Origin: an uncultured delta proteobacterium
GTDB lineage: Bacteria > Desulfobacterota > BSN033 > UBA1163
Length of the DNA: 64,000 bases
Assembly (NCBI GenBank): GCA_963827685.1
Contig: CAWHBU010000003.1
Location: 160,001-224,000, forward strand
Direction: 5' to 3'
This document shows positions 1 through 64,000 of the stretch, one piece after another (positions within the stretch are counted from its first letter, which is position 1; every line of letters starts with the position of its first letter). Made by a program: the position numbers and the translations under genes. The notes under the pieces were generated by a model, which saw only the letters and a program-made list of their open reading frames with translations, was not told the origin of the DNA and did no database searches.

Positions 1-368
1 GACCCCATGCCGCCATCGCAATGAATTTGCCTTCTTTGATAAAATATGAACCGCTTATTCTACCCAAGGGGCTTTTGTTCATCAACTCCTCTCTCATTGC
101 GCCCAAAGAGATTTACCGGAAAGACATTGAAAATCTTTCCATCCCTGTCAATGAGATTGCGATCGATCATGGAAACCCAAAACTCGCGAACATGGTCGCA
201 TTAGGCGCCTTTAATCAAAAAACCAAATTGGTTCAGATGACTTCTCTATTTGAATCCCTGGAAAAGGTACTGGATGAACGATATGGTCATCTTATTCCAT
301 CCAATATCAAGGCTATCGAAATTGGAGCTGAATTTGTTAAGAATAACATGTCCATGCCTGAGCGCTGA
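1..368 (+). CDS. 2-oxoacid:acceptor oxidoreductase gamma subunit, 5'-truncated by the window edge
   Basis: Motifs AMNLPSL, INSSL, IPVNEIA, LANMVALGA and NIKAIEIG are typical of POR/KOR/VOR gamma subunits. The frame is open to the window start. Confidence 0.85.
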   Translation, partial: PHAAIAMNLPSLIKYEPLILPKGLLFINSSLIAPKEIYRKDIENLSIPVNEIAIDHGNPKLANMVALGAFNQKTKLVQMTSLFESLEKVLDERYGHLIPSNIKAIEIGAEFVKNNMSMPER

Positions 369-429
369 AGCGCTCCTGCCTCCGCGAAGCCCGCTTCGGC
401 GGGCGTAGGAAGGTCGGCGCGCGAGCGTG
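357..429. repeat. Nested short palindromic elements (CCTG..GAAGCGCT/TCGGCGC..GCGTG with an inner CCTGCCT..AGGAAGG hairpin)
   Basis: Outer halves at 357-374 and 414-428 resemble the element at 8040-8079. The inner palindrome is at 375-413. Confidence 0.6.
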
Positions 430-501
430 TCACATGAAGGAATCATCAGTAATCCAGAGACCACGGTATCGAAGTAGATAGACAAATCGAAAGGAAAGAT
501 T

Positions 502-1092
502 ATGGAAGAGAAAAGGGATTTTGAAGAGATCCGTGTTGGAGAAAAGGTTAAGGTCTTGAGGGAGCAGAAAGGTCTTTCACTGAAAGAATTGGCCGACTTA
601 ACCGGATTTTCTACAGCCTTGCTCTCCCAGATGGAAAACCACCTTGTTTCCCCGTCCCTTGGCACGATGATCAAACTGGCGAAAGCACTGGGGGTGAGAG
701 TGGGGGACTTTTTTGGTGAGACAGAGGGAGAGCCTTTCGCGATTGTGAGGAATGACGAACGAAAAACGGTCTCTCGATTTGCCTCAAAAGAAGGAGTGAA
801 GTATGGTTATCTATACGAGTCTTTAGGGTTTGAGAAGAAAAACCGCCATATGGAACCTTTCATCGTGACTCTGGAGCCCGCTACCATTAAGACCTCCAAG
901 ACCTCCGTTCATGATGGGGAGGAATTTATCTTTGTTCTCGAAGGTGAAATGGAAGTGATTCTGGGAACCCATACCGATGTCCTTCACCCGGGGGATTCCA
1001 TCTATTATGATTCCAATATTCCCCATCGAGTTCAATGTCACCAAGATAGGGTAACGAGAATATTGGCTGTACTCTATGCCGCCAGCACTTAA
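502..1092 (+). CDS. XRE-family HTH transcriptional regulator with C-terminal cupin domain
   Basis: N-terminal HTH (LSLKELADLTGFSTALLSQMEN..SPSLGTMIKLA) and cupin motif HDGEEFIFVLEG..GDSIYYDSNIPH. Confidence 0.93.
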   Translation: MEEKRDFEEIRVGEKVKVLREQKGLSLKELADLTGFSTALLSQMENHLVSPSLGTMIKLAKALGVRVGDFFGETEGEPFAIVRNDERKTVSRFASKEGVKYGYLYESLGFEKKNRHMEPFIVTLEPATIKTSKTSVHDGEEFIFVLEGEMEVILGTHTDVLHPGDSIYYDSNIPHRVQCHQDRVTRILAVLYAAST

Positions 1093-1159
1093 AGGCCGAA
1101 TACCGAATGGTAAGCAGAGTTAGTAGATCTAAAATTCAAAATCAAATGGCAGGCCAACC

Positions 1160-2335
1160 ATGAAAAAAGTCTCTCCTTTTCTGTTAGTAGTTCTCTCAGT
1201 CTTCATACTTCCCAATATAAGTTTCAGCCAACCCGCTCTCAAGGTCGGAGCTTTGATCCCCTACTCCGGTCGATGGGGAGATTCAGGAAGGGAATGTGCC
1301 AGAGGGATGTTGGACGCAGCGAAATGGTTCAATCAACGAGAGGGAGTCTCTGGAAGAAAATTAGAGATTATTCTCGTTGACGATACCTCCCGACCCGCTG
1401 AATTCATGGCGGCTTACCGAAAATTGAATGAAGCAGATCGTATTCTGATTCTCACCCTCTATTCCACCGAAACAGCTCTTGCTCTGGCTCCTCACTTCCA
1501 CTACCATCGGATCCCAACGTTTATCAGCTCCTTACCTTCTCAACTTGCCAACGCATCCAAATATCCATATGTTTTCTCAATCACTCCCACCTCTCTCGAT
1601 TTAGCCAAAATAGCAATGAATTTCATCTCGGACAAATCCGGCATTAAATTGAGAAGGCCTAAAGTCATTTTCGTTGGATCCTCTGATCACTATGGACGCC
1701 ATTTTTTAGATGAAGCGAAGGAATATGCCGGAGCCTTGGGAATTGAAATCGGACCGGATGTCTGGATCTCTGATTTATCACCCTCTGGAGACAAAGAGGA
1801 AAAACACAACCCGCCTCTCCTCGCAACGATCCATTCCTATAAGCCCGACTTCGCCTATCTGAGCCTCTCCTCCAAGGAAGCCTCCGTCCTCCTGCAGGAA
1901 GTTAAGAAAACAGATCTTAAGACCAAATGGATTTGCAGCATGAGGGCTTTTGACGAAAATCTAATGGCTTTCGATGGAGTTCTGGGAGTGCAGCCCATCT
2001 CTCCTTTTGGAGAAGACGTCCCAGGGATGGCCGCCATCAAAGAGGCCCATCAGAGATGGCACCCGTATGATTCTCATACACTTTCCTATGTCGAAGGGTG
2101 GGCGACGACACTGGTGATCTCAGAGGCTCTAAGAAGGTCCCTCCCGGAAAAAGGATTTTCTCGTGAAAGGATAAAGCTTGCTCTGGAAGGATTTAAAGAT
2201 TTCATCACGGGGGGGCTCACCCCGCCTCTCACCATTACCTCCAAAGATCATCGTCCCAGTGTAGAATCCAGGATTTTTATCGTCAAAGATGGAAAGCTTT
2301 CACGCTATACTGGCTTCATCTCCTTGGGAAGGTAG
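1160..2335 (+). CDS. LivK-like ABC transporter substrate-binding protein
   Basis: Signal peptide, KVGALIPYSG, GVSGRKLEIILVDD and C-terminal PLTITSKDHR. Paralogue of the protein at 8235-9490. Confidence 0.88.
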   Translation: MKKVSPFLLVVLSVFILPNISFSQPALKVGALIPYSGRWGDSGRECARGMLDAAKWFNQREGVSGRKLEIILVDDTSRPAEFMAAYRKLNEADRILILTLYSTETALALAPHFHYHRIPTFISSLPSQLANASKYPYVFSITPTSLDLAKIAMNFISDKSGIKLRRPKVIFVGSSDHYGRHFLDEAKEYAGALGIEIGPDVWISDLSPSGDKEEKHNPPLLATIHSYKPDFAYLSLSSKEASVLLQEVKKTDLKTKWICSMRAFDENLMAFDGVLGVQPISPFGEDVPGMAAIKEAHQRWHPYDSHTLSYVEGWATTLVISEALRRSLPEKGFSRERIKLALEGFKDFITGGLTPPLTITSKDHRPSVESRIFIVKDGKLSRYTGFISLGR

Positions 2336-2337
2336 TA

Positions 2338-2366
2338 GAATGTCCCGCCCTATGGGCGGGACATTC
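2338..2366. other. Perfect 13-bp hairpin after the SBP gene (RNA stabiliser, terminator or REP-like)
   Basis: GAATGTCCCGCCC-TAT-GGGCGGGACATTC with no clear U-tract. Confidence 0.55.
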
Positions 2367-2689
2367 TGAAGCATTTAGGCAGATTTTTACTTGACAAAAA
2401 AATACTGTTTTGTTAATTGATGAAAATGGCTTTGGGTGGGATCTTGTTCTGATTTAAAATCCTCTCCTCATTTACAGAAAATTAGAAAAAATTATAGTTT
2501 GTAGTCTTCGACAAGAGACGAAAGCAAATCCCATAAGGGTGAGGATATTCATTCCTTGTTTAGCAAATTCATGGCCACAAACGGGACGACCGTCTTTTCC
2601 TACTTCTATTCTATCTTCCCTCTCAGGATCATTAGAATCTCTCAGGAACTACGAGTCACAAGCCAAACTGCATGGGAAAGGAGCCTTTA

Positions 2690-3499
2690 ATGGCCGCCAC
2701 CAAAGAAGTTCAACTTCAAGTCAAAAAGCTTTTTATGGCTTTCGGAGGGATCCAAGCTCTGATGGATGTAAGCTTGGAGGTGAACAAAGGTGAGATCTTT
2801 TCCATCATCGGTCCCAATGGTGCCGGCAAAACAGTTCTCCTGAACTGCATCAATGGTCTCTATCACCCCCAAAGAGGCCACCTCTATTTTGAGGGAAAGG
2901 AGATCACCAAATCAAAGCCCTATCAGAGGGCAAAAATGGGGATATCCCGCACATTTCAGAAGATCGAGCTTTTTAAAGGCACAACCGTACTTGACAACAT
3001 TCGACTGGGTCGTCATATCCATCTTAAAACAGGATTGTTCAGTGGTTCCATTTACGTCGGAAAGACGGCTCACGAGGAGATTGAAAACCGAGATTTTGTT
3101 GAGCGGGAGATCATTGATCTCCTTGAGATCGAACATATTCGCGACCGAAATGTCGGAATGCTTCCTTACGGACTTCAAAAACGGGTCGAATTGGCAAGGG
3201 CCCTGGCTCTTAATCCTAAGATCATTTTATTGGATGAACCTCTGGCGGGTTTAAATTTAGAGGAAGTCGAGGATATGGCACGATTCATCTTAGATATCAA
3301 TGAAGAAAAAAAATGGCAGACCACCTGTATTCTCGTTGAACATGATATGGGGGTGGTCATGGATATTTCCCATCGAGTAATGGCTCTTAACTTTGGCCAG
3401 AAGATCGCCGAAGGAACCCCTTCCGAGGTTCAGAATAATCCCGATGTGATTAAAGCCTATCTGGGCGAGGTGGAGGACCTTTATGTCACACGGCGATAG
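2690..3499 (+). CDS. livG: Liv-type ABC transporter ATP-binding protein (LivG-like)
   Basis: GPNGAGKT Walker A, LPYGLQKRVELARALA, LLDEP and VEHDM. Start chosen at the ATG after the AAGGAG SD. Confidence 0.92.
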   Translation: MAATKEVQLQVKKLFMAFGGIQALMDVSLEVNKGEIFSIIGPNGAGKTVLLNCINGLYHPQRGHLYFEGKEITKSKPYQRAKMGISRTFQKIELFKGTTVLDNIRLGRHIHLKTGLFSGSIYVGKTAHEEIENRDFVEREIIDLLEIEHIRDRNVGMLPYGLQKRVELARALALNPKIILLDEPLAGLNLEEVEDMARFILDINEEKKWQTTCILVEHDMGVVMDISHRVMALNFGQKIAEGTPSEVQNNPDVIKAYLGEVEDLYVTRR

Positions 3500-3515
3500 T
3501 TGGAAAGAAATTGAG

Positions 3516-5417
3516 ATGACGAAAGATTTGACCATCCCCAAACTCTTTTTACAATCTGTAAAAAAATATGGGGTTAAAAAGGTGGCCATGCGTGAAAAGG
3601 AATTTGGGATCTGGATTCCTATGACCTGGAAACAATATTATGAAAATGTGAAGCGAATTGCCTTAGGGATGGTTACGCTGGGATTAGAAAAAGGGGATAA
3701 AGTGGCTATGATTGGTGACAATCGTCCTGAGGCGCTCTGGGTTGAAATGGCTGCCATGTGCGTGGGTGCTGTGGGAGTTTGGTTATTCCAGGATTCTCTG
3801 ATTGATGAAGTACAGTACATCATCGATCATTCTGACACCAAATTGATGGTAGGCGAAGGTCAGGAAGAGGTCGATAAATGCCTCAGGATTAAGGATAAAT
3901 GCCCAAAGTTGAAGAGAATGATCTGGGATGACCCAAAAGGGATGAGAGGTTATGATGATCCCATTCTCATCGGTCTTCAGGAGGTCATGAAACTTGGTGA
4001 GGAGTTGGAAAAGAAGGAACCGGGCCTTTTTGTGGATATGGTCATGAGAGGAAAAGGGGATGATGTTTGTCTCCTCTTTTACACATCAGGAACCACTGCC
4101 CTTCCCAAAGGGGCTCTTCTTACCCATTATAATATGTTAACCATGGGACAAAATTTGATGCGTGTAGACCCCTATTTTGAAACGGATGACTTTGTCTCTT
4201 ACCTCCCTTTTGCCTGGATTGGAGAGCAGATGATGTCGATCTCCTGTGGAATTCAGGCTGGGTTTACGCTCAATTTCCCTGAGGAGCCTGAGACCGCCGA
4301 GGAGAATATTCGTGAAATCGGTCCTCATGTGATGTTTGCTCCTCCTCGCATTTATGAACAGATGGTTCGAAACGTACAGGTCAAATACTTGGATGCCTCT
4401 TGGCCAAAAAGGAATGCCTATGAGTTGGCAATGAAGATCGGTTACCGTGTAGCCGATTTCAAGTTTTCAAAAAAGGCTTCCCCCTGGTACTGGAAGGTTC
4501 TCAACTTCCTTGCCTACCTGGGGGTCCATAAAAAATTGAGAGATCATCTCGGTCTCTCCAGGATTAGGGATACCTACACTGGAGGGGCAGCCATGGGGCC
4601 AGACCATTTCCGCTTCTTTCATGCGATTGGAGTAAATCTGAAACAGATTTACGGCCAGACAGAAATTGCTGGGATTTCGGTTCTTCATCGAGACAATGAC
4701 ATTAAATTCGATACGGTGGGTAAACCCATCCCTGAAACAGAAGTGAAAATTACTTCAGAAGGCGAAATCATTTCAAAAAGCCCTTCCGTTTTTAGGGGTT
4801 ATTACAAGATGCCTGAAGAAACAACCCAATCCCTTAGAGATGGATGGCTTCATTCAGGGGATACGGGTTTCATCGATGGGGATGGTCATCTTGTTGTATT
4901 CGATCGGACGAAAGATGTGATGATCCTGAGTGATGGGTCGAAATTCTCCCCCCAGTATTTAGAGACCCGGTTGAAATTTAGTCCTTATATTAAAGATGTG
5001 TGGGCAATCGGTGACACTAAACCCTATATCTCGGGAGTCATCTGTATTGACTACGGAGTAGTAGGCAATTGGGCAGAGGCCCGAAATATTCCTTATACCA
5101 GTTATTCTGAACTTTCTCAGATGACCGAGGTTTATGAATTGGTTCAGAAAGAGATCATTAAAATGAACCTTGGCCTTCCTCCCCTTGCTCGCATTAAAAA
5201 ATTTGTAAACCTCTATAAGGAATTTGATCCCGATGATGATGAATTAACCCGAACGCGAAAACTGAGAAGAGCCTTTGTTGAAGAACGTTACAAAAATATT
5301 GTTAAGGGCCTTTATTCAGACACAGAGAACATCCATATGGACACCACGATTACTTATGAAGACGGAAGGGTGGTCCATATTAAGACGGACCTCAAAGTGA
5401 TGGAAGTACCACAATAA
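3516..5417 (+). CDS. Long-chain acyl-CoA synthetase (AMP-binding, FadD-like)
   Basis: YTSGTTALPKG, YGQTE, GWLHSGDTG and ELTRTRKLRR. Confidence 0.92.
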   Translation: MTKDLTIPKLFLQSVKKYGVKKVAMREKEFGIWIPMTWKQYYENVKRIALGMVTLGLEKGDKVAMIGDNRPEALWVEMAAMCVGAVGVWLFQDSLIDEVQYIIDHSDTKLMVGEGQEEVDKCLRIKDKCPKLKRMIWDDPKGMRGYDDPILIGLQEVMKLGEELEKKEPGLFVDMVMRGKGDDVCLLFYTSGTTALPKGALLTHYNMLTMGQNLMRVDPYFETDDFVSYLPFAWIGEQMMSISCGIQAGFTLNFPEEPETAEENIREIGPHVMFAPPRIYEQMVRNVQVKYLDASWPKRNAYELAMKIGYRVADFKFSKKASPWYWKVLNFLAYLGVHKKLRDHLGLSRIRDTYTGGAAMGPDHFRFFHAIGVNLKQIYGQTEIAGISVLHRDNDIKFDTVGKPIPETEVKITSEGEIISKSPSVFRGYYKMPEETTQSLRDGWLHSGDTGFIDGDGHLVVFDRTKDVMILSDGSKFSPQYLETRLKFSPYIKDVWAIGDTKPYISGVICIDYGVVGNWAEARNIPYTSYSELSQMTEVYELVQKEIIKMNLGLPPLARIKKFVNLYKEFDPDDDELTRTRKLRRAFVEERYKNIVKGLYSDTENIHMDTTITYEDGRVVHIKTDLKVMEVPQ

Positions 5418-5423
5418 GAGTCG

Positions 5424-5458
5424 ATGCAAAATGGACAATGTAAGATTAGCAATTAGCG
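5424..5458 (+). repeat. Left arm of 7-mer array flanking the four-helix-bundle gene
   Basis: atgcaaa atggaca atgtaag attagca attagcg, ending exactly at the ATG. Confidence 0.75.
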
Positions 5459-5842
5459 ATGAATGAAAAAAGTCATCAACTCGCAGACCGGCTGCTTGAT
5501 TTTGCAGTAAGTGTGATCAAGATTACTGATGCGTTGTCTCAAACAGTTGCTGGAAGACACATCGGAGGCCAACTCATCAGAGCAGGGACGTCCGGCGGAT
5601 CAAATTATGAGGAAGCTTGTGGGGCTGAATCAAGATCAGACTTTACTCATAAAATGAGTATCGTCCTGAAAGAGCTAAAGGAAACGCGTTTCTGGCTTCG
5701 ATTGATCCAACGTACTGGAATGCTTGAACCTCAATACACCGAGCCCGTAATAACCGAATGCGAACACCTATGTGCGATCACGGCGAAAAGCATTATCACC
5801 GCGAAGAAGAAGAACGAGTCTAAACTGCCGAGGAAAAACTAA
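5459..5842 (+). CDS. Four helix bundle protein (23S rRNA-IVP / bAvd-like family)
   Basis: LADRLLDFA, QLIRAGTSGGSNYEEACGAESRSDFTHKMSIVLKELKETRFWLRLI is the family signature. Confidence 0.93.
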   Translation: MNEKSHQLADRLLDFAVSVIKITDALSQTVAGRHIGGQLIRAGTSGGSNYEEACGAESRSDFTHKMSIVLKELKETRFWLRLIQRTGMLEPQYTEPVITECEHLCAITAKSIITAKKKNESKLPRKN

Positions 5843-5886
5843 TGGTGAAGAATAGAGCTAAATGATTTTCGTTCTTAGTCCTTCAT

Positions 5887-5921
5887 CGTTAATTTTACAT
5901 TGCTAATTTTGCAATTTGCAG
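5887..5921 (+). repeat. Right (inverted) arm of 7-mer array flanking the four-helix-bundle gene
   Basis: cgttaat tttacat tgctaat tttgcaa tttgcag; its reverse complement matches the left-arm unit family. Confidence 0.75.
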
Positions 5922-5943
5922 TGTGGTTTCTAAGGGAGGCTGC

Positions 5944-6828
5944 ATGGAACTTTTCTTACAACTCTTTATCACAGGAATTCTGGTCGGTAGCATCTATGCC
6001 GTGGTCGCTCTTGGCTGGACCCTAATCTATAAATGCTCTGGCGTCCTCAACCTCGCCATGGGCGAACTCACCCTCATCGGGGCTTATGTCTGCCTCAGCT
6101 TCTACAATTGGGGAATTCCCTTTGTCTTAGCATTGCTTTTTACATTAGTCGTTGGATTTGCGTTGGGACTTTTGACTGAACACCTCTTTCTCCGACCTAT
6201 GGTAGGAGAACCTGTTTTGAGCGTGATTATGGTAACGGTGGGCCTCTCCTTCTTTTTTAAAGGTCTTGTGGAACTAATTTGGGGAACAGATACCGTTGTT
6301 TTTAATCCTATGGTATTTCCAATCGAACCCATTTTTATTGGAAAGATTGTAGTCGGTCAGGTTTATCTATGGGCTTTTGTTGCATCGATCGTCCTCCTCT
6401 TAGCTTTTGTCTCTTTCTTTAAATATACAAAATGGGGGTTATCGATGCAGGCCACGGCTGATGATGAAATGGCCGCTCTTTCATTGGGTGTGAACGCAAA
6501 GATTGTTTATGCCCTTGCCTGGGCTATTGCATTCATGGCCGCAGGAGTAGGTGGGACCTTATTGGGGAATATCAACGGGTTAAATATTTCGGTTGGCTAT
6601 TTAGGCTTATTAGTTCTCCCCGCTGTCGTTCTGGGAGGTCTCAACTCTGTCCCTGGAGCGATTGTAGGGGGTTTGGTGATAGGTGTTCTTCAGAACCTCG
6701 CAGATGGCTATCTGAGTCGCTATACCCCCGGTGGAGTCAAGGATGTATTTCCCTTTGTTATCATGGTGATCATCCTGCTCTTTAGGCCTTATGGACTCTG
6801 GGGGTGGGTTAGGATTGAAAGAGTCTAA
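5944..6828 (+). CDS. livH: Liv-type ABC permease (LivH-like)
   Basis: GSIYAVVALGWTLIY..GVLNLAMG, multi-TM, VVLGGLNSVPGAIVGG. ATG follows GGGAGG. Confidence 0.92.
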   Translation: MELFLQLFITGILVGSIYAVVALGWTLIYKCSGVLNLAMGELTLIGAYVCLSFYNWGIPFVLALLFTLVVGFALGLLTEHLFLRPMVGEPVLSVIMVTVGLSFFFKGLVELIWGTDTVVFNPMVFPIEPIFIGKIVVGQVYLWAFVASIVLLLAFVSFFKYTKWGLSMQATADDEMAALSLGVNAKIVYALAWAIAFMAAGVGGTLLGNINGLNISVGYLGLLVLPAVVLGGLNSVPGAIVGGLVIGVLQNLADGYLSRYTPGGVKDVFPFVIMVIILLFRPYGLWGWVRIERV

Positions 6829-6833
6829 CAAAA

Positions 6834-6916
6834 CATTGCAAATTGAAAAATTAGCAATGCAAATTCATCAATAAAAGAAAAGGAACTGCTAACTTTACAA
6901 TGTTAATTTTGCAGTG
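6834..6916 (+). repeat. Empty inverted 7-mer array (TGCAAA/TTAGCA family)
   Basis: cattgcaaa ttgaaaa attagca atgcaaa ... tgctaac tttacaa tgttaat tttgcagtg. Confidence 0.8.
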
Positions 6917-6933
6917 AGAATCGAGAGGTCAAA

Positions 6934-8028
6934 ATGGCTTATCGACCTTGCGGTGTTTATCATCAACATTACCGTCAAGACCATGCTTGGTGGCAAACCA
7001 AATTTGTCTGGGGTAAGATGATCCTCCTCTTGGTAACCCTTTTCTACTTGATCCCGAAGTTTGCAGGCCTCTACCTGGTCTCAGTTGCCAATGTCATTGG
7101 ATACACGATCCTCTCTGCTATGGGCGTTCAATTACTGATCGGGTATTGTGGACAGGTCACACTGGGCCATTCCGCATTTATTGCAGTAGGGGCTTATACC
7201 AGTACGCTGTTGATGCTTCAACTCCACCTGCCCTACCCTATTACGCTTATTCTTGGGGGCATTGTAGGAGGCCTGTGGTGCGTCCTGTTCGGTCTTCCCT
7301 CCGCTCGAGTGAAGGGATTCTACCTGATCATGACCACGATGGCAGCCCAATTTATTACTGTTGAATTCTTTATCACACAGTATGTAAGCCAAATCGGAGG
7401 TCGAGGCGTTGCTTTCTCCATCCCCCCCGGGACGGTAAAAATCGGCCCCTGGGTGATCCAATCGGATATGGAAGTCTATTACCTGATGCTTGTCCTCGTC
7501 TCTTTGTGTACCTTCATGATGGCCAATCTTGTCCGATCAAAGATAGGCCGGGCCTGGATTGCCATTCGAGATAATGATATCGCTGCTGAAACTCTCGGAG
7601 TCAATATTGTTTTATATAAACTACTCGCATTCTTTGTTGCAGGCTTCTTGGGAGGCATTGCAGGTTCTTTCTGGGTCACATCGCTGGCTGCAGTGAGCCC
7701 GGAACATTTTCAGTTTGGATGGTCTCTCTGGTTGGTTGGAGTGATCCTTATTGGAGGAGTTGGGAGCATCCATGGCACCATCTTTGGGGCGATGTTCATG
7801 ACTTTGATTCCCGAAGGTCTCAAATTCCTTATCTTCTTTCTCACTCAGAATGCCTCTATTGTCAATCTGATGCCTTTTCTCCCTCATCTCCTTGAAAAAT
7901 TTCTCTTCGTTAAAGAATCAGCCTTTGGTCTTGTCATTGTCTTGTTCTTGATCTTCGAACCGAACGGTCTCTCTTATCGATGGTGGCAAGTGAAAAATTA
8001 CTTTAATTTGTGGCCGTTTTCATATTAA
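6934..8028 (+). CDS. livM: Liv-type ABC permease (LivM-like)
   Basis: GYCGQVTLGHSAF, RVKGFYL, GRAWIAIRDNDIAAETLGVN and FEPNGL. Confidence 0.92.
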   Translation: MAYRPCGVYHQHYRQDHAWWQTKFVWGKMILLLVTLFYLIPKFAGLYLVSVANVIGYTILSAMGVQLLIGYCGQVTLGHSAFIAVGAYTSTLLMLQLHLPYPITLILGGIVGGLWCVLFGLPSARVKGFYLIMTTMAAQFITVEFFITQYVSQIGGRGVAFSIPPGTVKIGPWVIQSDMEVYYLMLVLVSLCTFMMANLVRSKIGRAWIAIRDNDIAAETLGVNIVLYKLLAFFVAGFLGGIAGSFWVTSLAAVSPEHFQFGWSLWLVGVILIGGVGSIHGTIFGAMFMTLIPEGLKFLIFFLTQNASIVNLMPFLPHLLEKFLFVKESAFGLVIVLFLIFEPNGLSYRWWQVKNYFNLWPFSY

Positions 8029-8039
8029 CGTTTCACATG

Positions 8040-8141
8040 CCTGCACGCCGAAGTGCCGGCCTTTCCGCACGCAGGCGTGTCCGACATCCGTGACCGTGAA
8101 AAAAATAGTTTACGGACACGAGACACGGAAACGGACAACGA
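8040..8141 (+). repeat. Palindromic insert (8040-8079) plus inverted CGTGAC/CACGGA array
   Basis: cctgcacgccgaagtg..ccgcacgcaggcgtg, then ccgtgaccgtg ... acggacacgagacacggaaacggaca. Confidence 0.65.
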
Positions 8142-8234
8142 AAGAAAGGGGTGATGCAAAGTCATTGGTTGGTGGGAGAACAAAATAGGGAGGCGCAGTT
8201 TCTTTATTCTTATTAAATTTACAGGAGGTAAAAA

Positions 8235-9490
8235 ATGAGAATCAAATTTAGAATTTTTGCAATCGGATTAACTTTTTTAATCATGGGTCTTACTGCATCA
8301 TGGGGAATTGCCCAAGAGGTCAAGCTGGGGCTCTTCAGGATCTAACAGGAGCAACCTCCGATGTGGGAAAAGATGAGGCATTGGGGGTTCGGGAGGCGGT
8401 CCAATACTATAATGATACGGGAGGAATTAACGGCAAGAAGATCCGATTATTCCAATATGACTATGGATATCGGATTCCTGAGGCCATTACTACCTATAAA
8501 CGTTTTAGGGATTACGATAAGGTGGCTATGGTCTTAGGCTGGGGGACAGGGGACACGGAATCGCTTTCTCCTACGATCAATGCCGATAAAATGCCTTATC
8601 TCTCCAGCTCTTTTTCTGGCCATCTATGCGATCCCAAGAAGACTCCTTATAACTTCGTTTATGGAGTGGACTATTCGACAAATGCTCGAGGCGCCATCAC
8701 CTACTGGTTTGAACAGGTTTGGAAAAAAGATCCAAAATGGAAGGGATTAAGAGAGAAAGGGGCTAAACCTAAGTTTGCATGTTTCATTGACACCTCATCA
8801 CCTTTTGCGACGGCTCCAAGCAAGGCCATCAAAGATCAGGCTGAGCTGCTCGGCTTCGAAATCGGTCCTGATTATAATATTCCCTTGACAGCTCTGGATA
8901 CTAAGAGCCAGATTATCGCTGCCAAGAATTTCGGAGTCAATTTGGGATGGCATGGCAACACAACGATGTCCACTTCTGCTACACTTAAAGATGCGTACGC
9001 GTTAGGTCTCGGCGCAGACCATATTATGACCCACTGGGCCTTAGACGAAAACCTTCCCAAGCTGGCTGGACCCGCAGCGGAAGGAACCATTGGCCTGATT
9101 GCCTGTGCGTTCTTCAATGAGGAATATCCCGCGAAGAAGAAAGTTACGGATTATGCCAAGAAACTTAATCCGGGCGTTCCCTTGGAAAATCGTACTGTTC
9201 GTGCGGTCCAGGGATGGGTTAAAGTAACCTTGGCTGTTGAAGCGATGCGAAGGGCTGACAAAGCAGGCAAGCTTAATGGGCCGGGGATTAAAGACGCCTT
9301 TGAGACGATGAAGGAGTGGCCCGGCTTAAAAGAATTTGGAGGCCAGCTGGTAACCATTACTCCAACCGACCATCGTTATAGTTCCGTCGTCAGAATAGGA
9401 AGGGTCATCAAAGGTAAGCCTCAAACGGTCGGTGAAATTGACATGCGGGCCAAATACCCCGACAGATGGGCTTCCTGGCTTGGGTGGTAA
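8235..9490 (+). CDS. LivK-like substrate-binding protein with one frameshift at GGGG 8327-8330
   Basis: The ATG at 8235 after AGGAGG gives signal peptide MRIKFRIFAIG..AQEVKLG. One extra G joins it to ALQDLTGATSDVGK of ORF 8300-9490. Confidence 0.85.
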
Positions 9491-9500
9491 GGAGAAGAAA

Positions 9501-10328
9501 TTGAAACCGAACCATTCGAATTCTTCAGAGAAAGTCCTGAAGCTGAACAATATTGAAGTCATGTATGACGAGATTATTCTGGTGCTTAAAGGGGTTTCCA
9601 TTGAGATTCCTCAAGGAGGAATTGTAACCCTTCTTGGAGCAAATGGGGCTGGGAAATCGACCACCCTAAAATCCATCTCTGGATTGCTCAAGCACGAGGA
9701 TGGTGAAGTCACCGATGGTAGTATTGAATTCATGGGTGAGAAAATCCACCATCTCTCCGCTGAGGAGATAGCAAAAAGAGGAATATCCCAAATCATAGAG
9801 GGAAGAAGGGTTTTTGAGCACCTTACCGTGGAAGAGAATCTACGGGTGGGAGCCCATCTTCGTGGAATGGGCTCTGCGGCTAAGGAAAGGCTTGAGATGG
9901 TCTATAACTATTTCCCCAGACTGATCGAGCGGCGTAACGTCTTAGCAGGTTTTATCAGTGGTGGAGAACAGCAGATGACCGTGATCGGAAGAGCCCTTAT
10001 GGCCCAACCCAAACTCATTCTTCTCGACGAACCGTCTATGGGCCTTGCCCCCATGCTGATCAAGGAGATCTTCGAAATCATCACCCGGTTGAACAAAGAA
10101 GAAAAAATCCCTCTTCTCTTAGTCGAACAGAATGTGAAATTGGCGCTCACGGTCGCCCAATATGCTTATGTCTTAGAAAACGGGAGACTGGTGATGCATG
10201 ACACCTCAGAAAAGTTGAGGGAAAATCCAGATATCAGAGACTTTTACTTAGGTCTTTCTGATATCGGTGAACGAAAGAGTTTTCGAAATATAAAACATTA
10301 TAAAAGAAGAAAAAGGTGGCTCACATAA
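9501..10328 (+). CDS. livF: Liv-type ABC transporter ATP-binding protein (LivF-like)
   Basis: GANGAGKST, ISGGEQQM, LLDEPSMGLAP and KHYKRRKRWL tail. TTG start after AAGGAG. Confidence 0.92.
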   Translation: MKPNHSNSSEKVLKLNNIEVMYDEIILVLKGVSIEIPQGGIVTLLGANGAGKSTTLKSISGLLKHEDGEVTDGSIEFMGEKIHHLSAEEIAKRGISQIIEGRRVFEHLTVEENLRVGAHLRGMGSAAKERLEMVYNYFPRLIERRNVLAGFISGGEQQMTVIGRALMAQPKLILLDEPSMGLAPMLIKEIFEIITRLNKEEKIPLLLVEQNVKLALTVAQYAYVLENGRLVMHDTSEKLRENPDIRDFYLGLSDIGERKSFRNIKHYKRRKRWLT

Positions 10329-10330
10329 AA

Positions 10331-10422
10331 CCGTGACTCGTGATTCGTGTCCGTGGGTCGTAAGAATTTTGTTAAATAAAAGTCTAACAGGTTGCGGACA
10401 CGGAAAACGGACACGGTCACGT
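10331..10422 (+). repeat. Empty inverted CGTGAY/CACGGA array
   Basis: ccgtgactcgtgattcgtgtccgtgggtcgt ... gcggacacggaaaacggacacggtcacg. Confidence 0.75.
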
Positions 10423-10452
10423 TATTCTTTAAATAAGAAAAGGAGGTTTCCT

Positions 10453-11022
10453 ATGCAAAGACTCTTATTAATTCTTATAGCGATTGCATTTGCAATCGGG
10501 GGATTGACAGCCTGCAAACCTGGCCTCCTGCCGACAGATGAGGCCGGGAAACCAAAAGTGATATTGGAGCGGATCGAAGTAGTAAGTTCCTTCCCATGGA
10601 CCGATCTTCCCGCCCGTACTCCATTGGCTCTTGGCTTCGTGTTTAACATCAACAACCCGAGTGGTTATAATATCATGCTGGACAATATGAAATTCGCATT
10701 TTCCTTTGAAGTAACCCCTGATTATTACGTTGAAATAAACGTTCCCGTCTCCTATGATCAAACCTATTTTCCACCCAACACAACCAGTCAATATCGAATC
10801 GTCAGCATTATAGATTCAGCGGTGATCAACGGAAAGCTTGCAGTAACCCAAGGAGCTAAGCTCCAGCCCCTTGATTTGAAGCCAGCAGATCTAATCAAAA
10901 ACTGGTATTCCAAGATTGGGGACTTTGCCTTTGGTATCAAGGTAGTGGAAGGAATGGCAGTCTTTTCAAGTGAGAAGGGAGACCTATTCATTGCTTTTGA
11001 AGGAAAATTTCCAAGGAAATGA
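10453..11022 (+). CDS. Lipoprotein of unknown function (possibly LEA_2/WHy-like beta sandwich)
   Basis: AGGAGG SD, hydrophobic signal with lipobox LTAC, and FVFNINNPSGYNIMLDNMKFAF resembling the LEA_2 NPN motif. Confidence 0.7.
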   Translation: MQRLLLILIAIAFAIGGLTACKPGLLPTDEAGKPKVILERIEVVSSFPWTDLPARTPLALGFVFNINNPSGYNIMLDNMKFAFSFEVTPDYYVEINVPVSYDQTYFPPNTTSQYRIVSIIDSAVINGKLAVTQGAKLQPLDLKPADLIKNWYSKIGDFAFGIKVVEGMAVFSSEKGDLFIAFEGKFPRK

Positions 11023-11050
11023 CGAGACACAAATAATTCCTCACTTATAA

Positions 11051-11091
11051 TCCTCCCATCCCCCCTTTCAATGGAGGGGAAGATGGGAGGA
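11051..11091. repeat. C-rich/G-rich REP-like hairpin
   Basis: tcctcccatcccccctttcaatggaggggaagatgggagga. Confidence 0.6.
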
Positions 11092-11112
11092 TCCTCCCCC
11101 AGGAGATTCCCC

Positions 11113-12408
11113 ATGCCTAAACAAGAGGTAATGGATAGGACGACGGCTTTTTTGAAGAAAAATCTTGAGACCACGCCCCCCAAAAAGCGTCTCGAATATC
11201 TTAATCAAAAACTGAGAGGAATTACACAATATGCTTACAGAAATTCTGTCGCTTTCAAGAACAAAATGGATTCCGTTGGATTAAAACCAAAGGATATCCT
11301 GACAATGAAAGATTTAGAAAAAATTCCCATTACTGAAAAGGCTGACCTGATGGGATTTCAGAAGAAGAATCCTCCCTTTGGCGGATTTGAAGGAGTCCCG
11401 CTTCGCGAATTGAGAAGGATCTATGTCTCACCAGGACCCCTCTATGAACCTGGCGAAATTGAATATGATGAGCTTGGATGGGCACAGGGAATGTATGCGG
11501 CGGGCTTTCGGCCCGGAGACATTGCCATCAATACATTCAGTTACCACATGGTTCCTTTTGCCATGCAGATGTTGGATAACTCTCTCTTCAGGATCGGATG
11601 TATCACTATTCCCACAGGTGTCGGCAATACCGAACAACAGGTGAATATCCTTAAGAACCTAAGGGTCAGGGCGTTTTGCGGAACTCCAAGCTTTCTTCTC
11701 AACATCGCTGAAAAGGCGGAGGAGATGGGCTTAGATCTGAAAAAAGACTTCCACCTCCAGGTCGGCTTTGTGGCTGCAGAGATGGTACCAGAATCCCTCA
11801 GATCTGAATTGGAAGAGAGATTTGGAATGACCATCCGACAAGGTTATGGAACCGCTGATATTCGATGCTTGGGTTACGAATGTGTGGAGAAGAATGGGAT
11901 GCATGTCCCGGATGACAAGATCGTGGAGATCGTTGACCCTGAGACGGGCAACCAGTTGGACCCTGGAAAAGCGGGGGAGATTGTTGCCACTTCATTCAAT
12001 AAAGTCTACCCTTTAATTCGATTTGGGACAGGAGACCTCTCCATCCTCAGCGAGGCCTCCTGCCCTTGCGGTAGAACCTCTGCGAGATTAGTAAAGATTC
12101 TGGGGAGGGTGGATCAAGCGACCAAGGTCAGGGGACTTTTCATCCATCCCGGTCAAGTCGATGAAGTGGCTGCAAGGTTTCCACAGATCGCAAGGTATCA
12201 GGTACGGATTACAAGAAAGGAGCACAAGGACGAAATGACCTTCTTGACTGAACTTAGGGAAGAAGATGATCAATCTGATAAGCTAAAGGAAGGGATAGAA
12301 AGATCTGTCCGGGATGTGATGAAAGTAAGGGGCGAAGTCAAATTCGTGTCTAAAGGGACGATTCCAGATGGGGTCAAGAAGATTGAAGACCAACGCACCT
12401 GGGAATGA
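11113..12408 (+). CDS. Phenylacetate-CoA ligase (PaaK)-family protein
   Basis: RRIYVSPGP, FCGTPSFL, YGTADI, YPLIRFGTGDLS and GRVDQATKVRG. Confidence 0.88.
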   Translation: MPKQEVMDRTTAFLKKNLETTPPKKRLEYLNQKLRGITQYAYRNSVAFKNKMDSVGLKPKDILTMKDLEKIPITEKADLMGFQKKNPPFGGFEGVPLRELRRIYVSPGPLYEPGEIEYDELGWAQGMYAAGFRPGDIAINTFSYHMVPFAMQMLDNSLFRIGCITIPTGVGNTEQQVNILKNLRVRAFCGTPSFLLNIAEKAEEMGLDLKKDFHLQVGFVAAEMVPESLRSELEERFGMTIRQGYGTADIRCLGYECVEKNGMHVPDDKIVEIVDPETGNQLDPGKAGEIVATSFNKVYPLIRFGTGDLSILSEASCPCGRTSARLVKILGRVDQATKVRGLFIHPGQVDEVAARFPQIARYQVRITRKEHKDEMTFLTELREEDDQSDKLKEGIERSVRDVMKVRGEVKFVSKGTIPDGVKKIEDQRTWE

Positions 12409-12539
12409 ATTTCGAATGCTACAAAATACCAGTCTCTGGTTCAACGGTTAGGGTTAGGATGCCGGTTTCGTTGACAGGTTATATCATTGATCTCTAAGTT
12501 TTCAGCCTTAACCTTCTCACATCAACTCTTAATAAACTT

Positions 12540-12569
12540 TTGACGGTTTTTTGTTAAATGTGCTAAGAT
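12540..12569 (+). promoter_or_regulatory. Putative sigma70 promoter
   Basis: TTGACG-18 nt-TAAGAT with extended TG, about 30 nt upstream of the ATG at 12599. Confidence 0.45.
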
Positions 12570-12598
12570 GATGTCCAAAAAGAAAGGGGGAGGAATTT

Positions 12599-13276
12599 AT
12601 GAAAATTCATTACAAAGGATTTATAAGAGAAAGAATCCAAAGAAATCCTGTGACAATAAGCCCCGATGCTTCCTTCTTCGAAGCCCGAAACCTTATCCAT
12701 GAAAAGGGTATTCAACATCTGCCAGTAGTAGATAAGAGCGGCAAACTGGTAGGAATTGTTACAGACGGAGATATTCGGGAAGCCGCCCCCTCTGATGCGA
12801 CCCTGCTCAGCGTCCAGGAACTTAACTATCTATTAGGAAAACTGAAGGTTTCGGCCTTTATGACGCCAGAGGATAAGTTGATCACCATCACTCCTGACGC
12901 ATTGATTGAGGAAGCAGTCCAATTGATGCATGACCACAAGATCGGGTCTCTTCCCGTTGTGGAGGGGAAAAAGCTGTATGGAATTTTTACAGAGACAGAT
13001 GCCTTAGACCATTTCGTGGATATATTTGGCCTCAAGCAGAAAGGGACCCGTTTAACCATCGCCCTTGAAGATAAACCCGGTTCGCTGCTCGGTATACTTG
13101 AAGTGCTCAAAAAACATAATATAAACATGATCAGCATTGTCACTCCTTCTTTTATGGTGGAAGGAAAAAGGATCGCTGCCATTCGAATTAAAACAGAAGA
13201 CTATAAGGATGTAATTAAGGATTTAGAGAAAGCAGGCTATGATGTTTTATCTATAGGCAAATGGCCCTCCATTTAG
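12599..13276 (+). CDS. CBS-pair + ACT domain protein (AcuB-like)
   Basis: HLPVVD..LVGIVTDGDIREAAPSDATLLS, a second CBS (KIGSLPVV) and ACT-like LEDKPGSL. Confidence 0.88.
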   Translation: MKIHYKGFIRERIQRNPVTISPDASFFEARNLIHEKGIQHLPVVDKSGKLVGIVTDGDIREAAPSDATLLSVQELNYLLGKLKVSAFMTPEDKLITITPDALIEEAVQLMHDHKIGSLPVVEGKKLYGIFTETDALDHFVDIFGLKQKGTRLTIALEDKPGSLLGILEVLKKHNINMISIVTPSFMVEGKRIAAIRIKTEDYKDVIKDLEKAGYDVLSIGKWPSI

Positions 13277-13398
13277 TCTATCTTTTTTCCGATGAAGTTT
13301 AGCCGTTTACGTTAAGTGGCACGATCAGGGTGGTGCTATAGTATACAACCGAACAAAGTCAAACACGGAAGACGGTCTTCAGTAAGGAGAGGATAAGC

Positions 13399-14580
13399 AT
13401 GAGAGAAGTGGTGATCACCAGTGCCGTCCGAACAGCCATCGGTAACTTCCTCGGGGGATTAAGTCCTTTCAGCGCCACGGAGTTAGGAGCCAGAGTAATC
13501 GAGGAGGCAGTCAAACGATCGAAGATTCAAAAAAACGATGTGGATGAAGTGATCATGGGGAATGTCCTCCCATTCGGACTGGGACAGAATCCAGCTCGTC
13601 AAGCGATGATCAAGGCTGGACTTCCAATGCCGGGAGGGGCTATCACCGTCAACAAGGTCTGCGGTTCCGGGTTGAAGGCCGTGATGTTAGCTGCCCAGGT
13701 GATCATGGCCGGAGATGCAGAGGTGATCGTCGCCGGTGGCATGGAGAGTATGAGCCGAGCTCCCTACTATTTGGAAAATGCGAGAACAGGCTACCGGCTT
13801 TGGGATGGAAAATTGGTGGATGGAATGGTCCATGATGGTCTCTGGGACGTGGTGAGCGATTACCATATGGGGTATACCGCTGAGATTCAATCGAAGAAGT
13901 TTAATATCAGCCGTCAAGAACAGGATCAATTTGCATACGAATCAAACCTCAAGGCGATGAAGACGATCCGAGAGGGAAAATTTAAAGAGGAGATCCTCCC
14001 TCTCCCGATCCCTTCGAAGAGAGGGGAACCGACTCTTTTTGAAATCGATGAGGGACCCCGTGATACCGATCTCCAAACGATGACCAAACTCAAACCTGTC
14101 TTTAAAGAGGATGGAGTTGTCACGGCCGCAAATTCCTCTAAGATCAGCGATGGAGCAAGTGCTCTCGTGGTCATGTCAAAGGAGAAGGCCCGGGCTCTGG
14201 GCGTGGAGCCCATGGCAAAGGTCGGGGCACAAGCGGCGGCGGGTGTGGAGTTGGAGGACGTCCTCGTCGCCCCGATTCAATCGATTCCGAAGGCCCTGAA
14301 AAAGGCCGGCCTCTCCCTGAAGGATATCGACCTCTTCGAAATCAACGAAGCCTTTTCTGCGACAACGGTGGCCGTCGTCAAAGCCTTGGGAATAGACAAG
14401 AGTAAGGTCAATGTCCACGGGGGTGCTGTTGCCCTAGGCCATCCGATCGGTGCGAGCGGGGCGAGAGTCCTGACCACATTGCTTTACGCCATGAAAGAGA
14501 CGGGGGCGAAGAGAGGAATGGCTTCTCTCTGTTTGGGCGGTGCAGAAGCCGTGAGTTTAATCGTAGAAAGAATAGGCTAA
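13399..14580 (+). CDS. atoB: Acetyl-CoA C-acetyltransferase (thiolase)
   Basis: NKVCGSG, EINEAF, GHPIGASG and CLGG catalytic motifs all present. Confidence 0.93.
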   Translation: MREVVITSAVRTAIGNFLGGLSPFSATELGARVIEEAVKRSKIQKNDVDEVIMGNVLPFGLGQNPARQAMIKAGLPMPGGAITVNKVCGSGLKAVMLAAQVIMAGDAEVIVAGGMESMSRAPYYLENARTGYRLWDGKLVDGMVHDGLWDVVSDYHMGYTAEIQSKKFNISRQEQDQFAYESNLKAMKTIREGKFKEEILPLPIPSKRGEPTLFEIDEGPRDTDLQTMTKLKPVFKEDGVVTAANSSKISDGASALVVMSKEKARALGVEPMAKVGAQAAAGVELEDVLVAPIQSIPKALKKAGLSLKDIDLFEINEAFSATTVAVVKALGIDKSKVNVHGGAVALGHPIGASGARVLTTLLYAMKETGAKRGMASLCLGGAEAVSLIVERIG

Positions 14581-14586
14581 AAAGAA

Positions 14587-14682
14587 CATTGCAAAATGCA
14601 AAGTTAACATCGCAAAGTTATCACTGAAAGATTTTTTCTTTCCATTGCTAATGGCTAATTTTTCAATGTTAATTTTGCAATG
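14587..14682 (+). repeat. Empty inverted 7-mer array (TGCAAA family)
   Basis: cattgcaaa atgcaaa gttaaca tcgcaaa gttatca ... tgctaat ggctaat ttttcaa tgttaat tttgcaatg. Confidence 0.8.
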
Positions 14683-14702
14683 AGCTTTTAACAGGAGGCC
14701 TT

Positions 14703-15554
14703 ATGGAAATTAAGACGATCGGCGTCGTGGGAGCTGGACAGATGGGAAATGGAATTGCTCAGGTAGCCGCCTATTCTGGATTCCGGGTCATCATGAGTGA
14801 TATTGCCGATCCTTTCATTCAAAAAGGTCTAACGACCATTTCTAAGAATCTGGATCGAATGGTGGAAAAGGGAAAGATTGCCTCTCAGAAGAAAGAGGAG
14901 GTGATGGGAAAGATCAAAGGGACGACTAAAATTGGAGACATGGCGGATGCAGATTTTGTTGTCGAGGCCGCCACAGAGAACGAATCCCTCAAATTGAACC
15001 TGTTTAAAGAACTGGATCAGGTTTGTCGAAAAGAGATCATCCTCTCGAGCAATACTTCCTCCATCTCTATCACTAAGCTTGCCTCAGCAACCCAAAGACC
15101 GTCACAAGTCATCGGAATGCATTTCATGAACCCTGTCCCGGTGATGCAGCTGGTGGAGATCATCCGGGGCCTTCAAACCTCTCAGGAAACTTTTGGTACG
15201 GTTAAGTCCCTCGCCGAGCAGATAGGTAAAACCCCGGTTGAAGCGAATGACTTCCCGGGATTCATCTCCAATCGAGTCTTAATGCCCATGATCAACGAAG
15301 CAATTTATGCCCTCTTTGAAGGAGTGGGCACACCAGAGGCCATCGACACCGTCATGAGACTGGGAATGAATCATCCCATGGGGCCCTTGACATTGGCCGA
15401 CCTGATCGGCCTGGATACGTGTCTGGCTATTATGGAGGTCATCTATAAGGGTTTGGGGGATTCCAAGTATCGTCCCTGCCCTCTCCTCAAAAAATATGTC
15501 GAGGCAGGTTACCTAGGTAGGAAAACGGGAAGAGGGTTCTATACCTATAGTTAG
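14703..15554 (+). CDS. hbd: 3-hydroxybutyryl-CoA dehydrogenase
   Basis: [30 protein letters not shown] and GMNHPMGPL. Confidence 0.93.
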
Positions 15555-15555
15555 A

Positions 15556-15627
15556 AGTTAGGAGTTCGGAGTTCAGAGTTCGGAGATTCTAAAAATACTC
15601 CGAACTAGGAACTGAAAACTCCGAACT
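15556..15627 (+). repeat. Empty inverted 7-mer array (AGTTCGG/CCGAACT family)
   Basis: agttagg agttcgg agttcag agttcgg ... ccgaact aggaact gaaaact ccgaact. Confidence 0.85.
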
Positions 15628-15642
15628 GAATTTTGGAAGGCG

Positions 15643-16788
15643 ATGGACTTCAAACTCACTCAAGAACAAGAGATGATCAGAAATATGGCGAGAGATTTCA
15701 CGGAGAAGAATATCAAGCCCGTGGCCGCGCAATATGACGAGGAAAAACAGTTTCCCTATCAGAACCTTAAGAAAATGGCTGAGAAGGGCCTGATGGGAAT
15801 GAATGTTCCAGCGGAATATGGCGGGTCGGAAGTTGGAGCGGTTGCCTGTAGCCTCGCCATCACGGAAATCGCGAAGGGATGTGCTTCCCATGCCGTGACG
15901 ACTTCTGTGACCAATATGGTTGCGGAGTTGATCTACGAGTTCGGACAGGAGGAGATAAAAAGAAAACACATCCCCAAGATATGTCGTGGCGAATATCCTG
16001 CCGGAGCCTTTGCTCTGACTGAACCCCACACTGGATCCGATGCGGTCAATATTCGCATGAGCGCCATCCGTCAAAAGGATACCTATCGTGTTAATGGAAC
16101 TAAAACCATGATCACCAGTGGAGAAGCTTCAGGTGTGACTGTTACCTGGGCCGTCACGGATCGCAATGCAAAGAGAGGAAAAGGGATCAGCGCTTTTGTC
16201 ATTGAGAAGGGGACGCCTGGATTTATTGTGGGAAAGGCAGAAGATAAGATGGGCCACCGGGCAGCCCAGAACAACGAATTGATCTTTGACAACTGTGTGA
16301 TCCCCAGCAATTGCCTTTTGGGCAAGGAGGGTGAAGGGTTTAAGATTGCTATGATCGAACTCAACGGGGGAAGGATCGGAATTGGGTCTTTAGCGGTAGG
16401 GGTGGGATTCGCAGCCATTGATTTTGCAAGAGGATATGTTAAAGAAAGGGAGGTTTTTGGCAAACCCCTTTCCAGCTTTGAGGCCATTCAATGGATGATC
16501 GCAGACTCGTATACAGAGTTGGAAGCCGCTCAGCTTCTTGTCTTGCGCGCCGCTCTCCTCAAGGAAGACCATCAACCCTTTACGAAAGAGGCTTCCATGG
16601 CAAAGCTCTTTGCCACGGAGACGGCAAGGAATGTTGCGATCCGCGCTCTTCAGATGCTGGGTGGGTATGGTTATTTTAAAGAGTATCCGATGGAACGTTA
16701 CCTTCGAGATATCATTGGAACAACCCTCTATGAAGGGACCTCTGAGGTTCAACGAATTGTGATTTCGAGGGAAATATTGAATCGCTGA
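15643..16788 (+). CDS. Acyl-CoA dehydrogenase (butyryl-CoA dehydrogenase-like)
   Basis: FALTEPHTGSD, GRIGIG, QMLGGYGY and YEGTSEVQR. Confidence 0.92.
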   Translation: MDFKLTQEQEMIRNMARDFTEKNIKPVAAQYDEEKQFPYQNLKKMAEKGLMGMNVPAEYGGSEVGAVACSLAITEIAKGCASHAVTTSVTNMVAELIYEFGQEEIKRKHIPKICRGEYPAGAFALTEPHTGSDAVNIRMSAIRQKDTYRVNGTKTMITSGEASGVTVTWAVTDRNAKRGKGISAFVIEKGTPGFIVGKAEDKMGHRAAQNNELIFDNCVIPSNCLLGKEGEGFKIAMIELNGGRIGIGSLAVGVGFAAIDFARGYVKEREVFGKPLSSFEAIQWMIADSYTELEAAQLLVLRAALLKEDHQPFTKEASMAKLFATETARNVAIRALQMLGGYGYFKEYPMERYLRDIIGTTLYEGTSEVQRIVISREILNR

Positions 16789-16926
16789 TATTTTTTTCAT
16801 ATCATTAATGAAATTATTCACAGAGTACCATTTGGGCTTCGGATTTGATTTGACATTTTTGCTATGATATTTGACACTTAAGTATAGTGATTTGTTCTTA
16901 GTTTTAACATGGGGAGGACCTAAGAA

Positions 16927-18075
16927 ATGGAATTGTCAGAACAGACCTTTGCCCAAAAGTTTGACCTCTACGGATGTTTTCAATGCGGTAAGTGCACAGG
17001 AGGGTGTCCTGTTTCCCTCAAATCGAAGCTGAATATCCGAAGGCTAATGATCGAGGGTATTTTGGGAAAGAATCTCGATCGGGTCAGTGAGAAGGAGGAA
17101 CTCTGGGATTGTACCACATGTAAAACCTGCACACTCCGGTGCCCTCGTGGTTTGAAGCCCATGGATCTGGTCATCGGAATGAGGGGAATCCTGATCGAAG
17201 AGGGACACATTCCTAAGACCATTATCGAAGCCATGGAAAGCGCTTACAAATATGGAAACCCCTGGGGAATCCCGAAGAACAAAAGGACAGAGTGGATCAA
17301 AGGGCTGCCCGAAGACCTCAAGGTGAAGGACTTCTCCCAAGGGGACCGTGCTGAGTTTCTTTACTTCGTCGGATGCACCGCTTCTTCCGATCCCCGAATT
17401 CAGGAAATCGCAAAGTCCTTTGTCTTCGGACTTCGGCAGGCCGGCGTCGATTTCGGGATCCTCGGAAACGACGAACAATGCTGCGGTAACGAGATCCGGA
17501 GAATGGGAGAAGCAGGTCTCTTTGAGGAGCTCGTCGAAGGAAACATGAAACAGTTCGACACCTATCAGATCGAAAATATCATCACCACCTGTCCTCATGG
17601 TTTCAATGCCTTCAAGAATGAGTATCCTCAAGGAAAGTTCAATGTTCTCCACGCTACCCAGGTTTTGGCAAAGCGCTTAGAAGAAGGGAAACTTTCTCTC
17701 ACGCAGCAGGTCAAAAAGGTGGTCACCTATCATGACCCCTGTTTTTTGGGCAAGCAGAATAACATTTTCGACAAACCCCGAATCCTTCTGAACGCCATTC
17801 CGGGCCTCACCTTCAAAGAACTTGACCGTTCCCGAGAAAGAAGTCTCTGCTGCGAAGGCGGAGGAGGAAGGATGTGGGTAGAATCTTCGACCGATACAGG
17901 CCAGCGTCTTGCTGAGGTCCGAGTGAGAGACGCCGTAGAATTGGGAGCAGAGATCTTAGCAACGGCATGTCCCCTATGTGTGTTGACACTGGAGGACGCT
18001 GTGAAGACCTCTGGCTTTGAAGAAAAAATCAAAGTGATGGACGTGACGGAGTTATTGGCTGAGGCCATGGAATGA
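16927..18075 (+). CDS. Soluble HdrD/GlpC-like Fe-S oxidoreductase (2x4Fe-4S plus two CCG domains)
   Basis: CFQCGKCTGGCP, CTTCKTCTLRCP, YFVGC, QCCG, YHDPC, CCEGGGG and TACPLC. No membrane domain. Confidence 0.9.
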   Translation: MELSEQTFAQKFDLYGCFQCGKCTGGCPVSLKSKLNIRRLMIEGILGKNLDRVSEKEELWDCTTCKTCTLRCPRGLKPMDLVIGMRGILIEEGHIPKTIIEAMESAYKYGNPWGIPKNKRTEWIKGLPEDLKVKDFSQGDRAEFLYFVGCTASSDPRIQEIAKSFVFGLRQAGVDFGILGNDEQCCGNEIRRMGEAGLFEELVEGNMKQFDTYQIENIITTCPHGFNAFKNEYPQGKFNVLHATQVLAKRLEEGKLSLTQQVKKVVTYHDPCFLGKQNNIFDKPRILLNAIPGLTFKELDRSRERSLCCEGGGGRMWVESSTDTGQRLAEVRVRDAVELGAEILATACPLCVLTLEDAVKTSGFEEKIKVMDVTELLAEAME

Positions 18076-18076
18076 G

Positions 18077-18454
18077 ATGAAACTGAGAGAGATTCGAGAC
18101 ATTTTGGATGCAGAACTGATTACGGGAGACGCGAGTCTCGATAAAGAGATAAAGTACGTTAATGCGGCGGACCTTATCAGCGACGTCCTCGCTTACAGCA
18201 CGGGACCGGGGGCCTTACTTATTACGGGGATTGTCCATTCCCAGGTGATTTATGCAGCGAATACAATCGAATTAGGGGCCATCCTTTTTGTCAGAGGAAA
18301 ACGGCCCAACGAGGCAACCTTACAATTGGCGAACGAGAATCATATCCCCCTCTTGACTACCCGCTATATCATGTTTGAAGCATGCGGTCGCTTATATCAA
18401 CTTGGTATGAGGGCGTGTATCGAAAAAGTGAAAAATGGCCGGGGCGGGAAATAA
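18077..18454 (+). CDS. DRTGG domain protein
   Basis: AADLISDVL, LLITG, ILFVRGKRP and FEACGRLY. Confidence 0.85.
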   Translation: MKLREIRDILDAELITGDASLDKEIKYVNAADLISDVLAYSTGPGALLITGIVHSQVIYAANTIELGAILFVRGKRPNEATLQLANENHIPLLTTRYIMFEACGRLYQLGMRACIEKVKNGRGGK

Positions 18455-18914
18455 CATATCACTTCATGAAATGTTTCATATCCAGGGGGGCAATTTTACG
18501 AATGCCGGGTCCATTTCAAGTCAGGTCAAGAAGATTCTAATAAGGGCTGGATTTTCTCATCGCGTCATTCGTAGAACATCCATTGCGACCTTCGAGGCCG
18601 AGATGAACGTGATCTGCTATGCCAACCGAGGAACGATTTCGCTCTTTATTACGCCCGACTTCTTGAAGATCGTAGTCGAAGACGAAGGGACCGGTATTCC
18701 CGATATCAATCTGGCGATGAAAGAGGGCTACTCGACCGCTAACGAAAAGATTCATGAATTGGGGTTCGGTGCGGGAATGGGCCTTTCCAATATAAAAAAT
18801 AATACGGACGAGATGATCCTCACCTCTAAATTCGGGGAAGGAACTCATCTTGAGTTTGTCATCAGTCTGGAAGGAAGGGATAAGCTGGTTCCCCTGTTGA
18901 GCACCAGGGGATGA
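18435..18914 (+). CDS. Anti-sigma-like Ser/Thr kinase (RsbT-like HATPase_c)
   Basis: FEAEMNV, DEGTGIPDINLAMKEGYST and LGFGAGMGLSNIK. Confidence 0.88.
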   Translation: MAGAGNNISLHEMFHIQGGNFTNAGSISSQVKKILIRAGFSHRVIRRTSIATFEAEMNVICYANRGTISLFITPDFLKIVVEDEGTGIPDINLAMKEGYSTANEKIHELGFGAGMGLSNIKNNTDEMILTSKFGEGTHLEFVISLEGRDKLVPLLSTRG

Positions 18915-18936
18915 TAAGAGGGAAGGAACTCCTTTG

Positions 18937-19281
18937 ATGACGGTCTCCGATATCGTCAAATCCTTTGGACTAAAGATTAGGGCAGGGAAAAATCGGCTCG
19001 ATGAGGAGGTGACAGGAGGGTATGCCGGCGATCTCCTCAGCGATGTGATTGCCCACAGCCGCAAAGGGAACATCTGGGTGACCATCCAAACCCATCCCAA
19101 TATCGTTGCGGTGGCCACCATGAAGGAGCTGGCAGGAATTATTTTAACAGGAGGAAGAGAACCTGATTCAGATACCCTTCAAAAGGCGGAAGAGGAAGAG
19201 ATGCCTATCTTGGTCTCTTCGCTCTTTACCTTTGAATTGGTGGGCAAACTCTACCAAAAGGGGATTTCAGGAACGGGTTGA
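18937..19281 (+). CDS. DRTGG domain protein
   Basis: GGYAGDLLSDVIA and WVTIQTHPNIVAVA. Confidence 0.88.
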   Translation: MTVSDIVKSFGLKIRAGKNRLDEEVTGGYAGDLLSDVIAHSRKGNIWVTIQTHPNIVAVATMKELAGIILTGGREPDSDTLQKAEEEEMPILVSSLFTFELVGKLYQKGISGTG

Positions 19282-20021
19282 TGCTGAAAAAGTTTCGGGC
19301 GGACCTCCACATTCATTCATGCCTTTCGCCTTGTGGAGATGAAGAGATGAGGCCTCGTGCCCTTGTGAACCAGGCGTTGGCCAAGGGTTTAGATATGATC
19401 GCCATCTGTGACCACAATTCAGCGGAAAATACGGCAGCCTTCATCAGTGCTGGAGATGAGAGGGGCCTTAAAGTGCTCCCCGGGATCGAAGTCACCTCAA
19501 AAGAGGAAATTCATCTCATTGCCCTGTTCGATACCCAAGAGGACTGTACAGCCCTTCAAAATCTGATTTACCAAAATCTTCCAGGTGAAAATGTAGAAGA
19601 GGTGTTTGGTCCTCAGACGGTGGTCAACGAATGGGATGAAACGGTAGGCATCAATCGGAGAATGTTGATTGGGGCGACCCTCCTTCCCCTTGAACAGATC
19701 GTCTCCGTGATTCATTCACTGGGGGGGGTGGCCATCGCCTCGCATATCGATCGCCAGGCGTTCAGTCTGCTTGGACAATTGGGATTCATCCCGGAGGGGA
19801 TACTCCTGGATGGATTGGAGGTCTCCTCTCGTACCTCCAAGGAGGAGGCGAAGAATCGATTTCATTCCTATCAACACTACTCCTTCGTTTGGTTCTCCGA
19901 TGCCCATTGTCTTGAGGACATCGGCAAAAGCACGACCCCCTTCCTTTTGAAAGAGACCACATCACGGGAAGTTAAAATGGCCCTTCATCGCAAAGAAGGA
20001 CGAAAGGTCATGGAGGCATAA
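19281..20021 (+). CDS. PHP-domain phosphoesterase
   Basis: DLHIHSCLSPC, ICDHN, GIEVTSKEEIH, SHIDR and SDAH. Confidence 0.9.
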   Translation: MLKKFRADLHIHSCLSPCGDEEMRPRALVNQALAKGLDMIAICDHNSAENTAAFISAGDERGLKVLPGIEVTSKEEIHLIALFDTQEDCTALQNLIYQNLPGENVEEVFGPQTVVNEWDETVGINRRMLIGATLLPLEQIVSVIHSLGGVAIASHIDRQAFSLLGQLGFIPEGILLDGLEVSSRTSKEEAKNRFHSYQHYSFVWFSDAHCLEDIGKSTTPFLLKETTSREVKMALHRKEGRKVMEA

Positions 20022-20041
20022 CACGTCGGTGAGAGGCAGGG

Positions 20042-20590
20042 TTGGAAGATCTCTCTCTCCATATACTGGACATTGTTGAGAATGCCATTTCGGCGAAGGC
20101 AAAAAAAATTGAGATCTGGGTGGTTGAAGAACCCAGGGAGGATCGGTTGACGATCGAAATCAAGGATGACGGAATCGGGATGGACGAAGAGGTCAGTCAA
20201 AAAGCGGTTGACCCTTTTTTTACCACCCGGTCTTCAAGGAGAGTGGGGTTAGGTCTTTCTTTCATGGCGCAAGCAGCTCAAGAGACAGGGGGCTCGCTTC
20301 GAATCGAGTCGACATTGGGAAAAGGCACAAAAGTGACGGCCACTTTCCAGTACCATCATATCGACAGAAAACCCTTGGGAAGCATGGTTGAAACGATGAT
20401 GACGCTCCTTATTGGAAATCCTGAATTGGACATTCTCTATACCCATCAGAAGGAGGAAAAGTCATACGTTCTCAGCAGTTCGTGGTTGAAAAATCACTTT
20501 AAAGATCGGTCCCTCGTCGATCCAGAAGTCATCCAATGGATGAAAACGCATCTCAAGGAGGGGCTGAAACAGATTGGAGTTCAGGGATGA
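20042..20590 (+). CDS. Histidine-kinase-like ATPase (HATPase_c only)
   Basis: LSLHILDIVENA, DDGIGMD, DPFFTTR..RVGLGL and HIDRKPLG. Confidence 0.88.
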   Translation: MEDLSLHILDIVENAISAKAKKIEIWVVEEPREDRLTIEIKDDGIGMDEEVSQKAVDPFFTTRSSRRVGLGLSFMAQAAQETGGSLRIESTLGKGTKVTATFQYHHIDRKPLGSMVETMMTLLIGNPELDILYTHQKEEKSYVLSSSWLKNHFKDRSLVDPEVIQWMKTHLKEGLKQIGVQG

Positions 20591-21066
20591 GGTTGGTAGA
20601 AGAGATTTCCCGAGCAGATTGGGAAAAGATTGACCAGGTGATCGATCGGTATAGAAAGAGGCCGGGGATCCTTATTCCAGTTTTAAAGGAGGTCCAGGAT
20701 ATCTGTGGATACCTTCCCAAAAAGGTCCAGCACCGGATTGCGCAGGGGCTTCAGCTTCCCGCTTCCCAGGTCTATGGAGTCGTCTCGTTTTATGCATTTT
20801 TTACAACGATTCCCAGGGGAAAACATATCATCAGGGTGTGCCTTGGAACGGCGTGCTATGTGAGAGGCTCCAAACAGATCCTGGACAATCTTCAAAGGGA
20901 ACTCCATGTTGAAGTCGGAGGGATCACACAAGATCGGAAATTTTCTTTGGAAGCTGTGCGATGCCTTGGGGCTTGCGGTTTAGCTCCGGTCATGGTCGTG
21001 GGGAGCGAGACGTACGGCATGATCAGTCCGGGTAAAGCGATTGAAATTGTAAGTTCTTATCGATAG
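20587..21066 (+). CDS. NuoE/HydC/HndA-like [2Fe-2S] subunit
   Basis: YGVVSFY, VCLGTAC and CLGACGLAP. ATGA overlap with the upstream stop. Confidence 0.92.
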   Translation: MRLVEEISRADWEKIDQVIDRYRKRPGILIPVLKEVQDICGYLPKKVQHRIAQGLQLPASQVYGVVSFYAFFTTIPRGKHIIRVCLGTACYVRGSKQILDNLQRELHVEVGGITQDRKFSLEAVRCLGACGLAPVMVVGSETYGMISPGKAIEIVSSYR

Positions 21067-21239
21067 GGGTGCACCACAGAAATAACGCTCTATTTCCCTG
21101 AACCATGTAAGGTTCAGGGCCAGTCATGCACCCCGCGTGGTGCATGGCAAAGAGCACTTGAATAGCTTATTTTGCTGGAAATAATCTTCTTCAAACATAG
21201 TTCCATTTATGGGGTACACCCCATAGGAGATGGATCGCG

Positions 21240-21623
21240 ATGGCTAAGTTAACCATTGAAGACTTGAAACGGATCAAGGAGGAAGTTCGCTCCACCACGG
21301 TTCTGAGGGAGGGAGGCTTCCGAGCAAAGGTCAACATCCACATGGGAACCTGTGGCATTGCTGCCGGGGCCAGAAAATTGATGTCCGCTGTTTTACAGGA
21401 GATCGAGGAGAAAAAAATCAAGGATGTCATGGTGACGACCTCCGGGTGTGCAGGGCTCTGTAGCCGTGAACCGATGGCCACCGTCGAAATTCTCGGGAAA
21501 CCCCCTGTAAAATATTGCGACCTCAATGAAGAGAGGATGAAGGAAATAATCGTTCGCCATGTCTTGAATGGGGAAATTGTTGAGGCCTATGCCCTGGCAA
21601 GGGGAAGTGAGACCACTTATTAA
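21240..21623 (+). CDS. Thioredoxin-like [2Fe-2S] ferredoxin (HndB/HydD-like)
   Basis: HMGTCGIAAGA and SGCAGLCSREP. Confidence 0.9.
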   Translation: MAKLTIEDLKRIKEEVRSTTVLREGGFRAKVNIHMGTCGIAAGARKLMSAVLQEIEEKKIKDVMVTTSGCAGLCSREPMATVEILGKPPVKYCDLNEERMKEIIVRHVLNGEIVEAYALARGSETTY

Positions 21624-21629
21624 TTCGGG

Positions 21630-21688
21630 GGTGGAAAGTAGAGAGTTGAAAGTGGTAAAAACCACATTCCACCTTCCGCTCTCCACCT
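21630..21688 (+). repeat. Empty inverted 7-mer array (GTGGAAA/TTCCACC family)
   Basis: gtggaaa gtagaga gttgaaa gtggtaa ... ttccacc ttccgct ctccacc. Confidence 0.7.
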
Positions 21689-21706
21689 GCAAAATAGGGT
21701 AAAAGG

Positions 21707-23494
21707 ATGAAAGCGTATCGAACTCATCTCATGGTATGTGCCGGAACAGGCTGTGTTTCCTGCGGTTCTTTGCAGTTGAGAGAACGGCTGGAAACAGAAT
21801 TGAAGAACCGGGGTCTTTCGGATGAAGTGAAGGTGGTGATCACAGGATGTAACGGCTTTTGCGCGGAAGGCCCGATCATGGTCGTTTATCCTGAAGGCAT
21901 CTTCTACAAAAAATTGACCCAGGAGGATATTCCTTTTCTCGTGGAGGAGCATTTCCTCAAAGGACGCCCCGTCCAGAAGTTTTTGTATACCGGACCGGCG
22001 GTCAAGGAAAAAGTCCCTCTGTTAAAGGACATTCCCTTCTTCGAGCATCAGGTGCTGAGGGCGCTCAGAAATCGAGGCTTGATCGATGCGGAGAATATCG
22101 ACGAATATATCGCCCGAGATGGGTATGCTGCCCTTTCTAAAGTCCTCTCTTCCATGAAGCCGGAAGAGGTGATCCAGGAAGTAAAAATCTCTGGATTGAG
22201 AGGCCGTGGGGGAGCCGGGTTTCCAACGGGTCAAAAATGGGAGGAGGGCCGGCGCTACGATTCTTTCCCAAAATATGTCATCTGTAACGGGGACGAAGGA
22301 GATCCGGGGGCATTCATGGACCGCTCCGTCCTGGAGGCAGATCCCCATTCGGTTTTAGAAGGAATGGCCATCTGCGGTTATGCCATTGACGCCCATCAGG
22401 GATATATCTATGTGAGAGCGGAGTATCCTCTGGCGATTCATCGGCTCAATATAGCCATTGAGAAGGCGAGAGACTATGGATTGTTGGGAAAAGATATTTT
22501 AGGGTCCGGTTTCGATTTTGATATCGGTATCTATCCGGGTGCAGGGGCCTTTGTCTGTGGAGAATCGACCGCACTCATGTATTCCCTGGAAGGGAAGCGT
22601 GGAATGCCTCGAATTAAACCCCCAAGGTCCACAGAGGCTGGTCTATGGAGCCAACCCACGGTTCTCAACAACGTAGAGACCCTTGCCAATGTTCCTCCCA
22701 TCCTCTTAAATGGCGGACAGTGGTTCGCCTCTCTCGGAACGGAGGGATCGAAGGGGACGAAGGTCTTCGCCCTCACCGGTACCGTCGAAAACGTGGGACT
22801 GATCGAGGTCCCCATGGGAACCACACTTCGAAAGATCATCTACGATATTGGAGGAGGCATCTCTGATAAAAGAGAGTTTAAAGCGATCCAAATCGGAGGA
22901 CCTTCCGGGGCCTGCCTCCCAGCATCCTTATTGGATCTGGAGGTCGATTTTGACTCCCTCGATGAGGCCGGGGCCATGATGGGCTCCGGTGGTCTGGTCG
23001 TCACGAACGATTCGACCTGCATGGTCGATACCGCCCGGTTCTTCACCGATTTTTCTGTCGATGAATCCTGCGGCAAATGCGTCCCCTGTCGCGTGGGAAT
23101 GAAAGTGATGCTCAACATTCTTAATCGCATTACGATGGGACAGGGAACGATGGAGGACATCGGGCATTTGGAACGATTGGGCCAACATATCAAAGATAGC
23201 TCCCACTGCGGTTTGGGAAAAACAGCCCCGAATCCCGTACTTTCCACGATCCGCTATTTTCGAAATGAATATGAGGCCCATATCCTGGAGAAGAGATGCC
23301 CTGCCCTGGTCTGCACGAGTCTTATAAAATTTCGGGTCGATCCTGAAAAGTGCAAGATGTGCGGCCTCTGCAAGAAGGCATGCCCGATGGAGGCAGTCAC
23401 GTGGGAGAAAAAGGCGCCTGCTGTCATCGACGTGGAGAAATGCATTCGTTGTCGGTCTTGTATCCAGGCCTGTAAGTTTAGAGCGATCGAATAA
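21707..23494 (+). CDS. NuoF/HydB/HndC-like FMN/NADH-binding subunit with N-terminal 2Fe-2S and C-terminal 2x4Fe-4S
   Basis: GRGGAGFPTG, NGDEGDPGAFMDR, GAGAFVCGE, GTKVF, GGPSG, ESCGKCVPCR and two CxxCxxCxxxC motifs. Confidence 0.94.
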   Translation: MKAYRTHLMVCAGTGCVSCGSLQLRERLETELKNRGLSDEVKVVITGCNGFCAEGPIMVVYPEGIFYKKLTQEDIPFLVEEHFLKGRPVQKFLYTGPAVKEKVPLLKDIPFFEHQVLRALRNRGLIDAENIDEYIARDGYAALSKVLSSMKPEEVIQEVKISGLRGRGGAGFPTGQKWEEGRRYDSFPKYVICNGDEGDPGAFMDRSVLEADPHSVLEGMAICGYAIDAHQGYIYVRAEYPLAIHRLNIAIEKARDYGLLGKDILGSGFDFDIGIYPGAGAFVCGESTALMYSLEGKRGMPRIKPPRSTEAGLWSQPTVLNNVETLANVPPILLNGGQWFASLGTEGSKGTKVFALTGTVENVGLIEVPMGTTLRKIIYDIGGGISDKREFKAIQIGGPSGACLPASLLDLEVDFDSLDEAGAMMGSGGLVVTNDSTCMVDTARFFTDFSVDESCGKCVPCRVGMKVMLNILNRITMGQGTMEDIGHLERLGQHIKDSSHCGLGKTAPNPVLSTIRYFRNEYEAHILEKRCPALVCTSLIKFRVDPEKCKMCGLCKKACPMEAVTWEKKAPAVIDVEKCIRCRSCIQACKFRAIE

Positions 23495-23528
23495 GAAAAA
23501 CATTCCATAAGAAAGAGTTAAGCGCGAG

Positions 23529-26084
23529 ATGGGAACTCAAATGATCAAACTGAAGATTGATGAAATCGAGATTGAGGTTGAGAAAGGCAAGACGATTCTC
23601 GAGGCCGCTCAATCTGCGGGCGTCCGCATTCCCTCTCTCTGCCACGACCGAAGGCTCATTCCCTTTGGCGCTTGCCGTCTCTGTGTCGTCCAGCAAGAAG
23701 GAAAATCTGAACTCGTGCCATCCTGTTTCACCCCTGCGAGAAACGGGATGGAGATTCTTACCCAATCTCCAAAGATTTCTGAATCGAGACGGCTGCAGCT
23801 CCAATTCATTCTGCTCAACCATCCGATGGTCTGTCCCCGCTGTGAAAAAGAGGGCGAATGTGACCTCCAGAATTTGATCTATGAATATGGGGTGGAAGAG
23901 ACACGCTATCCATGGGAGCCAATGATATCTCCTGCGGACGATCGATCTCTCCTCCTCCAGAGAGATTCCAATAAATGTATCCTCTGTGGCCGGTGCGCTC
24001 GCATCTGTGATGAGGTTCAGGGAATAGGAGAACTCTCTTTTACCCGAAGAGGAATCAAGACGGCCATCGATACGGACTTTCATCGCCCCATCCAATGTGA
24101 ATTCTGCGGCCAATGCATGGATACCTGCCCGGTGGGGGCTATTACCAGCGACCGTTTCGACTATACGGCCAAATCTTGGGAGTTGAAGGAGACGACAACC
24201 CCCTGCCCTTACTGCGGATGTGGATGCCTTCTCACTATGGGTTCGAAAGATGGAGAAGTAAAAAGGGTTTTCTCCGACCCTGGCAGGGGCCCAAGCGATG
24301 GAAATCTTTGCGTCAAGGGAAGGTTTGGTTGGGACTTCGTCGACCATCCTGAAAGGATCAAGACCCCTCTTCTAAGAGTCAACGGGGCATTCAAAGAGGC
24401 CTCGTGGGATGAGGTTCTCCAGTTTATAACCAGCAAGCTTGAAGAAATTAAGAGCCAGTATGGTCCCCAAGCGATTGCCGCTATCGCCTCCGGTCGATTG
24501 ACCAATGAGGAATACTATCTGTTTCATAAGTTATTCCGAGAGGCAGTCGGAACGGATCAAGTCGGTTACGGCGGTGGCAGCGCCTACAGGGGCTTGACAG
24601 AGGGTTTGGCAAAGACATTGGGTATGGCCGCCTCCACCAATTCGATCCAAGAGATTCGGAAAGCCGATTGCATTCTCGTGATTGGTGTTGACCCTGCGGC
24701 CACACACCCGATCATCAAGAATGAGATCCATTTGGCAATCCGGCGGAACAGGACTCAGTTGATTGTGCTCGGTTCCCATGATATTGACCTCACCCGAGCC
24801 ACACAGATTTCTCCCATGTTTCATCCCAGTATCACTCTCATCGATAAACCTGGGATGGAGGTCTCCTTGCTCAACGCCATGATTGGAACTATATTGAGGG
24901 AAGGCCTTGAGGATAAAGATTTCATCGAAGAGAAAACCCAAGGGATAGAAGAATTGAAAAAGAAGATGGCCGTCTCCCCCGCTTCCAAAGATGAGTGGCT
25001 GGGAATCCTTCCGGAGGCAAAGAAGGCAGAAATTGAAAAGGCAGCCAGAGCATTTGCAAAAGCTAAAAAAGCCATGATTCTGATTGGCTCCGGTCTTTGG
25101 TCCCATATTCCTCCAAAAGAGACCGCCATGGCCGCCTCCAACCTTGCTCTGATCACAGGCCATCTCGGGAAGGAGTCCTCCGGGATTCTTCTCCTTCTGG
25201 ATAAATGCAATGCCCAGGGGGCCATCGATATGGGGGACGGCGCAAAAGGAGGAGCATGGGGATTGAAAGACCTCATCCAAAGGGCAGAGGAAGGCAAGCT
25301 AAGGGCCGTTTATATCGTCGGGGAAAACCCGCTCGTCACTTATCCCGATACCGATCAACTGAAGAAGGCATTGGAAAAAGTTCCGTGCCTCATCGTCCAG
25401 GACCTCTTCTTGACGGAGACGGCAAAGATGGCCCACGTCATCCTTCCTGCGAGTGCTTTTGTGGAAAAGAGCGGAACGTATACCAATCTGGAACGAAGGG
25501 TTCAGAAGTTAAATCCTCTTCGTCCGCCCCGCCACCAGTCAAAATCAGATTTTGAGATCTTCTTGAGCCTGTTGCGGCTTTTCGAGTACCCTGTTCCGGG
25601 AGAAACGCCTGAGGCCGTCTTTGAAGAGATTTGCCGTCAGATCCCTCATTACCGAGGGATTCAGGATGGAAAGCAATGGCCGGATAACGCCTCTTACCTC
25701 TATGCTGACGGGTTTCCAAATGGAAAGGCGAAACTGATACCGGTTGGAAAAACACCGGGTCCTCCAATTCCAGAAGGTTATCCTTTCCAACTGATTCAGA
25801 GGCCTTCCCTTTTCCAATCGGGGTTTCTCAGTTCAAAGAGCGACGCTTTGAAAATGGTCTCTGAAAAGCCTACCCTGGAAATAAACATCGAGGATGCCCG
25901 AGCGCTCAAGATCGAAGAGGAAGAAGTCATCCAGGTCTCAGCCCATGGGGGACGTTCTTTCAGGATGAGAGCGAAACTTTCCTCAATGTCCTCTCCCGGG
26001 GTAATCACTGTTCCTTATCCCTGTCCCCTCGTTGATGATAGGGGTATCAGTTCCGTCAAAATCGAAAGGTTAAAAGCAATCTAA
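23529..26084 (+). CDS. NuoG/FdhA-like molybdopterin-oxidoreductase-fold Fe-S protein lacking the Mo/W-ligating Cys/Sec
   Basis: 2Fe-2S, HxxxCxxC, 2x4Fe-4S and CPYCGCGC..LCVKG. The FdhA segment NxDxCARxC/UH is replaced by DQVGYGGGSAY. Confidence 0.85.
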   Translation: MGTQMIKLKIDEIEIEVEKGKTILEAAQSAGVRIPSLCHDRRLIPFGACRLCVVQQEGKSELVPSCFTPARNGMEILTQSPKISESRRLQLQFILLNHPMVCPRCEKEGECDLQNLIYEYGVEETRYPWEPMISPADDRSLLLQRDSNKCILCGRCARICDEVQGIGELSFTRRGIKTAIDTDFHRPIQCEFCGQCMDTCPVGAITSDRFDYTAKSWELKETTTPCPYCGCGCLLTMGSKDGEVKRVFSDPGRGPSDGNLCVKGRFGWDFVDHPERIKTPLLRVNGAFKEASWDEVLQFITSKLEEIKSQYGPQAIAAIASGRLTNEEYYLFHKLFREAVGTDQVGYGGGSAYRGLTEGLAKTLGMAASTNSIQEIRKADCILVIGVDPAATHPIIKNEIHLAIRRNRTQLIVLGSHDIDLTRATQISPMFHPSITLIDKPGMEVSLLNAMIGTILREGLEDKDFIEEKTQGIEELKKKMAVSPASKDEWLGILPEAKKAEIEKAARAFAKAKKAMILIGSGLWSHIPPKETAMAASNLALITGHLGKESSGILLLLDKCNAQGAIDMGDGAKGGAWGLKDLIQRAEEGKLRAVYIVGENPLVTYPDTDQLKKALEKVPCLIVQDLFLTETAKMAHVILPASAFVEKSGTYTNLERRVQKLNPLRPPRHQSKSDFEIFLSLLRLFEYPVPGETPEAVFEEICRQIPHYRGIQDGKQWPDNASYLYADGFPNGKAKLIPVGKTPGPPIPEGYPFQLIQRPSLFQSGFLSSKSDALKMVSEKPTLEINIEDARALKIEEEEVIQVSAHGGRSFRMRAKLSSMSSPGVITVPYPCPLVDDRGISSVKIERLKAI

Positions 26085-26147
26085 GTGATCCTTCTCTCCT
26101 CTCTTGCCAAAGAAGGGAGAGAGGATTCTAAGAAAGGGGGAAATTGA

Positions 26148-26939
26148 ATGAACATTATCGTGTGTGTCAAGAGGGTCCCAGAAACAGCGGATGCGGACGT
26201 CATCATCGACAAATCAGGGAAAGACATTGAAAAGAGCGGATTGGTCTTCGATCTCAATGAGTGGGACAATTATGCCATTGAGGAAGCGATTCTGCTGAAG
26301 GAAAAAATGGGCGGAACCGTGACGGTAATCTCCATGGGAGGGGAAGAATCGAATGAATCCCTGCGGAAATGTCTGGCCATGGGCGCCGATGATGCCGTGC
26401 GGTTGACCGATCCTGCCTTCGCGGGATCGGATGGATTTGCTACGGCGAGGGTGTTGTCAGAGGCAGTCCGAAAAATTCCTCATGACCTTGTCTTCACAGG
26501 CGTACAGGCCGAAGATGATGGGTTTGGACAAGTGGGAGTTGCCTTGGCCGAAATCTTAGGGGTTCCTCATGTCTCTCTCGTCAACTCTCTCGAAGTCCAG
26601 GATAAGAAGCTGAAGGCCCACCGAGAACTGGAAGGGGGATTAGAGGAGGTGGTTGAAGTCGGCCTTCCCGCTGTCCTGACGATTCAAACTGGAATCAATC
26701 AACCCCGCTATGTCTCGATCATGGGTATTCGAAAGGTGGCTAAAAAAGAGATTAAGTCTTTAGGTGTCTCGGATCTCAATCTGAAGGCGGAAGAGGTTGG
26801 CCTTTCCGGCTCGCATATTAAGTTGGAAAAGATCTTTCTTCCTCCGGTGGGTGAGGGAGCACAGATGTTGCAGGGAAAACCGGAAGAGATAGCATCCAAG
26901 GTTTTCAATATTCTGAAGGACAAAGGAGGGCTCACCTAA
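26148..26939 (+). CDS. etfB: Electron transfer flavoprotein beta subunit
   Basis: IIVCVKRVP, LAMGAD and INQPRYVS. Confidence 0.93.
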   Translation: MNIIVCVKRVPETADADVIIDKSGKDIEKSGLVFDLNEWDNYAIEEAILLKEKMGGTVTVISMGGEESNESLRKCLAMGADDAVRLTDPAFAGSDGFATARVLSEAVRKIPHDLVFTGVQAEDDGFGQVGVALAEILGVPHVSLVNSLEVQDKKLKAHRELEGGLEEVVEVGLPAVLTIQTGINQPRYVSIMGIRKVAKKEIKSLGVSDLNLKAEEVGLSGSHIKLEKIFLPPVGEGAQMLQGKPEEIASKVFNILKDKGGLT

Positions 26940-27922
26940 TGAAGAAGATCATCGCCTTAGCAGAACATCGACAAGGAGAATTGCGAGATATAACATGGGA
27001 GGTTCTATCTAAAGGAAGACAATTAGCCGAGGGTATGGGTGCAGAGATCGAGGTCGCTCTTTTGGGCAAAGGTGTGAAGAAATTGGCAGAAGCCCTCAAA
27101 CCAAAAGCCAACAGGGTGCTTCTCATCGAAGATGACCGTCTTGAGGCCTTCAACTCAGAGACTTATCAGAAAGTCCTCACCCAACTGATCATAGAAAGGA
27201 AGCCATTTCTGACCCTGATCGGACACACGGCCATGGGAATGGATGTCGCTCCGGCATTAGCTGTTCAACTGAAGATGCCTATTGCCACAGACTGCATCGG
27301 GGTCGATGTGGCGGGAGAGACCTTTGCACTCACCCGTCAACTTTATGGAGGAAAGGTCAATGCAGCCGTTTCCTTCTTGAAGAGCGGGCCCTACATGATT
27401 ACCCTGCGGTCCGGTGGTTTTCCCGCAGTGGAAAAGGAACCTTTCCCAGGTGAAATCGTCACTGTTCCCTCTCCATTGACAGACGAAGGTCTGGCCAGAC
27501 GTTTTCTCCAGTATGTGGAGGCAGCAGTGGGTGAAGTGGATATCACCCAAGCCGATGTGTTGGTCTCCGTAGGAAGGGGAATTAAAGAAGCAGAGAATAT
27601 ACCGCTTGTAAAAGAGTTGGCCGATATGTTGGGAGCGGCGCTCTCCTGTTCCAGACCTGTTGTGGATAAGAAGTGGTTGCCTAAAGACCGTCAGGTAGGA
27701 ACTTCAGGCAAGACCGTGAAACCGAAGGTTTACATTGCCATTGGCATTAGTGGTGCTTTCCAGCATGTGGCAGGGATGAAAGGTGCGGGGACGGTGATCG
27801 CGATTAATAAAGATCCAAAAGCCCCTATCTTTGGTGTTGCCAACTATGGCATCGTGGCGGACTTGTTCAAGTTTGTTCCTGTTTTGAAAGAGAGGGTCAA
27901 AGAGCTCAAACAGAAAAGTTAA
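26939..27922 (+). CDS. etfA: Electron transfer flavoprotein alpha subunit
   Basis: LVSVGRG, CSRPVVD and [25 protein letters not shown]. Confidence 0.93.
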
Positions 27923-28033
27923 GAGTTCGCCTGCCTGCCGGTAGGCAGGGAGTTGGGAGTTCGGAGTCAAAACCTAACCACTACTAATTCTTCTAACGAT
28001 TTTCTCCGAACTCCGAACTAATCACTCCGAACT
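27917..28033 (+). repeat. Inverted AGTTCGG/CCGAACT array interrupted by the 20-nt palindrome
   Basis: agttaag agttcg[insert]g agttggg agttcgg ... ccgaact ccgaact aatcact ccgaact. Confidence 0.85.
27930..27949. mobile_element. 20-nt palindromic micro-insertion CCTGCCTGCCGGTAGGCAGG, copy 1
   Basis: Identical to 36126-36145. Removal restores the AGTTCGG unit. Confidence 0.75.
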
Positions 28034-28048
28034 GGGATAGGGTTAGGA

Positions 28049-29203
28049 ATGGATTTTGAATTGACAGGAGAGCAGAAGGACATTCAGAAGGCTGCCAGGG
28101 AGTTCGCCCAGGGGGAGTTCGACAAGGAGAAGATCCTGGAGTGGGAGCAAAACCATACCTTTCCCAAGGAACTCTGGAAGAAGGCCTGTAAATTGGGGTT
28201 CGTAGGCATTCACTTTCCCGAGGAATACGGGGGCCAGGGTTATGGGATCACTGAAAATATCCTGATCGTTGAAGAACTCTGTCGGAAAGACTCCGGAGTC
28301 GGTATTGCTTTAAGCCTTGTTGATTTCTCCTCTGAGGTGGTCCTCCGCTTCGGGACCCATGAACAGAAGAAGAAGTATCTCATTCCGGTCACCAAAGGAG
28401 AATTTATCTCTGCCGGCGCCTACACAGAACCTGACCACGGGAGTGATATCACCCTGATGGCTACCACAGCGTTGAAACAGGGTGATTCCTTCGTGATCAA
28501 TGGGACAAAGACATTCATCACCAATGGAACGCTTGCAGACTTCTTCGTTGTTCTCTGCCAGACCGATTCCAATGCAAAACCCTCTTACCGCGGTCAATGC
28601 ACCATTCTCGTTGAAAAAGGGACAAAGGGGCTGGAGGCTACGGAGATCGCGCCTAAGATGGGCATCCGGATGACATCGACGGTTGAGCTCTCCTTCAATG
28701 ATGTCAAAGTTCCTTTGACCCACCTTCTGGGTAAGGAAAATAAGGGGTTCTATCAAGTTCTTGAATTCTTCGATGAGAGCCGGATTGAGATCGCTGCCCA
28801 GGCCCTTGGCATTGCTCAGGGAGCCTTTGATCGGGCCCTGGACTATGCAAAACAGAGAGAACAGTTTGGAAAGAAACTGGCCGATTTTCAGATCACCCAA
28901 CACAAGTTAGCGGATATGGCAACCAAGATTGAGACAGCCAGGCTCCTTGTCTACAAGGCTGCCTGGAACTATGACCAGAAGAGGATCGATCCAAAACTGA
29001 CCTCCATGGCCAAGATGTTTTCCGCGAAGACAGCGGTAGAGGTCGCTGATGAGGCCATCCAGATTTTCGGAGGTTATGGCTACATCACTGAATACGAAGT
29101 AGAGCGTTTCTATCGGGATGCGAAGATCACAGAAATCTATGAGGGTACGAAAGAGATCCAGAAGAATACGATCGCCTCTGCCTTGATTGGGAAATTGAAC
29201 TAA
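28049..29203 (+). CDS. Acyl-CoA dehydrogenase
   Basis: YTEPDHGSD, NGTKTFITNG, QIFGGYGY and IYEGTKEIQ. Confidence 0.92.
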   Translation: MDFELTGEQKDIQKAAREFAQGEFDKEKILEWEQNHTFPKELWKKACKLGFVGIHFPEEYGGQGYGITENILIVEELCRKDSGVGIALSLVDFSSEVVLRFGTHEQKKKYLIPVTKGEFISAGAYTEPDHGSDITLMATTALKQGDSFVINGTKTFITNGTLADFFVVLCQTDSNAKPSYRGQCTILVEKGTKGLEATEIAPKMGIRMTSTVELSFNDVKVPLTHLLGKENKGFYQVLEFFDESRIEIAAQALGIAQGAFDRALDYAKQREQFGKKLADFQITQHKLADMATKIETARLLVYKAAWNYDQKRIDPKLTSMAKMFSAKTAVEVADEAIQIFGGYGYITEYEVERFYRDAKITEIYEGTKEIQKNTIASALIGKLN

Positions 29204-29207
29204 ATAG

Positions 29208-29287
29208 GGTGACTCGTGACGGGTGTTGGTGAATGTTAAAACCTCAAAAAGGGTTTCGAATCACGACTCACGAATCACGATTCACGG
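29208..29287 (+). repeat. Inverted CGTGAY/TCACGAA array
   Basis: gtgactcgtgacgggtgttggtgaat ... tcacgac tcacgaa tcacgat tcacgg. Confidence 0.8.
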
Positions 29288-29303
29288 AAAAGAAAGTACT
29301 ATT

Positions 29304-31562
29304 ATGAAGAGCGAAGAGATGAGAGAAGTCATTCCCGAAATCCTAGTCATCGGGGCCGGTATTGCAGGCATGCAAGCTGCTCTGGATATCGCCGACAAGG
29401 GGTTTAAGGTCCATTTAGTGGAGAAGGACACTTGCGTTGGGGGCCATATGGCCCAATTGGATAAGACCTTCCCCACCCTTGATTGCTCTGCCTGTATCAG
29501 CACGCCTAAAATGGTTGATACGGCGAATCATCCTAACATCAATCTTCTCACCTACTCAGAGATCGTTCGGGTTGAAGGAAAAGCTGGACATTTCAAGGTC
29601 ACGGTCAGAAAGAAACCCCGTTTTGTCGATGTAACCAAATGTACGGGTTGTGGTGACTGCGCCGCTCAATGCCCAGTCACCCTCCCCAACGAATTTGACA
29701 TGGGGTTAGGAAACAGGAAAGCAATCTATATCTCTTTCCCCCAGGCCGTTCCACTTAAATATACGATGGATCGCCGGGGGACTTCCCCCTGTACGGCTAC
29801 CTGCCCCCTCCACTGTAATGCCCAGGGCTATGTGGCCCTCATCTCCCAAGGCAAGTTTAAAGAAGCCCTTGAACTGGTGAGGGAGAAACTCCCCTTCCCG
29901 GGAATATTAGCCTATGCCTGTGCTCACCCCTGTGAAAGGGAGTGTAAGCGAATTGAAGAGGATCGTCCTATCTCCATCTGTCATCTCAAAAGGTTCCTCG
30001 TCGATCATGTTGAAGAACCTGAGTTTAAGTTTACGCCTCCCGAAGAAAAGGGAAAAAAGATAGCCATCGTGGGCGCAGGTCCGTCGGGACTCACCGCCGC
30101 ATATGATCTGAGAAAAATGGGTTACGGTGTCACCCTTTTTGAATCCAAAAATGAGTTAGGCGGTCTTCTCATCCACGGTTTCCCCTCCTATCGTCTTCCG
30201 AGGCAGGTGGTGGAAAAGGATCTCTCGGTGATCGATAAGATGGGAATAGAGGTCAAATGCAACACCCAGGTGGGAAAGGACATCTCCCCGGAGACACTCA
30301 CTCAATCCTATGATGCGATCTTTATCGCTGGTGGTATCACTGGAGTAGAATCCATCACGCGTGCCTTTAAGGGCCTAAAGAAAACGCGAAGAGGGACGAT
30401 TCAGGTCAATCCCATCTCCTTGGAAACCGCCGTGAAAGGGATCTTTGTGGGTGGAGATATGGTGACTGGTCCTGGGACCATTGTCGAATCCATGGCCCAG
30501 GGAAGGAAGGCTGCTGTTTCAATTGATCGATACCTTCGCGGAGAAGATCTGCTTCAAGGAAGGGAGTCCGAAGGAACACAAATCTCACCCTTAAGAAGCC
30601 TTCTTCCCTATTCGAAGAGAATGGAGCGAGAAGTCCTGCCCGATATGGTAAAACCACTCGTCGCCAGCATCACCGCAGAGGAGGCGATGGAGGAGGCAAA
30701 GCGTTGTCTCAATTGCGCAGGATGTTCGGATTGTGGAGAGTGTGCCAAGGCCTGTCAGCCCAAAGCCATCAATTATGGAATGAAAGAAGAGATCGTCGAA
30801 CTTCATGTGGGATCCATCATCCTCGCAACCGGTTTCGATCCCTTCAACCCGAAACTGAAACCCGAATTTGGATATGGCAAGTATCCCAACGTCCTTCATG
30901 GTCTTGAAATAGAGAGGCTCTGTTCTGCCTCTGGTCCAACCCAAGGTGAAATTATCATCCAGGGAAAGAAGCCCAAAGAGGTGATCTTTATTCACTGCGT
31001 TGGGTCGAGGGATAAGGCAGCGGGCAACGAATACTGCTCAAGGGTCTGCTGTATGTATACGGCTAAGCAAGCCCATCTCCTCAGGGATAAGATTCCGGAT
31101 GCCAATATCACCGTCCTCTATATGGATGTGAGGGCCTTTGGAAAAGGATTTGAAGAATTTTACGAGAGGGTCCAAAAAGAGAGGATCGTCTACAGAAGGG
31201 GAAATCCCTCTGAGGTTTATCGAAGAAACGGGAAACTGGTGGTCAGGGGCGAGGATACCCTCTTAGGAGAACCTTTTGAATTAGAAGCAGACCTGGTCGT
31301 CCTGGCCTCAGGACTCGTCCCCCGAAAGGAGGATAATCTTCTAAAAGACCTTCTCAAGTTGGAGAAATCCTCTGACCAATTTTATGCAGAGGCTCCAGGC
31401 CTCGATCCAATTGTAACGGGTGTGGATGGGATCTTCCTGGCAGGTTGTTGCCAGGGGCCCAAAGATATTCCGGACACAGTGGCACAGGCCAGTGGTGCAG
31501 CTTCAATGGCCTGCGCCTTTGTAGCGAAAGGAAGAGAAACAAAAGTTAAGAGTTCAGAGTGA
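29304..31562 (+). CDS. hdrA: HdrA-like flavoprotein with a truncated GltD-like insertion (HdrL-type), lacking HdrA N- and C-terminal Fe-S domains
   Basis: GAGIAG, DKTFPTLDCSAC, a ferredoxin split by a Fer4_20/GAGPSG insert, CVGSRD..CSRVCC and GCCQGPKDI. Confidence 0.88.
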   Translation: MKSEEMREVIPEILVIGAGIAGMQAALDIADKGFKVHLVEKDTCVGGHMAQLDKTFPTLDCSACISTPKMVDTANHPNINLLTYSEIVRVEGKAGHFKVTVRKKPRFVDVTKCTGCGDCAAQCPVTLPNEFDMGLGNRKAIYISFPQAVPLKYTMDRRGTSPCTATCPLHCNAQGYVALISQGKFKEALELVREKLPFPGILAYACAHPCERECKRIEEDRPISICHLKRFLVDHVEEPEFKFTPPEEKGKKIAIVGAGPSGLTAAYDLRKMGYGVTLFESKNELGGLLIHGFPSYRLPRQVVEKDLSVIDKMGIEVKCNTQVGKDISPETLTQSYDAIFIAGGITGVESITRAFKGLKKTRRGTIQVNPISLETAVKGIFVGGDMVTGPGTIVESMAQGRKAAVSIDRYLRGEDLLQGRESEGTQISPLRSLLPYSKRMEREVLPDMVKPLVASITAEEAMEEAKRCLNCAGCSDCGECAKACQPKAINYGMKEEIVELHVGSIILATGFDPFNPKLKPEFGYGKYPNVLHGLEIERLCSASGPTQGEIIIQGKKPKEVIFIHCVGSRDKAAGNEYCSRVCCMYTAKQAHLLRDKIPDANITVLYMDVRAFGKGFEEFYERVQKERIVYRRGNPSEVYRRNGKLVVRGEDTLLGEPFELEADLVVLASGLVPRKEDNLLKDLLKLEKSSDQFYAEAPGLDPIVTGVDGIFLAGCCQGPKDIPDTVAQASGAASMACAFVAKGRETKVKSSE

Positions 31563-31644
31563 TGAGTTAAGAGTTTAGAGTTATGAATGATGAGTTATAA
31601 ATCAATTATTTCACGAGTCACGAATCACGAGGCACGAATCACGG
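31544..31644 (+). repeat. Chimeric array: AGTTAAG/AGTTATG left arm plus TCACGAA right arm
   Basis: agttaag agttcag agtgatg agttaag agtttag agttatg ... tcacgag tcacgaa tcacgag gcacgaa tcacgg. The arms are not complementary. Confidence 0.8.
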
Positions 31645-31651
31645 AGAAAAG

Positions 31652-33586
31652 ATGAAGATCGGCGTCTATATCTGTCATTGTGGGATCAACATTGCGGCGA
31701 CAGTAGATATCGAAAAGGTGAGGACATTTGCTCAGACCCTCCCCCATGTCGAAGTCGCCCGAAATTATCAGTATATGTGCTCGGATCCTGGCCAGGATTT
31801 GATTAAGAATGATATCAGAAACAATGGCATTGATCGGGTGGTGGTAGCGGCTTGCTCTCCTCGGATGCACGAACCCACTTACCGTAAGGCTGTCCAGTCG
31901 GCAGGACTCAATCCCTACTTTTTTGAAATGTCCAACATCCGTGAACAGTGCTCCTGGGTTCATACGAACAGAGAGGATGCTACGAAAAAGGCGATGGATC
32001 TGATTGCCGCCGCCGTTGCCAAAGTCTCCCTTCACGAAGCCTTAGATGAAAAGGAAGTGGGAGTCACTCCTTCTGTGTTAGTCATTGGTGGCGGCATTGC
32101 CGGAATTCAGGCCAGCCTCGATATCGCCCATTCAGGCTTTGAAGTCTATCTGGTAGAAAAATCGCCCACCCTGGGAGGCCATCTCGCGCAACTGGATCGA
32201 ACCTTCCCCAATCTGGAGGAGACCTCGACCATCCTCTCTCCGAAACTGAAAGAGGTTGGAAACCACCCCCTCATCCACATTCTCACCCAGAGTGAAGCAG
32301 AAGAGGTGGAAGGATTTGTGGGCAATTTTAAGGTTAGGGTAAGGCAGAATCCCAGATATATCAATCCAGAAAAATGCACCCGATGCAAAAAATGTGAAGA
32401 CGTCTGTCCGGTTAAGGTTCCGAGTGAATTCAATATGGGACTGGCCGAGAGAAAAGCGATCTATCTCCCCTCCCCTCTTGCTGTCCCTTTCACCTACACC
32501 ATCGATCCGCAAAACTGTCTCTTCCTTCAAAAGGGGGAGTGTGGAAAGTGCCGGGAGATTTGCCCGGAGGGAGCGGTTGAGTTTGAACAGGTAGGGGTTG
32601 AATACCAGTTCGATATAGGGACGATCATCGTGGCCACGGGTTATGACCCCTTCGATCCCAGACTAAAACCTGAGTTTGGATATGGGCTTTATAAAAATGT
32701 GGTGACCGGACTTGAGTTTGAAAGGTTGCTCTCTGGAAGTGGGCCCACTCAAGGGAAAATTGAGATCAACAGCAAGGAGCCGAAAAATATCGTATTCATC
32801 CAATGCGTTGGGTCGAGAGATAAAACGGTGGGCAATGAATATTGCTCCAGAGTCTGTTGTATGTTTACAGCCAAACAGGCCTCTCTCGTCAAGGATCGAA
32901 TTCCTGATGCCCGGGTCACTATTTGCTATATCGATATAAGAGCTTTTGGAAAAGGATATGAACAGTTCTATGATGAAGTACAGAGAAAAGGAGTTCTCTA
33001 CAGAAAAGGAGTTCCATCCGAGATTTATCAAAGATCCGGAAAATTGATCGTCAAGGCGGATGACGAACTCTTGGGGGAACCCTATGAGGAAGAGGCAGAC
33101 CTGGTTGTCTTGGCCACAGGCCTCACGCAGCGAAATGACGCAAATCGCGTTCGGAGCCTTCTTAAACTTTCCCAAAGTCCGGATCGTTTCTATTTGGAAG
33201 CCCATCCCAAGATGAGGCCTCTTGACACAGCCACGGATGGGATCTTTTTGGCTGGAACCTGCCAAGGGCCAAAAGATATTTCCGATACCCTATCACAAGC
33301 CCATGGAACAGCTTCTCGGGCAACCATTCCCCTCTTTGCAGGAAGAGTCAAGATCGAGCCGATCACATCGGTGGTGGACGTCTCCTTCTGTGCTGGCTGC
33401 GGTCTCTGTGAACAGGTCTGTGAATTTCGGGCTCTGAAACTCGACCCTTATCGAAAGGTCATGACAGTTAACGAAGCCCTCTGTAAGGGATGCGGAGCCT
33501 GTAATGCCACTTGCCCCTCAGGTGCCATCAGTCTGAGGCACTTCAAGACCGAACAGATCATCGCCGAAATCAAAGAAGTCTGTTAA
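31652..33586 (+). CDS. hdrA: Heterodisulfide reductase subunit A-like protein (full length)
   Basis: KIGVYICHCGINI, YMCS, AACSP, NIREQCSW, GGGIAG, CVGSRD..CSRVCC and C-terminal 2x4Fe-4S. Confidence 0.93.
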   Translation: MKIGVYICHCGINIAATVDIEKVRTFAQTLPHVEVARNYQYMCSDPGQDLIKNDIRNNGIDRVVVAACSPRMHEPTYRKAVQSAGLNPYFFEMSNIREQCSWVHTNREDATKKAMDLIAAAVAKVSLHEALDEKEVGVTPSVLVIGGGIAGIQASLDIAHSGFEVYLVEKSPTLGGHLAQLDRTFPNLEETSTILSPKLKEVGNHPLIHILTQSEAEEVEGFVGNFKVRVRQNPRYINPEKCTRCKKCEDVCPVKVPSEFNMGLAERKAIYLPSPLAVPFTYTIDPQNCLFLQKGECGKCREICPEGAVEFEQVGVEYQFDIGTIIVATGYDPFDPRLKPEFGYGLYKNVVTGLEFERLLSGSGPTQGKIEINSKEPKNIVFIQCVGSRDKTVGNEYCSRVCCMFTAKQASLVKDRIPDARVTICYIDIRAFGKGYEQFYDEVQRKGVLYRKGVPSEIYQRSGKLIVKADDELLGEPYEEEADLVVLATGLTQRNDANRVRSLLKLSQSPDRFYLEAHPKMRPLDTATDGIFLAGTCQGPKDISDTLSQAHGTASRATIPLFAGRVKIEPITSVVDVSFCAGCGLCEQVCEFRALKLDPYRKVMTVNEALCKGCGACNATCPSGAISLRHFKTEQIIAEIKEVC

Positions 33587-33592
33587 TTGCGC

Positions 33593-33667
33593 ATTTCGGA
33601 TTGCGGATTGCGGAATTTAGAGATTGATAACTGACCATTGTTGATTGACCATTTTGCATTGAGTTTT
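33593..33667 (+). repeat. Chimeric array: ATTGCGG left arm plus TTGACCA/TTTTGCA right arm
   Basis: atttcgg attgcgg attgcgg ... ttgataa ctgacca ttgttga ttgacca ttttgca ttgagtt. Confidence 0.7.
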
Positions 33668-33671
33668 TCCT

Positions 33672-34196
33672 ATGGAAAAGGGTCTCATTCAGATCTATAC
33701 CGGGAATGGAAAAGGTAAGACCACTGCTGCTTTGGGGCTTGCCCTGAGAGCGGTCGGCCATGGATTGAAGGTCTTGGTCATCCAATTCATGAAAGGAAAT
33801 ATCGACTACGGTGAATTGGAATCTTCTAAAAAGCTCTCTCCCTACTTGACGATCAAACAGATGGGCAGGGAGACTTTTGTCTCAAAAACGAACCCAGATC
33901 CCATTGACGTAAGAATGGCTCAGGATGGATTTGTTTTGGCGAAAAAAGCGATTGCCGATGAAGACTATGACATCATCATCCTCGACGAAATCAATGTGGC
34001 CATCGATTACGGATTGATCCCTCTCTCTGATCTCCTTCACGTCCTTGAAACCAAGCCCAGCGGAGTTGAACTCATTCTAACCGGAAGAAACGCCCGACCT
34101 GAAATATTGGAAAAAGCTGATTTGGTCACGGAGATGGTAGAACAAAAACACTACTATAAGAACGGAGTCTCAGCTCGCAAAGGCTTCGAAATTTAA
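33672..34196 (+). CDS. cobO: Cob(I)alamin adenosyltransferase (CobO/BtuR)
   Basis: YTGNGKGKTTAALG, QFMKG, ILDEI, ELILTGR and DLVTEM. Confidence 0.94.
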   Translation: MEKGLIQIYTGNGKGKTTAALGLALRAVGHGLKVLVIQFMKGNIDYGELESSKKLSPYLTIKQMGRETFVSKTNPDPIDVRMAQDGFVLAKKAIADEDYDIIILDEINVAIDYGLIPLSDLLHVLETKPSGVELILTGRNARPEILEKADLVTEMVEQKHYYKNGVSARKGFEI

Positions 34197-34243
34197 CCCC
34201 CCTTCATCCCCCCTTAACCTAAGGGGGGAATAGAGGGGGGTTA
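34194..34243. repeat. C-rich/G-rich REP-like hairpin
   Basis: taacccccc ttcat cccccctta acc taagggggg aataga ggggggtta. Related to 43134-43175. Confidence 0.75.
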
Positions 34244-34277
34244 CAAATCACGGACACGAGACTAGGGGGCTTACTGA

Positions 34278-35951
34278 ATGTTCAAAGAAGACAAATTGAA
34301 AAGGGTCAAAGAGGAGAAGAAAAGGTGGACAGAGGATTTGTCGAAAAGTCTCTGCGAGACCCCTGAACGTCTCCCGCGGTTTTCCACTGTCTCCGATCTT
34401 GAGATCAAGGGTCTCTATACTCCGGAAGATATCAAAGACATCGACTATTCCAGAGACATTGGTTTCCCAGGTATCTATCCTTTCACCCGAGGAGTTCAAC
34501 CCTCCATGTATCGGGGAAGGCTCTGGACCATGCGAATGTTTTCGGGCTTGGGAGGACCGGAGGAGACAAACAAGCGTTTCCATTATCTGTTGGCTCATGG
34601 GGAAACCGGTCTTTCCATCGCCTTTCATTATCCTACGCTCATGGGCTATGACAGTGACGCTCCGATGTCGAAAGGTGAAATTGGGAAGTGCGGTGTGGCG
34701 GTTGACACGCTCAAAGATATGGAAATTCTCTTTGAAGGGATACCCCTGGATAAGGTCACCACCTCCATGACCATCAACCCCCCTGCTTCCATCCTGCTGG
34801 CCATGTATATGGTTGTGGCCGAGAAGCAAGGGATCAGCAAGAAGCAAATTGGAGGGACCATCCAGAATGACATGCTGAAAGAATTCATTGCTCAGAAAAC
34901 CTTCATGCTTCCTCCCAAACCCTCTCTCCGGATCATCGTAGATACCGTTGAATACTGCACCAAAGAAGTCCCCCGTTGGAATACGATCAGTATTAGTGGC
35001 TATCATATTCGTGAAGCCGGGGCAACAGCCGTTCAAGAGCTTGCCTTCACCCTGGCCGATGGGATTGCCTATGTTGAGGCAGCGATGGAAAGAGGGCTCA
35101 ATGTAGATGATTTTGCTCCGAGGCTTTCCTTCTTTTTCGATTCCCATATCGACTTCTTCGAGGAAATCGCTAAGTTTCGGGCGGCTCGAAGGATATGGGC
35201 GAAAATCATGCGTGAGCGTTTCACTGCAAAAAATCCACACTCTTGGCTGCTCCGTTTCCACACTCAAACCGCTGGCTGTTCTTTGACAGCGCAACAACCT
35301 TATAACAATGTCATCCGCACTGCCTATGAAGCATTGGCTGCCGTACTGGGTGGAACCAATTCCCTCCACACCAATTCTCTCGACAAGACCTATGCGATCC
35401 CTACGGAGGAAGCGGCCACCATCGCCTTACGGACACAACAGATTCTCGCAGAGGAAACCGGGGTGGCCAACACCATCGATCCGTTGGCAGGCTCTTATTT
35501 TGTGGAGGCGTTGACCCAAAACATTGAGGAACAGGCTTACGAATATATCCGAAGAATCGATGAAATGGGAGGAATGGTGGCAGCCATTGAAAGAGGGTAT
35601 CCCCAATCTGAAATCGCTGATTCCGCTTATAAGTTCCAGCGTCAAGTTGACTCAGGAGAAAAGACCATTGTCGGTGTCAATAAGTATGCGACAGAGCATT
35701 CCCCCATTACGATCTGGAGGATGAAACCGGAGATCGAAGAAAGACAATTGAGACGGCTGCGTGAGGTGAAGGAGAGACGAGACAATCAAAAAGTAAGAGA
35801 ACTCCTCCAAAGAATTCGGAAGGTGTCTCAAAGTAGCGAAAACCTCATGCCTCACATTATCAATGCGGTGAGGGAATATGCCACGCTCCAGGAGATCTGT
35901 GATGTGTGGAGAGATGTCTTTGGCCGATATTCAGATCCGGGATACTTCTAA
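34278..35951 (+). CDS. icmA: Acyl-CoA mutase large (substrate-binding) subunit, isobutyryl-CoA mutase-like
   Basis: MCM fold ([20 protein letters not shown]) with Phe in WTMRMFSG and Gln in KEFIAQK at the MCM Tyr/Arg specificity positions. Confidence 0.75.
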
Positions 35952-36017
35952 GGACATAGCGTCCGATCGCCAAAGTACTTATACAGCAGGCAGGCGTCGA
36001 GGATAGAACATACATGG

Positions 36018-36166
36018 AAGCACCAAATCCCAAGCACCAAATCTCAAATAAATCCCAATTACCAAAATTCGAAAAAAATCTATTTGGTTATTTGAAATTG
36101 GAATTTGGAGCTTATTTGGGATTTGCCTGCCTGCCGGTAGGCAGGGAATTTGTGATTTGGGATTTT
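36018..36166 (+). repeat. Inverted CCAAAT/ATTTGG array interrupted by the 20-nt palindrome
   Basis: caccaaa tcccaag caccaaa tctcaaa ... atttggg atttg[insert]ga atttgtg atttggg. Confidence 0.85.
36126..36145. mobile_element. 20-nt palindromic micro-insertion CCTGCCTGCCGGTAGGCAGG, copy 2
   Basis: Identical to 27930-27949. Removal restores the ATTTGGA unit. Confidence 0.75.
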
Positions 36167-36209
36167 AGAGAGCCTACTCTTTGCGGCCTACTGAAGGCGA
36201 GGAGCGATA

Positions 36210-36617
36210 ATGAGTCTCAAGAGAAAAGTTCGCATTCTGATAGGGAAACCCGGCTTGGATGGACATGATCGGGGAGCAAAAGTGATCGCAAGGGGGTTCA
36301 GGGACGCCGGTTTTGAGGTGATCTATACAGGACTCCATCAGACGCCCGAGCAGATCGTGTCGGCTGCCATCCAGGAAGATGTGGATGCAATCGGATTATC
36401 CAGCCTGGCCGGGGCCCATGACTATCTTTTCCCGAGGGTGATTGAACTTCTCAAAGAAAAAAAGGCAGACGATATTATCGTTTTTGGAGGGGGAATTGTT
36501 CCTGAAGAGGACATCGCTACCCTCACCCAATGTGGGGTAAAAGCCATCTTCACTCCCGGGACCTCTATTGAAGAGGCCGTTAAGTGGGTTCGTAAAAACG
36601 TAAAGCCGCGTAAATAA
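36210..36617 (+). CDS. icmB: Acyl-CoA mutase cobalamin-binding small subunit
   Basis: [10 protein letters not shown] (DxHxxG), GLSSLAGAH and GGGIVP. Confidence 0.85.
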
Positions 36618-36620
36618 AAA

Positions 36621-36817
36621 GCATAGGGCATGGAGCATAGAACTTAGTGAATGACGAATTGCCAAATCCCAAGCACCAAATTCCAAATAATTCCAAATTT
36701 CCAAATTCAAAATTCCAAACGTTTTGGTATTTGAAAATTGGAGTTTGAGATTTGTTTGGGATTTGGAATTTGTGACTTGGAATTTTAAACACTATCCTCT
36801 CTGCGCTATGCGCTATA
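36621..36817 (+). repeat. Nested inverted arrays: outer GCATAGG/CTATGCG, inner CCAAATT/ATTTGG
   Basis: gcatagg gcatgga gcataga [ccaaatcccaagcaccaaattccaaa ... tttgggatttggaatttgtgacttgg] ctgcg ctatgcg ctatac. Confidence 0.8.
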
Positions 36818-36853
36818 CCTATTTATTTAAAGGGAGGGTGGCGAAGGCTTTAG

Positions 36854-36936
36854 GTTCATAGTTCATAGTTCTAGTTCATCGTTCATTGTTTATCGTCCAT
36901 CGTTCATAGTCCATAGTTAAAAGTCCAAAGTTCAAT
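36854..36936 (+). repeat. Single-arm tandem array of about 12 GTTCATA-like 7-mers
   Basis: gttcata gttcata gttcta gttcatc gttcatt gtttatc gtccatc gttcata gtccata gttaaaa gtccaaa gttcaat. Confidence 0.85.
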
Positions 36937-36951
36937 CGGGGAGGAACAAGA

Positions 36952-38325
36952 ATGATAACATTCAAAGAGGGGAATCTAAGGATTCCCAAATGGAATCGGA
37001 GGGTTTTTATCGTGGCCGGGGGAACAACGGCTTACAAAAAATATTTCCCCGAATATAAACTGGAAGAACTGGTGATGATCGCCTTCAAGAATATGTTAGA
37101 GGATAGTGGCTTAAAAATGGATCCCTTGGAGGTCAAGGGATTGATCAACTTTGCCACATATGGTGAGTTTGCAGACCATTTTCAGGATCAATTGCTCTGC
37201 CAGGCCAAAGTCCATGATTATCTGGGATTGGATCCTCTTTATAATCTGGGTATCAAAACAGGAGGGGCCACGGGAGGGTCCGCCATCCTCGCTGCGGCCA
37301 TGGCAGTGGCTTCGGGCTATGCCAATGTTGCCTTGGCGGCGGGCTGGGAGCGTATGGACGAAGTGGATACCCGGACCGGCAACTTCTATATCTCGACAGC
37401 GGCCTGTAAGGACTTCGAAACACGCTTGGGTCGGATTTATTCATCCTATTATGCTCCCATGGCGAACCGCTTTGCCCGCTCTTTTAACGTATCCGAAATC
37501 ACCCGGGCCAAGATAGCTGTCAAAAACCATCTCTATGCTTGCTCATCTCCATACGCACAGCAACCGGGAAAATATACCGTCGAGGATGTCTTAGCCAGTC
37601 CCATCTCCGCCTACCCCCTGCGATTCCTCGAGTGCTGTGCCATGAGTGTCGGCTCGGCATGTGTCCTGCTCTGTGATGAAGAGACGGCCTATAAGTTGAC
37701 TGACCGCCCCTGTGAGCTTTTTATTTGCGGTGGCACTCATACCCTGCGGGTGGCCGACCGCCGGCATATGGAGGTTCCCTTACTTCCACATGAAACTCCA
37801 GATATGTATAAAGATCTCTATGGTAAAGAGGGAGCTCGTTATCCGGGATTTGAAAGTTTCCTGGCATGCCGGTTTGCGGCCTGGCTGGTCTATCGGATGG
37901 CCGGTATTCAAAACCCTATTGAGGACCTGGATCTCGTGGAGCTTCATGATGCCTTCACCATCAGTGACCTACAGACCTATGGAGACATTGGGCTCAGACC
38001 TTACGGTCAGGAACAGGATTATATTGAGTCTGGAGACGCTTACTATGGCGGCAAGTGTCCTTCCAACCTATCGGGTGGATTGATCGGAACGATGCACGCC
38101 GTGGGCGCGACTGGAATCTTTCAAGCTGCTGAGTGTCTATGGCAGTTACAGCAAAAATACGACAGTTTTCATGCCGATTCCAAAATCTGGAAGAGATGGG
38201 GGAAAGAGAAACCCAAGGATTGGCAGAGTCTGCAGATCCCGGAAAAGAGTAAACAGGCCCTATGGGTTTCCCATGCAGGTGTCGGTTCTCACGTGACCGT
38301 TGGTATTCTTAGAAAGAGCTGGTAA
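36952..38325 (+). CDS. SCP2/archaeal-type thiolase-superfamily protein lacking the nucleophilic Cys
   Basis: KTGGATGG where ENACASG is usual, plus AGWERM, IAVKNH, VELHDAF and NLSGG..HAVGATG. Confidence 0.8.
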   Translation: MITFKEGNLRIPKWNRRVFIVAGGTTAYKKYFPEYKLEELVMIAFKNMLEDSGLKMDPLEVKGLINFATYGEFADHFQDQLLCQAKVHDYLGLDPLYNLGIKTGGATGGSAILAAAMAVASGYANVALAAGWERMDEVDTRTGNFYISTAACKDFETRLGRIYSSYYAPMANRFARSFNVSEITRAKIAVKNHLYACSSPYAQQPGKYTVEDVLASPISAYPLRFLECCAMSVGSACVLLCDEETAYKLTDRPCELFICGGTHTLRVADRRHMEVPLLPHETPDMYKDLYGKEGARYPGFESFLACRFAAWLVYRMAGIQNPIEDLDLVELHDAFTISDLQTYGDIGLRPYGQEQDYIESGDAYYGGKCPSNLSGGLIGTMHAVGATGIFQAAECLWQLQQKYDSFHADSKIWKRWGKEKPKDWQSLQIPEKSKQALWVSHAGVGSHVTVGILRKSW

Positions 38326-38515
38326 ACCCTGTACCTATCCCTGAGGCAAGGATTTGAAATCAAAATTTTCACCTAACTTTTGAACTTCAATCTGAGTCAA
38401 AAGAGCGTATGATGGTACAGGGTAAACCCATAGCCAAAGATATTTGTAATTTCTCTAACCTTTCCGTGATGTAAGGCACGGCTTTAATGGTACAGGGTAA
38501 AGGAGGAAAACCTCT

Positions 38516-39109
38516 ATGGTAAAGGGAAAAACAAGATCGAAGAAAAAGGAACGCACAAAGAAAAAAGTTGAGGCGAAGAAAAAGGTCCTGATCAAGAAAA
38601 AGAGCCCGACAAAGAAAAGAGAAGAAATAAAATTTGTTGGTCAGGTCAGCAAAATTCGTCAAGCCGAGCCAGCTACAGTGATCGAGTGGCCTCGATCCAT
38701 TACGCACGTTCATACCTATGGGATGCTTTCTCCTTTTTTCGAAGGCCTCAGGAAAGGAGAATTGCGAGCTACGCTTTGCCCTAACAAGAACTGTCCGGAA
38801 AACCGCCTCTGGATACCCCCCCGGGGTCATTGCCCGGACTGCCATACGGAAATGGTCTGGAAGACTTTGCCCAACCCTGTTATCGGCAAAATCTATACTT
38901 TCACCGAAGTTGTTTATGCAGGTACGGGCATTGAGCTTTCCACCCCTTACTGGCAAGTTGATGTAGAGATCCCGGGCTTAGCGACGATCCCTAAAAGCTA
39001 TCTGCTATACGGAAAGCCCGATATTGGAATGAAGGTAAAGGCTGAGTTCAGGACAAAGAATCCCACGAATACGGTACTCGACTACTACTGGGTACCTTAT
39101 GAAGGATAG
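38516..39109 (+). CDS. DUF35 zinc-ribbon/OB-fold protein with Lys-rich N-terminal extension
   Basis: FFEGLRKG, CPNKNC..PPRGHCPDC, GKIYTFT and IGMKVKAEF. Adjacent to the thiolase-like gene. Confidence 0.85.
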   Translation: MVKGKTRSKKKERTKKKVEAKKKVLIKKKSPTKKREEIKFVGQVSKIRQAEPATVIEWPRSITHVHTYGMLSPFFEGLRKGELRATLCPNKNCPENRLWIPPRGHCPDCHTEMVWKTLPNPVIGKIYTFTEVVYAGTGIELSTPYWQVDVEIPGLATIPKSYLLYGKPDIGMKVKAEFRTKNPTNTVLDYYWVPYEG

Positions 39110-39111
39110 AA

Positions 39112-39169
39112 AGTTCGGAGTAATGTAGTTCGGTGTTCGGAGCAGATTTGAAACTCCGAACTCTGAACT
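39112..39169 (+). repeat. Empty inverted AGTTCGG/CCGAACT array
   Basis: agttcgg agtaatgt agttcgg tgttcgg ag ... ctccgaact ctgaact. Confidence 0.8.
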
Positions 39170-39186
39170 GGATTTGGAGGAAAGCT

Positions 39187-40356
39187 ATGCCACTCGATTT
39201 CGATTTGACCGATGAACAACAGATTTTAAGAAAGATGGTGAGAACCTTCGCTGAAAAGGAGATTGCCCCAATTGCTCAGGAACTCGACAACAAAGAAAAA
39301 TTCTCCTATTTGCTGACAAAACGGATGGGAGAGCTTGGCCTTTTTGGCCTCTTCGTCTCTGAGGAATACGGTGGGGGTAATCTCGGTTATATCTTTTACA
39401 TCATCGCTGTTGAAGAGATCGCACGGATCGATGGTTCTCAAGCTGCGACGCTCGCTGCGGGCAACTCCCTGGGAATTTCACCGATCTATCACTATGGAAA
39501 TGAAGAGCAGAAGAAAGAATGGTTACCCGATCTCTGTAAAGGGAAGACTCTTTCCTCCTTTGGCCTGACAGAACCGAATGCTGGTTCCGATGCGGGTGCC
39601 ACAAGAACGACAGCAAAGTTGGAAGGAGATCACTGGGTTATTAATGGCTCAAAAATCTTCATTAGCAATTCCAGCACGGATATCAGTAAGGTCTGTGTGG
39701 TTCAGGCTGTGACCGGAAAGCGGGAAGACGGGAGGAATGAACTCTCTTGTATCTTGGTCCCAAATGGAACCCTTGGTTTCACCGCAGAAACGATGCACGG
39801 GAAGATGGTCTGGAGGGCCTCCAATACTGGTGAACTTTCTTTCGCTGACTGCCAAGTCCCCAGAGAGAACCTTCTCGGTCAACGGGGGGATGGGTTCCAT
39901 CAGATGCTCGCCACACTCGATGGGGGAAGGCTCAGCATTGCCGCCATGGGTTTAGGAGGAGCTCAGGGTGCTTTTGAATTGGCCCTTAAATACGCCAAAC
40001 GGCGGGAACAATTCGGAAGACCAATCGCCACATTCCAGGTTAACGCATTTAAATTGGCAGACATGACAACAGAGATCGAGATAGCAAGGCTCTTACTCTA
40101 TAAGGCCTCCTGGTTATGTGAGCAACATCGTCCTTTCTCCAAAGAAGCCGCCATGGCAAAGATGTTCTGCTCCGAAATGTATCATCGCGTAGCCAACCAG
40201 GCTGTTCAACTCCACGGCGGATACGGTTTGATGAAGGAAAATGCCGTCGAGCGCCATTATCGAAACCAGAAGCTCCTGGACATCGGAGAAGGGACTTCAG
40301 AGGTCCAAAGGATTGTCATCGCCCGGCACATCGGGGTTCCAGTAGGAACTTCATAA
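39187..40356 (+). CDS. Acyl-CoA dehydrogenase
   Basis: FGLTEPNAGSD, LDGGRLSIAA, QLHGGYG and IGEGTSEVQR. ATG after GGAGG. Confidence 0.92.
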   Translation: MPLDFDLTDEQQILRKMVRTFAEKEIAPIAQELDNKEKFSYLLTKRMGELGLFGLFVSEEYGGGNLGYIFYIIAVEEIARIDGSQAATLAAGNSLGISPIYHYGNEEQKKEWLPDLCKGKTLSSFGLTEPNAGSDAGATRTTAKLEGDHWVINGSKIFISNSSTDISKVCVVQAVTGKREDGRNELSCILVPNGTLGFTAETMHGKMVWRASNTGELSFADCQVPRENLLGQRGDGFHQMLATLDGGRLSIAAMGLGGAQGAFELALKYAKRREQFGRPIATFQVNAFKLADMTTEIEIARLLLYKASWLCEQHRPFSKEAAMAKMFCSEMYHRVANQAVQLHGGYGLMKENAVERHYRNQKLLDIGEGTSEVQRIVIARHIGVPVGTS

Positions 40357-40460
40357 ATTTATGAGTTGAGAATTATGAGTTATGAATTGCGAATGAGCAG
40401 CTATGAATTTAAGTCCTTAGTTTTTAACTCTTAATTCTTAACTCTCACCTGTTAATTCAT
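40357..40460 (+). repeat. Inverted AGTTATG/TAACTCT array
   Basis: atttatg agttgag aattatg agttatg aattgcg ... taactct taattct taactct. Confidence 0.75.
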
Positions 40461-40501
40461 CTATTGCCTCTTTTTGCTAACTTTGGTATTTTGTTGAAAC
40501 G

Positions 40502-41473
40502 ATGAGCCTGGCTAAACAAATTTTAAAGGGGGATATCCGGGCTGCTTCCAGGCTGATGAGGGATATTGACGATCGCATCCCCAGCGCCCTCGAATCATTG
40601 AAAGAACTTTATCCCAAGACAGGAAGAGCGTATATCATCGGGATCACAGGTCCTCCGGGTTCCGGTAAATCTACCATGGTGGATAAGATGGTGGACCTCT
40701 TTCGAAAGGAAGGGAAAAGCATTGGGGTTGTCGCCGTCGATCCTACCAGTCCTTTCTCCGGAGGAGCGATCCTCGGTGATCGAATTCGAATGCAACGCCA
40801 CGCCACTGATGAAGGGGTATTCATTCGCTCCCTGGCAACCCGCGGATGTCTCGGTGGACTCTCCCGGTCCACCCAAGATATTATCAATGTGATGGATGCG
40901 ATGGGAAAAGATATCATTCTGGTCGAGACGGTTGGCGTGGGACAGGACGAAGTAGAGATTGTCAACACGGCCCACACCTCCATCGTCGTCCTCGTCCCCG
41001 GATCAGGAGATGATATCCAGGCAATTAAAGCGGGCATCATTGAAATCGGAGATCTCTTTGTCGTCAATAAATGCGATCGCGAAGGCGCAGATAAGATGGA
41101 GCGAGATCTCCGAATGGTTCTCGAAATGGGCCGGAGGAAAGACGATGGCTGGGAGCCCCTCATCGTTAAAACAGAGGCGATCTTAGGGAAAGGGATTTCT
41201 GAACTGGTTGATGGAATCTATCGTCATAAGCGGGCTTTGGAACAGAGTCAGGGCTTGGAAAAAAAGTTGAAAGAAAGGACAAAGACAACCTTCTTAGAAA
41301 TCCTTGAAACCGAAGTGATGTCCCATTTCATTGAAAAAATGGAAAAAGAGGGAGAATGGGACAAGATCATCGATGACCTGATGAATCGCCGGATGGACCC
41401 TTACTCCGTAGCCCAAAAGATCATGGCCGATGAATTGACTAATTATCATTGCAAAATGAAAAATAAAAAATGA
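40502..41473 (+). CDS. meaB: Methylmalonyl-CoA mutase-associated GTPase MeaB/ArgK
   Basis: GITGPPGSGKST, VDPTSPFSGGAILGDRIRM, ETVGVGQDE and NKCD. Confidence 0.95.
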   Translation: MSLAKQILKGDIRAASRLMRDIDDRIPSALESLKELYPKTGRAYIIGITGPPGSGKSTMVDKMVDLFRKEGKSIGVVAVDPTSPFSGGAILGDRIRMQRHATDEGVFIRSLATRGCLGGLSRSTQDIINVMDAMGKDIILVETVGVGQDEVEIVNTAHTSIVVLVPGSGDDIQAIKAGIIEIGDLFVVNKCDREGADKMERDLRMVLEMGRRKDDGWEPLIVKTEAILGKGISELVDGIYRHKRALEQSQGLEKKLKERTKTTFLEILETEVMSHFIEKMEKEGEWDKIIDDLMNRRMDPYSVAQKIMADELTNYHCKMKNKK

Positions 41474-41545
41474 AACATTTTTCATGCTCTACAATGAGAT
41501 GAAATAGGAATCCAATTTTACGGATCACGAATCACGGACACGAGA
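41447..41545 (+). repeat. Chimeric array: TGCAAAA left arm (inside meaB 3' end) plus CACGAAT right arm
   Basis: cattgcaaaatgaaaaataaaaaatgaaa ... ttacgga tcacgaa tcacgga cacgag. Confidence 0.65.
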
Positions 41546-41561
41546 GGAGGGAGAAACCTTC

Positions 41562-43136
41562 ATGAGATCTATCGATGCGATTCGAAAGGAGCTCGAAAAA
41601 AGAAGACGTGAAGCATCCTGGGGTGGGGGTCAAGAAAAAATCGAAAAACAACATCGCGGCGGAAAACTGACTGCCCGCGAACGCATCGATCTTCTCCTTG
41701 ACGCCGGGACCTTTGTTGAGCTGGACCGCTTTGTCACCCATCATTGCACCGATTTTGGGATGGAGAAGAAGAAGTTTTTTGGGGACGGCGTGGTAACGGG
41801 CTATGGAAAGATCGAAGGCCGTCTCGCATTCGTTTTTTCTCAAGATTTTACCGTATTCGGTGGGGCCTTGGGAATGGCTTTTGCTCAAAAGATTTGCAAA
41901 GTGATGGACCTCGCCATGAAGACAAGAGCACCACTGATCGGCCTAAACGACTCCGGAGGGGCGAGGATTCAAGAGGGCGTCGAGAGCTTGGCGGGTTATG
42001 CCTACATCTTTTTAAGGAATGTGCTTGCCTCCGGCGTCATCCCGCAAATCTCTGCCATCATGGGGCCCTGTGCAGGGGGGGCGGTTTACTCCCCTGCCAT
42101 GACCGATTTCATTCTAATGACCAAAAAGACAAGTTATATGCATATCACTGGTCCTGATGTCATCCGGGCAGCCCAGGGCAAAACAGAGGCTCCGGATGGA
42201 AAGCCTATTACCTCCGAACTCTTGGGTGGAGCAAAGGTCCATATGGAAAAAAGTGGGGTGGCCCATTTTGCAGGCGAGAATGACGAGGATACGATTCGCT
42301 TCATCAAAGAGTTGCTCCGATTCTTCCCGCAGAATAACCGTGACAAGCCGCCGATCATCGAATGTGCAGATGATCCCAATCGAATGGATGAATCGTTAAA
42401 GACCGCCGTCCCGGAAGATTCCAAAAAAGCATACGACATGAAAAAAGTGATCTTGCCCACTGTGGATGATGGCTATTTCCTTGAAGTCCAGAAAGATTGG
42501 GCCAAAAACATCATCGTCGGCTTTGCCCGCTATAACGGAATGCCCGTAGGGATCGTCGCCAATCAACCCAATTGGCTGGCCGGATCTCTTGACCCGGATT
42601 CTTCAGTGAAGGCGGGCCGATTTGTTCGTTTTTGTGACTGCTTCAACATTCCCATTGTCACCTTCGTCGATGTTCCGGGTTTCCTCCCTGGAATAGATAT
42701 GGAGGAAAGAGGAATCATTCGACACGGATCTAAACTCCTTTACGCATTTTGTGAAGCGACTGTTCCAAAGATTACGATCATTACCCGTAAAGGTTACGGG
42801 GGAGCCTATGATGTGATGTCGAGTAAACATATCCGGGGAGATATCAATTACTGTTACCCCACTGCCGAAATCGCCGTCATGGGTGCAGACGGGGCGGTGA
42901 ATATCATCTTCCGAAACGACATCAAAGAGGCGAAAGATCCGAAGGAGACGCGCCACCGGCTGGTCGCCGAATATCAAGAGAAATTTGCCAGTCCTTATAA
43001 GGCAGCAGAATTAGGGTATGTGGATGAGATCATCGAACCCGAGGAAACCCGTCCCAAAATCATCCAGGCTCTGGATATTTTGAAGACCAAAGTCGATACC
43101 AATCCCTGGCGGAAACACGGAAACATACCGCTGTAA
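41562..43136 (+). CDS. Acyl-CoA carboxyltransferase (propionyl-CoA carboxylase beta / methylmalonyl-CoA decarboxylase alpha)
   Basis: [31 protein letters not shown] and RKHGNIPL. Confidence 0.93.
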
Positions 43137-43175
43137 CCCCCCTATCCCCCCTTTACTAAAGGGGGGTTGTGGGGA
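43134..43175. repeat. C-rich/G-rich REP-like hairpin
   Basis: taacccccctatcccccctttactaaaggggggttgtgggga. Confidence 0.7.
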
Positions 43176-43192
43176 TTTCGATGGAGCAAAGC

Positions 43193-44848
43193 ATGCCCAA
43201 GAACATTCGAGATGAATTTGAACGATGGGAAAAAACGACTCTTCAGAAAGCCATCTCAAAATCACCCGAACGAGAACCTTCTTTCAAAACTACTTCCCAT
43301 ATTGAATTAAAACGACTCTATACTCCCCTGGATGTCGCTGATTCGGACACCTGCGGTGGATTGGGGTTTCCCGGAGAGTTCCCTTTCACGCGAGGAGTCC
43401 AGCCGACCATGCATCGGGGGCGTCTCTGGACCATGCGCCAGTATGCAGGGTTTGCTACCCCCGAGGAGACGAATAAGCGATACAAATATCTCTTGGAACA
43501 TGGACAAACCGGGTTAAGCGTTGCCTTCGACCTTCCCACGCAGATCGGCTACGATTCCGACCACCCTTTATCCGACGGCGAAGTTGGGAAGGTCGGTGTC
43601 GCGATCGATACCCTGAAAGACATGGAGATTCTTTTTGATGGCATCCCCTTGGACAAAGTTTCCACGTCCATGACGATCAACTCCACAGCGGCCATTCTTC
43701 TCACGATGTATATGGCCGTGGCAGAAAAACAGGGGGTTAAAAGCGAAGTCCTTCAGGGGACGATCCAGAATGATATTTTGAAAGAATATGCAGCAAGAGG
43801 AACTTATATCTATCCACCCCTCGAATCGATGCGCATCGTCACTGATATCTTTGCATTTTGTAAAGACCGTCTCCCCCGATGGAATACCATCAGCATCAGC
43901 GGCTATCACATGCGTGAGGCAGGGTGCACGGCTGTCCAGGAAGTGGCTTTTACTCTGGCCGATGGCATGGCTTATGTGGAGGCAGCGATTCGGGCAGGTC
44001 TTGATGTGGATTCCTTCGCCTCCCGGCTCGCCTTCTTCTTCTGCTGCCATAACACCTTCATCGAAGAGATCGCAAAATTCAGGGCAGCCCGAAGGCTCTG
44101 GGCAAAAATCATGAAGGGACGCTTTAAAGCAAAAAGGGACGAGTCCTGCATGCTGCGGTTTCATACTCAGACGGCCGGTTGTTCCCTCACCGCTCAACAA
44201 CCCGACAACAACGTCGTGCGAGTTGCCTTCCAGGCTCTGGCTGCCGTGTTAGGAGGAACGCAGTCGCTTCACTCCAATTCCAGAGACGAAGCCTATTCCC
44301 TACCTACAGAAGACTCTGTCCGGCTTGCATTGAGAACCCAGCAGCTCATTGCCTATGAAAGCGGTGTCGCCGATATGATCGATCCCCTTGGAGGTTCTTA
44401 TGCCGTGGAGGCCCTTACGGATGAGATAGAAAAAAAGGCAATGGAATATATCGAAAAGATCGAAGCCATGGGAGGAGCTATCAAAGCCATCGAATCAGGT
44501 TATATTCAGGGAGAGATTGGTGAAAGCGCTTATCAATATCAGAAGGAAATCGAAACCAAAAAGCGGATCATTGTTGGATTGAACCAGTTTCAGATGGAAG
44601 AAGAACCTCTCAGGGATATCCTTCGTATCAAACCTGAGGTGGAACAATACCAGAAGGAAAGACTGGCCAGGGTTAAAAAAGAAAGAAACAACACGAAAGC
44701 GAAGGAGACCTTAGCTGTCCTAAAGAAGGCAGCCCAGGGAACGGACAATGTAGTGCCTCCCATTTTAGAGGCGGTCAAGGCTTATGCCACCCTGGGAGAA
44801 ATCTCAGACACCTTGAGAGAAGTATTCGGGGAGTATAGAGAAAGATGA
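43193..44848 (+). CDS. mcmA: Methylmalonyl-CoA mutase large subunit
   Basis: WTMRQYAGF (Tyr), [11 protein letters not shown] (Arg) and [10 protein letters not shown]. Confidence 0.9.
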
Positions 44849-44849
44849 A

Positions 44850-44911
44850 AGTTCGGAGTTCGGAGCATTTGTGAGTAAAACTCCGAACTCATGACTCCTT
44901 ACTCCGAACTC
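44850..44911 (+). repeat. Empty inverted AGTTCGG/CCGAACT array
   Basis: agttcgg agttcgg ag ... ctccgaact catgact ccttact ccgaact. Confidence 0.8.
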
Positions 44912-44927
44912 TCGACGGAGGAGAGAA

Positions 44928-45323
44928 ATGGCTCGGAAGATTCGAGTGCTCATTGCGAAGCCAGGGTTGGACGGACACGACAGGGGTGCAAAGGTGATTG
45001 CACGAGCCTTGAGAGATGCAGGGATGGAAGTGATCTATACCGGAATACGACAGACCCCTGAGCAGATTGCGAACGCTGCCATTCAGGAAGACGTCGATAT
45101 CGTAGGCCTCTCCAGTCTCTCCGGTGCCCACAACAATCTCTTCCCAAAGGTTGTTCAGATTCTCAAAGAAAAAAAGGCGGAAGATATCCTCGTTTTTGGA
45201 GGAGGAATCATCCCGGTCGATGACATTCCAGGACTGAAAGAAGCTGGAATTCGGGAGATCTTTCAGCCCGGTGCCTCCACAGAAGAAATTATTAAATATA
45301 TCAAAGAAAATGTGGAACGATGA
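44928..45323 (+). CDS. mcmB: Methylmalonyl-CoA mutase cobalamin-binding subunit
   Basis: [10 protein letters not shown] and GLSSLSGAH. Confidence 0.9.
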
Positions 45324-45388
45324 TTTAGGGATTTAGGGATTTTGAATTCCTTAATTCCTTAATTCCTCAATTCCTTAATTCCTTAATT
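45322..45388 (+). repeat. Inverted 8-mer array (GATTTAGG/AATTCCTT)
   Basis: gatttagg gatttagg gattttg | aattcctt aattcctt aattcctc aattcctt aattcctt. Confidence 0.85.
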
Positions 45389-45405
45389 AAGTAAGGGAGG
45401 ACTGC

Positions 45406-45816
45406 ATGCTTAAGAAGATCAACCATATTGCCATCGCCGTGAACAACATCGAGGAGGCAGCCGAATTCTACCAGAACGTCCTAGGTCTTAATCTCTCAGG
45501 GGTTGAGGTGGTTGCCGCCCAAAAGACGAGGGTGGGATTTCTTAAGATTGGGGAGTCCAATATTGAATTGGTCCAGCCTGCCGAACCGGACTCTCCTCTT
45601 GTGAAATTTTTAGAGACCAAAGGCCAGGGAATCCATCACATCTGTTTTGAGGTCGATGATGTGGAAGCAGAGGTGAAGGCCTATCTCGAGAAGGGGGCGG
45701 CGCTGATTGATCAGAAACCAAGACCCGGGGCTCACAACACCAAAGTCGCTTTCATCCACCCCAAATCCTCAAATGGCGTCCTCATCGAACTTTGCGAACT
45801 TCCAAAGGGCCACTAA
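45406..45816 (+). CDS. mce: Methylmalonyl-CoA epimerase
   Basis: INHIAIAV, IELVQP, GQGIHHICFEVDD and AFIHPK..GVLIEL. Confidence 0.94.
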   Translation: MLKKINHIAIAVNNIEEAAEFYQNVLGLNLSGVEVVAAQKTRVGFLKIGESNIELVQPAEPDSPLVKFLETKGQGIHHICFEVDDVEAEVKAYLEKGAALIDQKPRPGAHNTKVAFIHPKSSNGVLIELCELPKGH

Positions 45817-46136
45817 ACTACCCTCGCCTTCAAGGCGAGGGGTTTGAAATAACAGGTCGACTTGAAGTCGACCTTGCCCGTTCTCCTTCTTTCGTCCGTC
45901 ATTCCCGCGCAAGCAGGAATCCAGTTCTTATTGGTTCCCTGCCTTCGCAGTGGCAGCGTCCTGGATTCCCGTTTTCACGGGAATGACAATGGTGATGCTA
46001 TATTGTTCAGAGGCTCATGGTCGGCTTCATCTCAATCCCATGAAGAATATATCACCAAGGGTGGCCGACCATTTCGCAAAATCTTTACTTCGCCTCAAGG
46101 CGAGGGGTTTCCACCATCCCCGATGGTGACACTAAA
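45811..46136. mobile_element. Non-autonomous IS200/IS605-like element (PATE/MITE) bounded by CACTAAA direct repeats
   Basis: Near-identical subterminal hairpins ccctcgccttcaaggcgaggggttt and cttcgcctcaaggcgaggggttt. CACTAAA at 45811 and 46130. No transposase ORF. Confidence 0.65.
45898..45987. repeat. Inverted pair of dRS3-like ATTCCC-N8-GGGAAT repeats
   Basis: gtcattcccgcgcaagcaggaatccag ... ctggattcccgttttcacgggaatgac. Confidence 0.8.
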
Positions 46137-46267
46137 TTACTCTGTTCCCCTTTATTATAATGAAAGACTTCACTCCGAGGATCATAGTGGGATTAATTAG
46201 CGTCAGGCTGTTCTGTTAGATAGAAGCAGGTAAGAAGTCATTATTATGGATAAATCGGAGGTCTCGC

Positions 46268-47518
46268 ATGAAGGAAGAAGCGGAAAAACTGTATCAAGAA
46301 AGAGAGAAGAGATTCGATGATGTCGTGGCACTTCGCGTGCCGGACAGGGTCCCAATCATGGTGTCCTGGGGATTTCTGCCGGCCTTACAGGCTGGTATGA
46401 CTATCCAAGAGGTGATGTATGATCCCGAAAAGTTGTGGACATCGCAGTGGGACTTCACGCACAAGTTTCAACCTGACATGGAGCAGAACCCGTATGGTCT
46501 CCGGTTTCTTGGGCCTGTACTCGATGCTCTTGATTTCAAACAGTTGAAATGGGCTGGTCGCGGTCTTGGGCCAAACACATCGTATCAGTTTGTCGAAGCG
46601 GAGTACATGAAAGCGGAGGAGTACGACTGGTTCCTCGACAACCCTTCTGATTTCATCATCAGGCGCCATTTGCCCCGCATCTGCGGCCGATTAAAAGGAT
46701 TGGAGGTGCTGCCAACGCTCCACAATTTCATTACCTACTACATGGGTATCCCTTTTGGCTTAATCCCCTTCACGTCGCCAGAGGTTACGGATGCCTTGAA
46801 CGCCTTGCGGGAAGCAGGGAACGAAGCGATACGGCTCGCCTCCTATTCTCGCCGCTTTGCCGAAAAAGCAAAAGAAGAAGGCTTCCCTCTTCAATTTGGT
46901 GGAATGACACAGGCCCCCTTTGACACATTGGGTGATTTCTTGCGAGGCACAAAAGAACTGATGCTCGATTTGTACCGGAGGCCGGAGAAGGTAATCAAGA
47001 CATGTGAGAAGCTTTTGCCCTACATGTTTGACCTGGCCGTCGGACCCGCCAGGGCTTCAGGGAATCCGCGCATCTTCATACCGCTCCACAAAGGTCTCGA
47101 CGGCTTTATGTCCCTTGAGCAGTTCAATAAATTCTTCTGGCCAACTCTGCGCGAGCTGATGGTGGCCATGATTAACGAAGGTCTCGTTCCTATCCCGTTC
47201 TTTGAGGGGAACTGCGAGTCGCGCCTTGAGATCATCAAGGATATTCCTGCCGGAAAGGCCTGCTACAAATTTGAAGCCACCGATATGCTGAAGGCCAAGA
47301 AGGTGCTGAGAGACACAGTTTGCATTAGGGGAAATGTACCCCTGTCCATCTTAGCAACGGGTACACCAGATCAAGTGCGGCAGTACTGTAAGAAACTGAT
47401 CGACACGGCAGGCAAAGACGGAGGATACATCATGGATTCATCCACAGGACTCGACGATGCAAAACCGGAGAACGTAAAAGCGATGTTCCAGTTCACAAAG
47501 GAATCCGGTGTCTACTGA
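46268..47518 (+). CDS. Uroporphyrinogen-decarboxylase/MtaA-like superfamily protein
   Basis: PDRVP, APFDTLGDFLRG, DLYRRPE, GFMSLEQFNKFFWP, CIRGNVP, GGYIM and AKPENV. Confidence 0.85.
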   Translation: MKEEAEKLYQEREKRFDDVVALRVPDRVPIMVSWGFLPALQAGMTIQEVMYDPEKLWTSQWDFTHKFQPDMEQNPYGLRFLGPVLDALDFKQLKWAGRGLGPNTSYQFVEAEYMKAEEYDWFLDNPSDFIIRRHLPRICGRLKGLEVLPTLHNFITYYMGIPFGLIPFTSPEVTDALNALREAGNEAIRLASYSRRFAEKAKEEGFPLQFGGMTQAPFDTLGDFLRGTKELMLDLYRRPEKVIKTCEKLLPYMFDLAVGPARASGNPRIFIPLHKGLDGFMSLEQFNKFFWPTLRELMVAMINEGLVPIPFFEGNCESRLEIIKDIPAGKACYKFEATDMLKAKKVLRDTVCIRGNVPLSILATGTPDQVRQYCKKLIDTAGKDGGYIMDSSTGLDDAKPENVKAMFQFTKESGVY

Positions 47519-47808
47519 GTCAAAAACGAGGGGGACGTAGGTTCAAAAACAACTTAAGTCCGGGGACCTAGTTGAATTCTTTCACTTATTTTTCATTTCA
47601 GAAATCTCATCCACCCTCATCTTTCAATTGTTCTGGAGCGTGCTCCTACTAAAAACGTGACCGTGTCCGTGGCGCGTGAAGGTTTATAGAAAATTAAAAT
47701 CACCCCCTCACCCTCTCCAACATGGGGAGAGGGATGTAACAGGAGTTTGTGAGGATGGCATAATCTACCAGAAAGGCAGGTATAAATCAAATCGAATCAG
47801 GACGCATA

Positions 47809-47849
47809 AAGAAGGGAGGGACCCAGGGAAACCTGGTCCCTCCCTTCTT
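47809..47849 (-). terminator. Rho-independent terminator (possibly bidirectional)
   Basis: aagaagggagggac..gtccctcccttctt stem between convergent genes. Confidence 0.65.
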
Positions 47850-47892
47850 AGAGAATAATTAAATGCATAACCCAGGTACGTTGGGGTCTGGG

Positions 47893-48336
47893 TTATTCCA
47901 CCTTGAATTTAACGTCTTTCAGGACTTTTCCTTCGGAGTCCCTGATTTCTACCTTCCAGTCCCCTTTTAATTCCCTTAAATTCTTATTGGCATAGGTCCT
48001 CCATCTCGGACCCATTTTAAGCGGTACGCTGAATTTCAGCATTTCTTTCTCGCCATTAAACCAGACAAAGGAAACCTCCATGTCTTTAGAGATATCGGTT
48101 GCCTCCAAGAAACAGTAGACCTTCTCTGTCGAGGCAGGAAATGTCTCCGCAACCCCTACGGGCTCACCGTTCTCCACTCCCGTTCCAACAACCAACCGTT
48201 TAACTGTGAATGGTGCCGTCTCCTTCGTAGCACCTTCTGGCTTAGCCTTTTCTTGTCCGTAGACCGGGAGGACTATCCCCCATACAGCAATGACCACTAA
48301 AACCAAAATCAATATTCCTGTTCCATGTTTCTTCAT
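47893..48336 (-). CDS. DUF2914-like exported protein
   Basis: Signal peptide, GVENGEPVG, VYCF, RWRTYANK and GDWKVEI. Confidence 0.8.
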   Translation of the reverse strand: MKKHGTGILILVLVVIAVWGIVLPVYGQEKAKPEGATKETAPFTVKRLVVGTGVENGEPVGVAETFPASTEKVYCFLEATDISKDMEVSFVWFNGEKEMLKFSVPLKMGPRWRTYANKNLRELKGDWKVEIRDSEGKVLKDVKFKVE

Positions 48337-48403
48337 CTTTATCTCCTTTCGTTAGAGGTTAGTTTGTAAGCCACCTGCCGATTGAATGTAAGGTTAAGGT
48401 GCA

Positions 48404-48979
48404 TCAGGGGATCAGGGAATAGACCTGTGCCTTCTTCGTCCACTCGCTACTTGCATAATCCTTTTGAAGGACTTCCAACCCTAATTTCAGTTCTTTTGGA
48501 TCGTGGCTTGCTTTATATTTTGAAACTCCTAAATAGTACTGAGCCTCAGGTGCTGCGTCTGCCTTAGGAAACCGAACCAGAATCTCTTGGAAGCACTGTA
48601 TAGCTTCTTCAAAGCGATCAAGATCGAATTCAACTTTGCCCTTGCCGAGGATGATCTGGGCAATGAAATCCTCAGGAGGCAAATACCCGACAAAACGATG
48701 GTGTTCCTCCCCATCCGAATCCAAGATGATGATGGTAGGGGTCCACTTAACGGCATAGCGCTTGACCAGAGCCTTGTTTTTGTTGAAATCAATTTGAAGG
48801 GGAATGAAGTTATTCTCTACAGAGAAACAGACATTGGGATCGGGATAAGTAACAGCTGCCAGCTGTTGGCATCCAATTCAGAGATTGTTATAGAAGTCAA
48901 TCAGGATTAACTTCTTCCCTTTCTTTGCCTTTGCCTTGGTCGTGGTGAGAGAAGTCTCCCACTGAATTTGTTTTCCCAT
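48404..48979 (-). CDS. Selenocysteine-containing thioredoxin-fold (UxxC) protein with C-terminal TPR
   Basis: SD AAGGAGG, then MGKQIQW..LIDFYNNL-TGA(48878-48880)-IGCQQLAAVTYP..WTPT, in frame with ORF 48404-48724. A stem-loop follows the UGA. Confidence 0.88.
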
Positions 48980-49020
48980 AACGAGCCCTCCTTTCGTTGA
49001 ATTTGGTTTTCAAGAAGAAG

Positions 49021-49108
49021 TGTAGGGTGCGTTCCCCGAACGCACCGTTCAAAGGCGTGCCCTGCACCATATTAGGTACAGGGCGTGATCAGGGGATCAC
49101 GCCCTACA
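49021..49108. repeat. GTAG-type REP doublet with inserted CCCTG..CAGGG hairpin
   Basis: tgtagggtgcgttccccgaacgcacc ... gggcgtgatcaggggatcacgccctaca. Confidence 0.75.
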
Positions 49109-49146
49109 AAGTTGGTCGGGATGATCTCGAATCCGATATTCGAGAA

Positions 49147-49341
49147 TCAATCCCTGACGAATCTAAAACAATCTTCCCGGAAGCAACATTGGAATTGATC
49201 GCAATACTCCTTAGCCGTCCCGAAACAGTCAAAATTCCCTTCGGCCTTCTGAATGCCTCGAATCAATTCTGCCTTGGATAATCCAAAGGTGTTTTTCAGT
49301 CCTAAGGCCTTTGCCTTGGCTTTTACTTCCTTTATTTTCAT
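49147..49341 (-). CDS. Small SAP/Rho-N-like domain protein with Cys cluster
   Basis: KAELIRGIQKAEGNFDCFGT..CDQ..CCFREDC. Confidence 0.8.
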   Translation of the reverse strand: MKIKEVKAKAKALGLKNTFGLSKAELIRGIQKAEGNFDCFGTAKEYCDQFQCCFREDCFRFVRD

Positions 49342-49678
49342 TTCGACCCCCACCGTTTGAAAACCTTTGAAACATCAAAAGTGACACCTAATATTCTTTT
49401 CCGATTCTGGTCATTTGTCAAGTCAAATTCGGTCGCCTAAACGCTGAAATATCTGAAAGTTGAGTCTGCACCTTTTTAGTTGGAACTTGGAGAATAGGCC
49501 TAGCGGGAACTTGAGACGTAAATTTATTTTCTAATCAATAAGTTATAAGTACTTTTTTCTTTTGTCCGCTCTTATCGAAAAATACCCTTGGGGGTGCAAC
49601 CCCAGAATACAATTTTTCAGGTGATAATCGACGAAACAAGATTACGAATACCTGGGGACCTTTTGGGGGACCCTTTTG

Positions 49679-49707
49679 TTGACGCCTAAAACAAATTATG
49701 GTAAAGT
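49679..49707 (+). promoter_or_regulatory. Putative sigma70 promoter
   Basis: TTGACG-17 nt-TAAAGT with extended TG. Confidence 0.45.
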
Positions 49708-49779
49708 TGTAAGTGTCGGGTGGATAATTCCCATTTGCTCTAAGCGACTGGCACAATGTAAGAAGTTTGGAATTCTTAT

Positions 49780-50079
49780 ATGAAAAGAAGCCCCATCCAA
49801 ATTTTTCTGGTTATAGCAGTTTCTGTTTTTATTCTGGTATTCCCGGCCTATTTCTGTTGTTCTAATTTAGCAGGAGTTAAACTTCTTTCTAACGACCTGA
49901 GTTTTGAGAGTCCCGATCAAGATGATATATTTTCCTGTCAGAATAATCAATCGAAAGCATTCGTTTCAAGTGTCTTTACCATTAAATTGCTTCCGGAAGC
50001 CATTCTCTTCAACCAGACCTCTCGCTTCTTGCTCTTAGGTTCTTTTCCCGATCACAAAGCCTCGATACTTCGTTGTTAA
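49780..50079 (+). CDS. Hypothetical protein with N-terminal TM segment (possible leader of the tat operon)
   Basis: 99-aa ORF with a hydrophobic N-terminus, ending SILRC. Confidence 0.5.
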   Translation: MKRSPIQIFLVIAVSVFILVFPAYFCCSNLAGVKLLSNDLSFESPDQDDIFSCQNNQSKAFVSSVFTIKLLPEAILFNQTSRFLLLGSFPDHKASILRC

Positions 50080-50226
50080 GAAGATTGGTCACCTTCGATT
50101 CCTAAGCAACCTTTCATGCCCTAATCCGTTCGGGGAGGGGAAAGGCATGACAGGGGTCATATCTTACAACTTTATGTAAAGTGTGCTTAGATTTACTTAC
50201 TTTAGATGATCTAAAGGAGGAAAAAA

Positions 50227-50421
50227 ATGGGAAGCCTTGGAATGCCGGAGTTGATAGTCATCTTAATCATTGCTCTAATCGTTTTCGGTGCTGGCAAGCT
50301 TCCTCAGATTGGGGAAAACCTGGGGAAAGCGATCCGAAACTTCAAAAGTGCGACCGAGAAAGAAAAGATCGACGTGACTCCCAAGAAACCTGAAGAGATT
50401 TCAGGAGAGGGTAAACAGTAG
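50227..50421 (+). CDS. tatA: Twin-arginine translocase TatA
   Basis: [34 protein letters not shown]. Confidence 0.93.
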
Positions 50422-50482
50422 AAGGTTTTTTTATCCTTCGTGATTTGAATTGTTACTCTTGGAAATTTCAGAAGGAGGTTTT

Positions 50483-50671
50483 ATGCTTGCAGGGCCGGAT
50501 TTGCTGGTTATTTTAGTGATTGCTTTGGTCATTTTTGGTGGCAATAGAATTTCTGAGCTTGGTGCAGGTCTTGGGAAAGGGATTCGAAACTTCAAGAAGG
50601 GTCTTCAAGAAGACGATGCCGAGGCCACACCGAAGAAATTAGAAGACAATTCGAGAAAAAGTAAACAGTAG
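50483..50671 (+). CDS. tatA: Second TatA/TatE paralogue
   Basis: [33 protein letters not shown] after AAGGAGG. Confidence 0.88.
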
Positions 50672-50734
50672 AAGGTTTCTTGTATCCTTCGTGATTTGAA
50701 TTGTTTCTTTTGGAAATCTTGGCAGGGAGGGTTT

Positions 50735-51094
50735 ATGCTTGCAGGACCGGATTTGCTTGTTATCCTGGTGATTGCTCTGATTGTCTTTGGGCCCAAAAAA
50801 CTTCCGGAATTAGCCAGGACCATTGGCAAGGCGATGGGGGAGCTTAAGAAGACAACGGAAGAGGTGAAGGAGAGTATCGGAATTAAAGATTTGGAAAGGA
50901 TGAGAAGCAACTTGACCGGAATGGATCTTCTGGCTGATTTGGCTGAAAAAACATCCGAATACATGACTCTTTCCGACAGTACCAAAGACGCATCGTTGCC
51001 CAAAGAGGAGCCTGTCTCTGAGAAGACATTACCTTTAGCTTCCGTGTCCGTTGGAAATGGGAAAGAGGAAAAGAATCAGAAATCGGGGGGCTAA
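50735..51094 (+). CDS. tatB: TatB-like subunit
   Basis: ALIVFGPKKLPELARTIGKAMGELKK with a long polar tail. Confidence 0.82.
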   Translation: MLAGPDLLVILVIALIVFGPKKLPELARTIGKAMGELKKTTEEVKESIGIKDLERMRSNLTGMDLLADLAEKTSEYMTLSDSTKDASLPKEEPVSEKTLPLASVSVGNGKEEKNQKSGG

Positions 51095-51097
51095 AGG

Positions 51098-51868
51098 ATG
51101 GTTGACAAGGAAGCCCCGTTTGCAACTTATCTCCGCGAGATAAGGAAACGATTGATTCTTTCGTTTATTGCTGTGGGAGTGGGTTTCCTGATCTGCTATG
51201 GTTTTTCCGATTCCATTTTCGAGATCCTTACTGCCCCCCTCATTCGAAGTATTCAAAATATCAACGTCCAAAATATCCATGTTGAGAGTACTTTGATTTT
51301 CCGTACTGTGGCCGAAGCCTTCTTTACCTATATGAAGGTGGGCTTCGTCGCCGGCCTGATGTTGGCCTCTCCCTTTGTTCTTTATCAAATCTGGGGACTT
51401 GTGGGCCGCCGCCTGGATCAAGATAAGAAGAGATATGTCCTATCTTTTGTCCTCGCAGGTTCCTTCTTCTTTGCCCTGGGTATTCTTTTCGGATACTTTG
51501 TTGCCCTCCCCTTCGGATGCAAATTTCTTTTGAAGTATGCCTCTCAATCGATCACGCCCATGCCGGATATGAATGAATATCTCTCCTTTAGCGTTAGATT
51601 TTTATTGACTTTCGGCCTGGTCTTCGAATTTCCTATCCTCTTGCTCATTCTGGCAAGAATCGGAGCAATCAACGCGAAGATGTTGGCCCAAAAGAGAAGA
51701 TATGCCATTCTCCTGATCTTCATCTTCGCCCTGGTTATCGCTCCACCCGATATGATCTCGCAGGTACTCATGGCTCTTCCTCTAATGGGGCTCTATGAGG
51801 TGAGCATTCTACTATGTAAAATATTCGAGAAGAAACACGAGGAGATTCTTACAGATGTGTTTAAATGA
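51098..51868 (+). CDS. tatC: Twin-arginine translocase TatC
   Basis: LREIRKRL, EAFFTYMK, LYQIW, FGLVFEFP, RRYA, PPD and LYEVSI. Confidence 0.92.
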   Translation: MVDKEAPFATYLREIRKRLILSFIAVGVGFLICYGFSDSIFEILTAPLIRSIQNINVQNIHVESTLIFRTVAEAFFTYMKVGFVAGLMLASPFVLYQIWGLVGRRLDQDKKRYVLSFVLAGSFFFALGILFGYFVALPFGCKFLLKYASQSITPMPDMNEYLSFSVRFLLTFGLVFEFPILLLILARIGAINAKMLAQKRRYAILLIFIFALVIAPPDMISQVLMALPLMGLYEVSILLCKIFEKKHEEILTDVFK

Positions 51869-51999
51869 AATATTGACACGCCCGGTTATCTAAGTTAAAG
51901 GAAACCAATCCAGAGGCGAAGCTTTCCTCTGGTTGATGCTTGGTTAATTCTTTTACAGAAAGATGGCCAATTAACGCAGGATAGGTTAGATCTCGCTTA

Positions 52000-52700
52000 A
52001 TGAAATTATCATTCCGATCAAAATGGATGTGGGCAGGAATTATTGGCTTCGTAGGGCTTTTTGCCTTTATTATTTATCGATACAATTCTCAGTTATGGAT
52101 TCTATCAGTCAGACTTTGGGATCTCTTTGAGGATCACCACCGATTAAAAGTATTCATCTCCTCTTTCGGGGTCTATTCTCCTCTGGCTTTTATCCTGCTT
52201 CAAGTTATTCAAGTGGTTGTTGCCCCTATTCCAGGAGGGGCTATAGAATTCTTAGGAGGCTACCTGTTTGGGGTGTGGGCTGGGATGCTCTATTCCATGA
52301 TCGGGCTCATATTGGGGTCCTGGCTTGCCTTCAGCATAGCGAGGATCTTTGAAAAGTGGGCAGTCGAAAAATTTGTTTCACCCAAAACGATAAAAAAATT
52401 TGATTATCTGATTGGTCATGAGGGCGTTATCCTCAGCTTTCTTCTCTTTTTAATCCCAGGATTTCCAAAAGACGCTTTGTGCTACATCTTGGGTCTGACA
52501 CCGATGCATTTAGGCCTTTTCCTGATTATCTCCACTATTGGAAGGATACCCGGAACACTGATGGCTACCCTACAGGAGCGAAGGCTTTTGAGCACCAATA
52601 TAAGCTGTTTTTGATCCTGTCGGCGGCATCCGCACTGGTAATCTTAATCTTTTATATCTACCATGAGCAGATTCATCAATGGATTAAAAGGCTGAGGTAA
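52000..52700 (+). CDS. TVP38/TMEM64 (VTT/DedA-superfamily) membrane protein with a frameshift near 52575
   Basis: QVVVAPIPG, FLIPGFPKDALCYILGLT and GRIPG. The C-terminus GAKAFEHQY.. continues in ORF 52479-52700 if one G is added. Confidence 0.82.
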
Positions 52701-52798
52701 GCTGTGTAGAATAAGAGCGCCCTTCAGATATTGTGAAAACAAAGATTTTCTGAAACTTTGTAGTTTTTGAAATAGAAGAGATATCTAAGGCAGGATTC

Positions 52799-53431
52799 AT
52801 GGATTTAATTAAGGCCTTATTTGAAATCTTAATGCATCTCGATAAACATCTCGATTTGCTCATTCGGAACTACGGTGTTTGGACATATGGGATTCTCTTT
52901 CTCATCATCTTTTTGGAAACCGGATTGGTCGTTACCCCTTTCCTTCCAGGAGACTCCCTGCTTTTTGCCGGAGGCACCTTTGCTGCCCTTGGCTCATTGG
53001 ATACTAAGTGGTTAATCATTTTTCTGTCCATCGCCGCCATTGCAGGAGACACGGTGAATTACTGGATTGGGTACGCTGTCGGTCCAAAGGTATTCACCAA
53101 AGAGAAATCACGTTTCCTAAACAAAAAGCATCTGTATCGCACTCATCGGTTCTATGAAAAATATGGAGGGAAGACAATTATCCTTGCCCGATTCATCCCT
53201 ATCATACGTACTTTTGCACCCTTCGTCGCCGGCATTGGAAGCATGACCTACAGACGTTTTATTATCTACAATATTTCGGGGGGGATTGCCTGGGTTGTGA
53301 TGTTTGTTCTTGGAGGTTATCTCTTTGGAAACATACCGGTCGTCAAGCAGAATTTTTCACTGGTCATCTTTGCCATCATTATTCTTTCTATTCTTCCTGG
53401 TATCATCGAATTCCTTCGCCACCGGGATTAA
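52799..53431 (+). CDS. dedA: DedA family membrane protein
   Basis: [19 protein letters not shown] and [16 protein letters not shown]. Confidence 0.93.
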
Positions 53432-53437
53432 CCCTTA

Positions 53438-54706
53438 ATGACTCCTACCGTCATTCCAAGAGCTGAACATCCGGTTTCGAGAAAGAGGATCGATGAAGAC
53501 GCTCTCAAAGTCCTCTACCGTCTTCATCATCATGGGTTTTTGGCATACCTCGTAGGAGGAGGCGTCCGGGATCTCCTTCTCGGAAAGGTCCCCAAAGACT
53601 TTGATGTCGCCACGAACGCTCACCCTCATGAGATCAACGCCCTCTTTAAGAATAGTCGCATTATCGGCCGTAGATTTCGACTGGTTCAGGTCTTTTTTAG
53701 GGGAAGAAAGGTGATCGAGGTCGCTACTTGTCGCAGTCACTCGGAATTCGAAGAGACCGTGACCGAAGACGGAAAGATCGCCCGAACGGATAGCTTTGGA
53801 ACACCGGAAGAGGATGCCCTGCGCCGCGACATCACCATTAACGGCCTTTTTTACAATATCGCTAATTTTTCCATTATAGACTATGTCGGTGGAATGGCTG
53901 ACCTCAACCGGCAGGTGATTCGAACCATCGGCGATCCAAATGAAAGATTTAGGCAAGATCCTGTTCGAATGATTCGGGTCATCCGCCATGCCGCCCGAAC
54001 CGGATTCTCTATTGAAGACAAAACTTATGAGGCCATCCTCCATCATCGTGAAGAGATACGAAAATGTTCCCCATCTCGCCTTCGAGATGAGTTCCTGCGG
54101 GAACTGAAAGAAGGCACGGCAAAACCCTCTCTCCAACTGATGCTCCAAACAGGTCTCCTCTTTTCTCTTTTCCCCGATCTCGAGAGGGCTCTTGGAAATC
54201 GCAGCCTTTCTGTGGAAAAGACCCGGCAATTTTTTCTATCTCTCTTCGATCTTGTGGATCAGCTGATCAATACGGGGAGACAGATATCAGAATCGATTCT
54301 TTTCGCCCTCTTTCTAACCCCTTTTCTTCGAGCCGTCACACCTCAACACCTCTTTCTTGGAAAAAGAGAAAAATACTTATACTTGGCACAAACGATCCAT
54401 TGGGCCATCCATCAAATCTTCACTCCATTCTCTTTCCCAAGAGGGGCAAAGGAAATGGCTTACCAGGTTCTAATAGCCCAATCGAATTTAAAGAAATTGA
54501 TGCAAACGGGGGTAATTCCCAAGAGACTGAGAATAAAGAAATATTTCAAGGAGGCAGTTCTTCTGTTTGGGATCGAGGCCCAGGCAAAAGGTGAAAAGAT
54601 CCCTCGCATTCTCCAAAATGCGGTATCCCCTGACTTATTACCGTGGTGGCCAAAAGAAATAAAAAGAAGACACGATACTCGGCACAGGGATAGACGGGAA
54701 CGCTGA
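53438..54706 (+). CDS. pcnB: Poly(A) polymerase I
   Basis: VGGGVRDLLL, KDFDVAT, IIGRRFRLVQV (PAP signature), RRDITIN and DPVRMIR. Confidence 0.9.
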   Translation: MTPTVIPRAEHPVSRKRIDEDALKVLYRLHHHGFLAYLVGGGVRDLLLGKVPKDFDVATNAHPHEINALFKNSRIIGRRFRLVQVFFRGRKVIEVATCRSHSEFEETVTEDGKIARTDSFGTPEEDALRRDITINGLFYNIANFSIIDYVGGMADLNRQVIRTIGDPNERFRQDPVRMIRVIRHAARTGFSIEDKTYEAILHHREEIRKCSPSRLRDEFLRELKEGTAKPSLQLMLQTGLLFSLFPDLERALGNRSLSVEKTRQFFLSLFDLVDQLINTGRQISESILFALFLTPFLRAVTPQHLFLGKREKYLYLAQTIHWAIHQIFTPFSFPRGAKEMAYQVLIAQSNLKKLMQTGVIPKRLRIKKYFKEAVLLFGIEAQAKGEKIPRILQNAVSPDLLPWWPKEIKRRHDTRHRDRRER

Positions 54707-54781
54707 ACCATGTGAGGTGCAGGGCTCCGGTCCTTAATCCCACATGGTTCAGGGGGCACACTATGCCCGGGAACAACGTTT

Positions 54782-54890
54782 CTACTTCATCAGTAGATTA
54801 GGAAGCCAAAGAGCAAGCTGTGGGAAGAAGAATAGCAACGTTCCCGCAACGACAAGACTCATTAAAAAAGGGTGAACCCCGCTGTAAATC
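54782..54890 (-). pseudogene. C-terminal remnant of a TRAP transporter large permease (DctM-like)
   Basis: IYSGVHPFLMSLVVAGTLLFFFPQLALWLPNLLMK matches the DctM terminal helix pattern. The rest of the gene is absent. Confidence 0.65.
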
Positions 54891-54993
54891 ACACAAAAGG
54901 CATCTCGTTGATTCCCTTGACCAGATAGACGACCATCCTCTTCTTTTTTTATTGCCACCATCATGAGCAAAAGGGGGTAAAAACTTCGGAGCG

Positions 54994-55707
54994 TCACTTC
55001 CCTAGGTAGGCGCGTTTGACTCTCTCGTCTTCTAAGAGAATCTTTGTATCTCCTTGAAGAACCATTTCACCCGTCTCCAACACATATCCAAAGACACCAA
55101 TCTTTAAAGCCGCCCTCGCATTCTGTTCCACCAGAAGGATCGTGGCTCCATCTTTATGCAGTTCCCGGATCACCCGGAAAATCTCCCTTACCATTAAGGG
55201 TGCCAAGCCCATGGAAGGTTCATCCATCATCATTAATTTGGGCCGTGACATCAAGGCTCGTCCAATAGCCAGCATCTGTTGCTCTCCCCCACTCAATGTT
55301 CCGGAGAGCTGCCTATGGCGGTTTTTCAAAATCGGAAAGATTGCATAGACCTTCTCCATGTTCTCCCTGATTTCATCTTTGTGCCTTCTATCAAAGTATA
55401 GGTAGGCCCCTAATTTTAGGTTATCAAGAACAGATAAATGGCCAAAAAGTTGCCTTCCTTCTGGAACGAGACAGATTCCCAAGGCCACGATCTCCCCTGG
55501 AAGGAGTCCTGAGAGGAATTTTGCTTCATAGAGAATACTTCCGTTATATTCCGGTATGAGTCCGGAGATGGTCTTGAGTAGCGTAGTCTTGCCAGCGCCG
55601 TTGGCGCCAATAATGGTGACGATATCCCCTTTTTTGACGGAGATAGAGACGTCCTTCAGGGCTTGAATGGCTCCGTAAAAGGTATTCACTCCCCTTACTT
55701 CAAGCAT
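54994..55707 (-). CDS. livF: LivF-like ABC ATP-binding protein
   Basis: GANGAGKT, LSGGEQQMLAIGRALM and DEPSMGLAP. Confidence 0.92.
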   Translation of the reverse strand: MLEVRGVNTFYGAIQALKDVSISVKKGDIVTIIGANGAGKTTLLKTISGLIPEYNGSILYEAKFLSGLLPGEIVALGICLVPEGRQLFGHLSVLDNLKLGAYLYFDRRHKDEIRENMEKVYAIFPILKNRHRQLSGTLSGGEQQMLAIGRALMSRPKLMMMDEPSMGLAPLMVREIFRVIRELHKDGATILLVEQNARAALKIGVFGYVLETGEMVLQGDTKILLEDERVKRAYLGK

Positions 55708-56494
55708 ACTCGATCTCCACTCCGAGATAGGCATCGATCACTTTCTGATCTATTCTTACCTGTTCCGGTGTTCCCTCGGCAATCTTCTGCCCATAGTTCA
55801 GGACGACAATCTCATCGGAAATGTCCATTACCAAGTCCATATGGTGTTCTACTAAAAGTACTGTAATTCCACTTCCCCGAATTTTTCTGATGATCTCAGC
55901 TATCCTCAACATTTCGGTTTCGTTCAGACCAGCTGCTGGCTCATCTAAGAGGATCAGTTTGGGGTCAGTCGCCAAAGCCCTTGCGACTTCGAGGAGTTTT
56001 CGTTCCCCGAGAGGCAGGTCAGAAGCCGGCTCCTTGGCCTTTTGCATCAAACCGACTAAGTCCAGTTTCTCTTGAGCCGTCTCGAAAATGAACCTCTCCT
56101 CCCTCTTCACTCCTGGGAGCCTCAGCCCAGATCGGATAAGGCCCATTTTTGTTCGGATGTGACGACCCACCATCACATTTTCCAAAACGGTCATATTTCC
56201 GAAGAGTTCAACGGTCTGAAAGGTTCGGGAGATTCCTTTCTGTGCGATGCAATGAGGTTTCTCGCCGTTAATCTCCTTCCCTTTAAACCGGATAGCTCCT
56301 CCTGTGGGAGGGAGGATTCCAGTAATGATGTTAAAGAGGGTGGTCTTTCCAGCGCCGTTTGGCCCGATGATCGCCTTGATCTGGCCAGGCATGACCGCGA
56401 AACTGAGGTCAACGATGGCCATCAGACCCCCGAAGATCTTTTTCAATTGTAAGGTTTCCAGGATAGGGAGTGTCACTATTTTTTCTTTATCCAT
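55700..56494 (-). CDS. livG: LivG-like ABC ATP-binding protein
   Basis: GPNGAGKTT, LLDEPAAG and VEHHM. Confidence 0.92.
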   Translation of the reverse strand: MDKEKIVTLPILETLQLKKIFGGLMAIVDLSFAVMPGQIKAIIGPNGAGKTTLFNIITGILPPTGGAIRFKGKEINGEKPHCIAQKGISRTFQTVELFGNMTVLENVMVGRHIRTKMGLIRSGLRLPGVKREERFIFETAQEKLDLVGLMQKAKEPASDLPLGERKLLEVARALATDPKLILLDEPAAGLNETEMLRIAEIIRKIRGSGITVLLVEHHMDLVMDISDEIVVLNYGQKIAEGTPEQVRIDQKVIDAYLGVEIEYA

Positions 56495-57417
56495 CTCACC
56501 ATGACAGTCAATCCTTTGAGTATACCTTCTGGCATGAATAGAAGAATGGCCATCAGGATGATTCCATAAATCAAGATGTCAAAATCCTTAAATGCCCTCA
56601 AATATTCCGGTAGGATCGTCAATATCCCTGCTCCCAATAAGGCTCCCCAAATGCTCACTCCTCCTCCAATCACCACCATCATTAATAACAGGATGGAGAC
56701 AAAAAGGCCGAAGGTAGGAGGACTGATAAAGGTGATGAAATGGGCGTAGAGTGATCCTGCAACTGAGGCATAGAGGGCGCTCAGCACGAAAACCTGGATT
56801 TTAAACTGGCTCACATTCACACCCATCGCCTCTGCAGCAATTTCGCTCCCGTGGACCGCCCGTAAGGCCCTCCCAATCCTTGAATGGATGACATTCAGAG
56901 AGAAAATAAGGAGAAGGATTACAATGGTCCAGACCAAATAGAAATATCTTGCCCCTCCTTTGAAGGAATAACCAAAAAAATAAATGGGAGGGATACCAGA
57001 AAGTCCGGATGGCCCACCGGTAATTCCCAAGAGTTCATTGAAGATGATATAAATGATTTCACCGAAGCCGAGTGTAGCCACTGCCAGATAATGGCCCTTC
57101 AATTTTAATGTAGGGATCGCAATGGCCATGGCCATGATCGCGGATAGAAAGAGGCCGCAGAGGAAGGCTGTAAATATTGAGAACCCAAATTTAACAGTAA
57201 GGACTCCGCTACAGTAAGCGCCGATCCCTAAAAAGGCAGCATGGCCCAATGAGATCTGACCAGCATAGCCCATCAGGAGACTCAATCCCATCACGGTGAT
57301 GGCATTGATTCCAATAAAGATCATGATGCTGAGGTAATAATCGCTTCGGATAAAAAAGGGGAAAATACCTAAGCAGATCGTAAGAATGATGAGGGTTCTA
57401 ATATTCTCCTTCCCCAT
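56476..57417 (-). CDS. livM: LivM-like ABC permease
   Basis: GYAGQISLGHAAF, LKGHYLAVATLGFGE and PEGI. Confidence 0.92.
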   Translation of the reverse strand: MGKENIRTLIILTICLGIFPFFIRSDYYLSIMIFIGINAITVMGLSLLMGYAGQISLGHAAFLGIGAYCSGVLTVKFGFSIFTAFLCGLFLSAIMAMAIAIPTLKLKGHYLAVATLGFGEIIYIIFNELLGITGGPSGLSGIPPIYFFGYSFKGGARYFYLVWTIVILLLIFSLNVIHSRIGRALRAVHGSEIAAEAMGVNVSQFKIQVFVLSALYASVAGSLYAHFITFISPPTFGLFVSILLLMMVVIGGGVSIWGALLGAGILTILPEYLRAFKDFDILIYGIILMAILLFMPEGILKGLTVMVRWIKKK

Positions 57418-57429
57418 TTTACCTCATCC

Positions 57430-58323
57430 CTAAAACTTTTTGATCTTGCTGACTTCTTCACTGCCAAAGATGCCACTGGGTTTGAAGCAGAGGATAAAAA
57501 GAAGGATCACTAACGCCACGGCGTCCTTAAATCCGGAATGGACTAAACCAGCTGTAAGGGACTCTAGTATTCCCACAATAAACCCTCCCAGCACTGCACC
57601 ATAACCCACACCCAACCCCCCAAGAACAGCCGCACAGAACCCTTTGACTGCCAATATTGGCCCTCGATCATAATCCATTAAAGAGATAGGCGTGATCACT
57701 ATCCCAGCCACCGCTCCCAAGGCAGCGCTCAATGCAAAAGAGAGGAGAACCATCCTCCTCACATGGATGCCCATCAGGCTTGCAGCCATTGGATTGAAGG
57801 AACAGGCGCTCATTGCTTTCCCGACAATCGTCTTTCCAAAAAAGAGGGTCATTAAGACGACAATGGCCAACGCCGTCCCTAATACCCAAAAGGTTTGAAG
57901 CATAATCACCGCTCCACCAATCATTACCGGGGCTCCCGGGGTGAAGGGGGGGAGGCTATAGGGGTCTTTCCCCCAGATAAACATCGCAATTCCTCGAAAA
58001 AGAATGGATGCGGCAATGGTGACAATGATCAGGGTAAGAAGCGAAGCATTCCTTAAGGGATGGATGGCAAAGCGTTCAAAGAGGGCTCCAATCCCTGTCA
58101 CAGCAATGACTGCCAGAGGAAACCCAACCCAGAGAGGCAGTTTGAGAACCGCCGTCAGAAAAACCATAATCAATCCGCCAAACATCACAAACTCTCCCTG
58201 GGCCAAATTGAGGACAGTTGTTGCATTATAGATGATGTTGAACCCGAGGCCGACCATCGAATAAATCGATCCTATCGTTAAACCGGTGAATAGAAACTGA
58301 AGGATCTGGCTGAACAAGGTCAT
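57430..58323 (-). CDS. livH: LivH-like ABC permease
   Basis: GSIYSMVGLG, NLAQGEF, AAVLGG and KPSGIFG. Confidence 0.92.
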   Translation of the reverse strand: MTLFSQILQFLFTGLTIGSIYSMVGLGFNIIYNATTVLNLAQGEFVMFGGLIMVFLTAVLKLPLWVGFPLAVIAVTGIGALFERFAIHPLRNASLLTLIIVTIAASILFRGIAMFIWGKDPYSLPPFTPGAPVMIGGAVIMLQTFWVLGTALAIVVLMTLFFGKTIVGKAMSACSFNPMAASLMGIHVRRMVLLSFALSAALGAVAGIVITPISLMDYDRGPILAVKGFCAAVLGGLGVGYGAVLGGFIVGILESLTAGLVHSGFKDAVALVILLFILCFKPSGIFGSEEVSKIKKF

Positions 58324-58343
58324 TTTTCCACAAACCCACTTAT

Positions 58344-58376
58344 AAAAAAGGAGAGGCTAATTGCTCAGCCTCTCCC
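58344..58376 (-). terminator. Intrinsic terminator/attenuator between the SBP and permease genes
   Basis: ggagaggct-gagcaatt-agcctctcc followed by TTTTTT on the - strand. Confidence 0.75.
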
Positions 58377-58384
58377 AATAGTGA

Positions 58385-59587
58385 TTACTTCGCAAACTCC
58401 CACTCGCCCTTGACCACTTCGATCATCTCAAAACCATCGGCCCCAAAACCTGTATGGTCAACAGGCGACATATTGTACATTCCACCTGTGCCTGGCCAGT
58501 AACGTAATTTGGTTTCAAGATAGTCTCTGATCTTTTTCTTATCCGGGCCCACCGCCTTTAATGCATCCGCGACCATCATGACGGCATCATACGCATGACC
58601 TCCAAAGGTGGAGACATCGGTTTTGTATCGCTTCTCATATTCCGTCTTATATTTCAGGATGACCTCTTTCTGGGGATTTTTTGGGTCAACCTTTTCAGCA
58701 TAGAGGACACGTCCAAGAGGAGTAATAACCCCTTCTGCAGCTCCACCCGCCAATTTGATATTACCCTTACTTCCAAACCCGTGGCTCTGAATCAAGGGGA
58801 TCTTCCCTCGCATTCCGAGATCATTCCAGTTCTTTGTCACGATCACTTGGGGGGGGCCGACAGACCAGTTGATCACTGCTTGAGCAGGAGAGGCCTTGAT
58901 CTTTGTCAACTGCACGCTCATATCGGTATCTCTTGGCCCATAGAGTTCATCAGCAACGATTTCAATGCCATATTTGGGAGCCAGTCGCTTTAGTTGCCGA
59001 CGGCCTTCCACCCCGAACCCAGCGCTGACCGTGATGATCGCAACCTTCTTAATCTTCTTAGCCTGGCAATAAATGTAAATCCTTTCCACGGCAGAGGCGT
59101 CAGGTGGAGCAACCTTAAAAATCCAGTACCGTTGTTTCTTTGGAACTTCAAGCCAAGGTGTCGCTGAGGCCTCCATTCTCTTCGTTTCATCCTCCGGTGT
59201 GACAATGGACAAAGCGGCGGCCATGGAGATCATTGGTGTCTGTGCCTGCTCACAGATGGGGACCATGGCCATCGATTCACCGGTCGTAGAGGATCCGATG
59301 ACAACCAGAACATTGTCCTTCTCAATCAACCTCTTGGTTGCCAAAACGGCATCGGCTTCCATGCCTTTCGAATCCTCAATGATGATTTCGATGGGGACAC
59401 CCTTGATCCCGCCTGCGGCATTGATCCACTCTTGAAGCATGATGGCAGTATTCCTTTCTGGTTCGCCCAACCAAGAAGCAGGACCTGTGATGGAAGCCAC
59501 AAAACCAATCTTATAGGCTGCCCATCCAGGGCACACAAAGACTATACACAATACCATTGTTAAAAAAGCAATCCAACTCTTTTTCAT
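58385..59587 (-). CDS. LivK-like ABC substrate-binding protein
   Basis: Signal peptide, KIGFVASITGPASWLG, INAAGGIKG and GHAYDA. Confidence 0.9.
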   Translation of the reverse strand: MKKSWIAFLTMVLCIVFVCPGWAAYKIGFVASITGPASWLGEPERNTAIMLQEWINAAGGIKGVPIEIIIEDSKGMEADAVLATKRLIEKDNVLVVIGSSTTGESMAMVPICEQAQTPMISMAAALSIVTPEDETKRMEASATPWLEVPKKQRYWIFKVAPPDASAVERIYIYCQAKKIKKVAIITVSAGFGVEGRRQLKRLAPKYGIEIVADELYGPRDTDMSVQLTKIKASPAQAVINWSVGPPQVIVTKNWNDLGMRGKIPLIQSHGFGSKGNIKLAGGAAEGVITPLGRVLYAEKVDPKNPQKEVILKYKTEYEKRYKTDVSTFGGHAYDAVMMVADALKAVGPDKKKIRDYLETKLRYWPGTGGMYNMSPVDHTGFGADGFEMIEVVKGEWEFAK

Positions 59588-60060
59588 AAATTTACTCCTT
59601 TCCTAACGTTCTCTTTTCTCGGAATGCTCCTCCATTTCGTCTTCTTCATCTGCTGACGTTCCGTACCAACACCTCCTTTCTTATTAAGTTTCCTATCTGA
59701 TCAGGAGTAAGGGAAAAGACGGGATATTAGAGTTCAATGGACTTTTTTATAGCTCAAATCAGACGAGATGGAAAACGAAAATCCAATTACTAATATGTAT
59801 AGAAACAGAAGTAACTATCTTCGCTGTCTTATTTCGCAACCCAAAACAAGATGGAAAATAACTTTCCTTTTCTACCTCCTGAGCATTTTTTGACAAGCTT
59901 AGATATACTAAACAGAAATCTTTTGTCAAGCAAAATCTATACATATCTTCTTGTCCAGAACCCATGAGGACCATATTTTCTTATGATCCCAAGTTCTGAC
60001 CGAGCAGTAGGTTTCGTCTTCTCAATTCTTCATGCCAACTTCAAATCCCATCCAGTATTC

Positions 60061-60183
60061 CTAAGAATCTTTTCCTCCGGCGATGACCACGTCCGCCCCT
60101 TCCTGAGCTATCTTCAGTGCAATGCTTCGACCGATCCCATACCCTGCTCCAGTTACTATTGTTCTCTTATCCGCTAACCTCAT
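60061..60183 (-). pseudogene. N-terminal remnant of a short-chain dehydrogenase/reductase
   Basis: MRLADKRTIVTGAGYGIGRSIALKIAQEGADVVIA then a stop; only the TGxxxGIG motif remains. Confidence 0.75.
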
Positions 60184-60295
60184 CTTCTCGTCTTTCCAGC
60201 CTTTCTAAAATTAGGGCTGTATCACTCCATTCTCCCATTCGTCTGATAATTCAATGGGATCGATCCTCTATTGTCCGTTTTGAAATCGGAGCCCC

Positions 60296-61240
60296 TCAAG
60301 AGAAACTCGCCTCAGCCTTCTTGGGAGTAATGAGTCTACGAATCCTCGATGCCATCTCCACCAGCCCTCCAGGCAGAAGCAAAACGACTAGAATAAAGAG
60401 GGTGCCAAAGATGAAGACATGAAGCTCCGGGAAGGTCCGTGCAAACAATTCCTTGAAGATTGCATAGAAAAAAGATCCGATAATTGGACCGACAATCGTA
60501 CCTACTCCTCCCACAAAGGTGATCAGAAGGGCATCAAAGGTCCAGGTAGGACTGAAAGGTAGATCATAATAATAGCTGACATGATAAAAGGCAAAAGCTC
60601 CCCCTGTTAACCCAGCGAAGAAAGTGCTAATGGCCAAGGCAATGACCTTCTGCCGAAAGGGGTTCACCCCTGACGCTTTTGCTGCTTCTTCATCCTCTCG
60701 TACAGCCACCATCCCTAATCCCGACTTAGAATGACTGATCAGATAGACCGCGGCGACCGTGATGACGGCCAAGATCAAAAAGAGGTAATAACGTGGGATA
60801 AGATTATAAGTAGCGATGTAATCGCCGGGTAGATCAGCGACGGTGGGAAGGACATTGCCAACAGTGATCTTTAATATTTGAGCCAGACCAAGGGTACCAA
60901 TAGCAAAGTAGATGCCCCTTAAGCGGAGTGCAGAATGGCCAATGATCAGAGCAAAGATCACAGCCACCACTCCGCCGGCTAGAAAAGCCAAAAAGAATGG
61001 AGTCCCCCACACCCATAACAAGCGTGTGGTAATGGCTCCCAATCCAAAGAAGGCGGCATGTCCCAAACTGACTTGCCCTGCATAGCCAGCAAGGATATTC
61101 CAACTCTGGGCTAAGCAGATATATAAGAAGATGAGGACCATTAAATTGATGAGATCATTTCTTTTCGTCAACAAGGGGACAAGGGCGAGCAAAATGGCAA
61201 TCCCTAAACTTAATAAAAAGATCTTCCTTTGACTGGACAA
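60296..61240 (-). CDS. livM: LivM-like ABC permease
   Basis: SWNILAGYAGQVSLGHAAFFG, LRGIYFAI and PGGL. TTG after GGAGG. Confidence 0.9.
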   Translation of the reverse strand: MSSQRKIFLLSLGIAILLALVPLLTKRNDLINLMVLIFLYICLAQSWNILAGYAGQVSLGHAAFFGLGAITTRLLWVWGTPFFLAFLAGGVVAVIFALIIGHSALRLRGIYFAIGTLGLAQILKITVGNVLPTVADLPGDYIATYNLIPRYYLFLILAVITVAAVYLISHSKSGLGMVAVREDEEAAKASGVNPFRQKVIALAISTFFAGLTGGAFAFYHVSYYYDLPFSPTWTFDALLITFVGGVGTIVGPIIGSFFYAIFKELFARTFPELHVFIFGTLFILVVLLLPGGLVEMASRIRRLITPKKAEASFS

Positions 61241-61250
61241 CTTATCCTCC

Positions 61251-62132
61251 TTACCCAATTCTCTTGCCAAACAATCCCTGAGGCCTCAGTTCTAATACCA
61301 ACAGAAAGATGACCAGGCCGACAACTTCCATGTAGGGACCAACAAACAAGGTGCTGACCGACTCAACTGCTCCTAATAACACCCCGGCCACAAAAGCCCC
61401 TCCAATATTACCCAATCCGGCTAACACCACAACGATGAGGGCTTTCAGGGTCCACTCCAACCCCATGGCTGGATGAATGGCATAGCCTACGCTCACGATG
61501 GTGCCAGCCATCGCTGCCAGCGCAGCCCCTAAAGCAAAAGAGATCATGGAGGTCTTTTCAATATTGATCCCCATCAAAGCAGCAGACTCCCAATTCTCCG
61601 TGGTTGCCCGGATGGCCTTACCAAAATAGGTCTTGGTAAGAAACTGCTGGAGGGCAAGGATGACAATGCTGGCTAGGACCAACCCCGCTAAACGGATAAA
61701 GGGGAAGCGAAGTCCAAGTAAACTAAAACCCCATCCCGAATAGAAGACGCTCACACTCCTCTCATCGGCCGTCCAGAGTCGGATGGCAAGGTTGTGAAAG
61801 ACCAAAGAGAGGCCGAAACCAATAAGCAAGGAGTTTTTTATCTTCACCTCTTCATTAAGTTTAGCCAGTGGAGAAAAGAGCCCTTTATAAAGGCCCATTC
61901 CTATCAGGAAGAGAACGAATGCCGATGGAAGCAAAGAGAGAAAAGGATCAATATGATAGAGGGAGAAAAACCAAAAGGTCACATATCCTCCCAGCATCAG
62001 CAACTCACCGTGGGCAACATTTAACATCTTCATCACCCCGAAGACGAGGGAAAGCCCCACTGCTGCCAGCCCATAAAGGCCCCCAACGAAGATACCAAAA
62101 ATTAAACTCTGGGCGAACACTTGCAAATTCAT
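61251..62132 (-). CDS. livH: LivH-like ABC permease
   Basis: YGLAAVGLSLVFGVMKMLNVAHG, GKAIRA and RPQGLFG. Confidence 0.92.
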   Translation of the reverse strand: MNLQVFAQSLIFGIFVGGLYGLAAVGLSLVFGVMKMLNVAHGELLMLGGYVTFWFFSLYHIDPFLSLLPSAFVLFLIGMGLYKGLFSPLAKLNEEVKIKNSLLIGFGLSLVFHNLAIRLWTADERSVSVFYSGWGFSLLGLRFPFIRLAGLVLASIVILALQQFLTKTYFGKAIRATTENWESAALMGINIEKTSMISFALGAALAAMAGTIVSVGYAIHPAMGLEWTLKALIVVVLAGLGNIGGAFVAGVLLGAVESVSTLFVGPYMEVVGLVIFLLVLELRPQGLFGKRIG

Positions 62133-62145
62133 GGTTTATGATCTC

Positions 62146-62859
62146 TCAAACCGATTCCGTACCCAGATAAACCTCTCTGACATGCTGATCATTGAGCATG
62201 TTCCGGCTATCCCCGTGCTTCACAATGCGCCCATTTTCAATGACATAGGCACGCTTGGCCAATTGCAACGCTATGCGGACGTTCTGCTCGATCAGTAGGA
62301 TGGTTACCCCAGAGTGGTTAATTTGACCAATCACCTCATAAATAACCTTCGACAAGAGAGGGGAGAGTCCCCAAGAGGGTTCGTCAAAAAGGAGAAGTTT
62401 CGGTTTGGACATCAATCCTCTCCCGATGGCCAGCATCTGCTGTTCCCCTCCGCTCAGAGTCCCTGAGGCCTGTTTTTTTCTTGCTTTTAGGACGGGAAAA
62501 AGCTCATAAACCTGTGCAAGAGTTTCTTCCTTACAGTTACGGCCTTTGGCTGTAAAGGCTCCCAATTCCAAATTCTCTAAGGTGCTCATACCGGGAAAGA
62601 GTCCTCTTCCTTCAGGGACTAAACTGATTCCCATTTCCACTCTTTTATGGATAGGCACTTTCCCCATTGCCAACCCTTCAAACCTAATCTCTCCAGCAAA
62701 GGGCCTCAACAACCCGGTGATTGTCTTGAGGGTAGTCGTCTTCCCAGCACTATTGGGACCGATGAGCGCCACAATCTCCTCCTTTTTTACCTCAAAGAAG
62801 ACATCCCAAAGGACCTGAAGGTCCCCATAGGAGACATTTATCCTCTCTATCTCCAACAT
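62146..62859 (-). CDS. livF: LivF-like ABC ATP-binding protein
   Basis: GPNSAGKTT and LSGGEQQMLAIGRGLM. Confidence 0.92.
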   Translation of the reverse strand: MLEIERINVSYGDLQVLWDVFFEVKKEEIVALIGPNSAGKTTTLKTITGLLRPFAGEIRFEGLAMGKVPIHKRVEMGISLVPEGRGLFPGMSTLENLELGAFTAKGRNCKEETLAQVYELFPVLKARKKQASGTLSGGEQQMLAIGRGLMSKPKLLLFDEPSWGLSPLLSKVIYEVIGQINHSGVTILLIEQNVRIALQLAKRAYVIENGRIVKHGDSRNMLNDQHVREVYLGTESV

Positions 62860-62863
62860 AGGA

Positions 62864-63583
62864 CTATTTCCCCAGGTAGGCCTCGATGACCAACTGATTT
62901 TTCACGACTTCTTTAGGTAAACCTTCAGCGATCTTTTCTCCGATATTGAGCGCCATGATCCGGTCAGAGATCCCTAAAACCGCCTTCATGATGTGTTCAA
63001 CCATAACTACCGTTATTCCAGAGCCCCTTATCTTTTTCACCAATTCCATCGCGATCTCTGTTTCAGCTGAATTCAGGCCTGCCATTAATTCATCCAACAA
63101 GAGTAATTGGGGATGTGCGGCCAAAGCCCTTGCCAATTCTAATCTCTTGCGCTCAGCCATGGTGAGTTGAGAGGCAACAACCTCTATCTTGTTCCCCAAG
63201 CCGACAAAGTTGAGGATTTCAACAACTTCTTCCTTAGCCTTTCTTAAGTTGCTCGCAGGATCTTTTCCGTAGGCACGGCCGACCATGACATTCTGGAGGG
63301 TTGTTAATTGATGAAAGGGCTTGACCAGTTGAAATATACGAGCGATTCCTTGCCTGCATATTTGATGGGGAGGAAGGCCCGTTATATCCTTCCCCATAAA
63401 AGTCACTTTCCCTGAGTTGGCTTTCAGGAAACCAGTAATGACATTAAAGAGAGTGGTCTTACCTGAACCATTGGGGCCAATGACACCAAATATCTCCCCC
63501 TCAAAAATCTCAAAATTCACATTACAGAGGGCCATTAATCCGCCAAAGGACTTAATTAATTTCGCTACCCGTAAAAGGAGCAT
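62864..63583 (-). CDS. livG: LivG-like ABC ATP-binding protein
   Basis: GPNGSGKTT, LLDELMAG and VEHIM. Confidence 0.92.
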   Translation of the reverse strand: MLLLRVAKLIKSFGGLMALCNVNFEIFEGEIFGVIGPNGSGKTTLFNVITGFLKANSGKVTFMGKDITGLPPHQICRQGIARIFQLVKPFHQLTTLQNVMVGRAYGKDPASNLRKAKEEVVEILNFVGLGNKIEVVASQLTMAERKRLELARALAAHPQLLLLDELMAGLNSAETEIAMELVKKIRGSGITVVMVEHIMKAVLGISDRIMALNIGEKIAEGLPKEVVKNQLVIEAYLGK

Positions 63584-63654
63584 CTTAGACTACTTTCCTT
63601 GAGATTGAAGCTCGACGAAGATAATTGAACTGGAGAAAAATCTTTTTATTTAAC

Positions 63655-63688
63655 ATTGAAGCTCCCCGCCTGAGGGGGGAGCTTCAAT
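63655..63688. other. 13-bp hairpin downstream of the SBP gene
   Basis: attgaagctcccc-gcctgagg-ggggagcttcaat. Confidence 0.6.
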
Positions 63689-63722
63689 AAAAGAAGACCC
63701 ACTTATCAGTTGTTAATGATGA

Positions 63723-64000
63723 TTACCTTTCAGACCATTTAGGCATGGGATAGATAAACGGAGCAGTGGCATATTGTTTTGGAAATATAACTTCTTGTTT
63801 CCCCTTTTGCCACTGGACAGAGAAAAAGATCACCACCCCTGTTCCGTCTGGTCGAAACTTAAGGGGACCTATCACGGTCATCATATTGGTAGCGGCAATC
63901 GCGTCTCTGATCTTTGTCCTGTCCAAGGTTCCTGCCTTTTCGATTGCATTAGCCAATATCTGAACGCAGGCATAGGCTGGCCCCGTGATCACATCTGCTG
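63723..64000 (-). CDS. LivK-like substrate-binding protein, C-terminal part (truncated by the window edge)
   Basis: AYACVQILANAIEKAGTLD..TVIGPLKF..QWQKG..P, upstream of livG. Confidence 0.85.
   Translation of the reverse strand, partial: ADVITGPAYACVQILANAIEKAGTLDRTKIRDAIAATNMMTVIGPLKFRPDGTGVVIFFSVQWQKGKQEVIFPKQYATAPFIYPMPKWSER

Follow-up and report, generated by a model that had tools for sequence, protein, structure and literature searches.

Heptamer tandem repeats, among them the STRR of cyanobacteria, are one point of comparison for the arrays described here. In Xanthomonas (unit GGGAATC) and Nostoc such repeats are intergenic, and in Xanthomonas 70–75 convergent heptamer pairs are able to form stem-loops, according to the available part of PMC4692102. 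Regulatory heptamers of Nostoc (bioRxiv 10.1101/2022.06.06.494920) and TAACTGA repeats of Beggiatoaceae, which are direct and not inverted (PMC4679880), have also been described. The portions of these three reports available to us make no link between the repeats and a four-helix-bundle gene.

A second point of comparison is the 23S rRNA intervening sequence (IVS), in which, as the initial annotation stated and the literature confirms, a family of four-helix-bundle proteins was first described (PMC4990558). As described in the available part of that source, the IVS in helix 45 of the Coxiella burnetii 23S rRNA has terminal inverted repeats that pair into a long stem, and its loop carries an S23p ORF; three copies of GACAGAT, a number that varies between strains, lie directly upstream of the start codon, RNase III cuts the stem experimentally at the first of the three, and the ORF is regarded as undergoing decay and as probably not translated. 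The protein has relatives that assemble into homopentamers (Lin et al. 2006, cited in PMC4990558). The kinship of the family with Avd of the diversity-generating retroelements, also noted initially, is in print (PMC10053308). No paper describing a class of heptamer-armed hairpin cassettes was found in the literature.

The filled cassette

The window is a stretch of 64,000 nucleotides from an uncultured delta proteobacterium, whose genome is of the sulfate-reducer type. On the plus strand, between an AMP-binding ligase gene and livH, lies the four-helix-bundle gene that the initial annotation had described as enclosed by TGCAAA-family arms (5424–5921), a reading that is borne out. The 5' arm (5424–5458) consists of about five imperfect 7-mers of the TGCAAAA/TTAGCAA type with the core CAAT, and spans from 7 nt past the stop codon of the AMP-ligase gene to the point where the enclosed gene starts, the tandem heptamers directly preceding the start of the ORF at 5459. 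The 3' arm (5883–5921), a reverse-complement array recognised in the sequence and in folds, ends 12 nt upstream of the Shine-Dalgarno sequence of livH, which starts at ATG 5944. The two arms show a 17/21 reverse-complement match and pair with each other in both the minimum-energy and the centroid folds of nucleotides 5415–5925.

The enclosed gene (5459–5842) specifies a 127 amino acid protein of the 23S rRNA intervening-sequence protein/TIGR02436 family. In profile searches it scored 58.8 bits against PF05635 (curated cut-off 33.8) and 82.1 bits against TIGR02436 (cut-off 24), and by sequence match the protein is related to PDB entry 2rld (E-value=1.3e-14), which comprises five chains. No obvious Shine-Dalgarno sequence precedes the gene. 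Orthologues in relatives show 67–80% identity with dN/dS of about 0.05–0.07, and the L004 and L015 copies of the four-helix-bundle gene differ by a dS of 0.30 and a dN of 0.014; the gene is under purifying selection, with dN/dS about 0.05.

The cassette is like the Coxiella IVS in that an inverted-repeat stem encloses, in its loop, a gene from this protein family with heptamers directly before the start codon. Unlike the 23S elements it is found between protein genes of an operon, and its insertion site is not a 23S rRNA gene helix. It differs further in the purifying selection on its protein, the Coxiella ORF being reported as decaying (PMC4990558, available part), in that this genome holds 18 paralogues, each with its own unit, and in the presence, besides the filled elements, of dozens of hairpins that are built alike but contain no gene.

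Heptamer arrays and hairpins in the genome and the window

Genome-wide, 455 tandem arrays of period 7 were found, against 29–140 for periods 5, 6 and 8–11, and 353 of the 455 lie in non-coding DNA, which makes up 17% of the genome. Contig C3 contains 43 strict arrays, whereas a Markov-2 simulation gave 0. Of the 357 intergenic arrays, 148 have a reverse-complement partner (at least 12/14) no more than 250 nt away, against 20 in a complement-only control. The typical spacer is made up almost entirely of two complementary arrays of 3–6 imperfect units of 7 nt (sometimes 8 nt), giving a stem of about 28 bp; loop lengths are bimodal, 51 of 78 strict pairs having a loop shorter than 100 nt. The median fold z-score was -4.8 for 45 array spacers and -0.8 for 60 spacers without arrays, and the pairing goes far beyond that of shuffled controls, a property on which the original proposal depended. 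Sense folding was favoured over antisense folding in 58 versus 32 array spacers, a bias that is uninformative because spacers without arrays show it too (43 versus 17).

The arrays had been described as running from a stop codon to just before the next Shine-Dalgarno sequence, and across 85 co-directional spacers this geometry holds: a median of 3 nt separates the stop codon from the stem, which begins at most 5 nt after it in 52 cases, and a median of 12 nt separates the end of the stem from the following start. Hairpins this strong, placed where genes end, could be read as intrinsic terminators, which have a GC-rich stem and a T-run, or as attenuators between operon genes, a reading which we consider highly improbable, since at least four T residues within 12 nt follow only 3 of the 85 stems, the hairpins stand inside evident operons directly ahead of a Shine-Dalgarno sequence, and large loops on stems of about 28 bp do not resemble terminators.

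Another reading is that of host regulatory structures, such as intercistronic mRNA stabilisers, RNase III sites, translational-coupling elements or REP-like hairpins, that would have arisen by replication slippage of 7-mers and been retained by selection and into which four-helix-bundle genes and other small elements would preferentially insert, the empty hairpins being their targets and not derivatives. In its favour, the stems directly adjoin the stop codon at one end and the Shine-Dalgarno sequence at the other, arrays occur more often in co-directional spacers (224/2533) than in divergent ones (21/587), and Xanthomonas has inverted GGGAATC pairs near ORF 3' ends with no gene inside (PMC4692102, available part). 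The arrays here are like those of Xanthomonas and Nostoc in that 7-mers are over-represented in spacers, mostly those between co-directional genes, where they lie close to the end of the preceding ORF, and vary in length and sequence between close relatives; as in Xanthomonas, tandem 7-mers occur in convergent pairs near the 3' end of the upstream gene. The available accounts of the Xanthomonas, Nostoc and Beggiatoaceae heptamers describe one or a few units, whereas the intergenic arrays of this genome sort into 104 canonical units, the largest class comprising 20 arrays, and no single unit dominates as in the Xanthomonas type.

The initial view of a constant architecture with a differing unit needs correction for the CCAAAT-type hairpins, which form a conserved-sequence family with the opposite arm polarity. 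REP/REPIN-RAYT elements, the subject of PMC3116915, and MITEs are likewise multi-copy intergenic hairpins, present or absent between relatives and more often gene-less than gene-bearing. Unlike REP/REPIN-RAYT, the hairpins here have no arm sequence conserved family-wide, and their associated gene is not a Y1 transposase gene and lies inside the hairpin. No heptamer arms were found around this genome's own Y1 transposase genes, which together with the 104 unit classes rules against a REP/REPIN-RAYT identity.

In 56 of 65 hairpins the G-rich arm precedes the other, so that on either strand the G-rich array points, read 5' to 3', to the middle of the hairpin. Just such centre-pointing arrays would result if repeats were added to both 3' ends of a break, and the protein family includes Avd (PMC10053308, available part); writing of the arrays by a reverse transcriptase with an Avd-like protein, or telomere-like addition at breaks, can be conceived on these grounds. 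We regard it as very improbable, because the only reverse transcriptase of the genome is of the group II intron maturase type (RVT_1 + GIIM) and its gene adjoins none of the 18 PF05635 genes. The same enzyme, located elsewhere than the PF05635 matches, disfavours an Avd role in a diversity-generating retroelement; the fold family is homologous and PF05635-like, but here there is neither an adjacent reverse transcriptase nor a template/variable repeat pair.

Within the window, the region from 5.4 to 45.4 kb had been described as holding inverted 7-mer cassettes at about 20 junctions, one of them filled. One filled cassette (PF05635) and 12 empty paired hairpins are present, and five further junctions carry unpaired arrays. 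The arrays themselves were confirmed by observation. Of the twelve 7-mer sites and one 8-mer site originally listed, those at 10331, 14587, 15556, 21630, 27917, 29208, 36018, 36621, 40357, 44850 and 45322 are paired, that at 6834 is weak, and that at 39112 forms no hairpin. All hairpins and arrays of the window listed below lie on the plus strand, and z-scores compare fold energy with that of dinucleotide shuffles.

The livH|livM spacer holds a weakly paired empty hairpin of the TGCAAA family (6829–6933, z -1.1); its arms are present, but the long hairpin appears only in the centroid structure and is absent from the minimum-energy one. A second TGCAAA-family hairpin (14585–14690, z -2.8) has a 15-nt stretch, AATGTTAATTTTGCA, in common with the 3' arm at 6888–6916. 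Empty hairpins with AGTTCGG arms occur at 15556–15627 (z -4.6) and at the MCM-large|B12-small junction (44850–44910, z -3.8), and one with AGTTCGG-type arms at 27923–28040 (z -2.7), where a 20-nt palindrome (27930–27949) is nested within the 5' array. The remaining empty hairpins have GTGAYTC/GGACACG arms (10329–10421, z -5.5, with 0 of 200 shuffles as stable), GTGGAAA-type arms (21627–21689, z -3.9), GTGACTC/TCACGAA arms (29204–29290, read directly in the sequence), TTATGAG/TTAACTC arms (40363–40445, z -2.4) and the 8-mer arms GATTTAGG/AATTCCTT (45324–45388, z -3.3). The spacer after livM (8029–8140) contains a GC-rich palindrome followed by paired GTGTCCG/ACGGACA arrays (about 8075–8140), a hairpin missing from the original list.

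The CCAAAT-type hairpin at 36014–36175, also read directly, has its C-rich arm first and a nested 20-nt palindrome (36126–36145); genome G004 holds a near-identical inner hairpin. At 36618–36835 (z -4.2) outer GCATAGG/GCGCTAT arms enclose an inner CCAAAT-type hairpin, and about 150 of the 218 positions of this composite are invariant relative to a spacer at a different junction of G004. ORFs seemingly covering the hairpin at 29208 and the CCAAAT-type hairpin (36014–36268) were rejected as spurious, the true downstream starts being ATG 29305 and position 36210.

Unpaired arrays comprise two mutually non-complementary tandem arrays, (GAGTTAW)n and (TCACGAR)n (31563–31645, z +1.6), an (ATTGCGG)4 array with a second, non-complementary one (33587–33662, z -0.4), a long direct array of 11.7 GTTCATA units just upstream of the next Shine-Dalgarno sequence (36854–36934), two direct AGTTCGG units in a 23-nt spacer (39110–39132) in which no inverted partner was found, and a single TCACGRA array, without a partner, just ahead of a Shine-Dalgarno sequence (41519–41545). 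The unpaired junctions at 31562, 33586 and 41520 are additions to the original list. In the minus-strand liv operons at 55–64 kb, where arrays had not been evident, no period-7 arrays were found, and junctions overlap or measure 4–61 nt.

Association with PF05635 genes

The genome-wide association of arrays with four-helix-bundle genes that the initial annotation called for was found. At a match of at least 16/21, inverted arms flank 14 of the 18 PF05635 genes of this genome and 27 of 1226 small control genes (Fisher p 1.8e-17, strict criterion). Among the strict pairs, ten have loops of 390–600 nt, and seven of these hold a PF05635 gene. Inverted arms were also present at 17 of 27 PF05635 genes from 20 relatives in the class, counts across these kin being non-independent, and at 24 of 28 loci sampled from separate families across the phylum. 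In 26 of 72 cassettes the upstream array recurs as a direct copy beyond the gene, a reversed control giving 7 of 72.

Arms are common to 67% of 33 protein pairs that are at least 60% identical and stand in different contexts, and to 6–10% below 60% identity; the three closest paralogue pairs of the genome have common units. The overall protein-to-arm correlation is weak (Spearman 0.066, a value reached in 50 of 500 permutations). G000 contains a cognate gene for each of the abundant empty families AGTTCGG, TGCGGAA and TCACGAA, and two units whose genes are present in G010 give six matches each in that genome, against 1, 0 and 0 (GTCAGAA) and 0, 0 and 0 (GTACAGA) in G000, G002 and G011. G000 also contains orphan empty units, for example of the GGTTCAAG and GGGATTT types, without a cognate gene in the assembly (94.5% complete), and for some PF05635 genes no empty copies of their own unit were found.

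These distributions would also suit a reading in which the four-helix-bundle proteins are sequence-specific trans binders of their own heptamer, with the empty arrays as a regulon, the arms of the gene serving autoregulation, and mobility secondary. The unit is kept with the protein clade despite saturated dS and differing loops, the arms have 3–6 units while relatives of the protein are homopentamers (PMC4990558, available part), the two G010 units recur at extra sites in G010 and hardly at all in the other three genomes, and the abundant empty families have their cognate genes. Orphan arrays and genes without empties count against it, as do the small counts among genomes that are kin, and we judge it unlikely.

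Junction states in relatives and a cassette model

The filled-site junction in 13 genus members was filled in five, empty with the same unit family in one, empty with an 8-mer unit in five, and occupied by a Y1 transposase gene in the loop in two; G001 and G061 have such a gene within the hairpin loop. The livH|livM hairpin, empty here and in G002, G005, G009 and G010, has a four-helix-bundle gene inside it in L001; L001 also shows a 150-nt insert within a hairpin. One junction compared across nine genomes displays four unit families, and 14 of 14 tested spacers fold as a single hairpin with z < -1. In genus-mates the MCM-large|B12-small junction (44850) has TGCGGAW, ATTGCAA or GCATAGG arms, and other hairpins take the place of that at 45324–45388. 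The expected polymorphism of filled, empty and absent states is therefore seen in genus-mates, where a junction may be filled, empty or bare, may have arms of another unit, or may contain a different gene. Recent gains or losses whose breakpoints could be read were not found, and filled and empty alleles are saturated at synonymous sites.

The Y1 transposase genes of G001 and G061, the 20-nt palindrome and the 150-nt insert of L001, all housed in hairpins, are what pre-existing host structures serving as insertion targets would be expected to contain, and orphan unit families fit with them as well. However, in L136–L140, which belong to other families of the class, these gene pairs overlap and leave no spacer, which marks the hairpin as an addition and not a conserved regulator. 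Entire spacers have also been replaced by those of another unit family in genomes that are 89–95% identical in the flanking proteins, a change that point mutation under stabilising selection would not yield, and protein clades retain their unit in different contexts. Host structures of this kind are on these grounds a rather unlikely explanation of the empty hairpins.

With slightly better than even confidence, we favour the reading that filled and empty forms are two states of one genome-wide family of heptamer hairpins, in which a PF05635 gene and its arms make up one heritable, insertable cassette. The initial interpretation, an mRNA-level intervening-sequence system or a mobile cassette, is partly supported. 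In the RNA, the long, register-tolerant stem would fold the insert out of the polycistronic message, so that the stop codon before it remains next to the ribosome-binding site after it; by analogy with the Coxiella IVS the stem is a probable substrate of RNase III, for which this genome has one gene. An insert folded out and probably processed in this way would be tolerated with little harm between translationally coupled genes. In the DNA, the arrays would be the substrate for gene gain and loss: recombination or slippage between the direct array copies that about a third of cassettes possess would remove the gene while the hairpin stayed behind, empty but intact, and by the opposite route an array could acquire a gene that has its unit. 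The protein, taken from its sequence kinship to be pentameric, would recognise its own unit.

Several observations run against the cassette model. That related proteins have the same unit could simply mean that the arms were inherited together with the gene; orphan empty units exist, as do genes without empty copies of their unit; and the arrays at two window junctions, 31562 and 33586, do not pair. The model also leaves the G-rich-arm-first rule without explanation.

Filled and empty forms look like one cassette family because the same hairpins wrap nearly every PF05635 gene. The "rRNA intervening-sequence" protein, small and long unexplained, is here wrapped by heptamer hairpins in nearly every copy.

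Heptamer hairpins in the window and the genome

The plus-strand genes between 3.5 and 47.5 kb make up a catabolic cluster, containing an AMP-forming ligase, liv-type transporter genes, thiolase, hydroxyacyl-CoA and acyl-CoA dehydrogenases, ETF, Hdr/Nuo-like redox proteins and two methylmalonyl-CoA mutase sets. The window, C3:160001-224000, belongs to a genome (G000) of 5.23 Mb at 47% GC, with a completeness of 94.5% and a contamination of 8%. With the ligase as query, its relatives were metagenome-assembled Thermodesulfobacteriota ('Deltaproteobacteria') genomes.

All window spacers longer than 20 nt were printed, and many possess the design described in the initial annotation, a run of imperfect 7-mers at the stop codon matched by its reverse complement just before the next RBS. 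Spacers were folded and scored (z) against dinucleotide-preserving shuffles. Those at 10331 (z -5.5), 14587 (-2.8), 15556 (-4.6), 21630 (-3.9), 27917 (-2.7), 36621 (-4.2), 40357 (-2.4), 44850 (-3.8) and 45322 (-3.3) each form one long hairpin. Hairpins are likewise formed at 29208 and 36018, where the overlying ORF calls begin too far upstream (true starts 29305 and 36210). The site proposed at 6834 does have arms, but these are A/U-rich and pair weakly (z -1.1), and that at 39112 proved to be two direct units only. Two mutually non-complementary arrays are present at 31562 (z +1.6) and again at 33586 (z -0.4), and one array stands alone at 41520. The arms said to enclose a four-helix-bundle gene at 5424-5921 (5424-5458 and 5883-5921) base-pair in both the minimum-energy and the centroid folds, and the gene between them (5459-5842, plus strand) is a 127-aa ORF which passes both PF05635 and TIGR02436.

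The longest array in the window (36854-36934) is an unpaired direct one, (GTTCATA) x 11.7, directly upstream of the RBS of a thiolase-like gene. Since some frames of the arrays are stop-free, longest-ORF calling lengthens or invents ORFs there, those distorted being 10333-11022 (start), 29223 (start) and 36014-36268. At 15552-15589 public metagenome contigs end or diverge at AGTTCGG arrays, with many loose ends, and the arrays are therefore assembly breakpoints. Public metagenome DNA contigs from four runs were short, mostly less than 95% alike and broken at arrays; the joints seen in them (5464/5801, 5917/6934 and 6856/14643) rest on short sides, connect arms of a single unit family, and were given no weight. 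Broken metagenome assemblies and spurious ORFs (10333, 29223, 36014) are the practical effect.

In G000 as a whole, Tandem Repeats Finder returned 724 period-7 rows versus 377 for the second commonest period, and our own autocorrelation scan found 455 period-7 arrays versus 29-140 at periods 5, 6 and 8-11. By crude gene calls, 353 of the 455 fall within the 17% of the genome outside genes. The contig carrying the window has 43 arrays, versus none in a Markov-2 simulation. The intergenic arrays comprise 104 canonical units, and a reverse-complement partner (at least 12/14, within 250 nt) accompanies 148 of the 357 intergenic 7- and 8-mer arrays, against 20 in a complement-only control of equal composition. 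By spacer type, arrays are found in 224 of 2533 co-directional, 34 of 565 convergent and 21 of 587 divergent spacers, and the median fold z is -4.8 in array spacers (n=45) versus -0.8 in array-less ones (n=60).

Stem position was measured in 85 co-directional spacers that carry paired arrays: the main stem, of about 28 pairs, begins a median of 3 nt past the stop codon (at most 5 nt in 52/85) and ends a median of 12 nt ahead of the called start, a position which is approximate because genes were called greedily as longest ORFs. A T-run follows the stem in 3/85, on which ground terminators were rejected. The sense fold beats the antisense in 58 versus 32 array spacers and has more G-U pairs, but array-less spacers share this bias (43 versus 17), so that it says nothing on RNA-level selection. 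The G-rich arm comes first (5' arm G > C) in 56 of 65 hairpins (binomial p 2e-9). Almost every exception belongs to the CCAAAT type, a family with conserved sequence. As an inverted repeat reads alike on both strands, this polarity cannot reveal which strand is transcribed.

Other elements are present too. A second junction class, with C-runs and G-runs (CCCCCC...GGGGGG), lies at 26084-26148, 34196-34245, 43136-43169 and 45816-45862, and alternates with heptamer hairpins at shared junctions of genus-mates (L127, L128 and L133, and G006). A 20-nt palindrome, CCTGCCTRCCGGYAGGCAGG, has 87 dispersed copies in the genome, including 27930-27949 and 36126-36145, and sits in the middle of heptamer arrays (12/87 by our own score), of CCCC...GGGG hairpins and of GTCGGCAAT...ATTGCCGAC palindromes; it is also found in relatives' arrays (L130) and looks like a tiny hairpin-targeting element. 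The 112-aa ORF at 45862-46200 is multi-copy (C2:1132888, 98%; C3:581711, 94%; C3:725533, 90% at the DNA level), also occurs in genus-mates, and had no match in Pfam or NCBIfam.

Four-helix-bundle genes and their arms

G000 has 18 PF05635 matches, and flanks judged by eye carry inverted periodic arms at 17 of them, with a unit differing each time. By a fixed criterion, a best reverse-complement match of at least 16/21 between the 130 nt upstream and the 130 nt downstream, arms are present at 14/18 versus 27 of 1226 other genes of 270-520 nt; with periodicity on both sides added, the figures are 10/18 and 4/1226 (Fisher p 1.8e-17). The proposed association of arrays with this gene family therefore extends genome-wide. 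Each of 20 relatives (5 genera, 3 families) has 2-17 PF05635 matches, and 17 of their 27 scoreable loci have such arms. In a draw of one genome per family across the phylum, the gene family was detected in 25 of 40 other genomes (26/41 with G000), with arms at 24 of 28 loci.

Loop lengths among 78 strict array pairs are bimodal, 51 being shorter than 100 nt and 10 falling at 390-600 nt; 7 of the latter 10 contain a PF05635 gene. Loops of more than 600 nt might be taken for other cargo; they are really ordinary genes between same-unit arrays of two successive junctions, among them FlpD, transaldolase, POR and LptA/LptC, and 8 of 9 ORFs scanned match ordinary families (the ninth had no match). 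A link between cassettes and reverse transcriptase was likewise rejected.

Gene and arms appear to travel together among close homologs only. More than 60% identity was found in three pairs of the 18 paralogues, and in each the unit is common to both partners: GCAGAAG/GCAGTAG (78% identity), TGCGGAA (64%) and GTGATTC/GTGATGG (63%). The remaining pairs are at most 44% identical and have unlike units. When 45 cassettes from 21 genomes were compared in pairs from different contexts, arms were shared (at least 12/14) in 67% of 33 pairs with protein identity of at least 60% and in 6-10% below that (949 pairs). Only the upper class stands out; across all pairs, arm similarity is weakly rank-correlated with protein identity (0.066, reached by 50 of 500 permutations). 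The window protein and its orthologues show a dN/dS of 0.05-0.07, with synonymous sites saturated in most pairs, and despite this saturation all orthologues retain CAAT-core arms at period 7. Just past the gene, the upstream array is repeated in direct orientation in 26 of 72 cassettes (reversed-sequence control, 7/72); this copy usually precedes the inverted one, so that the parts run arm, gene, arm, loop, arm'. Arrays of GTCAGAA and GTACAGA have extra sites in genus member G010, where the cognate genes are present, and hardly any in G000, G002 and G011.

Turnover at orthologous junctions

Filled, empty and absent states at orthologous junctions, anticipated in the initial annotation, were all seen between ligase and livH in 13 genus members and more distant genomes. 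Five (G000, G002, G007, G008, G010) have the orthologous four-helix-bundle gene in TGCAAA-type arms, one (G011) has an empty hairpin of that unit family, and five (G004, G005, G006, G009, G012) have an empty hairpin with an 8-mer unit, GGNTCAAG. In two, G001 (Pfam, 40.6 bits) and G061 (by eye), TGCAAA-family arms hold a Y1 transposase gene. Within the genus this is a natural series, one junction being filled, empty, re-armed or loaded with a different gene. In more distant genomes the spacer is 15-40 nt without arms (L002, L005, L006, L007, L019), and one Desulfobacteraceae genome (L031) has a different, 40% identical paralogue. The breakpoints of recent loss were not readable, filled G007 and G008 being too diverged from empty G011.

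The livH-livM junction is empty in G000 and, in the relative L001, is occupied by a four-helix-bundle gene of 73% identity. Between MCM-large and B12-small, nine genus members display four unit families; in other families of the class these two genes overlap. Each of the 14 folded spacers from relatives gives a single long hairpin (z -1.1 to -4.1), and the nested hairpin at 36618-36835 was found again at another junction in G004.

The Y1 gene of G001 (L198, 998-1489) and G061 (L197) is IS200-like, has its own small flanking hairpins inside the CAAT-type arms, and occupies the position of the four-helix-bundle gene in other genus members. At the ligase-livH junction in L001 (7940-8200), CAAT-type arms enclose a 150-nt palindromic insert (GCGAGGAGCGTAGCGACGAAGCAATC...) and no gene. 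G000 has 25 Y1_Tnp matches, of which 18 are identical 163-aa copies (e.g. C4:636157-636519), a pattern suggestive of an IS200/IS605 element that is active; C6:428228 holds a RAYT-like gene of 174 aa with flanking repeats GTAGCGTCGGCATT...GCCGAC. Y1 transposases were considered as the mobiliser and rejected, heptamer arms being present at none of six genes inspected among the 25.

A candidate mechanism and its meaning

Some components have precedents. In the available text of PMC4990558, which describes an rRNA intervening-sequence cassette, the Coxiella 23S intervening sequence carries a protein of the four-helix-bundle family within a stem of 28 bp; three heptamers stand in tandem ahead of the start codon, and RNase III cleaves at the first of them. 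The G000 cassettes resemble this sequence in protein family, long stem and heptamers before the start. The accessible parts of other sources report Xanthomonas heptamers in inverted pairs (PMC4692102), Nostoc heptamers with a regulatory effect (preprint 10.1101/2022.06.06.494920) and a relationship of the four-helix-bundle family to Avd (PMC10053308).

Our observations probably fit a gene-plus-arms cassette which persists between coupled genes because, as proposed here, it folds out of the message. By analogy with Coxiella, the insert would fold out of the mRNA and its stem would be cut by RNase III, a gene for which is present in G000. At the DNA level, the architecture of arm, gene, arm, loop, arm' suggests that the gene may be gained or lost through the direct array copies. 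Units kept past synonymous saturation, together with the small cross-genome counts, point to putative unit-specific recognition by the four-helix-bundle protein; orphan arrays and genes without empty hairpins speak against a strict dependence of protein and unit. A bolder reading, which we consider unlikely as a whole, is that every pentamer of the four-helix-bundle protein recognises a 7-nt word of its own, arrays being both operators and integration sites. The gene and one array would then exit or enter any same-word array by recombining direct copies, and the empty junction hairpins would be landing pads, relics and a trans-controlled regulon together.

In the openly accessible literature searched, no paper was found in which four-helix-bundle genes lie within heptamer hairpins at junctions of protein-coding genes, or in which empty arrays are connected with such genes; nor was an agreed role for tandem heptamers in bacterial spacers found in the portions covered. 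To our knowledge, the function of the S23p or intervening-sequence proteins has been unexplained since the early 1990s. Two old puzzles, the role of S23p and the crowding of bacterial spacers with heptamers, merge here into one testable question, for which G000 and its genus offer a junction series, 18 paralogues with distinct units and a protein clearly under selection. Should RNase III cut these stems, the catabolic operons would have to be interpreted as transcripts that undergo processing, not as plain polycistronic ones. If each protein does read its own word, the system would represent a novel type of mobile element, with a protein-to-repeat code that is simple and re-programmable, and it would supply the missing protein partner for the cyanobacterial and Xanthomonas heptamer repeats.

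Follow-up and report, generated by a model that had tools for sequence, protein, structure and literature searches.

A 20-nt hairpin element inserted precisely into other short repeats of an uncultured delta proteobacterium and found beside a small GIY-YIG nuclease gene in other phyla

Introduction

REPs are lineage-specific, non-autonomous repeats that have a GTAG-like 5' head and are driven in trans, and the SDR of Nostocaceae are reportedly about 21-27 nt in size and present or absent at orthologous sites. In the parts of the literature drawn on here, SDR (including the 21-nt SDR5) are described as dispersed repeats of ~20 nt that are reported in Nostocaceae only, with SDR5 inserted between bases 3 and 4 of HIP1, GCG^ATCGC (PMC5861425, PMC4390886, PMC13756078, PMC2884548, PMC3116915). 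For REP and REPIN, the cited portion of Bertels and Rainey (2011, PMC3116915) describes many short extragenic palindromes and a single-copy RAYT (Y1) gene bordered by its own repeats. A further system is formed by the Ssn nucleases, 94-aa GIY-YIG proteins that are specific for single-stranded DNA and strand-specific, and whose genes have hairpin repeats of their own (NTS/SRM) on their flanks; the sections of that report cited here also give a search pattern for SRM, HGTCWYN(0-2)YYVSBRHN(0-5)WNVSBRGN(0-2)RNCYNB (Chenal et al. 2025, PMC11893778).

Here, we describe a 20-mer, CCTGCCTGCCGGTAGGCAGG (EL), in a 64,000-nt stretch of DNA (the window) from an uncultured delta proteobacterium. An earlier note on this DNA had proposed that EL is a non-autonomous mobile hairpin moved in trans by an enzyme, with an HUH/Y1-type enzyme as one candidate. 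The evidence reported below, including the occurrence of EL beside a small nuclease gene in other genomes, suggests a different candidate.

Results and Discussion

Two identical copies in 7-mer-armed hairpins

EL occurs with 0 mismatches at two places in the window, both on the plus strand and in two different 7-mer families, exactly as had been claimed; the chance expectation is 0.00 (100 dinucleotide-preserving shuffles). Further matches in the window fall only at the same two places, on the minus strand and with 2 mismatches, because EL is a near-palindrome. Both copies are intergenic and lie within 7-mer arrays, each of which makes up one arm of a long inverted repeat. The features are:

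27930..27949, plus strand: EL copy 1, T13 form, a G^G insertion in a G-rich 7-mer arm
36126..36145, plus strand: EL copy 2, T13 form, a G^G insertion in a GGGATTT-type arm
27917..28033, no strand assigned: host element 1, a 7-mer-armed hairpin between ORFs 26939-27922 and 28049-29203
36023..36165, no strand assigned: host element 2, a 7-mer-armed hairpin between ORFs 34278-35951 and 36210-36617
35986..35995, plus strand: GCAGGCAGGC, a word that resembles half of EL and is complementary to the left arm of EL copy 2 (inverted pair)

Host element 1 consists of a GAGTTSG arm (27917-27967) and a CTCCGAA arm (28004-28033) around a centre without repeats, and its inverted-repeat arms at 27951-27966 and 28004-28019 are 94% complementary; site 1 reads GAGTTCG[EL]GAGTTGGGAGTTCGGAGT. 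Host element 2, which has many paralogs across the genome and the genus, pairs an AAATCCC-type arm (36023-36066) with a GGGATTT-type arm (36082-36165), with 79% complementarity between 36038-36065 and 36098-36125; site 2 reads GGGATTTG[EL]GAATTTGTGATTTGGGATTT. As DNA, EL is predicted to fold into a hairpin (-7.0 kcal/mol, z -2.9) whose 8-bp stem has a G.T closing pair and bears a CCGG loop, and in the predicted folds of both host hairpins it forms a side branch (-24.5 kcal/mol, z -4.8, and -30.7 kcal/mol, z -5.7, respectively). To judge by its letters, the word GCAGGCAGGC at 35986..35995 may be a decayed EL copy.

Precise insertion without target duplication

At both window sites, the host repeat is regained when exactly 20 nt are taken out, and the claim that insertion leaves no target duplication is borne out by orthologous and gap-free paralogous empty sites. 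For site 1, the same-genus genome G011 has host element 1 without EL at the orthologous position, and the paralogous copy C2:587884-587915 is empty (30/32 identical, no gap); for site 2, the paralog at C4:462834-462882 is empty (48/49 identical, no gap) and the one at C2:1204150 has EL in the identical place. The suggested search for empty alleles was successful at site 1 in G011, and no precise one was seen in the contigs of 4 public runs. Genome-wide, 51 of the 99 EL sites have gap-free empty paralogs, including 32 of the 50 exact copies. REP loops have EL at the same TT^TAY spot in 10 of 50 cases, and at the GTGCCCCTT^GACCCC spot of the largest family 12 copies are filled vs 50 that are empty. 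EL is a discrete 20-nt unit whose presence or absence is precise, without target duplication, and which was inserted after the arrays had formed, as the note had proposed; its lack of autonomy in this genome is likewise supported, and copies and empty sites are numerous. EL does not show the terminal inverted repeats plus target-site duplication of a classical MITE, as its empty sites align without gap or duplicated bases.

At 20 nt, EL shows the precise insertion into other short repeats and the orthologous presence/absence that characterize an SDR. Like SDR as described in the cited sources, EL is ~20 nt, dispersed, and placed at a fixed point in another short repeat, after G as in SDR5. In this comparison by description, EL differs from SDR, which those sources place in Nostocaceae only, in that it occurs in many phyla, with 0 of 123 records cyanobacterial among the matches listed, and has a linked candidate gene.

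Copy number, target rule and self-nesting

The genome-wide count that had been called for yielded 99 EL sites, 50 of them exact, in 77 flank clusters. EL targets unpaired spots of other hairpin repeats (loops, including REP loops), 7-mer arrays and its own loop, so that the earlier suggestion of a preference for these stem arms is right in that 7-mer arrays are used and too narrow given the many types of hairpin repeat and the own loop. EL is mostly placed between two Gs, as proposed, with G^G flanks at 40 of 76 copies in this genome, at 48 of the 121 sites from other genomes, and at 85 of 124 nested copies among the matches listed. At the 121 sites in other genomes, the base at -1 is G in 81, A in 31, C in 7 and T in 2, and the base at +1 is G in 68, T in 29, C in 17 and A in 7; neither distribution is the mirror image of the other. 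The strand of EL is fixed relative to its target, with a purine before and G after. The three observations that the earlier note had named as contrary to its reading (only two copies in existence, EL always present at the orthologous sites of relatives, flanks without a G^G rule) were not what we found.

Self-insertion at CCG^G is seen in this genome at C1:16287, and the self-nested 40-mer was found in at least 122 stretches, with triple nesting in 8 of 124 occurrences among the matches listed; the nested form is (CCTGCCTGCCG)n(GTAGGCAGG)n. The right-arm runs, (GTAGGCAGG)n, are one-sided and look like slippage growth. Variants of EL recur as well: the CCTGCCCGCC variant is found in 3 contexts in G020, and a 19-nt form is found at 13 sites that represent at least 9 contexts. 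Because such variant subfamilies return in unrelated contexts, copies beget copies.

Distribution across bacteria

The identical 20-mer is present in at least 123 stretches from many phyla, where it is often amplified, and no flank homology is shared among the 123 foreign EL loci in the matches listed. Closer to the genome studied, EL is present in 14 of 14 genus genomes and 21 of 24 family genomes, and it was found in none of 17 further families from the class or phylum; phylum-wide, it was found in 13 of 201 genomes. Viral contigs have it as well (14 stretches of 11 contigs). Amplification is seen in Olivibacter (at least 26 exact copies in Olivibacter oleidegradans), in one Stahlbacteria MAG and in one Bacteroidales MAG (at least 100 exact copies). 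Exact copies dominate within each genome, and the consensus is letter-perfect in distant phyla; the same EL sequence is amplified independently in distant phyla.

These data bear on the possibility that no dedicated enzyme is involved and that stalled replication at hairpins followed by a template switch to a different hairpin-bearing copy, or short-patch gene conversion among repeats, copies the palindrome by microhomology. The targets, which are hairpin loops and slippage-prone 7-mer arrays, would suit such a process, as would the one-sided right-arm runs and the finding that no gene is associated with EL inside this genome, and the flanking Gs of most copies could supply 1 nt of microhomology. 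We nevertheless regard it as distinctly unlikely, since insertions are exactly 20 nt even at places without G microhomology (ATT^TAT and ATA^AAT in REP loops), microhomology of a near-palindrome cannot set an orientation that is strongly target-dependent, and a letter-perfect consensus across phyla with dominant exact copies needs sequence-specific recognition.

Y1 transposases and REPs

IS200/IS605 elements move without target duplication, have hairpins and insert in a strand-fixed manner beside a short target word. The hairpin, the strand-fixed insertion and the lack of target duplication of EL resemble this chemistry, and this genome has 25 Y1_Tnp matches, so that movement in trans by a single-strand transposase (IS200/IS605 TnpA or RAYT) deserves attention. 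The HUH/Y1 candidate of the earlier note nevertheless found no backing and is very unlikely, as EL flanks not one of the 25 Y1_Tnp matches. The 545-bp IS200-like element, present in 18 identical copies, has CCGCCCAGCTCTGCTGGGCGG and CCCCGCAGCTCTGCTGCGGGG as its ends, which differ from EL; the RAYT-like gene at C6:428228-428560 has REPs of the GTAGCGTCGGCA... family on its flanks, and EL only invades these; and the 7 other Y1 genes have no EL within 1.2 kb. Olivibacter oleidegradans, in turn, had 0 Y1_Tnp matches among 8 candidates scored, and EL shows no replication-strand bias by GC skew (32 vs 29). As a single 20-nt hairpin that differs from the resident IS200-like ends, EL does not look like an IS200/IS605-derived miniature.

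Like REP and REPIN, EL is a short extragenic palindrome with many copies, has a gene that it flanks, and would be a non-autonomous repeat moved in trans. Unlike REP, it is identical across phyla, has no GTAG head and no fixed head in its flanks, and no Y1 gene is linked to it; the REP/RAYT pair of this genome has a different sequence, and EL inserts in its REP loops.

A cassette with a small GIY-YIG nuclease gene

Across phyla, EL is a regular part of a cassette in which it lies 13-92 nt upstream of a gene for a single-domain GIY-YIG protein of ~80-100 aa, on the strand of that gene. The hairpin is located in the 5' part of a tRNA gene that has been duplicated, and the intact tRNA follows directly downstream. 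A first cross-phylum scan was biased by one search peptide that was encoded by 'GGATA' plus the hairpin. A hairpin-blind scan, seeded by a peptide pattern unrelated to the hairpin, gave 80 small GIY-YIG loci across phyla, 40 of which have EL (<=2 mismatches) 13-92 nt upstream; derivative hairpins occupy its place in ~20 of the other 40, as read by eye, and 75 of the 80 loci are tRNA-linked. A search within the family, using an 80-aa query without any hairpin-encoded part, found EL upstream of 3 of the 3 closest homologs (49-51% identity) and of 0 of 17 more distant ones. EL ends 14 nt before the ATG at loci L466 and L467 and 63 nt before the match start at L465. All 9 orientable T13 copies at cassettes are on the strand of the gene, hairpin variants differ from cassette to cassette, and one Stahlbacteria MAG has EL on both sides of the GIY-YIG gene. 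Flavobacterium xinjiangense has only 2 EL copies genome-wide, and both are at the cassette. Deleting EL from the pseudo-tRNA restores the tRNA sequence (GGATA^GAGC), and at L467 one pseudo-tRNA holds two ELs. Gene-less remnants of cassettes are found near tRNA genes, and of the 5 other EL sites in two low-copy genomes, 3 are near tRNA genes without a GIY-YIG gene.

Could the 20-mers instead be scars or abutted ends of larger CCTGCC...GGCAGG-ended elements, or a selected protein-binding or regulatory motif, and not be mobile in their own right? Longer elements that share the outer arms of EL do exist (43-47, 130, 247 and 728 nt), and the gene-less remnants near tRNA genes would fit. Against this, length-20 pairs number 81 vs 1-6 for each longer form, the longer forms are explained by other hairpins inserted in the EL loop, and cassettes are tRNA-linked while solo ELs are found in REP loops, in 7-mer arrays and within the loop of EL itself. 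A transcriptional role is unsupported, as copies show no bias in orientation relative to flanking genes (19, 16, 9, 8) and have no T-run behind the hairpin. Taken together, we consider this reading highly improbable.

The EL-linked proteins have the subfamily motifs HNSGKTKSTKGYRPW / REKYxKSGxGKE; their PDB relatives are UPF0213 proteins, SLX1 and I-TevI, and the only NCBIfam match is a weak one to TIGR01453 in 6 of 15 members. Aligned with the SRM-flanked GIY-YIG protein of this genome, the family alignment (A1) gave an HHalign probability of 98% at 33% identity. As far as the cited sections on NTS/SRM go (PMC11893778), EL resembles these repeats in being a short, directional hairpin that is present tens to hundreds of times, almost always between genes, in its wide and patchy distribution over phyla, and in lying beside, at times on both sides of, a ~80-100-aa single-domain GIY-YIG gene that encodes a homolog of Ssn. 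It differs in that it has no 5' GTCAT box, the linked protein belongs to a different subfamily, and the cassette resides at tRNA genes, where the 5' part of the tRNA is duplicated; precise insertion, empty sites and self-nesting are not given for NTS/SRM in those sections. The SRM pattern matched 0 of 99 EL sites (±15 nt, both strands), and there are 34 other matches in this genome. Judged from these sequence comparisons, the EL-linked nucleases are related to the Ssn nucleases, and the link of EL to a nuclease is new.

Is the nuclease the driver?

A small single-domain GIY-YIG gene flanked by the repeat was found in other genomes and not in this genome (G000) or its genus, so that the earlier suggestion of a transposase or nuclease gene with the same hairpin holds for the former and fails at the GIY-YIG loci of the genus (EL at 0 of 16 loci from 13 of 15 genomes, with no match in G005 and G008). 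A close homolog of the EL-linked nuclease is absent from this genome, where the best match reaches 45% identity and lacks an adjacent hairpin. Olivibacter gave 0 matches to A1 despite its many exact copies, the EL-rich Bacteroidales MAG has an A1-type gene but without the hairpin, and G016, G022, G051 and G058 have homologs of the nuclease family in genomes almost free of the 20-mer. We infer that this genome keeps only a decayed cassette, with a remnant upstream of tRNA-Asn; the window copies would therefore be relics of earlier activity or have been moved by a more distant paralog (C3:1158142-1158369).

EL might also be mobile through some other factor, with the GIY-YIG gene not its driver and the duplicated, dead tRNA half acting as a tolerant hairpin-loop target; that half, if a favoured target, could explain the adjacency to the gene. 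The pseudo-tRNA site (GGATA^GAGC) resembles any other EL insertion, a single pseudo-tRNA can hold two ELs, tRNA-near sites occur without the gene, and this genome, its genus and Olivibacter are EL-rich without an EL-linked gene. We think this unlikely, since occupancy at cassettes (40/80, or ~60/80 with derivatives) far exceeds that of REP loops or of the largest family, the only two ELs of one genome are both at the cassette, EL orientation there follows the gene, and variation from cassette to cassette is expected if hairpin and gene travel together.

The explanation that we favor, to which we would give an even chance as a whole, is that EL is a non-autonomous insertion element of very small size that has spread via cuts made by the linked GIY-YIG nuclease family. 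By analogy with Ssn nucleases and their NTS/SRM hairpins, the nuclease family would bind EL as single-stranded DNA and cut beside the hairpin; after the nuclease has cut exposed loops, host repair or ligation would copy EL to new sites, and the dispersed 20-mers would be the solo, gene-less form of the cassette hairpin. Because a hydrolytic GIY-YIG nuclease cannot ligate, the insertion step is purely one that we infer. The EL-linked nuclease is a candidate enzyme for such very small mobile repeats. In a broader and doubtful reading, a hydrolytic single-strand nuclease and its 20-nt recognition hairpin would form a two-part selfish system with "homing of a binding site" via loop cuts, repeated insertion into the own loop would be one route by which bacterial arm-repeat hairpins are built, and 7-mer-armed spacer elements may share this origin.

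EL sits in 7-mer arms both in the window and in other phyla. Unlike 7-mer-armed hairpin insertions, it is a 20-nt unit without an arm-repeat cassette. Genes for PF05635 ("23S rRNA intervening sequence" protein) show no excess of adjacency to EL (2 of 18 within 2 kb vs an estimated ~1.4 expected); they are present in 6 of 6 EL-rich genomes looked at, and also in the EL-free relatives G016 and G017.

Precise insertion of EL

EL, the 20-nt near-palindromic hairpin element CCTGCCTGCCGGTAGGCAGG, is present without mismatch at both places in the window where the earlier note had reported it, and the chance expectation for an exact copy in the window is none. The two sites are as follows.

27930-27949, + strand: EL site 1, in the spacer between the same-strand ORFs 26939-27922 and 28049-29203
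36126-36145, + strand: EL site 2, in the spacer between the same-strand ORFs 34278-35951 and 36210-36617

Each spacer is a long hairpin with arms made of 7-mer arrays (GAGTTSG/CTCCGAA at site 1 and AAATCCC/GGGATTT at site 2), and in folds of both host hairpins EL forms a side branch off the G-rich arm. Folded as single-stranded DNA, EL yields an 8-bp stem with a CCGG loop and a G.T closing pair (-7.0 kcal/mol); the opposite strand folds more weakly (7-bp stem, 6-nt loop, -6.1 kcal/mol). Rfam covered neither EL site, and 27500-36600 gave two chance-level matches under the gathering score. Both spacers (27923-28048 and 35952-36209) are hypervariable in the genus (loci L153-L165 and L173-L185); between flanking genes that are 74-94% identical, nearly each of 13-14 relatives carries a different hairpin element, including other 7-mer units, CCCTCCCC/GGGGAGGG hairpins, and hairpins resembling SRM, the repeats of Ssn nucleases.

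EL is an exact 20-nt insertion for which empty sites exist. In G000, the genome of the window (5.23 Mb in 14 contigs, named C1, C2, etc.; 94.5% complete, 8% contamination), EL occurs in 50 exact copies (24 on the + and 26 on the - strand) and at 99 sites with up to three mismatches, the most frequent variant, which has C at position 13 (C13), being a perfect palindrome. The window corresponds to C3:160001-224000 of this assembly. When EL was removed and the joined flanks were searched by BLAST against G000 (with minima of 12 nt per side and 88% identity), a gap-free paralog across the junction was found for 51 of the 99 sites, and for 32 of the 50 exact copies. The best empty paralogs of the window sites are located as follows.

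C2:587884-587915: best empty paralog of site 1
C4:462834-462882: best empty paralog of site 2

An empty allele, which the earlier note had proposed to look for, also exists in a related genome; in G011, from the same genus, the orthologous spacer contains the GAGTTSG hairpin minus exactly 20 nt (...gttaggagctcg^gagttgggagttcgg..., as compared to ...gttaagagttcg-EL-gagttgggagttcgg... in G000). Consistent with the claim of insertion without target duplication, duplicated bases were found at none of the EL junctions. The site 2 array was absent from all 13 genus relatives examined, each of which has another hairpin element there; a G000 paralog of site 2 (C2:1204150) carries EL at the equivalent place, and composite elements are therefore also copied whole. 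Contigs of four public read runs yielded no precise 20-nt empty allele, a result of little weight since contigs drop rare variants; the filled allele was present in contig sets X1 and X2, and very different 77-78-nt spacers were present in X1, X2, and X3.

Target choice and strand

By their flanks, the 99 G000 sites fall into 77 sequence clusters, and 85 of them are intergenic on a crude ORF map, in a genome that is 83% coding. Targets include the following.

G-rich hairpins, in the apical loop: CCCTCTCCCCTTG^GGGGAGAGGG
REPs of a family with its own RAYT-like gene, in the loop: GTCGGCATT^TATTGCCGAC; EL in 10 of 50 REP copies
A nested hairpin family, at an unpaired internal position: GTGCCCCTT^GACCCCGCC; 12 copies with EL, 50 without
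Several 7-mer arrays
EL itself, in its loop, at C1:16287: CCTGCCTGCG-EL-GTAGGCAGG

The proposed rule that EL inserts between two Gs described 40 of 76 G000 junctions; position -2 was a pyrimidine at 62 and position +2 a purine at 73 of the 76. At 121 usable sites of other genomes, the -1 base was G, A, C, and T at 81, 31, 7, and 2 sites, respectively, and the +1 base was G, T, C, and A at 68, 29, 17, and 7 sites, respectively. These distributions are not mirror images; the near-palindromic EL thus keeps a fixed strand with respect to its target, a sign of a strand-specific process. EL orientation showed no bias with regard to flanking genes (19, 16, 9, and 8) or GC skew (32 vs 29).

Longer G000 elements at C3:155730 (130 nt), C3:809741 (44 nt), and C3:992669 (47 nt) have the outer arms CCTGCCTGC...GCAGGCAGG in common with EL and differ in their inner hairpins; the inner parts of such elements are, e.g., CGAAGCCGCTTCGGCG or 27 nt that separate C10 from G11 of EL. 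The EL loop in turn receives other small inserts.

Spread across phyla

EL follows a target rule, nests within itself, has spread as subfamilies, and is both identical and amplified across phyla. A self-nested 40-mer (EL within EL at CCG^G) was found in at least 122 stretches across phyla; among 124 occurrences, 85 were again G^G and eight were triple-nested. A 19-nt form with one C missing occupies 13 sites in at least nine different contexts, a variant starting CCTGCCCGCC in the relative G020 occurs in three unrelated contexts, and seven of the eight copies of a CCTTCC... variant in the relative G019 are passengers in one larger repeat; these contexts indicate two modes of spread, i.e., of EL itself and as a passenger in larger repeats.

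With up to one mismatch, EL was found in all 14 genus genomes and in 21 of 24 family genomes, and in none of 17 genomes from other families of the class or phylum in a first sample; across the phylum, 13 of 201 genomes carried it, with only one to four matches outside the family of G000. Exact EL occurs in at least 123 stretches of a species-genome collection, and the labels among the listed matches include Bacteroidota, many Patescibacteria groups, Omnitrophota, Ignavibacteriota, Planctomycetota, Chloroflexota, Nitrospirota, Acidobacteriota, and others; the listed cross-phylum stretches showed no similarity outside EL. EL is amplified in distant genomes: the isolate Olivibacter oleidegradans CCM 7765 carries at least 26 exact copies, a 1.3-Mb Stahlbacteria MAG gives approximately 105 matches per strand (up to two mismatches), and a Bacteroidales MAG (G061) has 100 exact copies or more. 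Predicted viral contigs contributed 14 stretches on 11 contigs.

Several local arrangements were also observed. Thermoflavifilum thermophilum DSM 14807 has at least 13 copies (up to one mismatch; nine exact) within 32 kb (C2:1200428-1232703 of that genome, G260), mostly of the palindromic form, and about seven more elsewhere. In G061, many copies form inverted pairs 115-360 nt apart (e.g., C28:91304(+)/91419(-) and C32:8786(+)/8941(-) of that genome), as expected if an EL-bearing hairpin arm were mirrored onto the other arm. Loci L267 and L279 contain several repeats of just the right arm (GTAGGCAGG GCAGGCAGG ...), and these one-sided runs look like array growth by slippage. At L241, from a Saccharibacteria MAG, a nested 40-mer lies inside a tRNA-like stretch (GGGCATATAGCTCAGTTGGTTA^GAGCGC...), in which ARAGORN detected no tRNA with the insert kept or removed.

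Candidate movers

The suggestion that a Y1/HUH-type enzyme moves EL in trans did not hold; EL was found at none of the G000 Y1 genes, and EL-rich Olivibacter gave no match to Y1_Tnp. Among 25 Y1_Tnp matches in G000, 18 are identical copies in a compact 545-bp IS200-like element (e.g., C4:636157-636519, locus L124) with end hairpins (CCGCCCAGCTCTGCTGGGCGG and CCCCGCAGCTCTGCTGCGGGG) that are unrelated to EL, and a diverged RAYT-like Y1 gene (C6:428228-428560, - strand) lies between copies of the GTAG-headed REP GTAGCGTCGGCATTTAYTGCCGACG...GGGCGCTAC, a family of about 50 copies with EL in the loop of ten. No EL was present within 1.2 kb of seven other Y1 genes. Reverse transcriptases were rejected as RVT_1 was not found in three of five EL-bearing genomes, including both genomes with about 100 copies or more, even if MAGs may be incomplete. 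Genes matching PF05635 ("23S rRNA intervening sequence protein", a four-helix bundle) were rejected as well, since they occur in all EL-rich genomes examined but also in EL-free relatives; G000 has 18 such matches, one of them in the window (5486-5779, + strand, i.e., G000:C3:165486-165779; E 2.6e-15).

The ORFs located up to 1.5 kb from the 99 G000 sites (310 with a length of 100 aa or more, a cut-off that small GIY-YIG genes would escape) included no recurrent family beyond mixed-length clusters of seven. The multi-copy proteins of G000 (20 of 25 families scanned) gave no lead to a mover; these 20 represented 14 ordinary transposases (DDE/integrase-type, one IS110), two tyrosine integrases, one thiolase, and three families without a Pfam match.

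A GIY-YIG gene linked to EL at tRNA genes

A strong physical link exists between EL and one GIY-YIG family at tRNA genes. A nuclease gene flanked by the same hairpin, which the earlier note had suggested looking for, was found in the Stahlbacteria MAG, where exact EL copies stand on both sides of a 98-aa GIY-YIG ORF and on the strand of the ORF; the upstream copy lies 24 nt from the ATG, and the other lies at the 3' end of the ORF, within the D-loop of a tRNA-like copy. A first scan for relatives of this protein found EL in 78 of 80 loci, within 150 nt upstream in 63, and was biased in that the search peptide GYLPAGRQ is encoded by 'GGATA' plus EL; the link was thus retested twice without this bias. 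In the family of G000 (31 genomes, searched with an 80-aa query minus the EL-encoded tail), the three closest homologs (G043, G053, and G023; 49-51% identity) all had EL upstream on the gene's strand, ending 14 nt before the ATG by sequence in G053 and G023, and 63 nt before the match start in G043; none of 17 more distant homologs had EL. Across phyla, A1, an alignment of 15 N-terminal domains of GIY-YIG proteins, was searched through the pattern EK[YQ][LYW]K[SGA]GxG[KR], and EL (up to two mismatches) was found 13-92 nt upstream in 40 of the best 80 loci. By our reading of the sequences upstream, EL derivatives occupy the equivalent place at about 20 of the remaining 40 loci (the 19-nt form, EL with an insert in its loop, or diverged spellings). 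For comparison, EL would be expected by chance within 150 nt upstream of a given gene in an estimated 0.3% or so of cases in a 100-copy genome; the genome of Flavobacterium xinjiangense has two EL copies, both at the cassette.

A tRNA gene lies within about 1 kb at 75 of 80 loci, most commonly Arg-CCT (16) and Leu-CAA (12). The cassette usually starts with the tRNA 5' part as far as the D-loop; EL follows, then the adjoining tRNA bases as far as the anticodon loop, then the ORF, and finally the intact tRNA. Sphingobacterium lumbrici, for example, has two tandem cassettes ahead of tRNA-Arg (...GTTCAACGGATA-EL-GAATAG...ATG), and in the family of G000 ...CAACCGGTAGTAGCG-EL-GGTGGCTGTTAACCATG... 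precedes tRNA-Asn. In two sets, the cassette form of EL was C13 in 76 cases and T13 (T at position 13) in nine; solo EL in G000 is mostly T13 (50 exact T13 vs 15 C13 among 76 copies with up to one mismatch). All nine orientable T13 copies at cassettes are on the gene's strand. Within the tRNA copy, EL again follows a purine^G rule and sits in a hairpin loop, and its adjacency to the gene might instead reflect a target preference for the dead tRNA half. If the GIY-YIG protein is involved in insertion, it would recognise EL as single-stranded DNA, and insertion would result from nuclease cuts and host repair. Counting against nuclease-driven insertion, Olivibacter is rich in exact EL and has no A1 match, the EL-richest relatives are without the EL-linked gene, and homologs are present in genomes almost without EL; in addition, a hydrolytic nuclease does not ligate.

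Neither G000 nor any of the 15 genus genomes yielded a close homolog of the EL-linked subfamily (best match 45% identical). Immediately upstream of tRNA-Asn (C3:717122), C3:716960-717121 contains a decayed tRNA-Asn 5' copy with two degenerate hairpin inserts, which continues ...GCAGCAGCG and then CCAGGCAGG, with no ORF and a GGTTATT/GGGATTT 7-mer array thereafter; we read this stretch as the wreck of the left part of a GIY-YIG cassette. Given this decayed cassette and the lack of a close homolog, the best reading of the window copies is that they are solo elements and that their lineage has lost the cassette. EL may instead be moved in G000 by a more distant GIY-YIG paralog; EL was present at none of 16 GIY-YIG loci taken from genus genomes, and the G000 gene nearest to A1 is as follows.

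C3:1158142-1158369: 79-aa GIY-YIG gene, HHalign probability 99.5%

Directly upstream of this gene, C3:1158370-1159100 (locus L361, 1708-2420) consists of about ten tandem 63-nt units (agccgacgaagctttgataaaagcgcagttggccgccaaggcttcggttggcaagccatcctattt), open in two frames on the strand of the gene.

Relation to other small repeats

Very small dispersed repeats such as the SDRs of cyanobacteria and the dRS3/NTS of Neisseria are long known; to our knowledge, no study has demonstrated how a unit of about 20 nt becomes inserted. EL provides clean insertion footprints, in which exactly 20 nt are present or absent, nothing is duplicated, the target rule is tied to one strand, and EL nests within itself. 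It is also amplified letter for letter in distant phyla, cultured non-pathogenic isolates included, and is physically tied to a tiny candidate enzyme family; together, these features make the question testable on one oligonucleotide and a protein of 80-100 aa. If the link is true, it would add to the Ssn-type toolbox of sequence-specific ssDNA nucleases and account for some of the hairpins and repeats that clutter bacterial spacers, and the tRNA-lodged nuclease cassettes would be a class that has so far gone unnoticed.

No published text was found that contains EL, its C13 form, its reverse complement, or its RNA spelling, and no description of the cassette was found in the literature; the original SDR paper and the supplements of PMC11893778, which may bear on this, were outside the scope. 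According to the passages covered (PMC5861425, PMC4390886, PMC13756078, PMC2884548, PMC3116915), the SDRs of Nostocaceae are 21-nt units of unknown function, inserted at a fixed point of HIP1; EL behaves alike but differs in occurring outside cyanobacteria and across phyla. In the part of PMC11893778 covered, SsnA is a 94-aa single-domain GIY-YIG protein that binds the NTS/SRM hairpin only as ssDNA and on one strand only, cuts a few bases upstream of the hairpin, and is typically encoded by a repeat-flanked gene. As far as that part goes, EL resembles NTS/SRM in its gene link and differs by its hairpin, its protein subfamily, its tRNA-lodged cassette, and the direct evidence of insertion; none of the 99 EL sites match the SRM pattern as published there.

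The SRM pattern has 34 matches in G000. A likely Ssn/SRM pair is also present in this genome, i.e., a 97-aa GIY-YIG gene at C5:121252-121476 (- strand; locus L360) flanked by SRM/NTS-like hairpins, with GTCATTCCCGCAGAAGCGGGAATCCAG upstream and an inverted ATTCCTGC...GCAGGAAT downstream.
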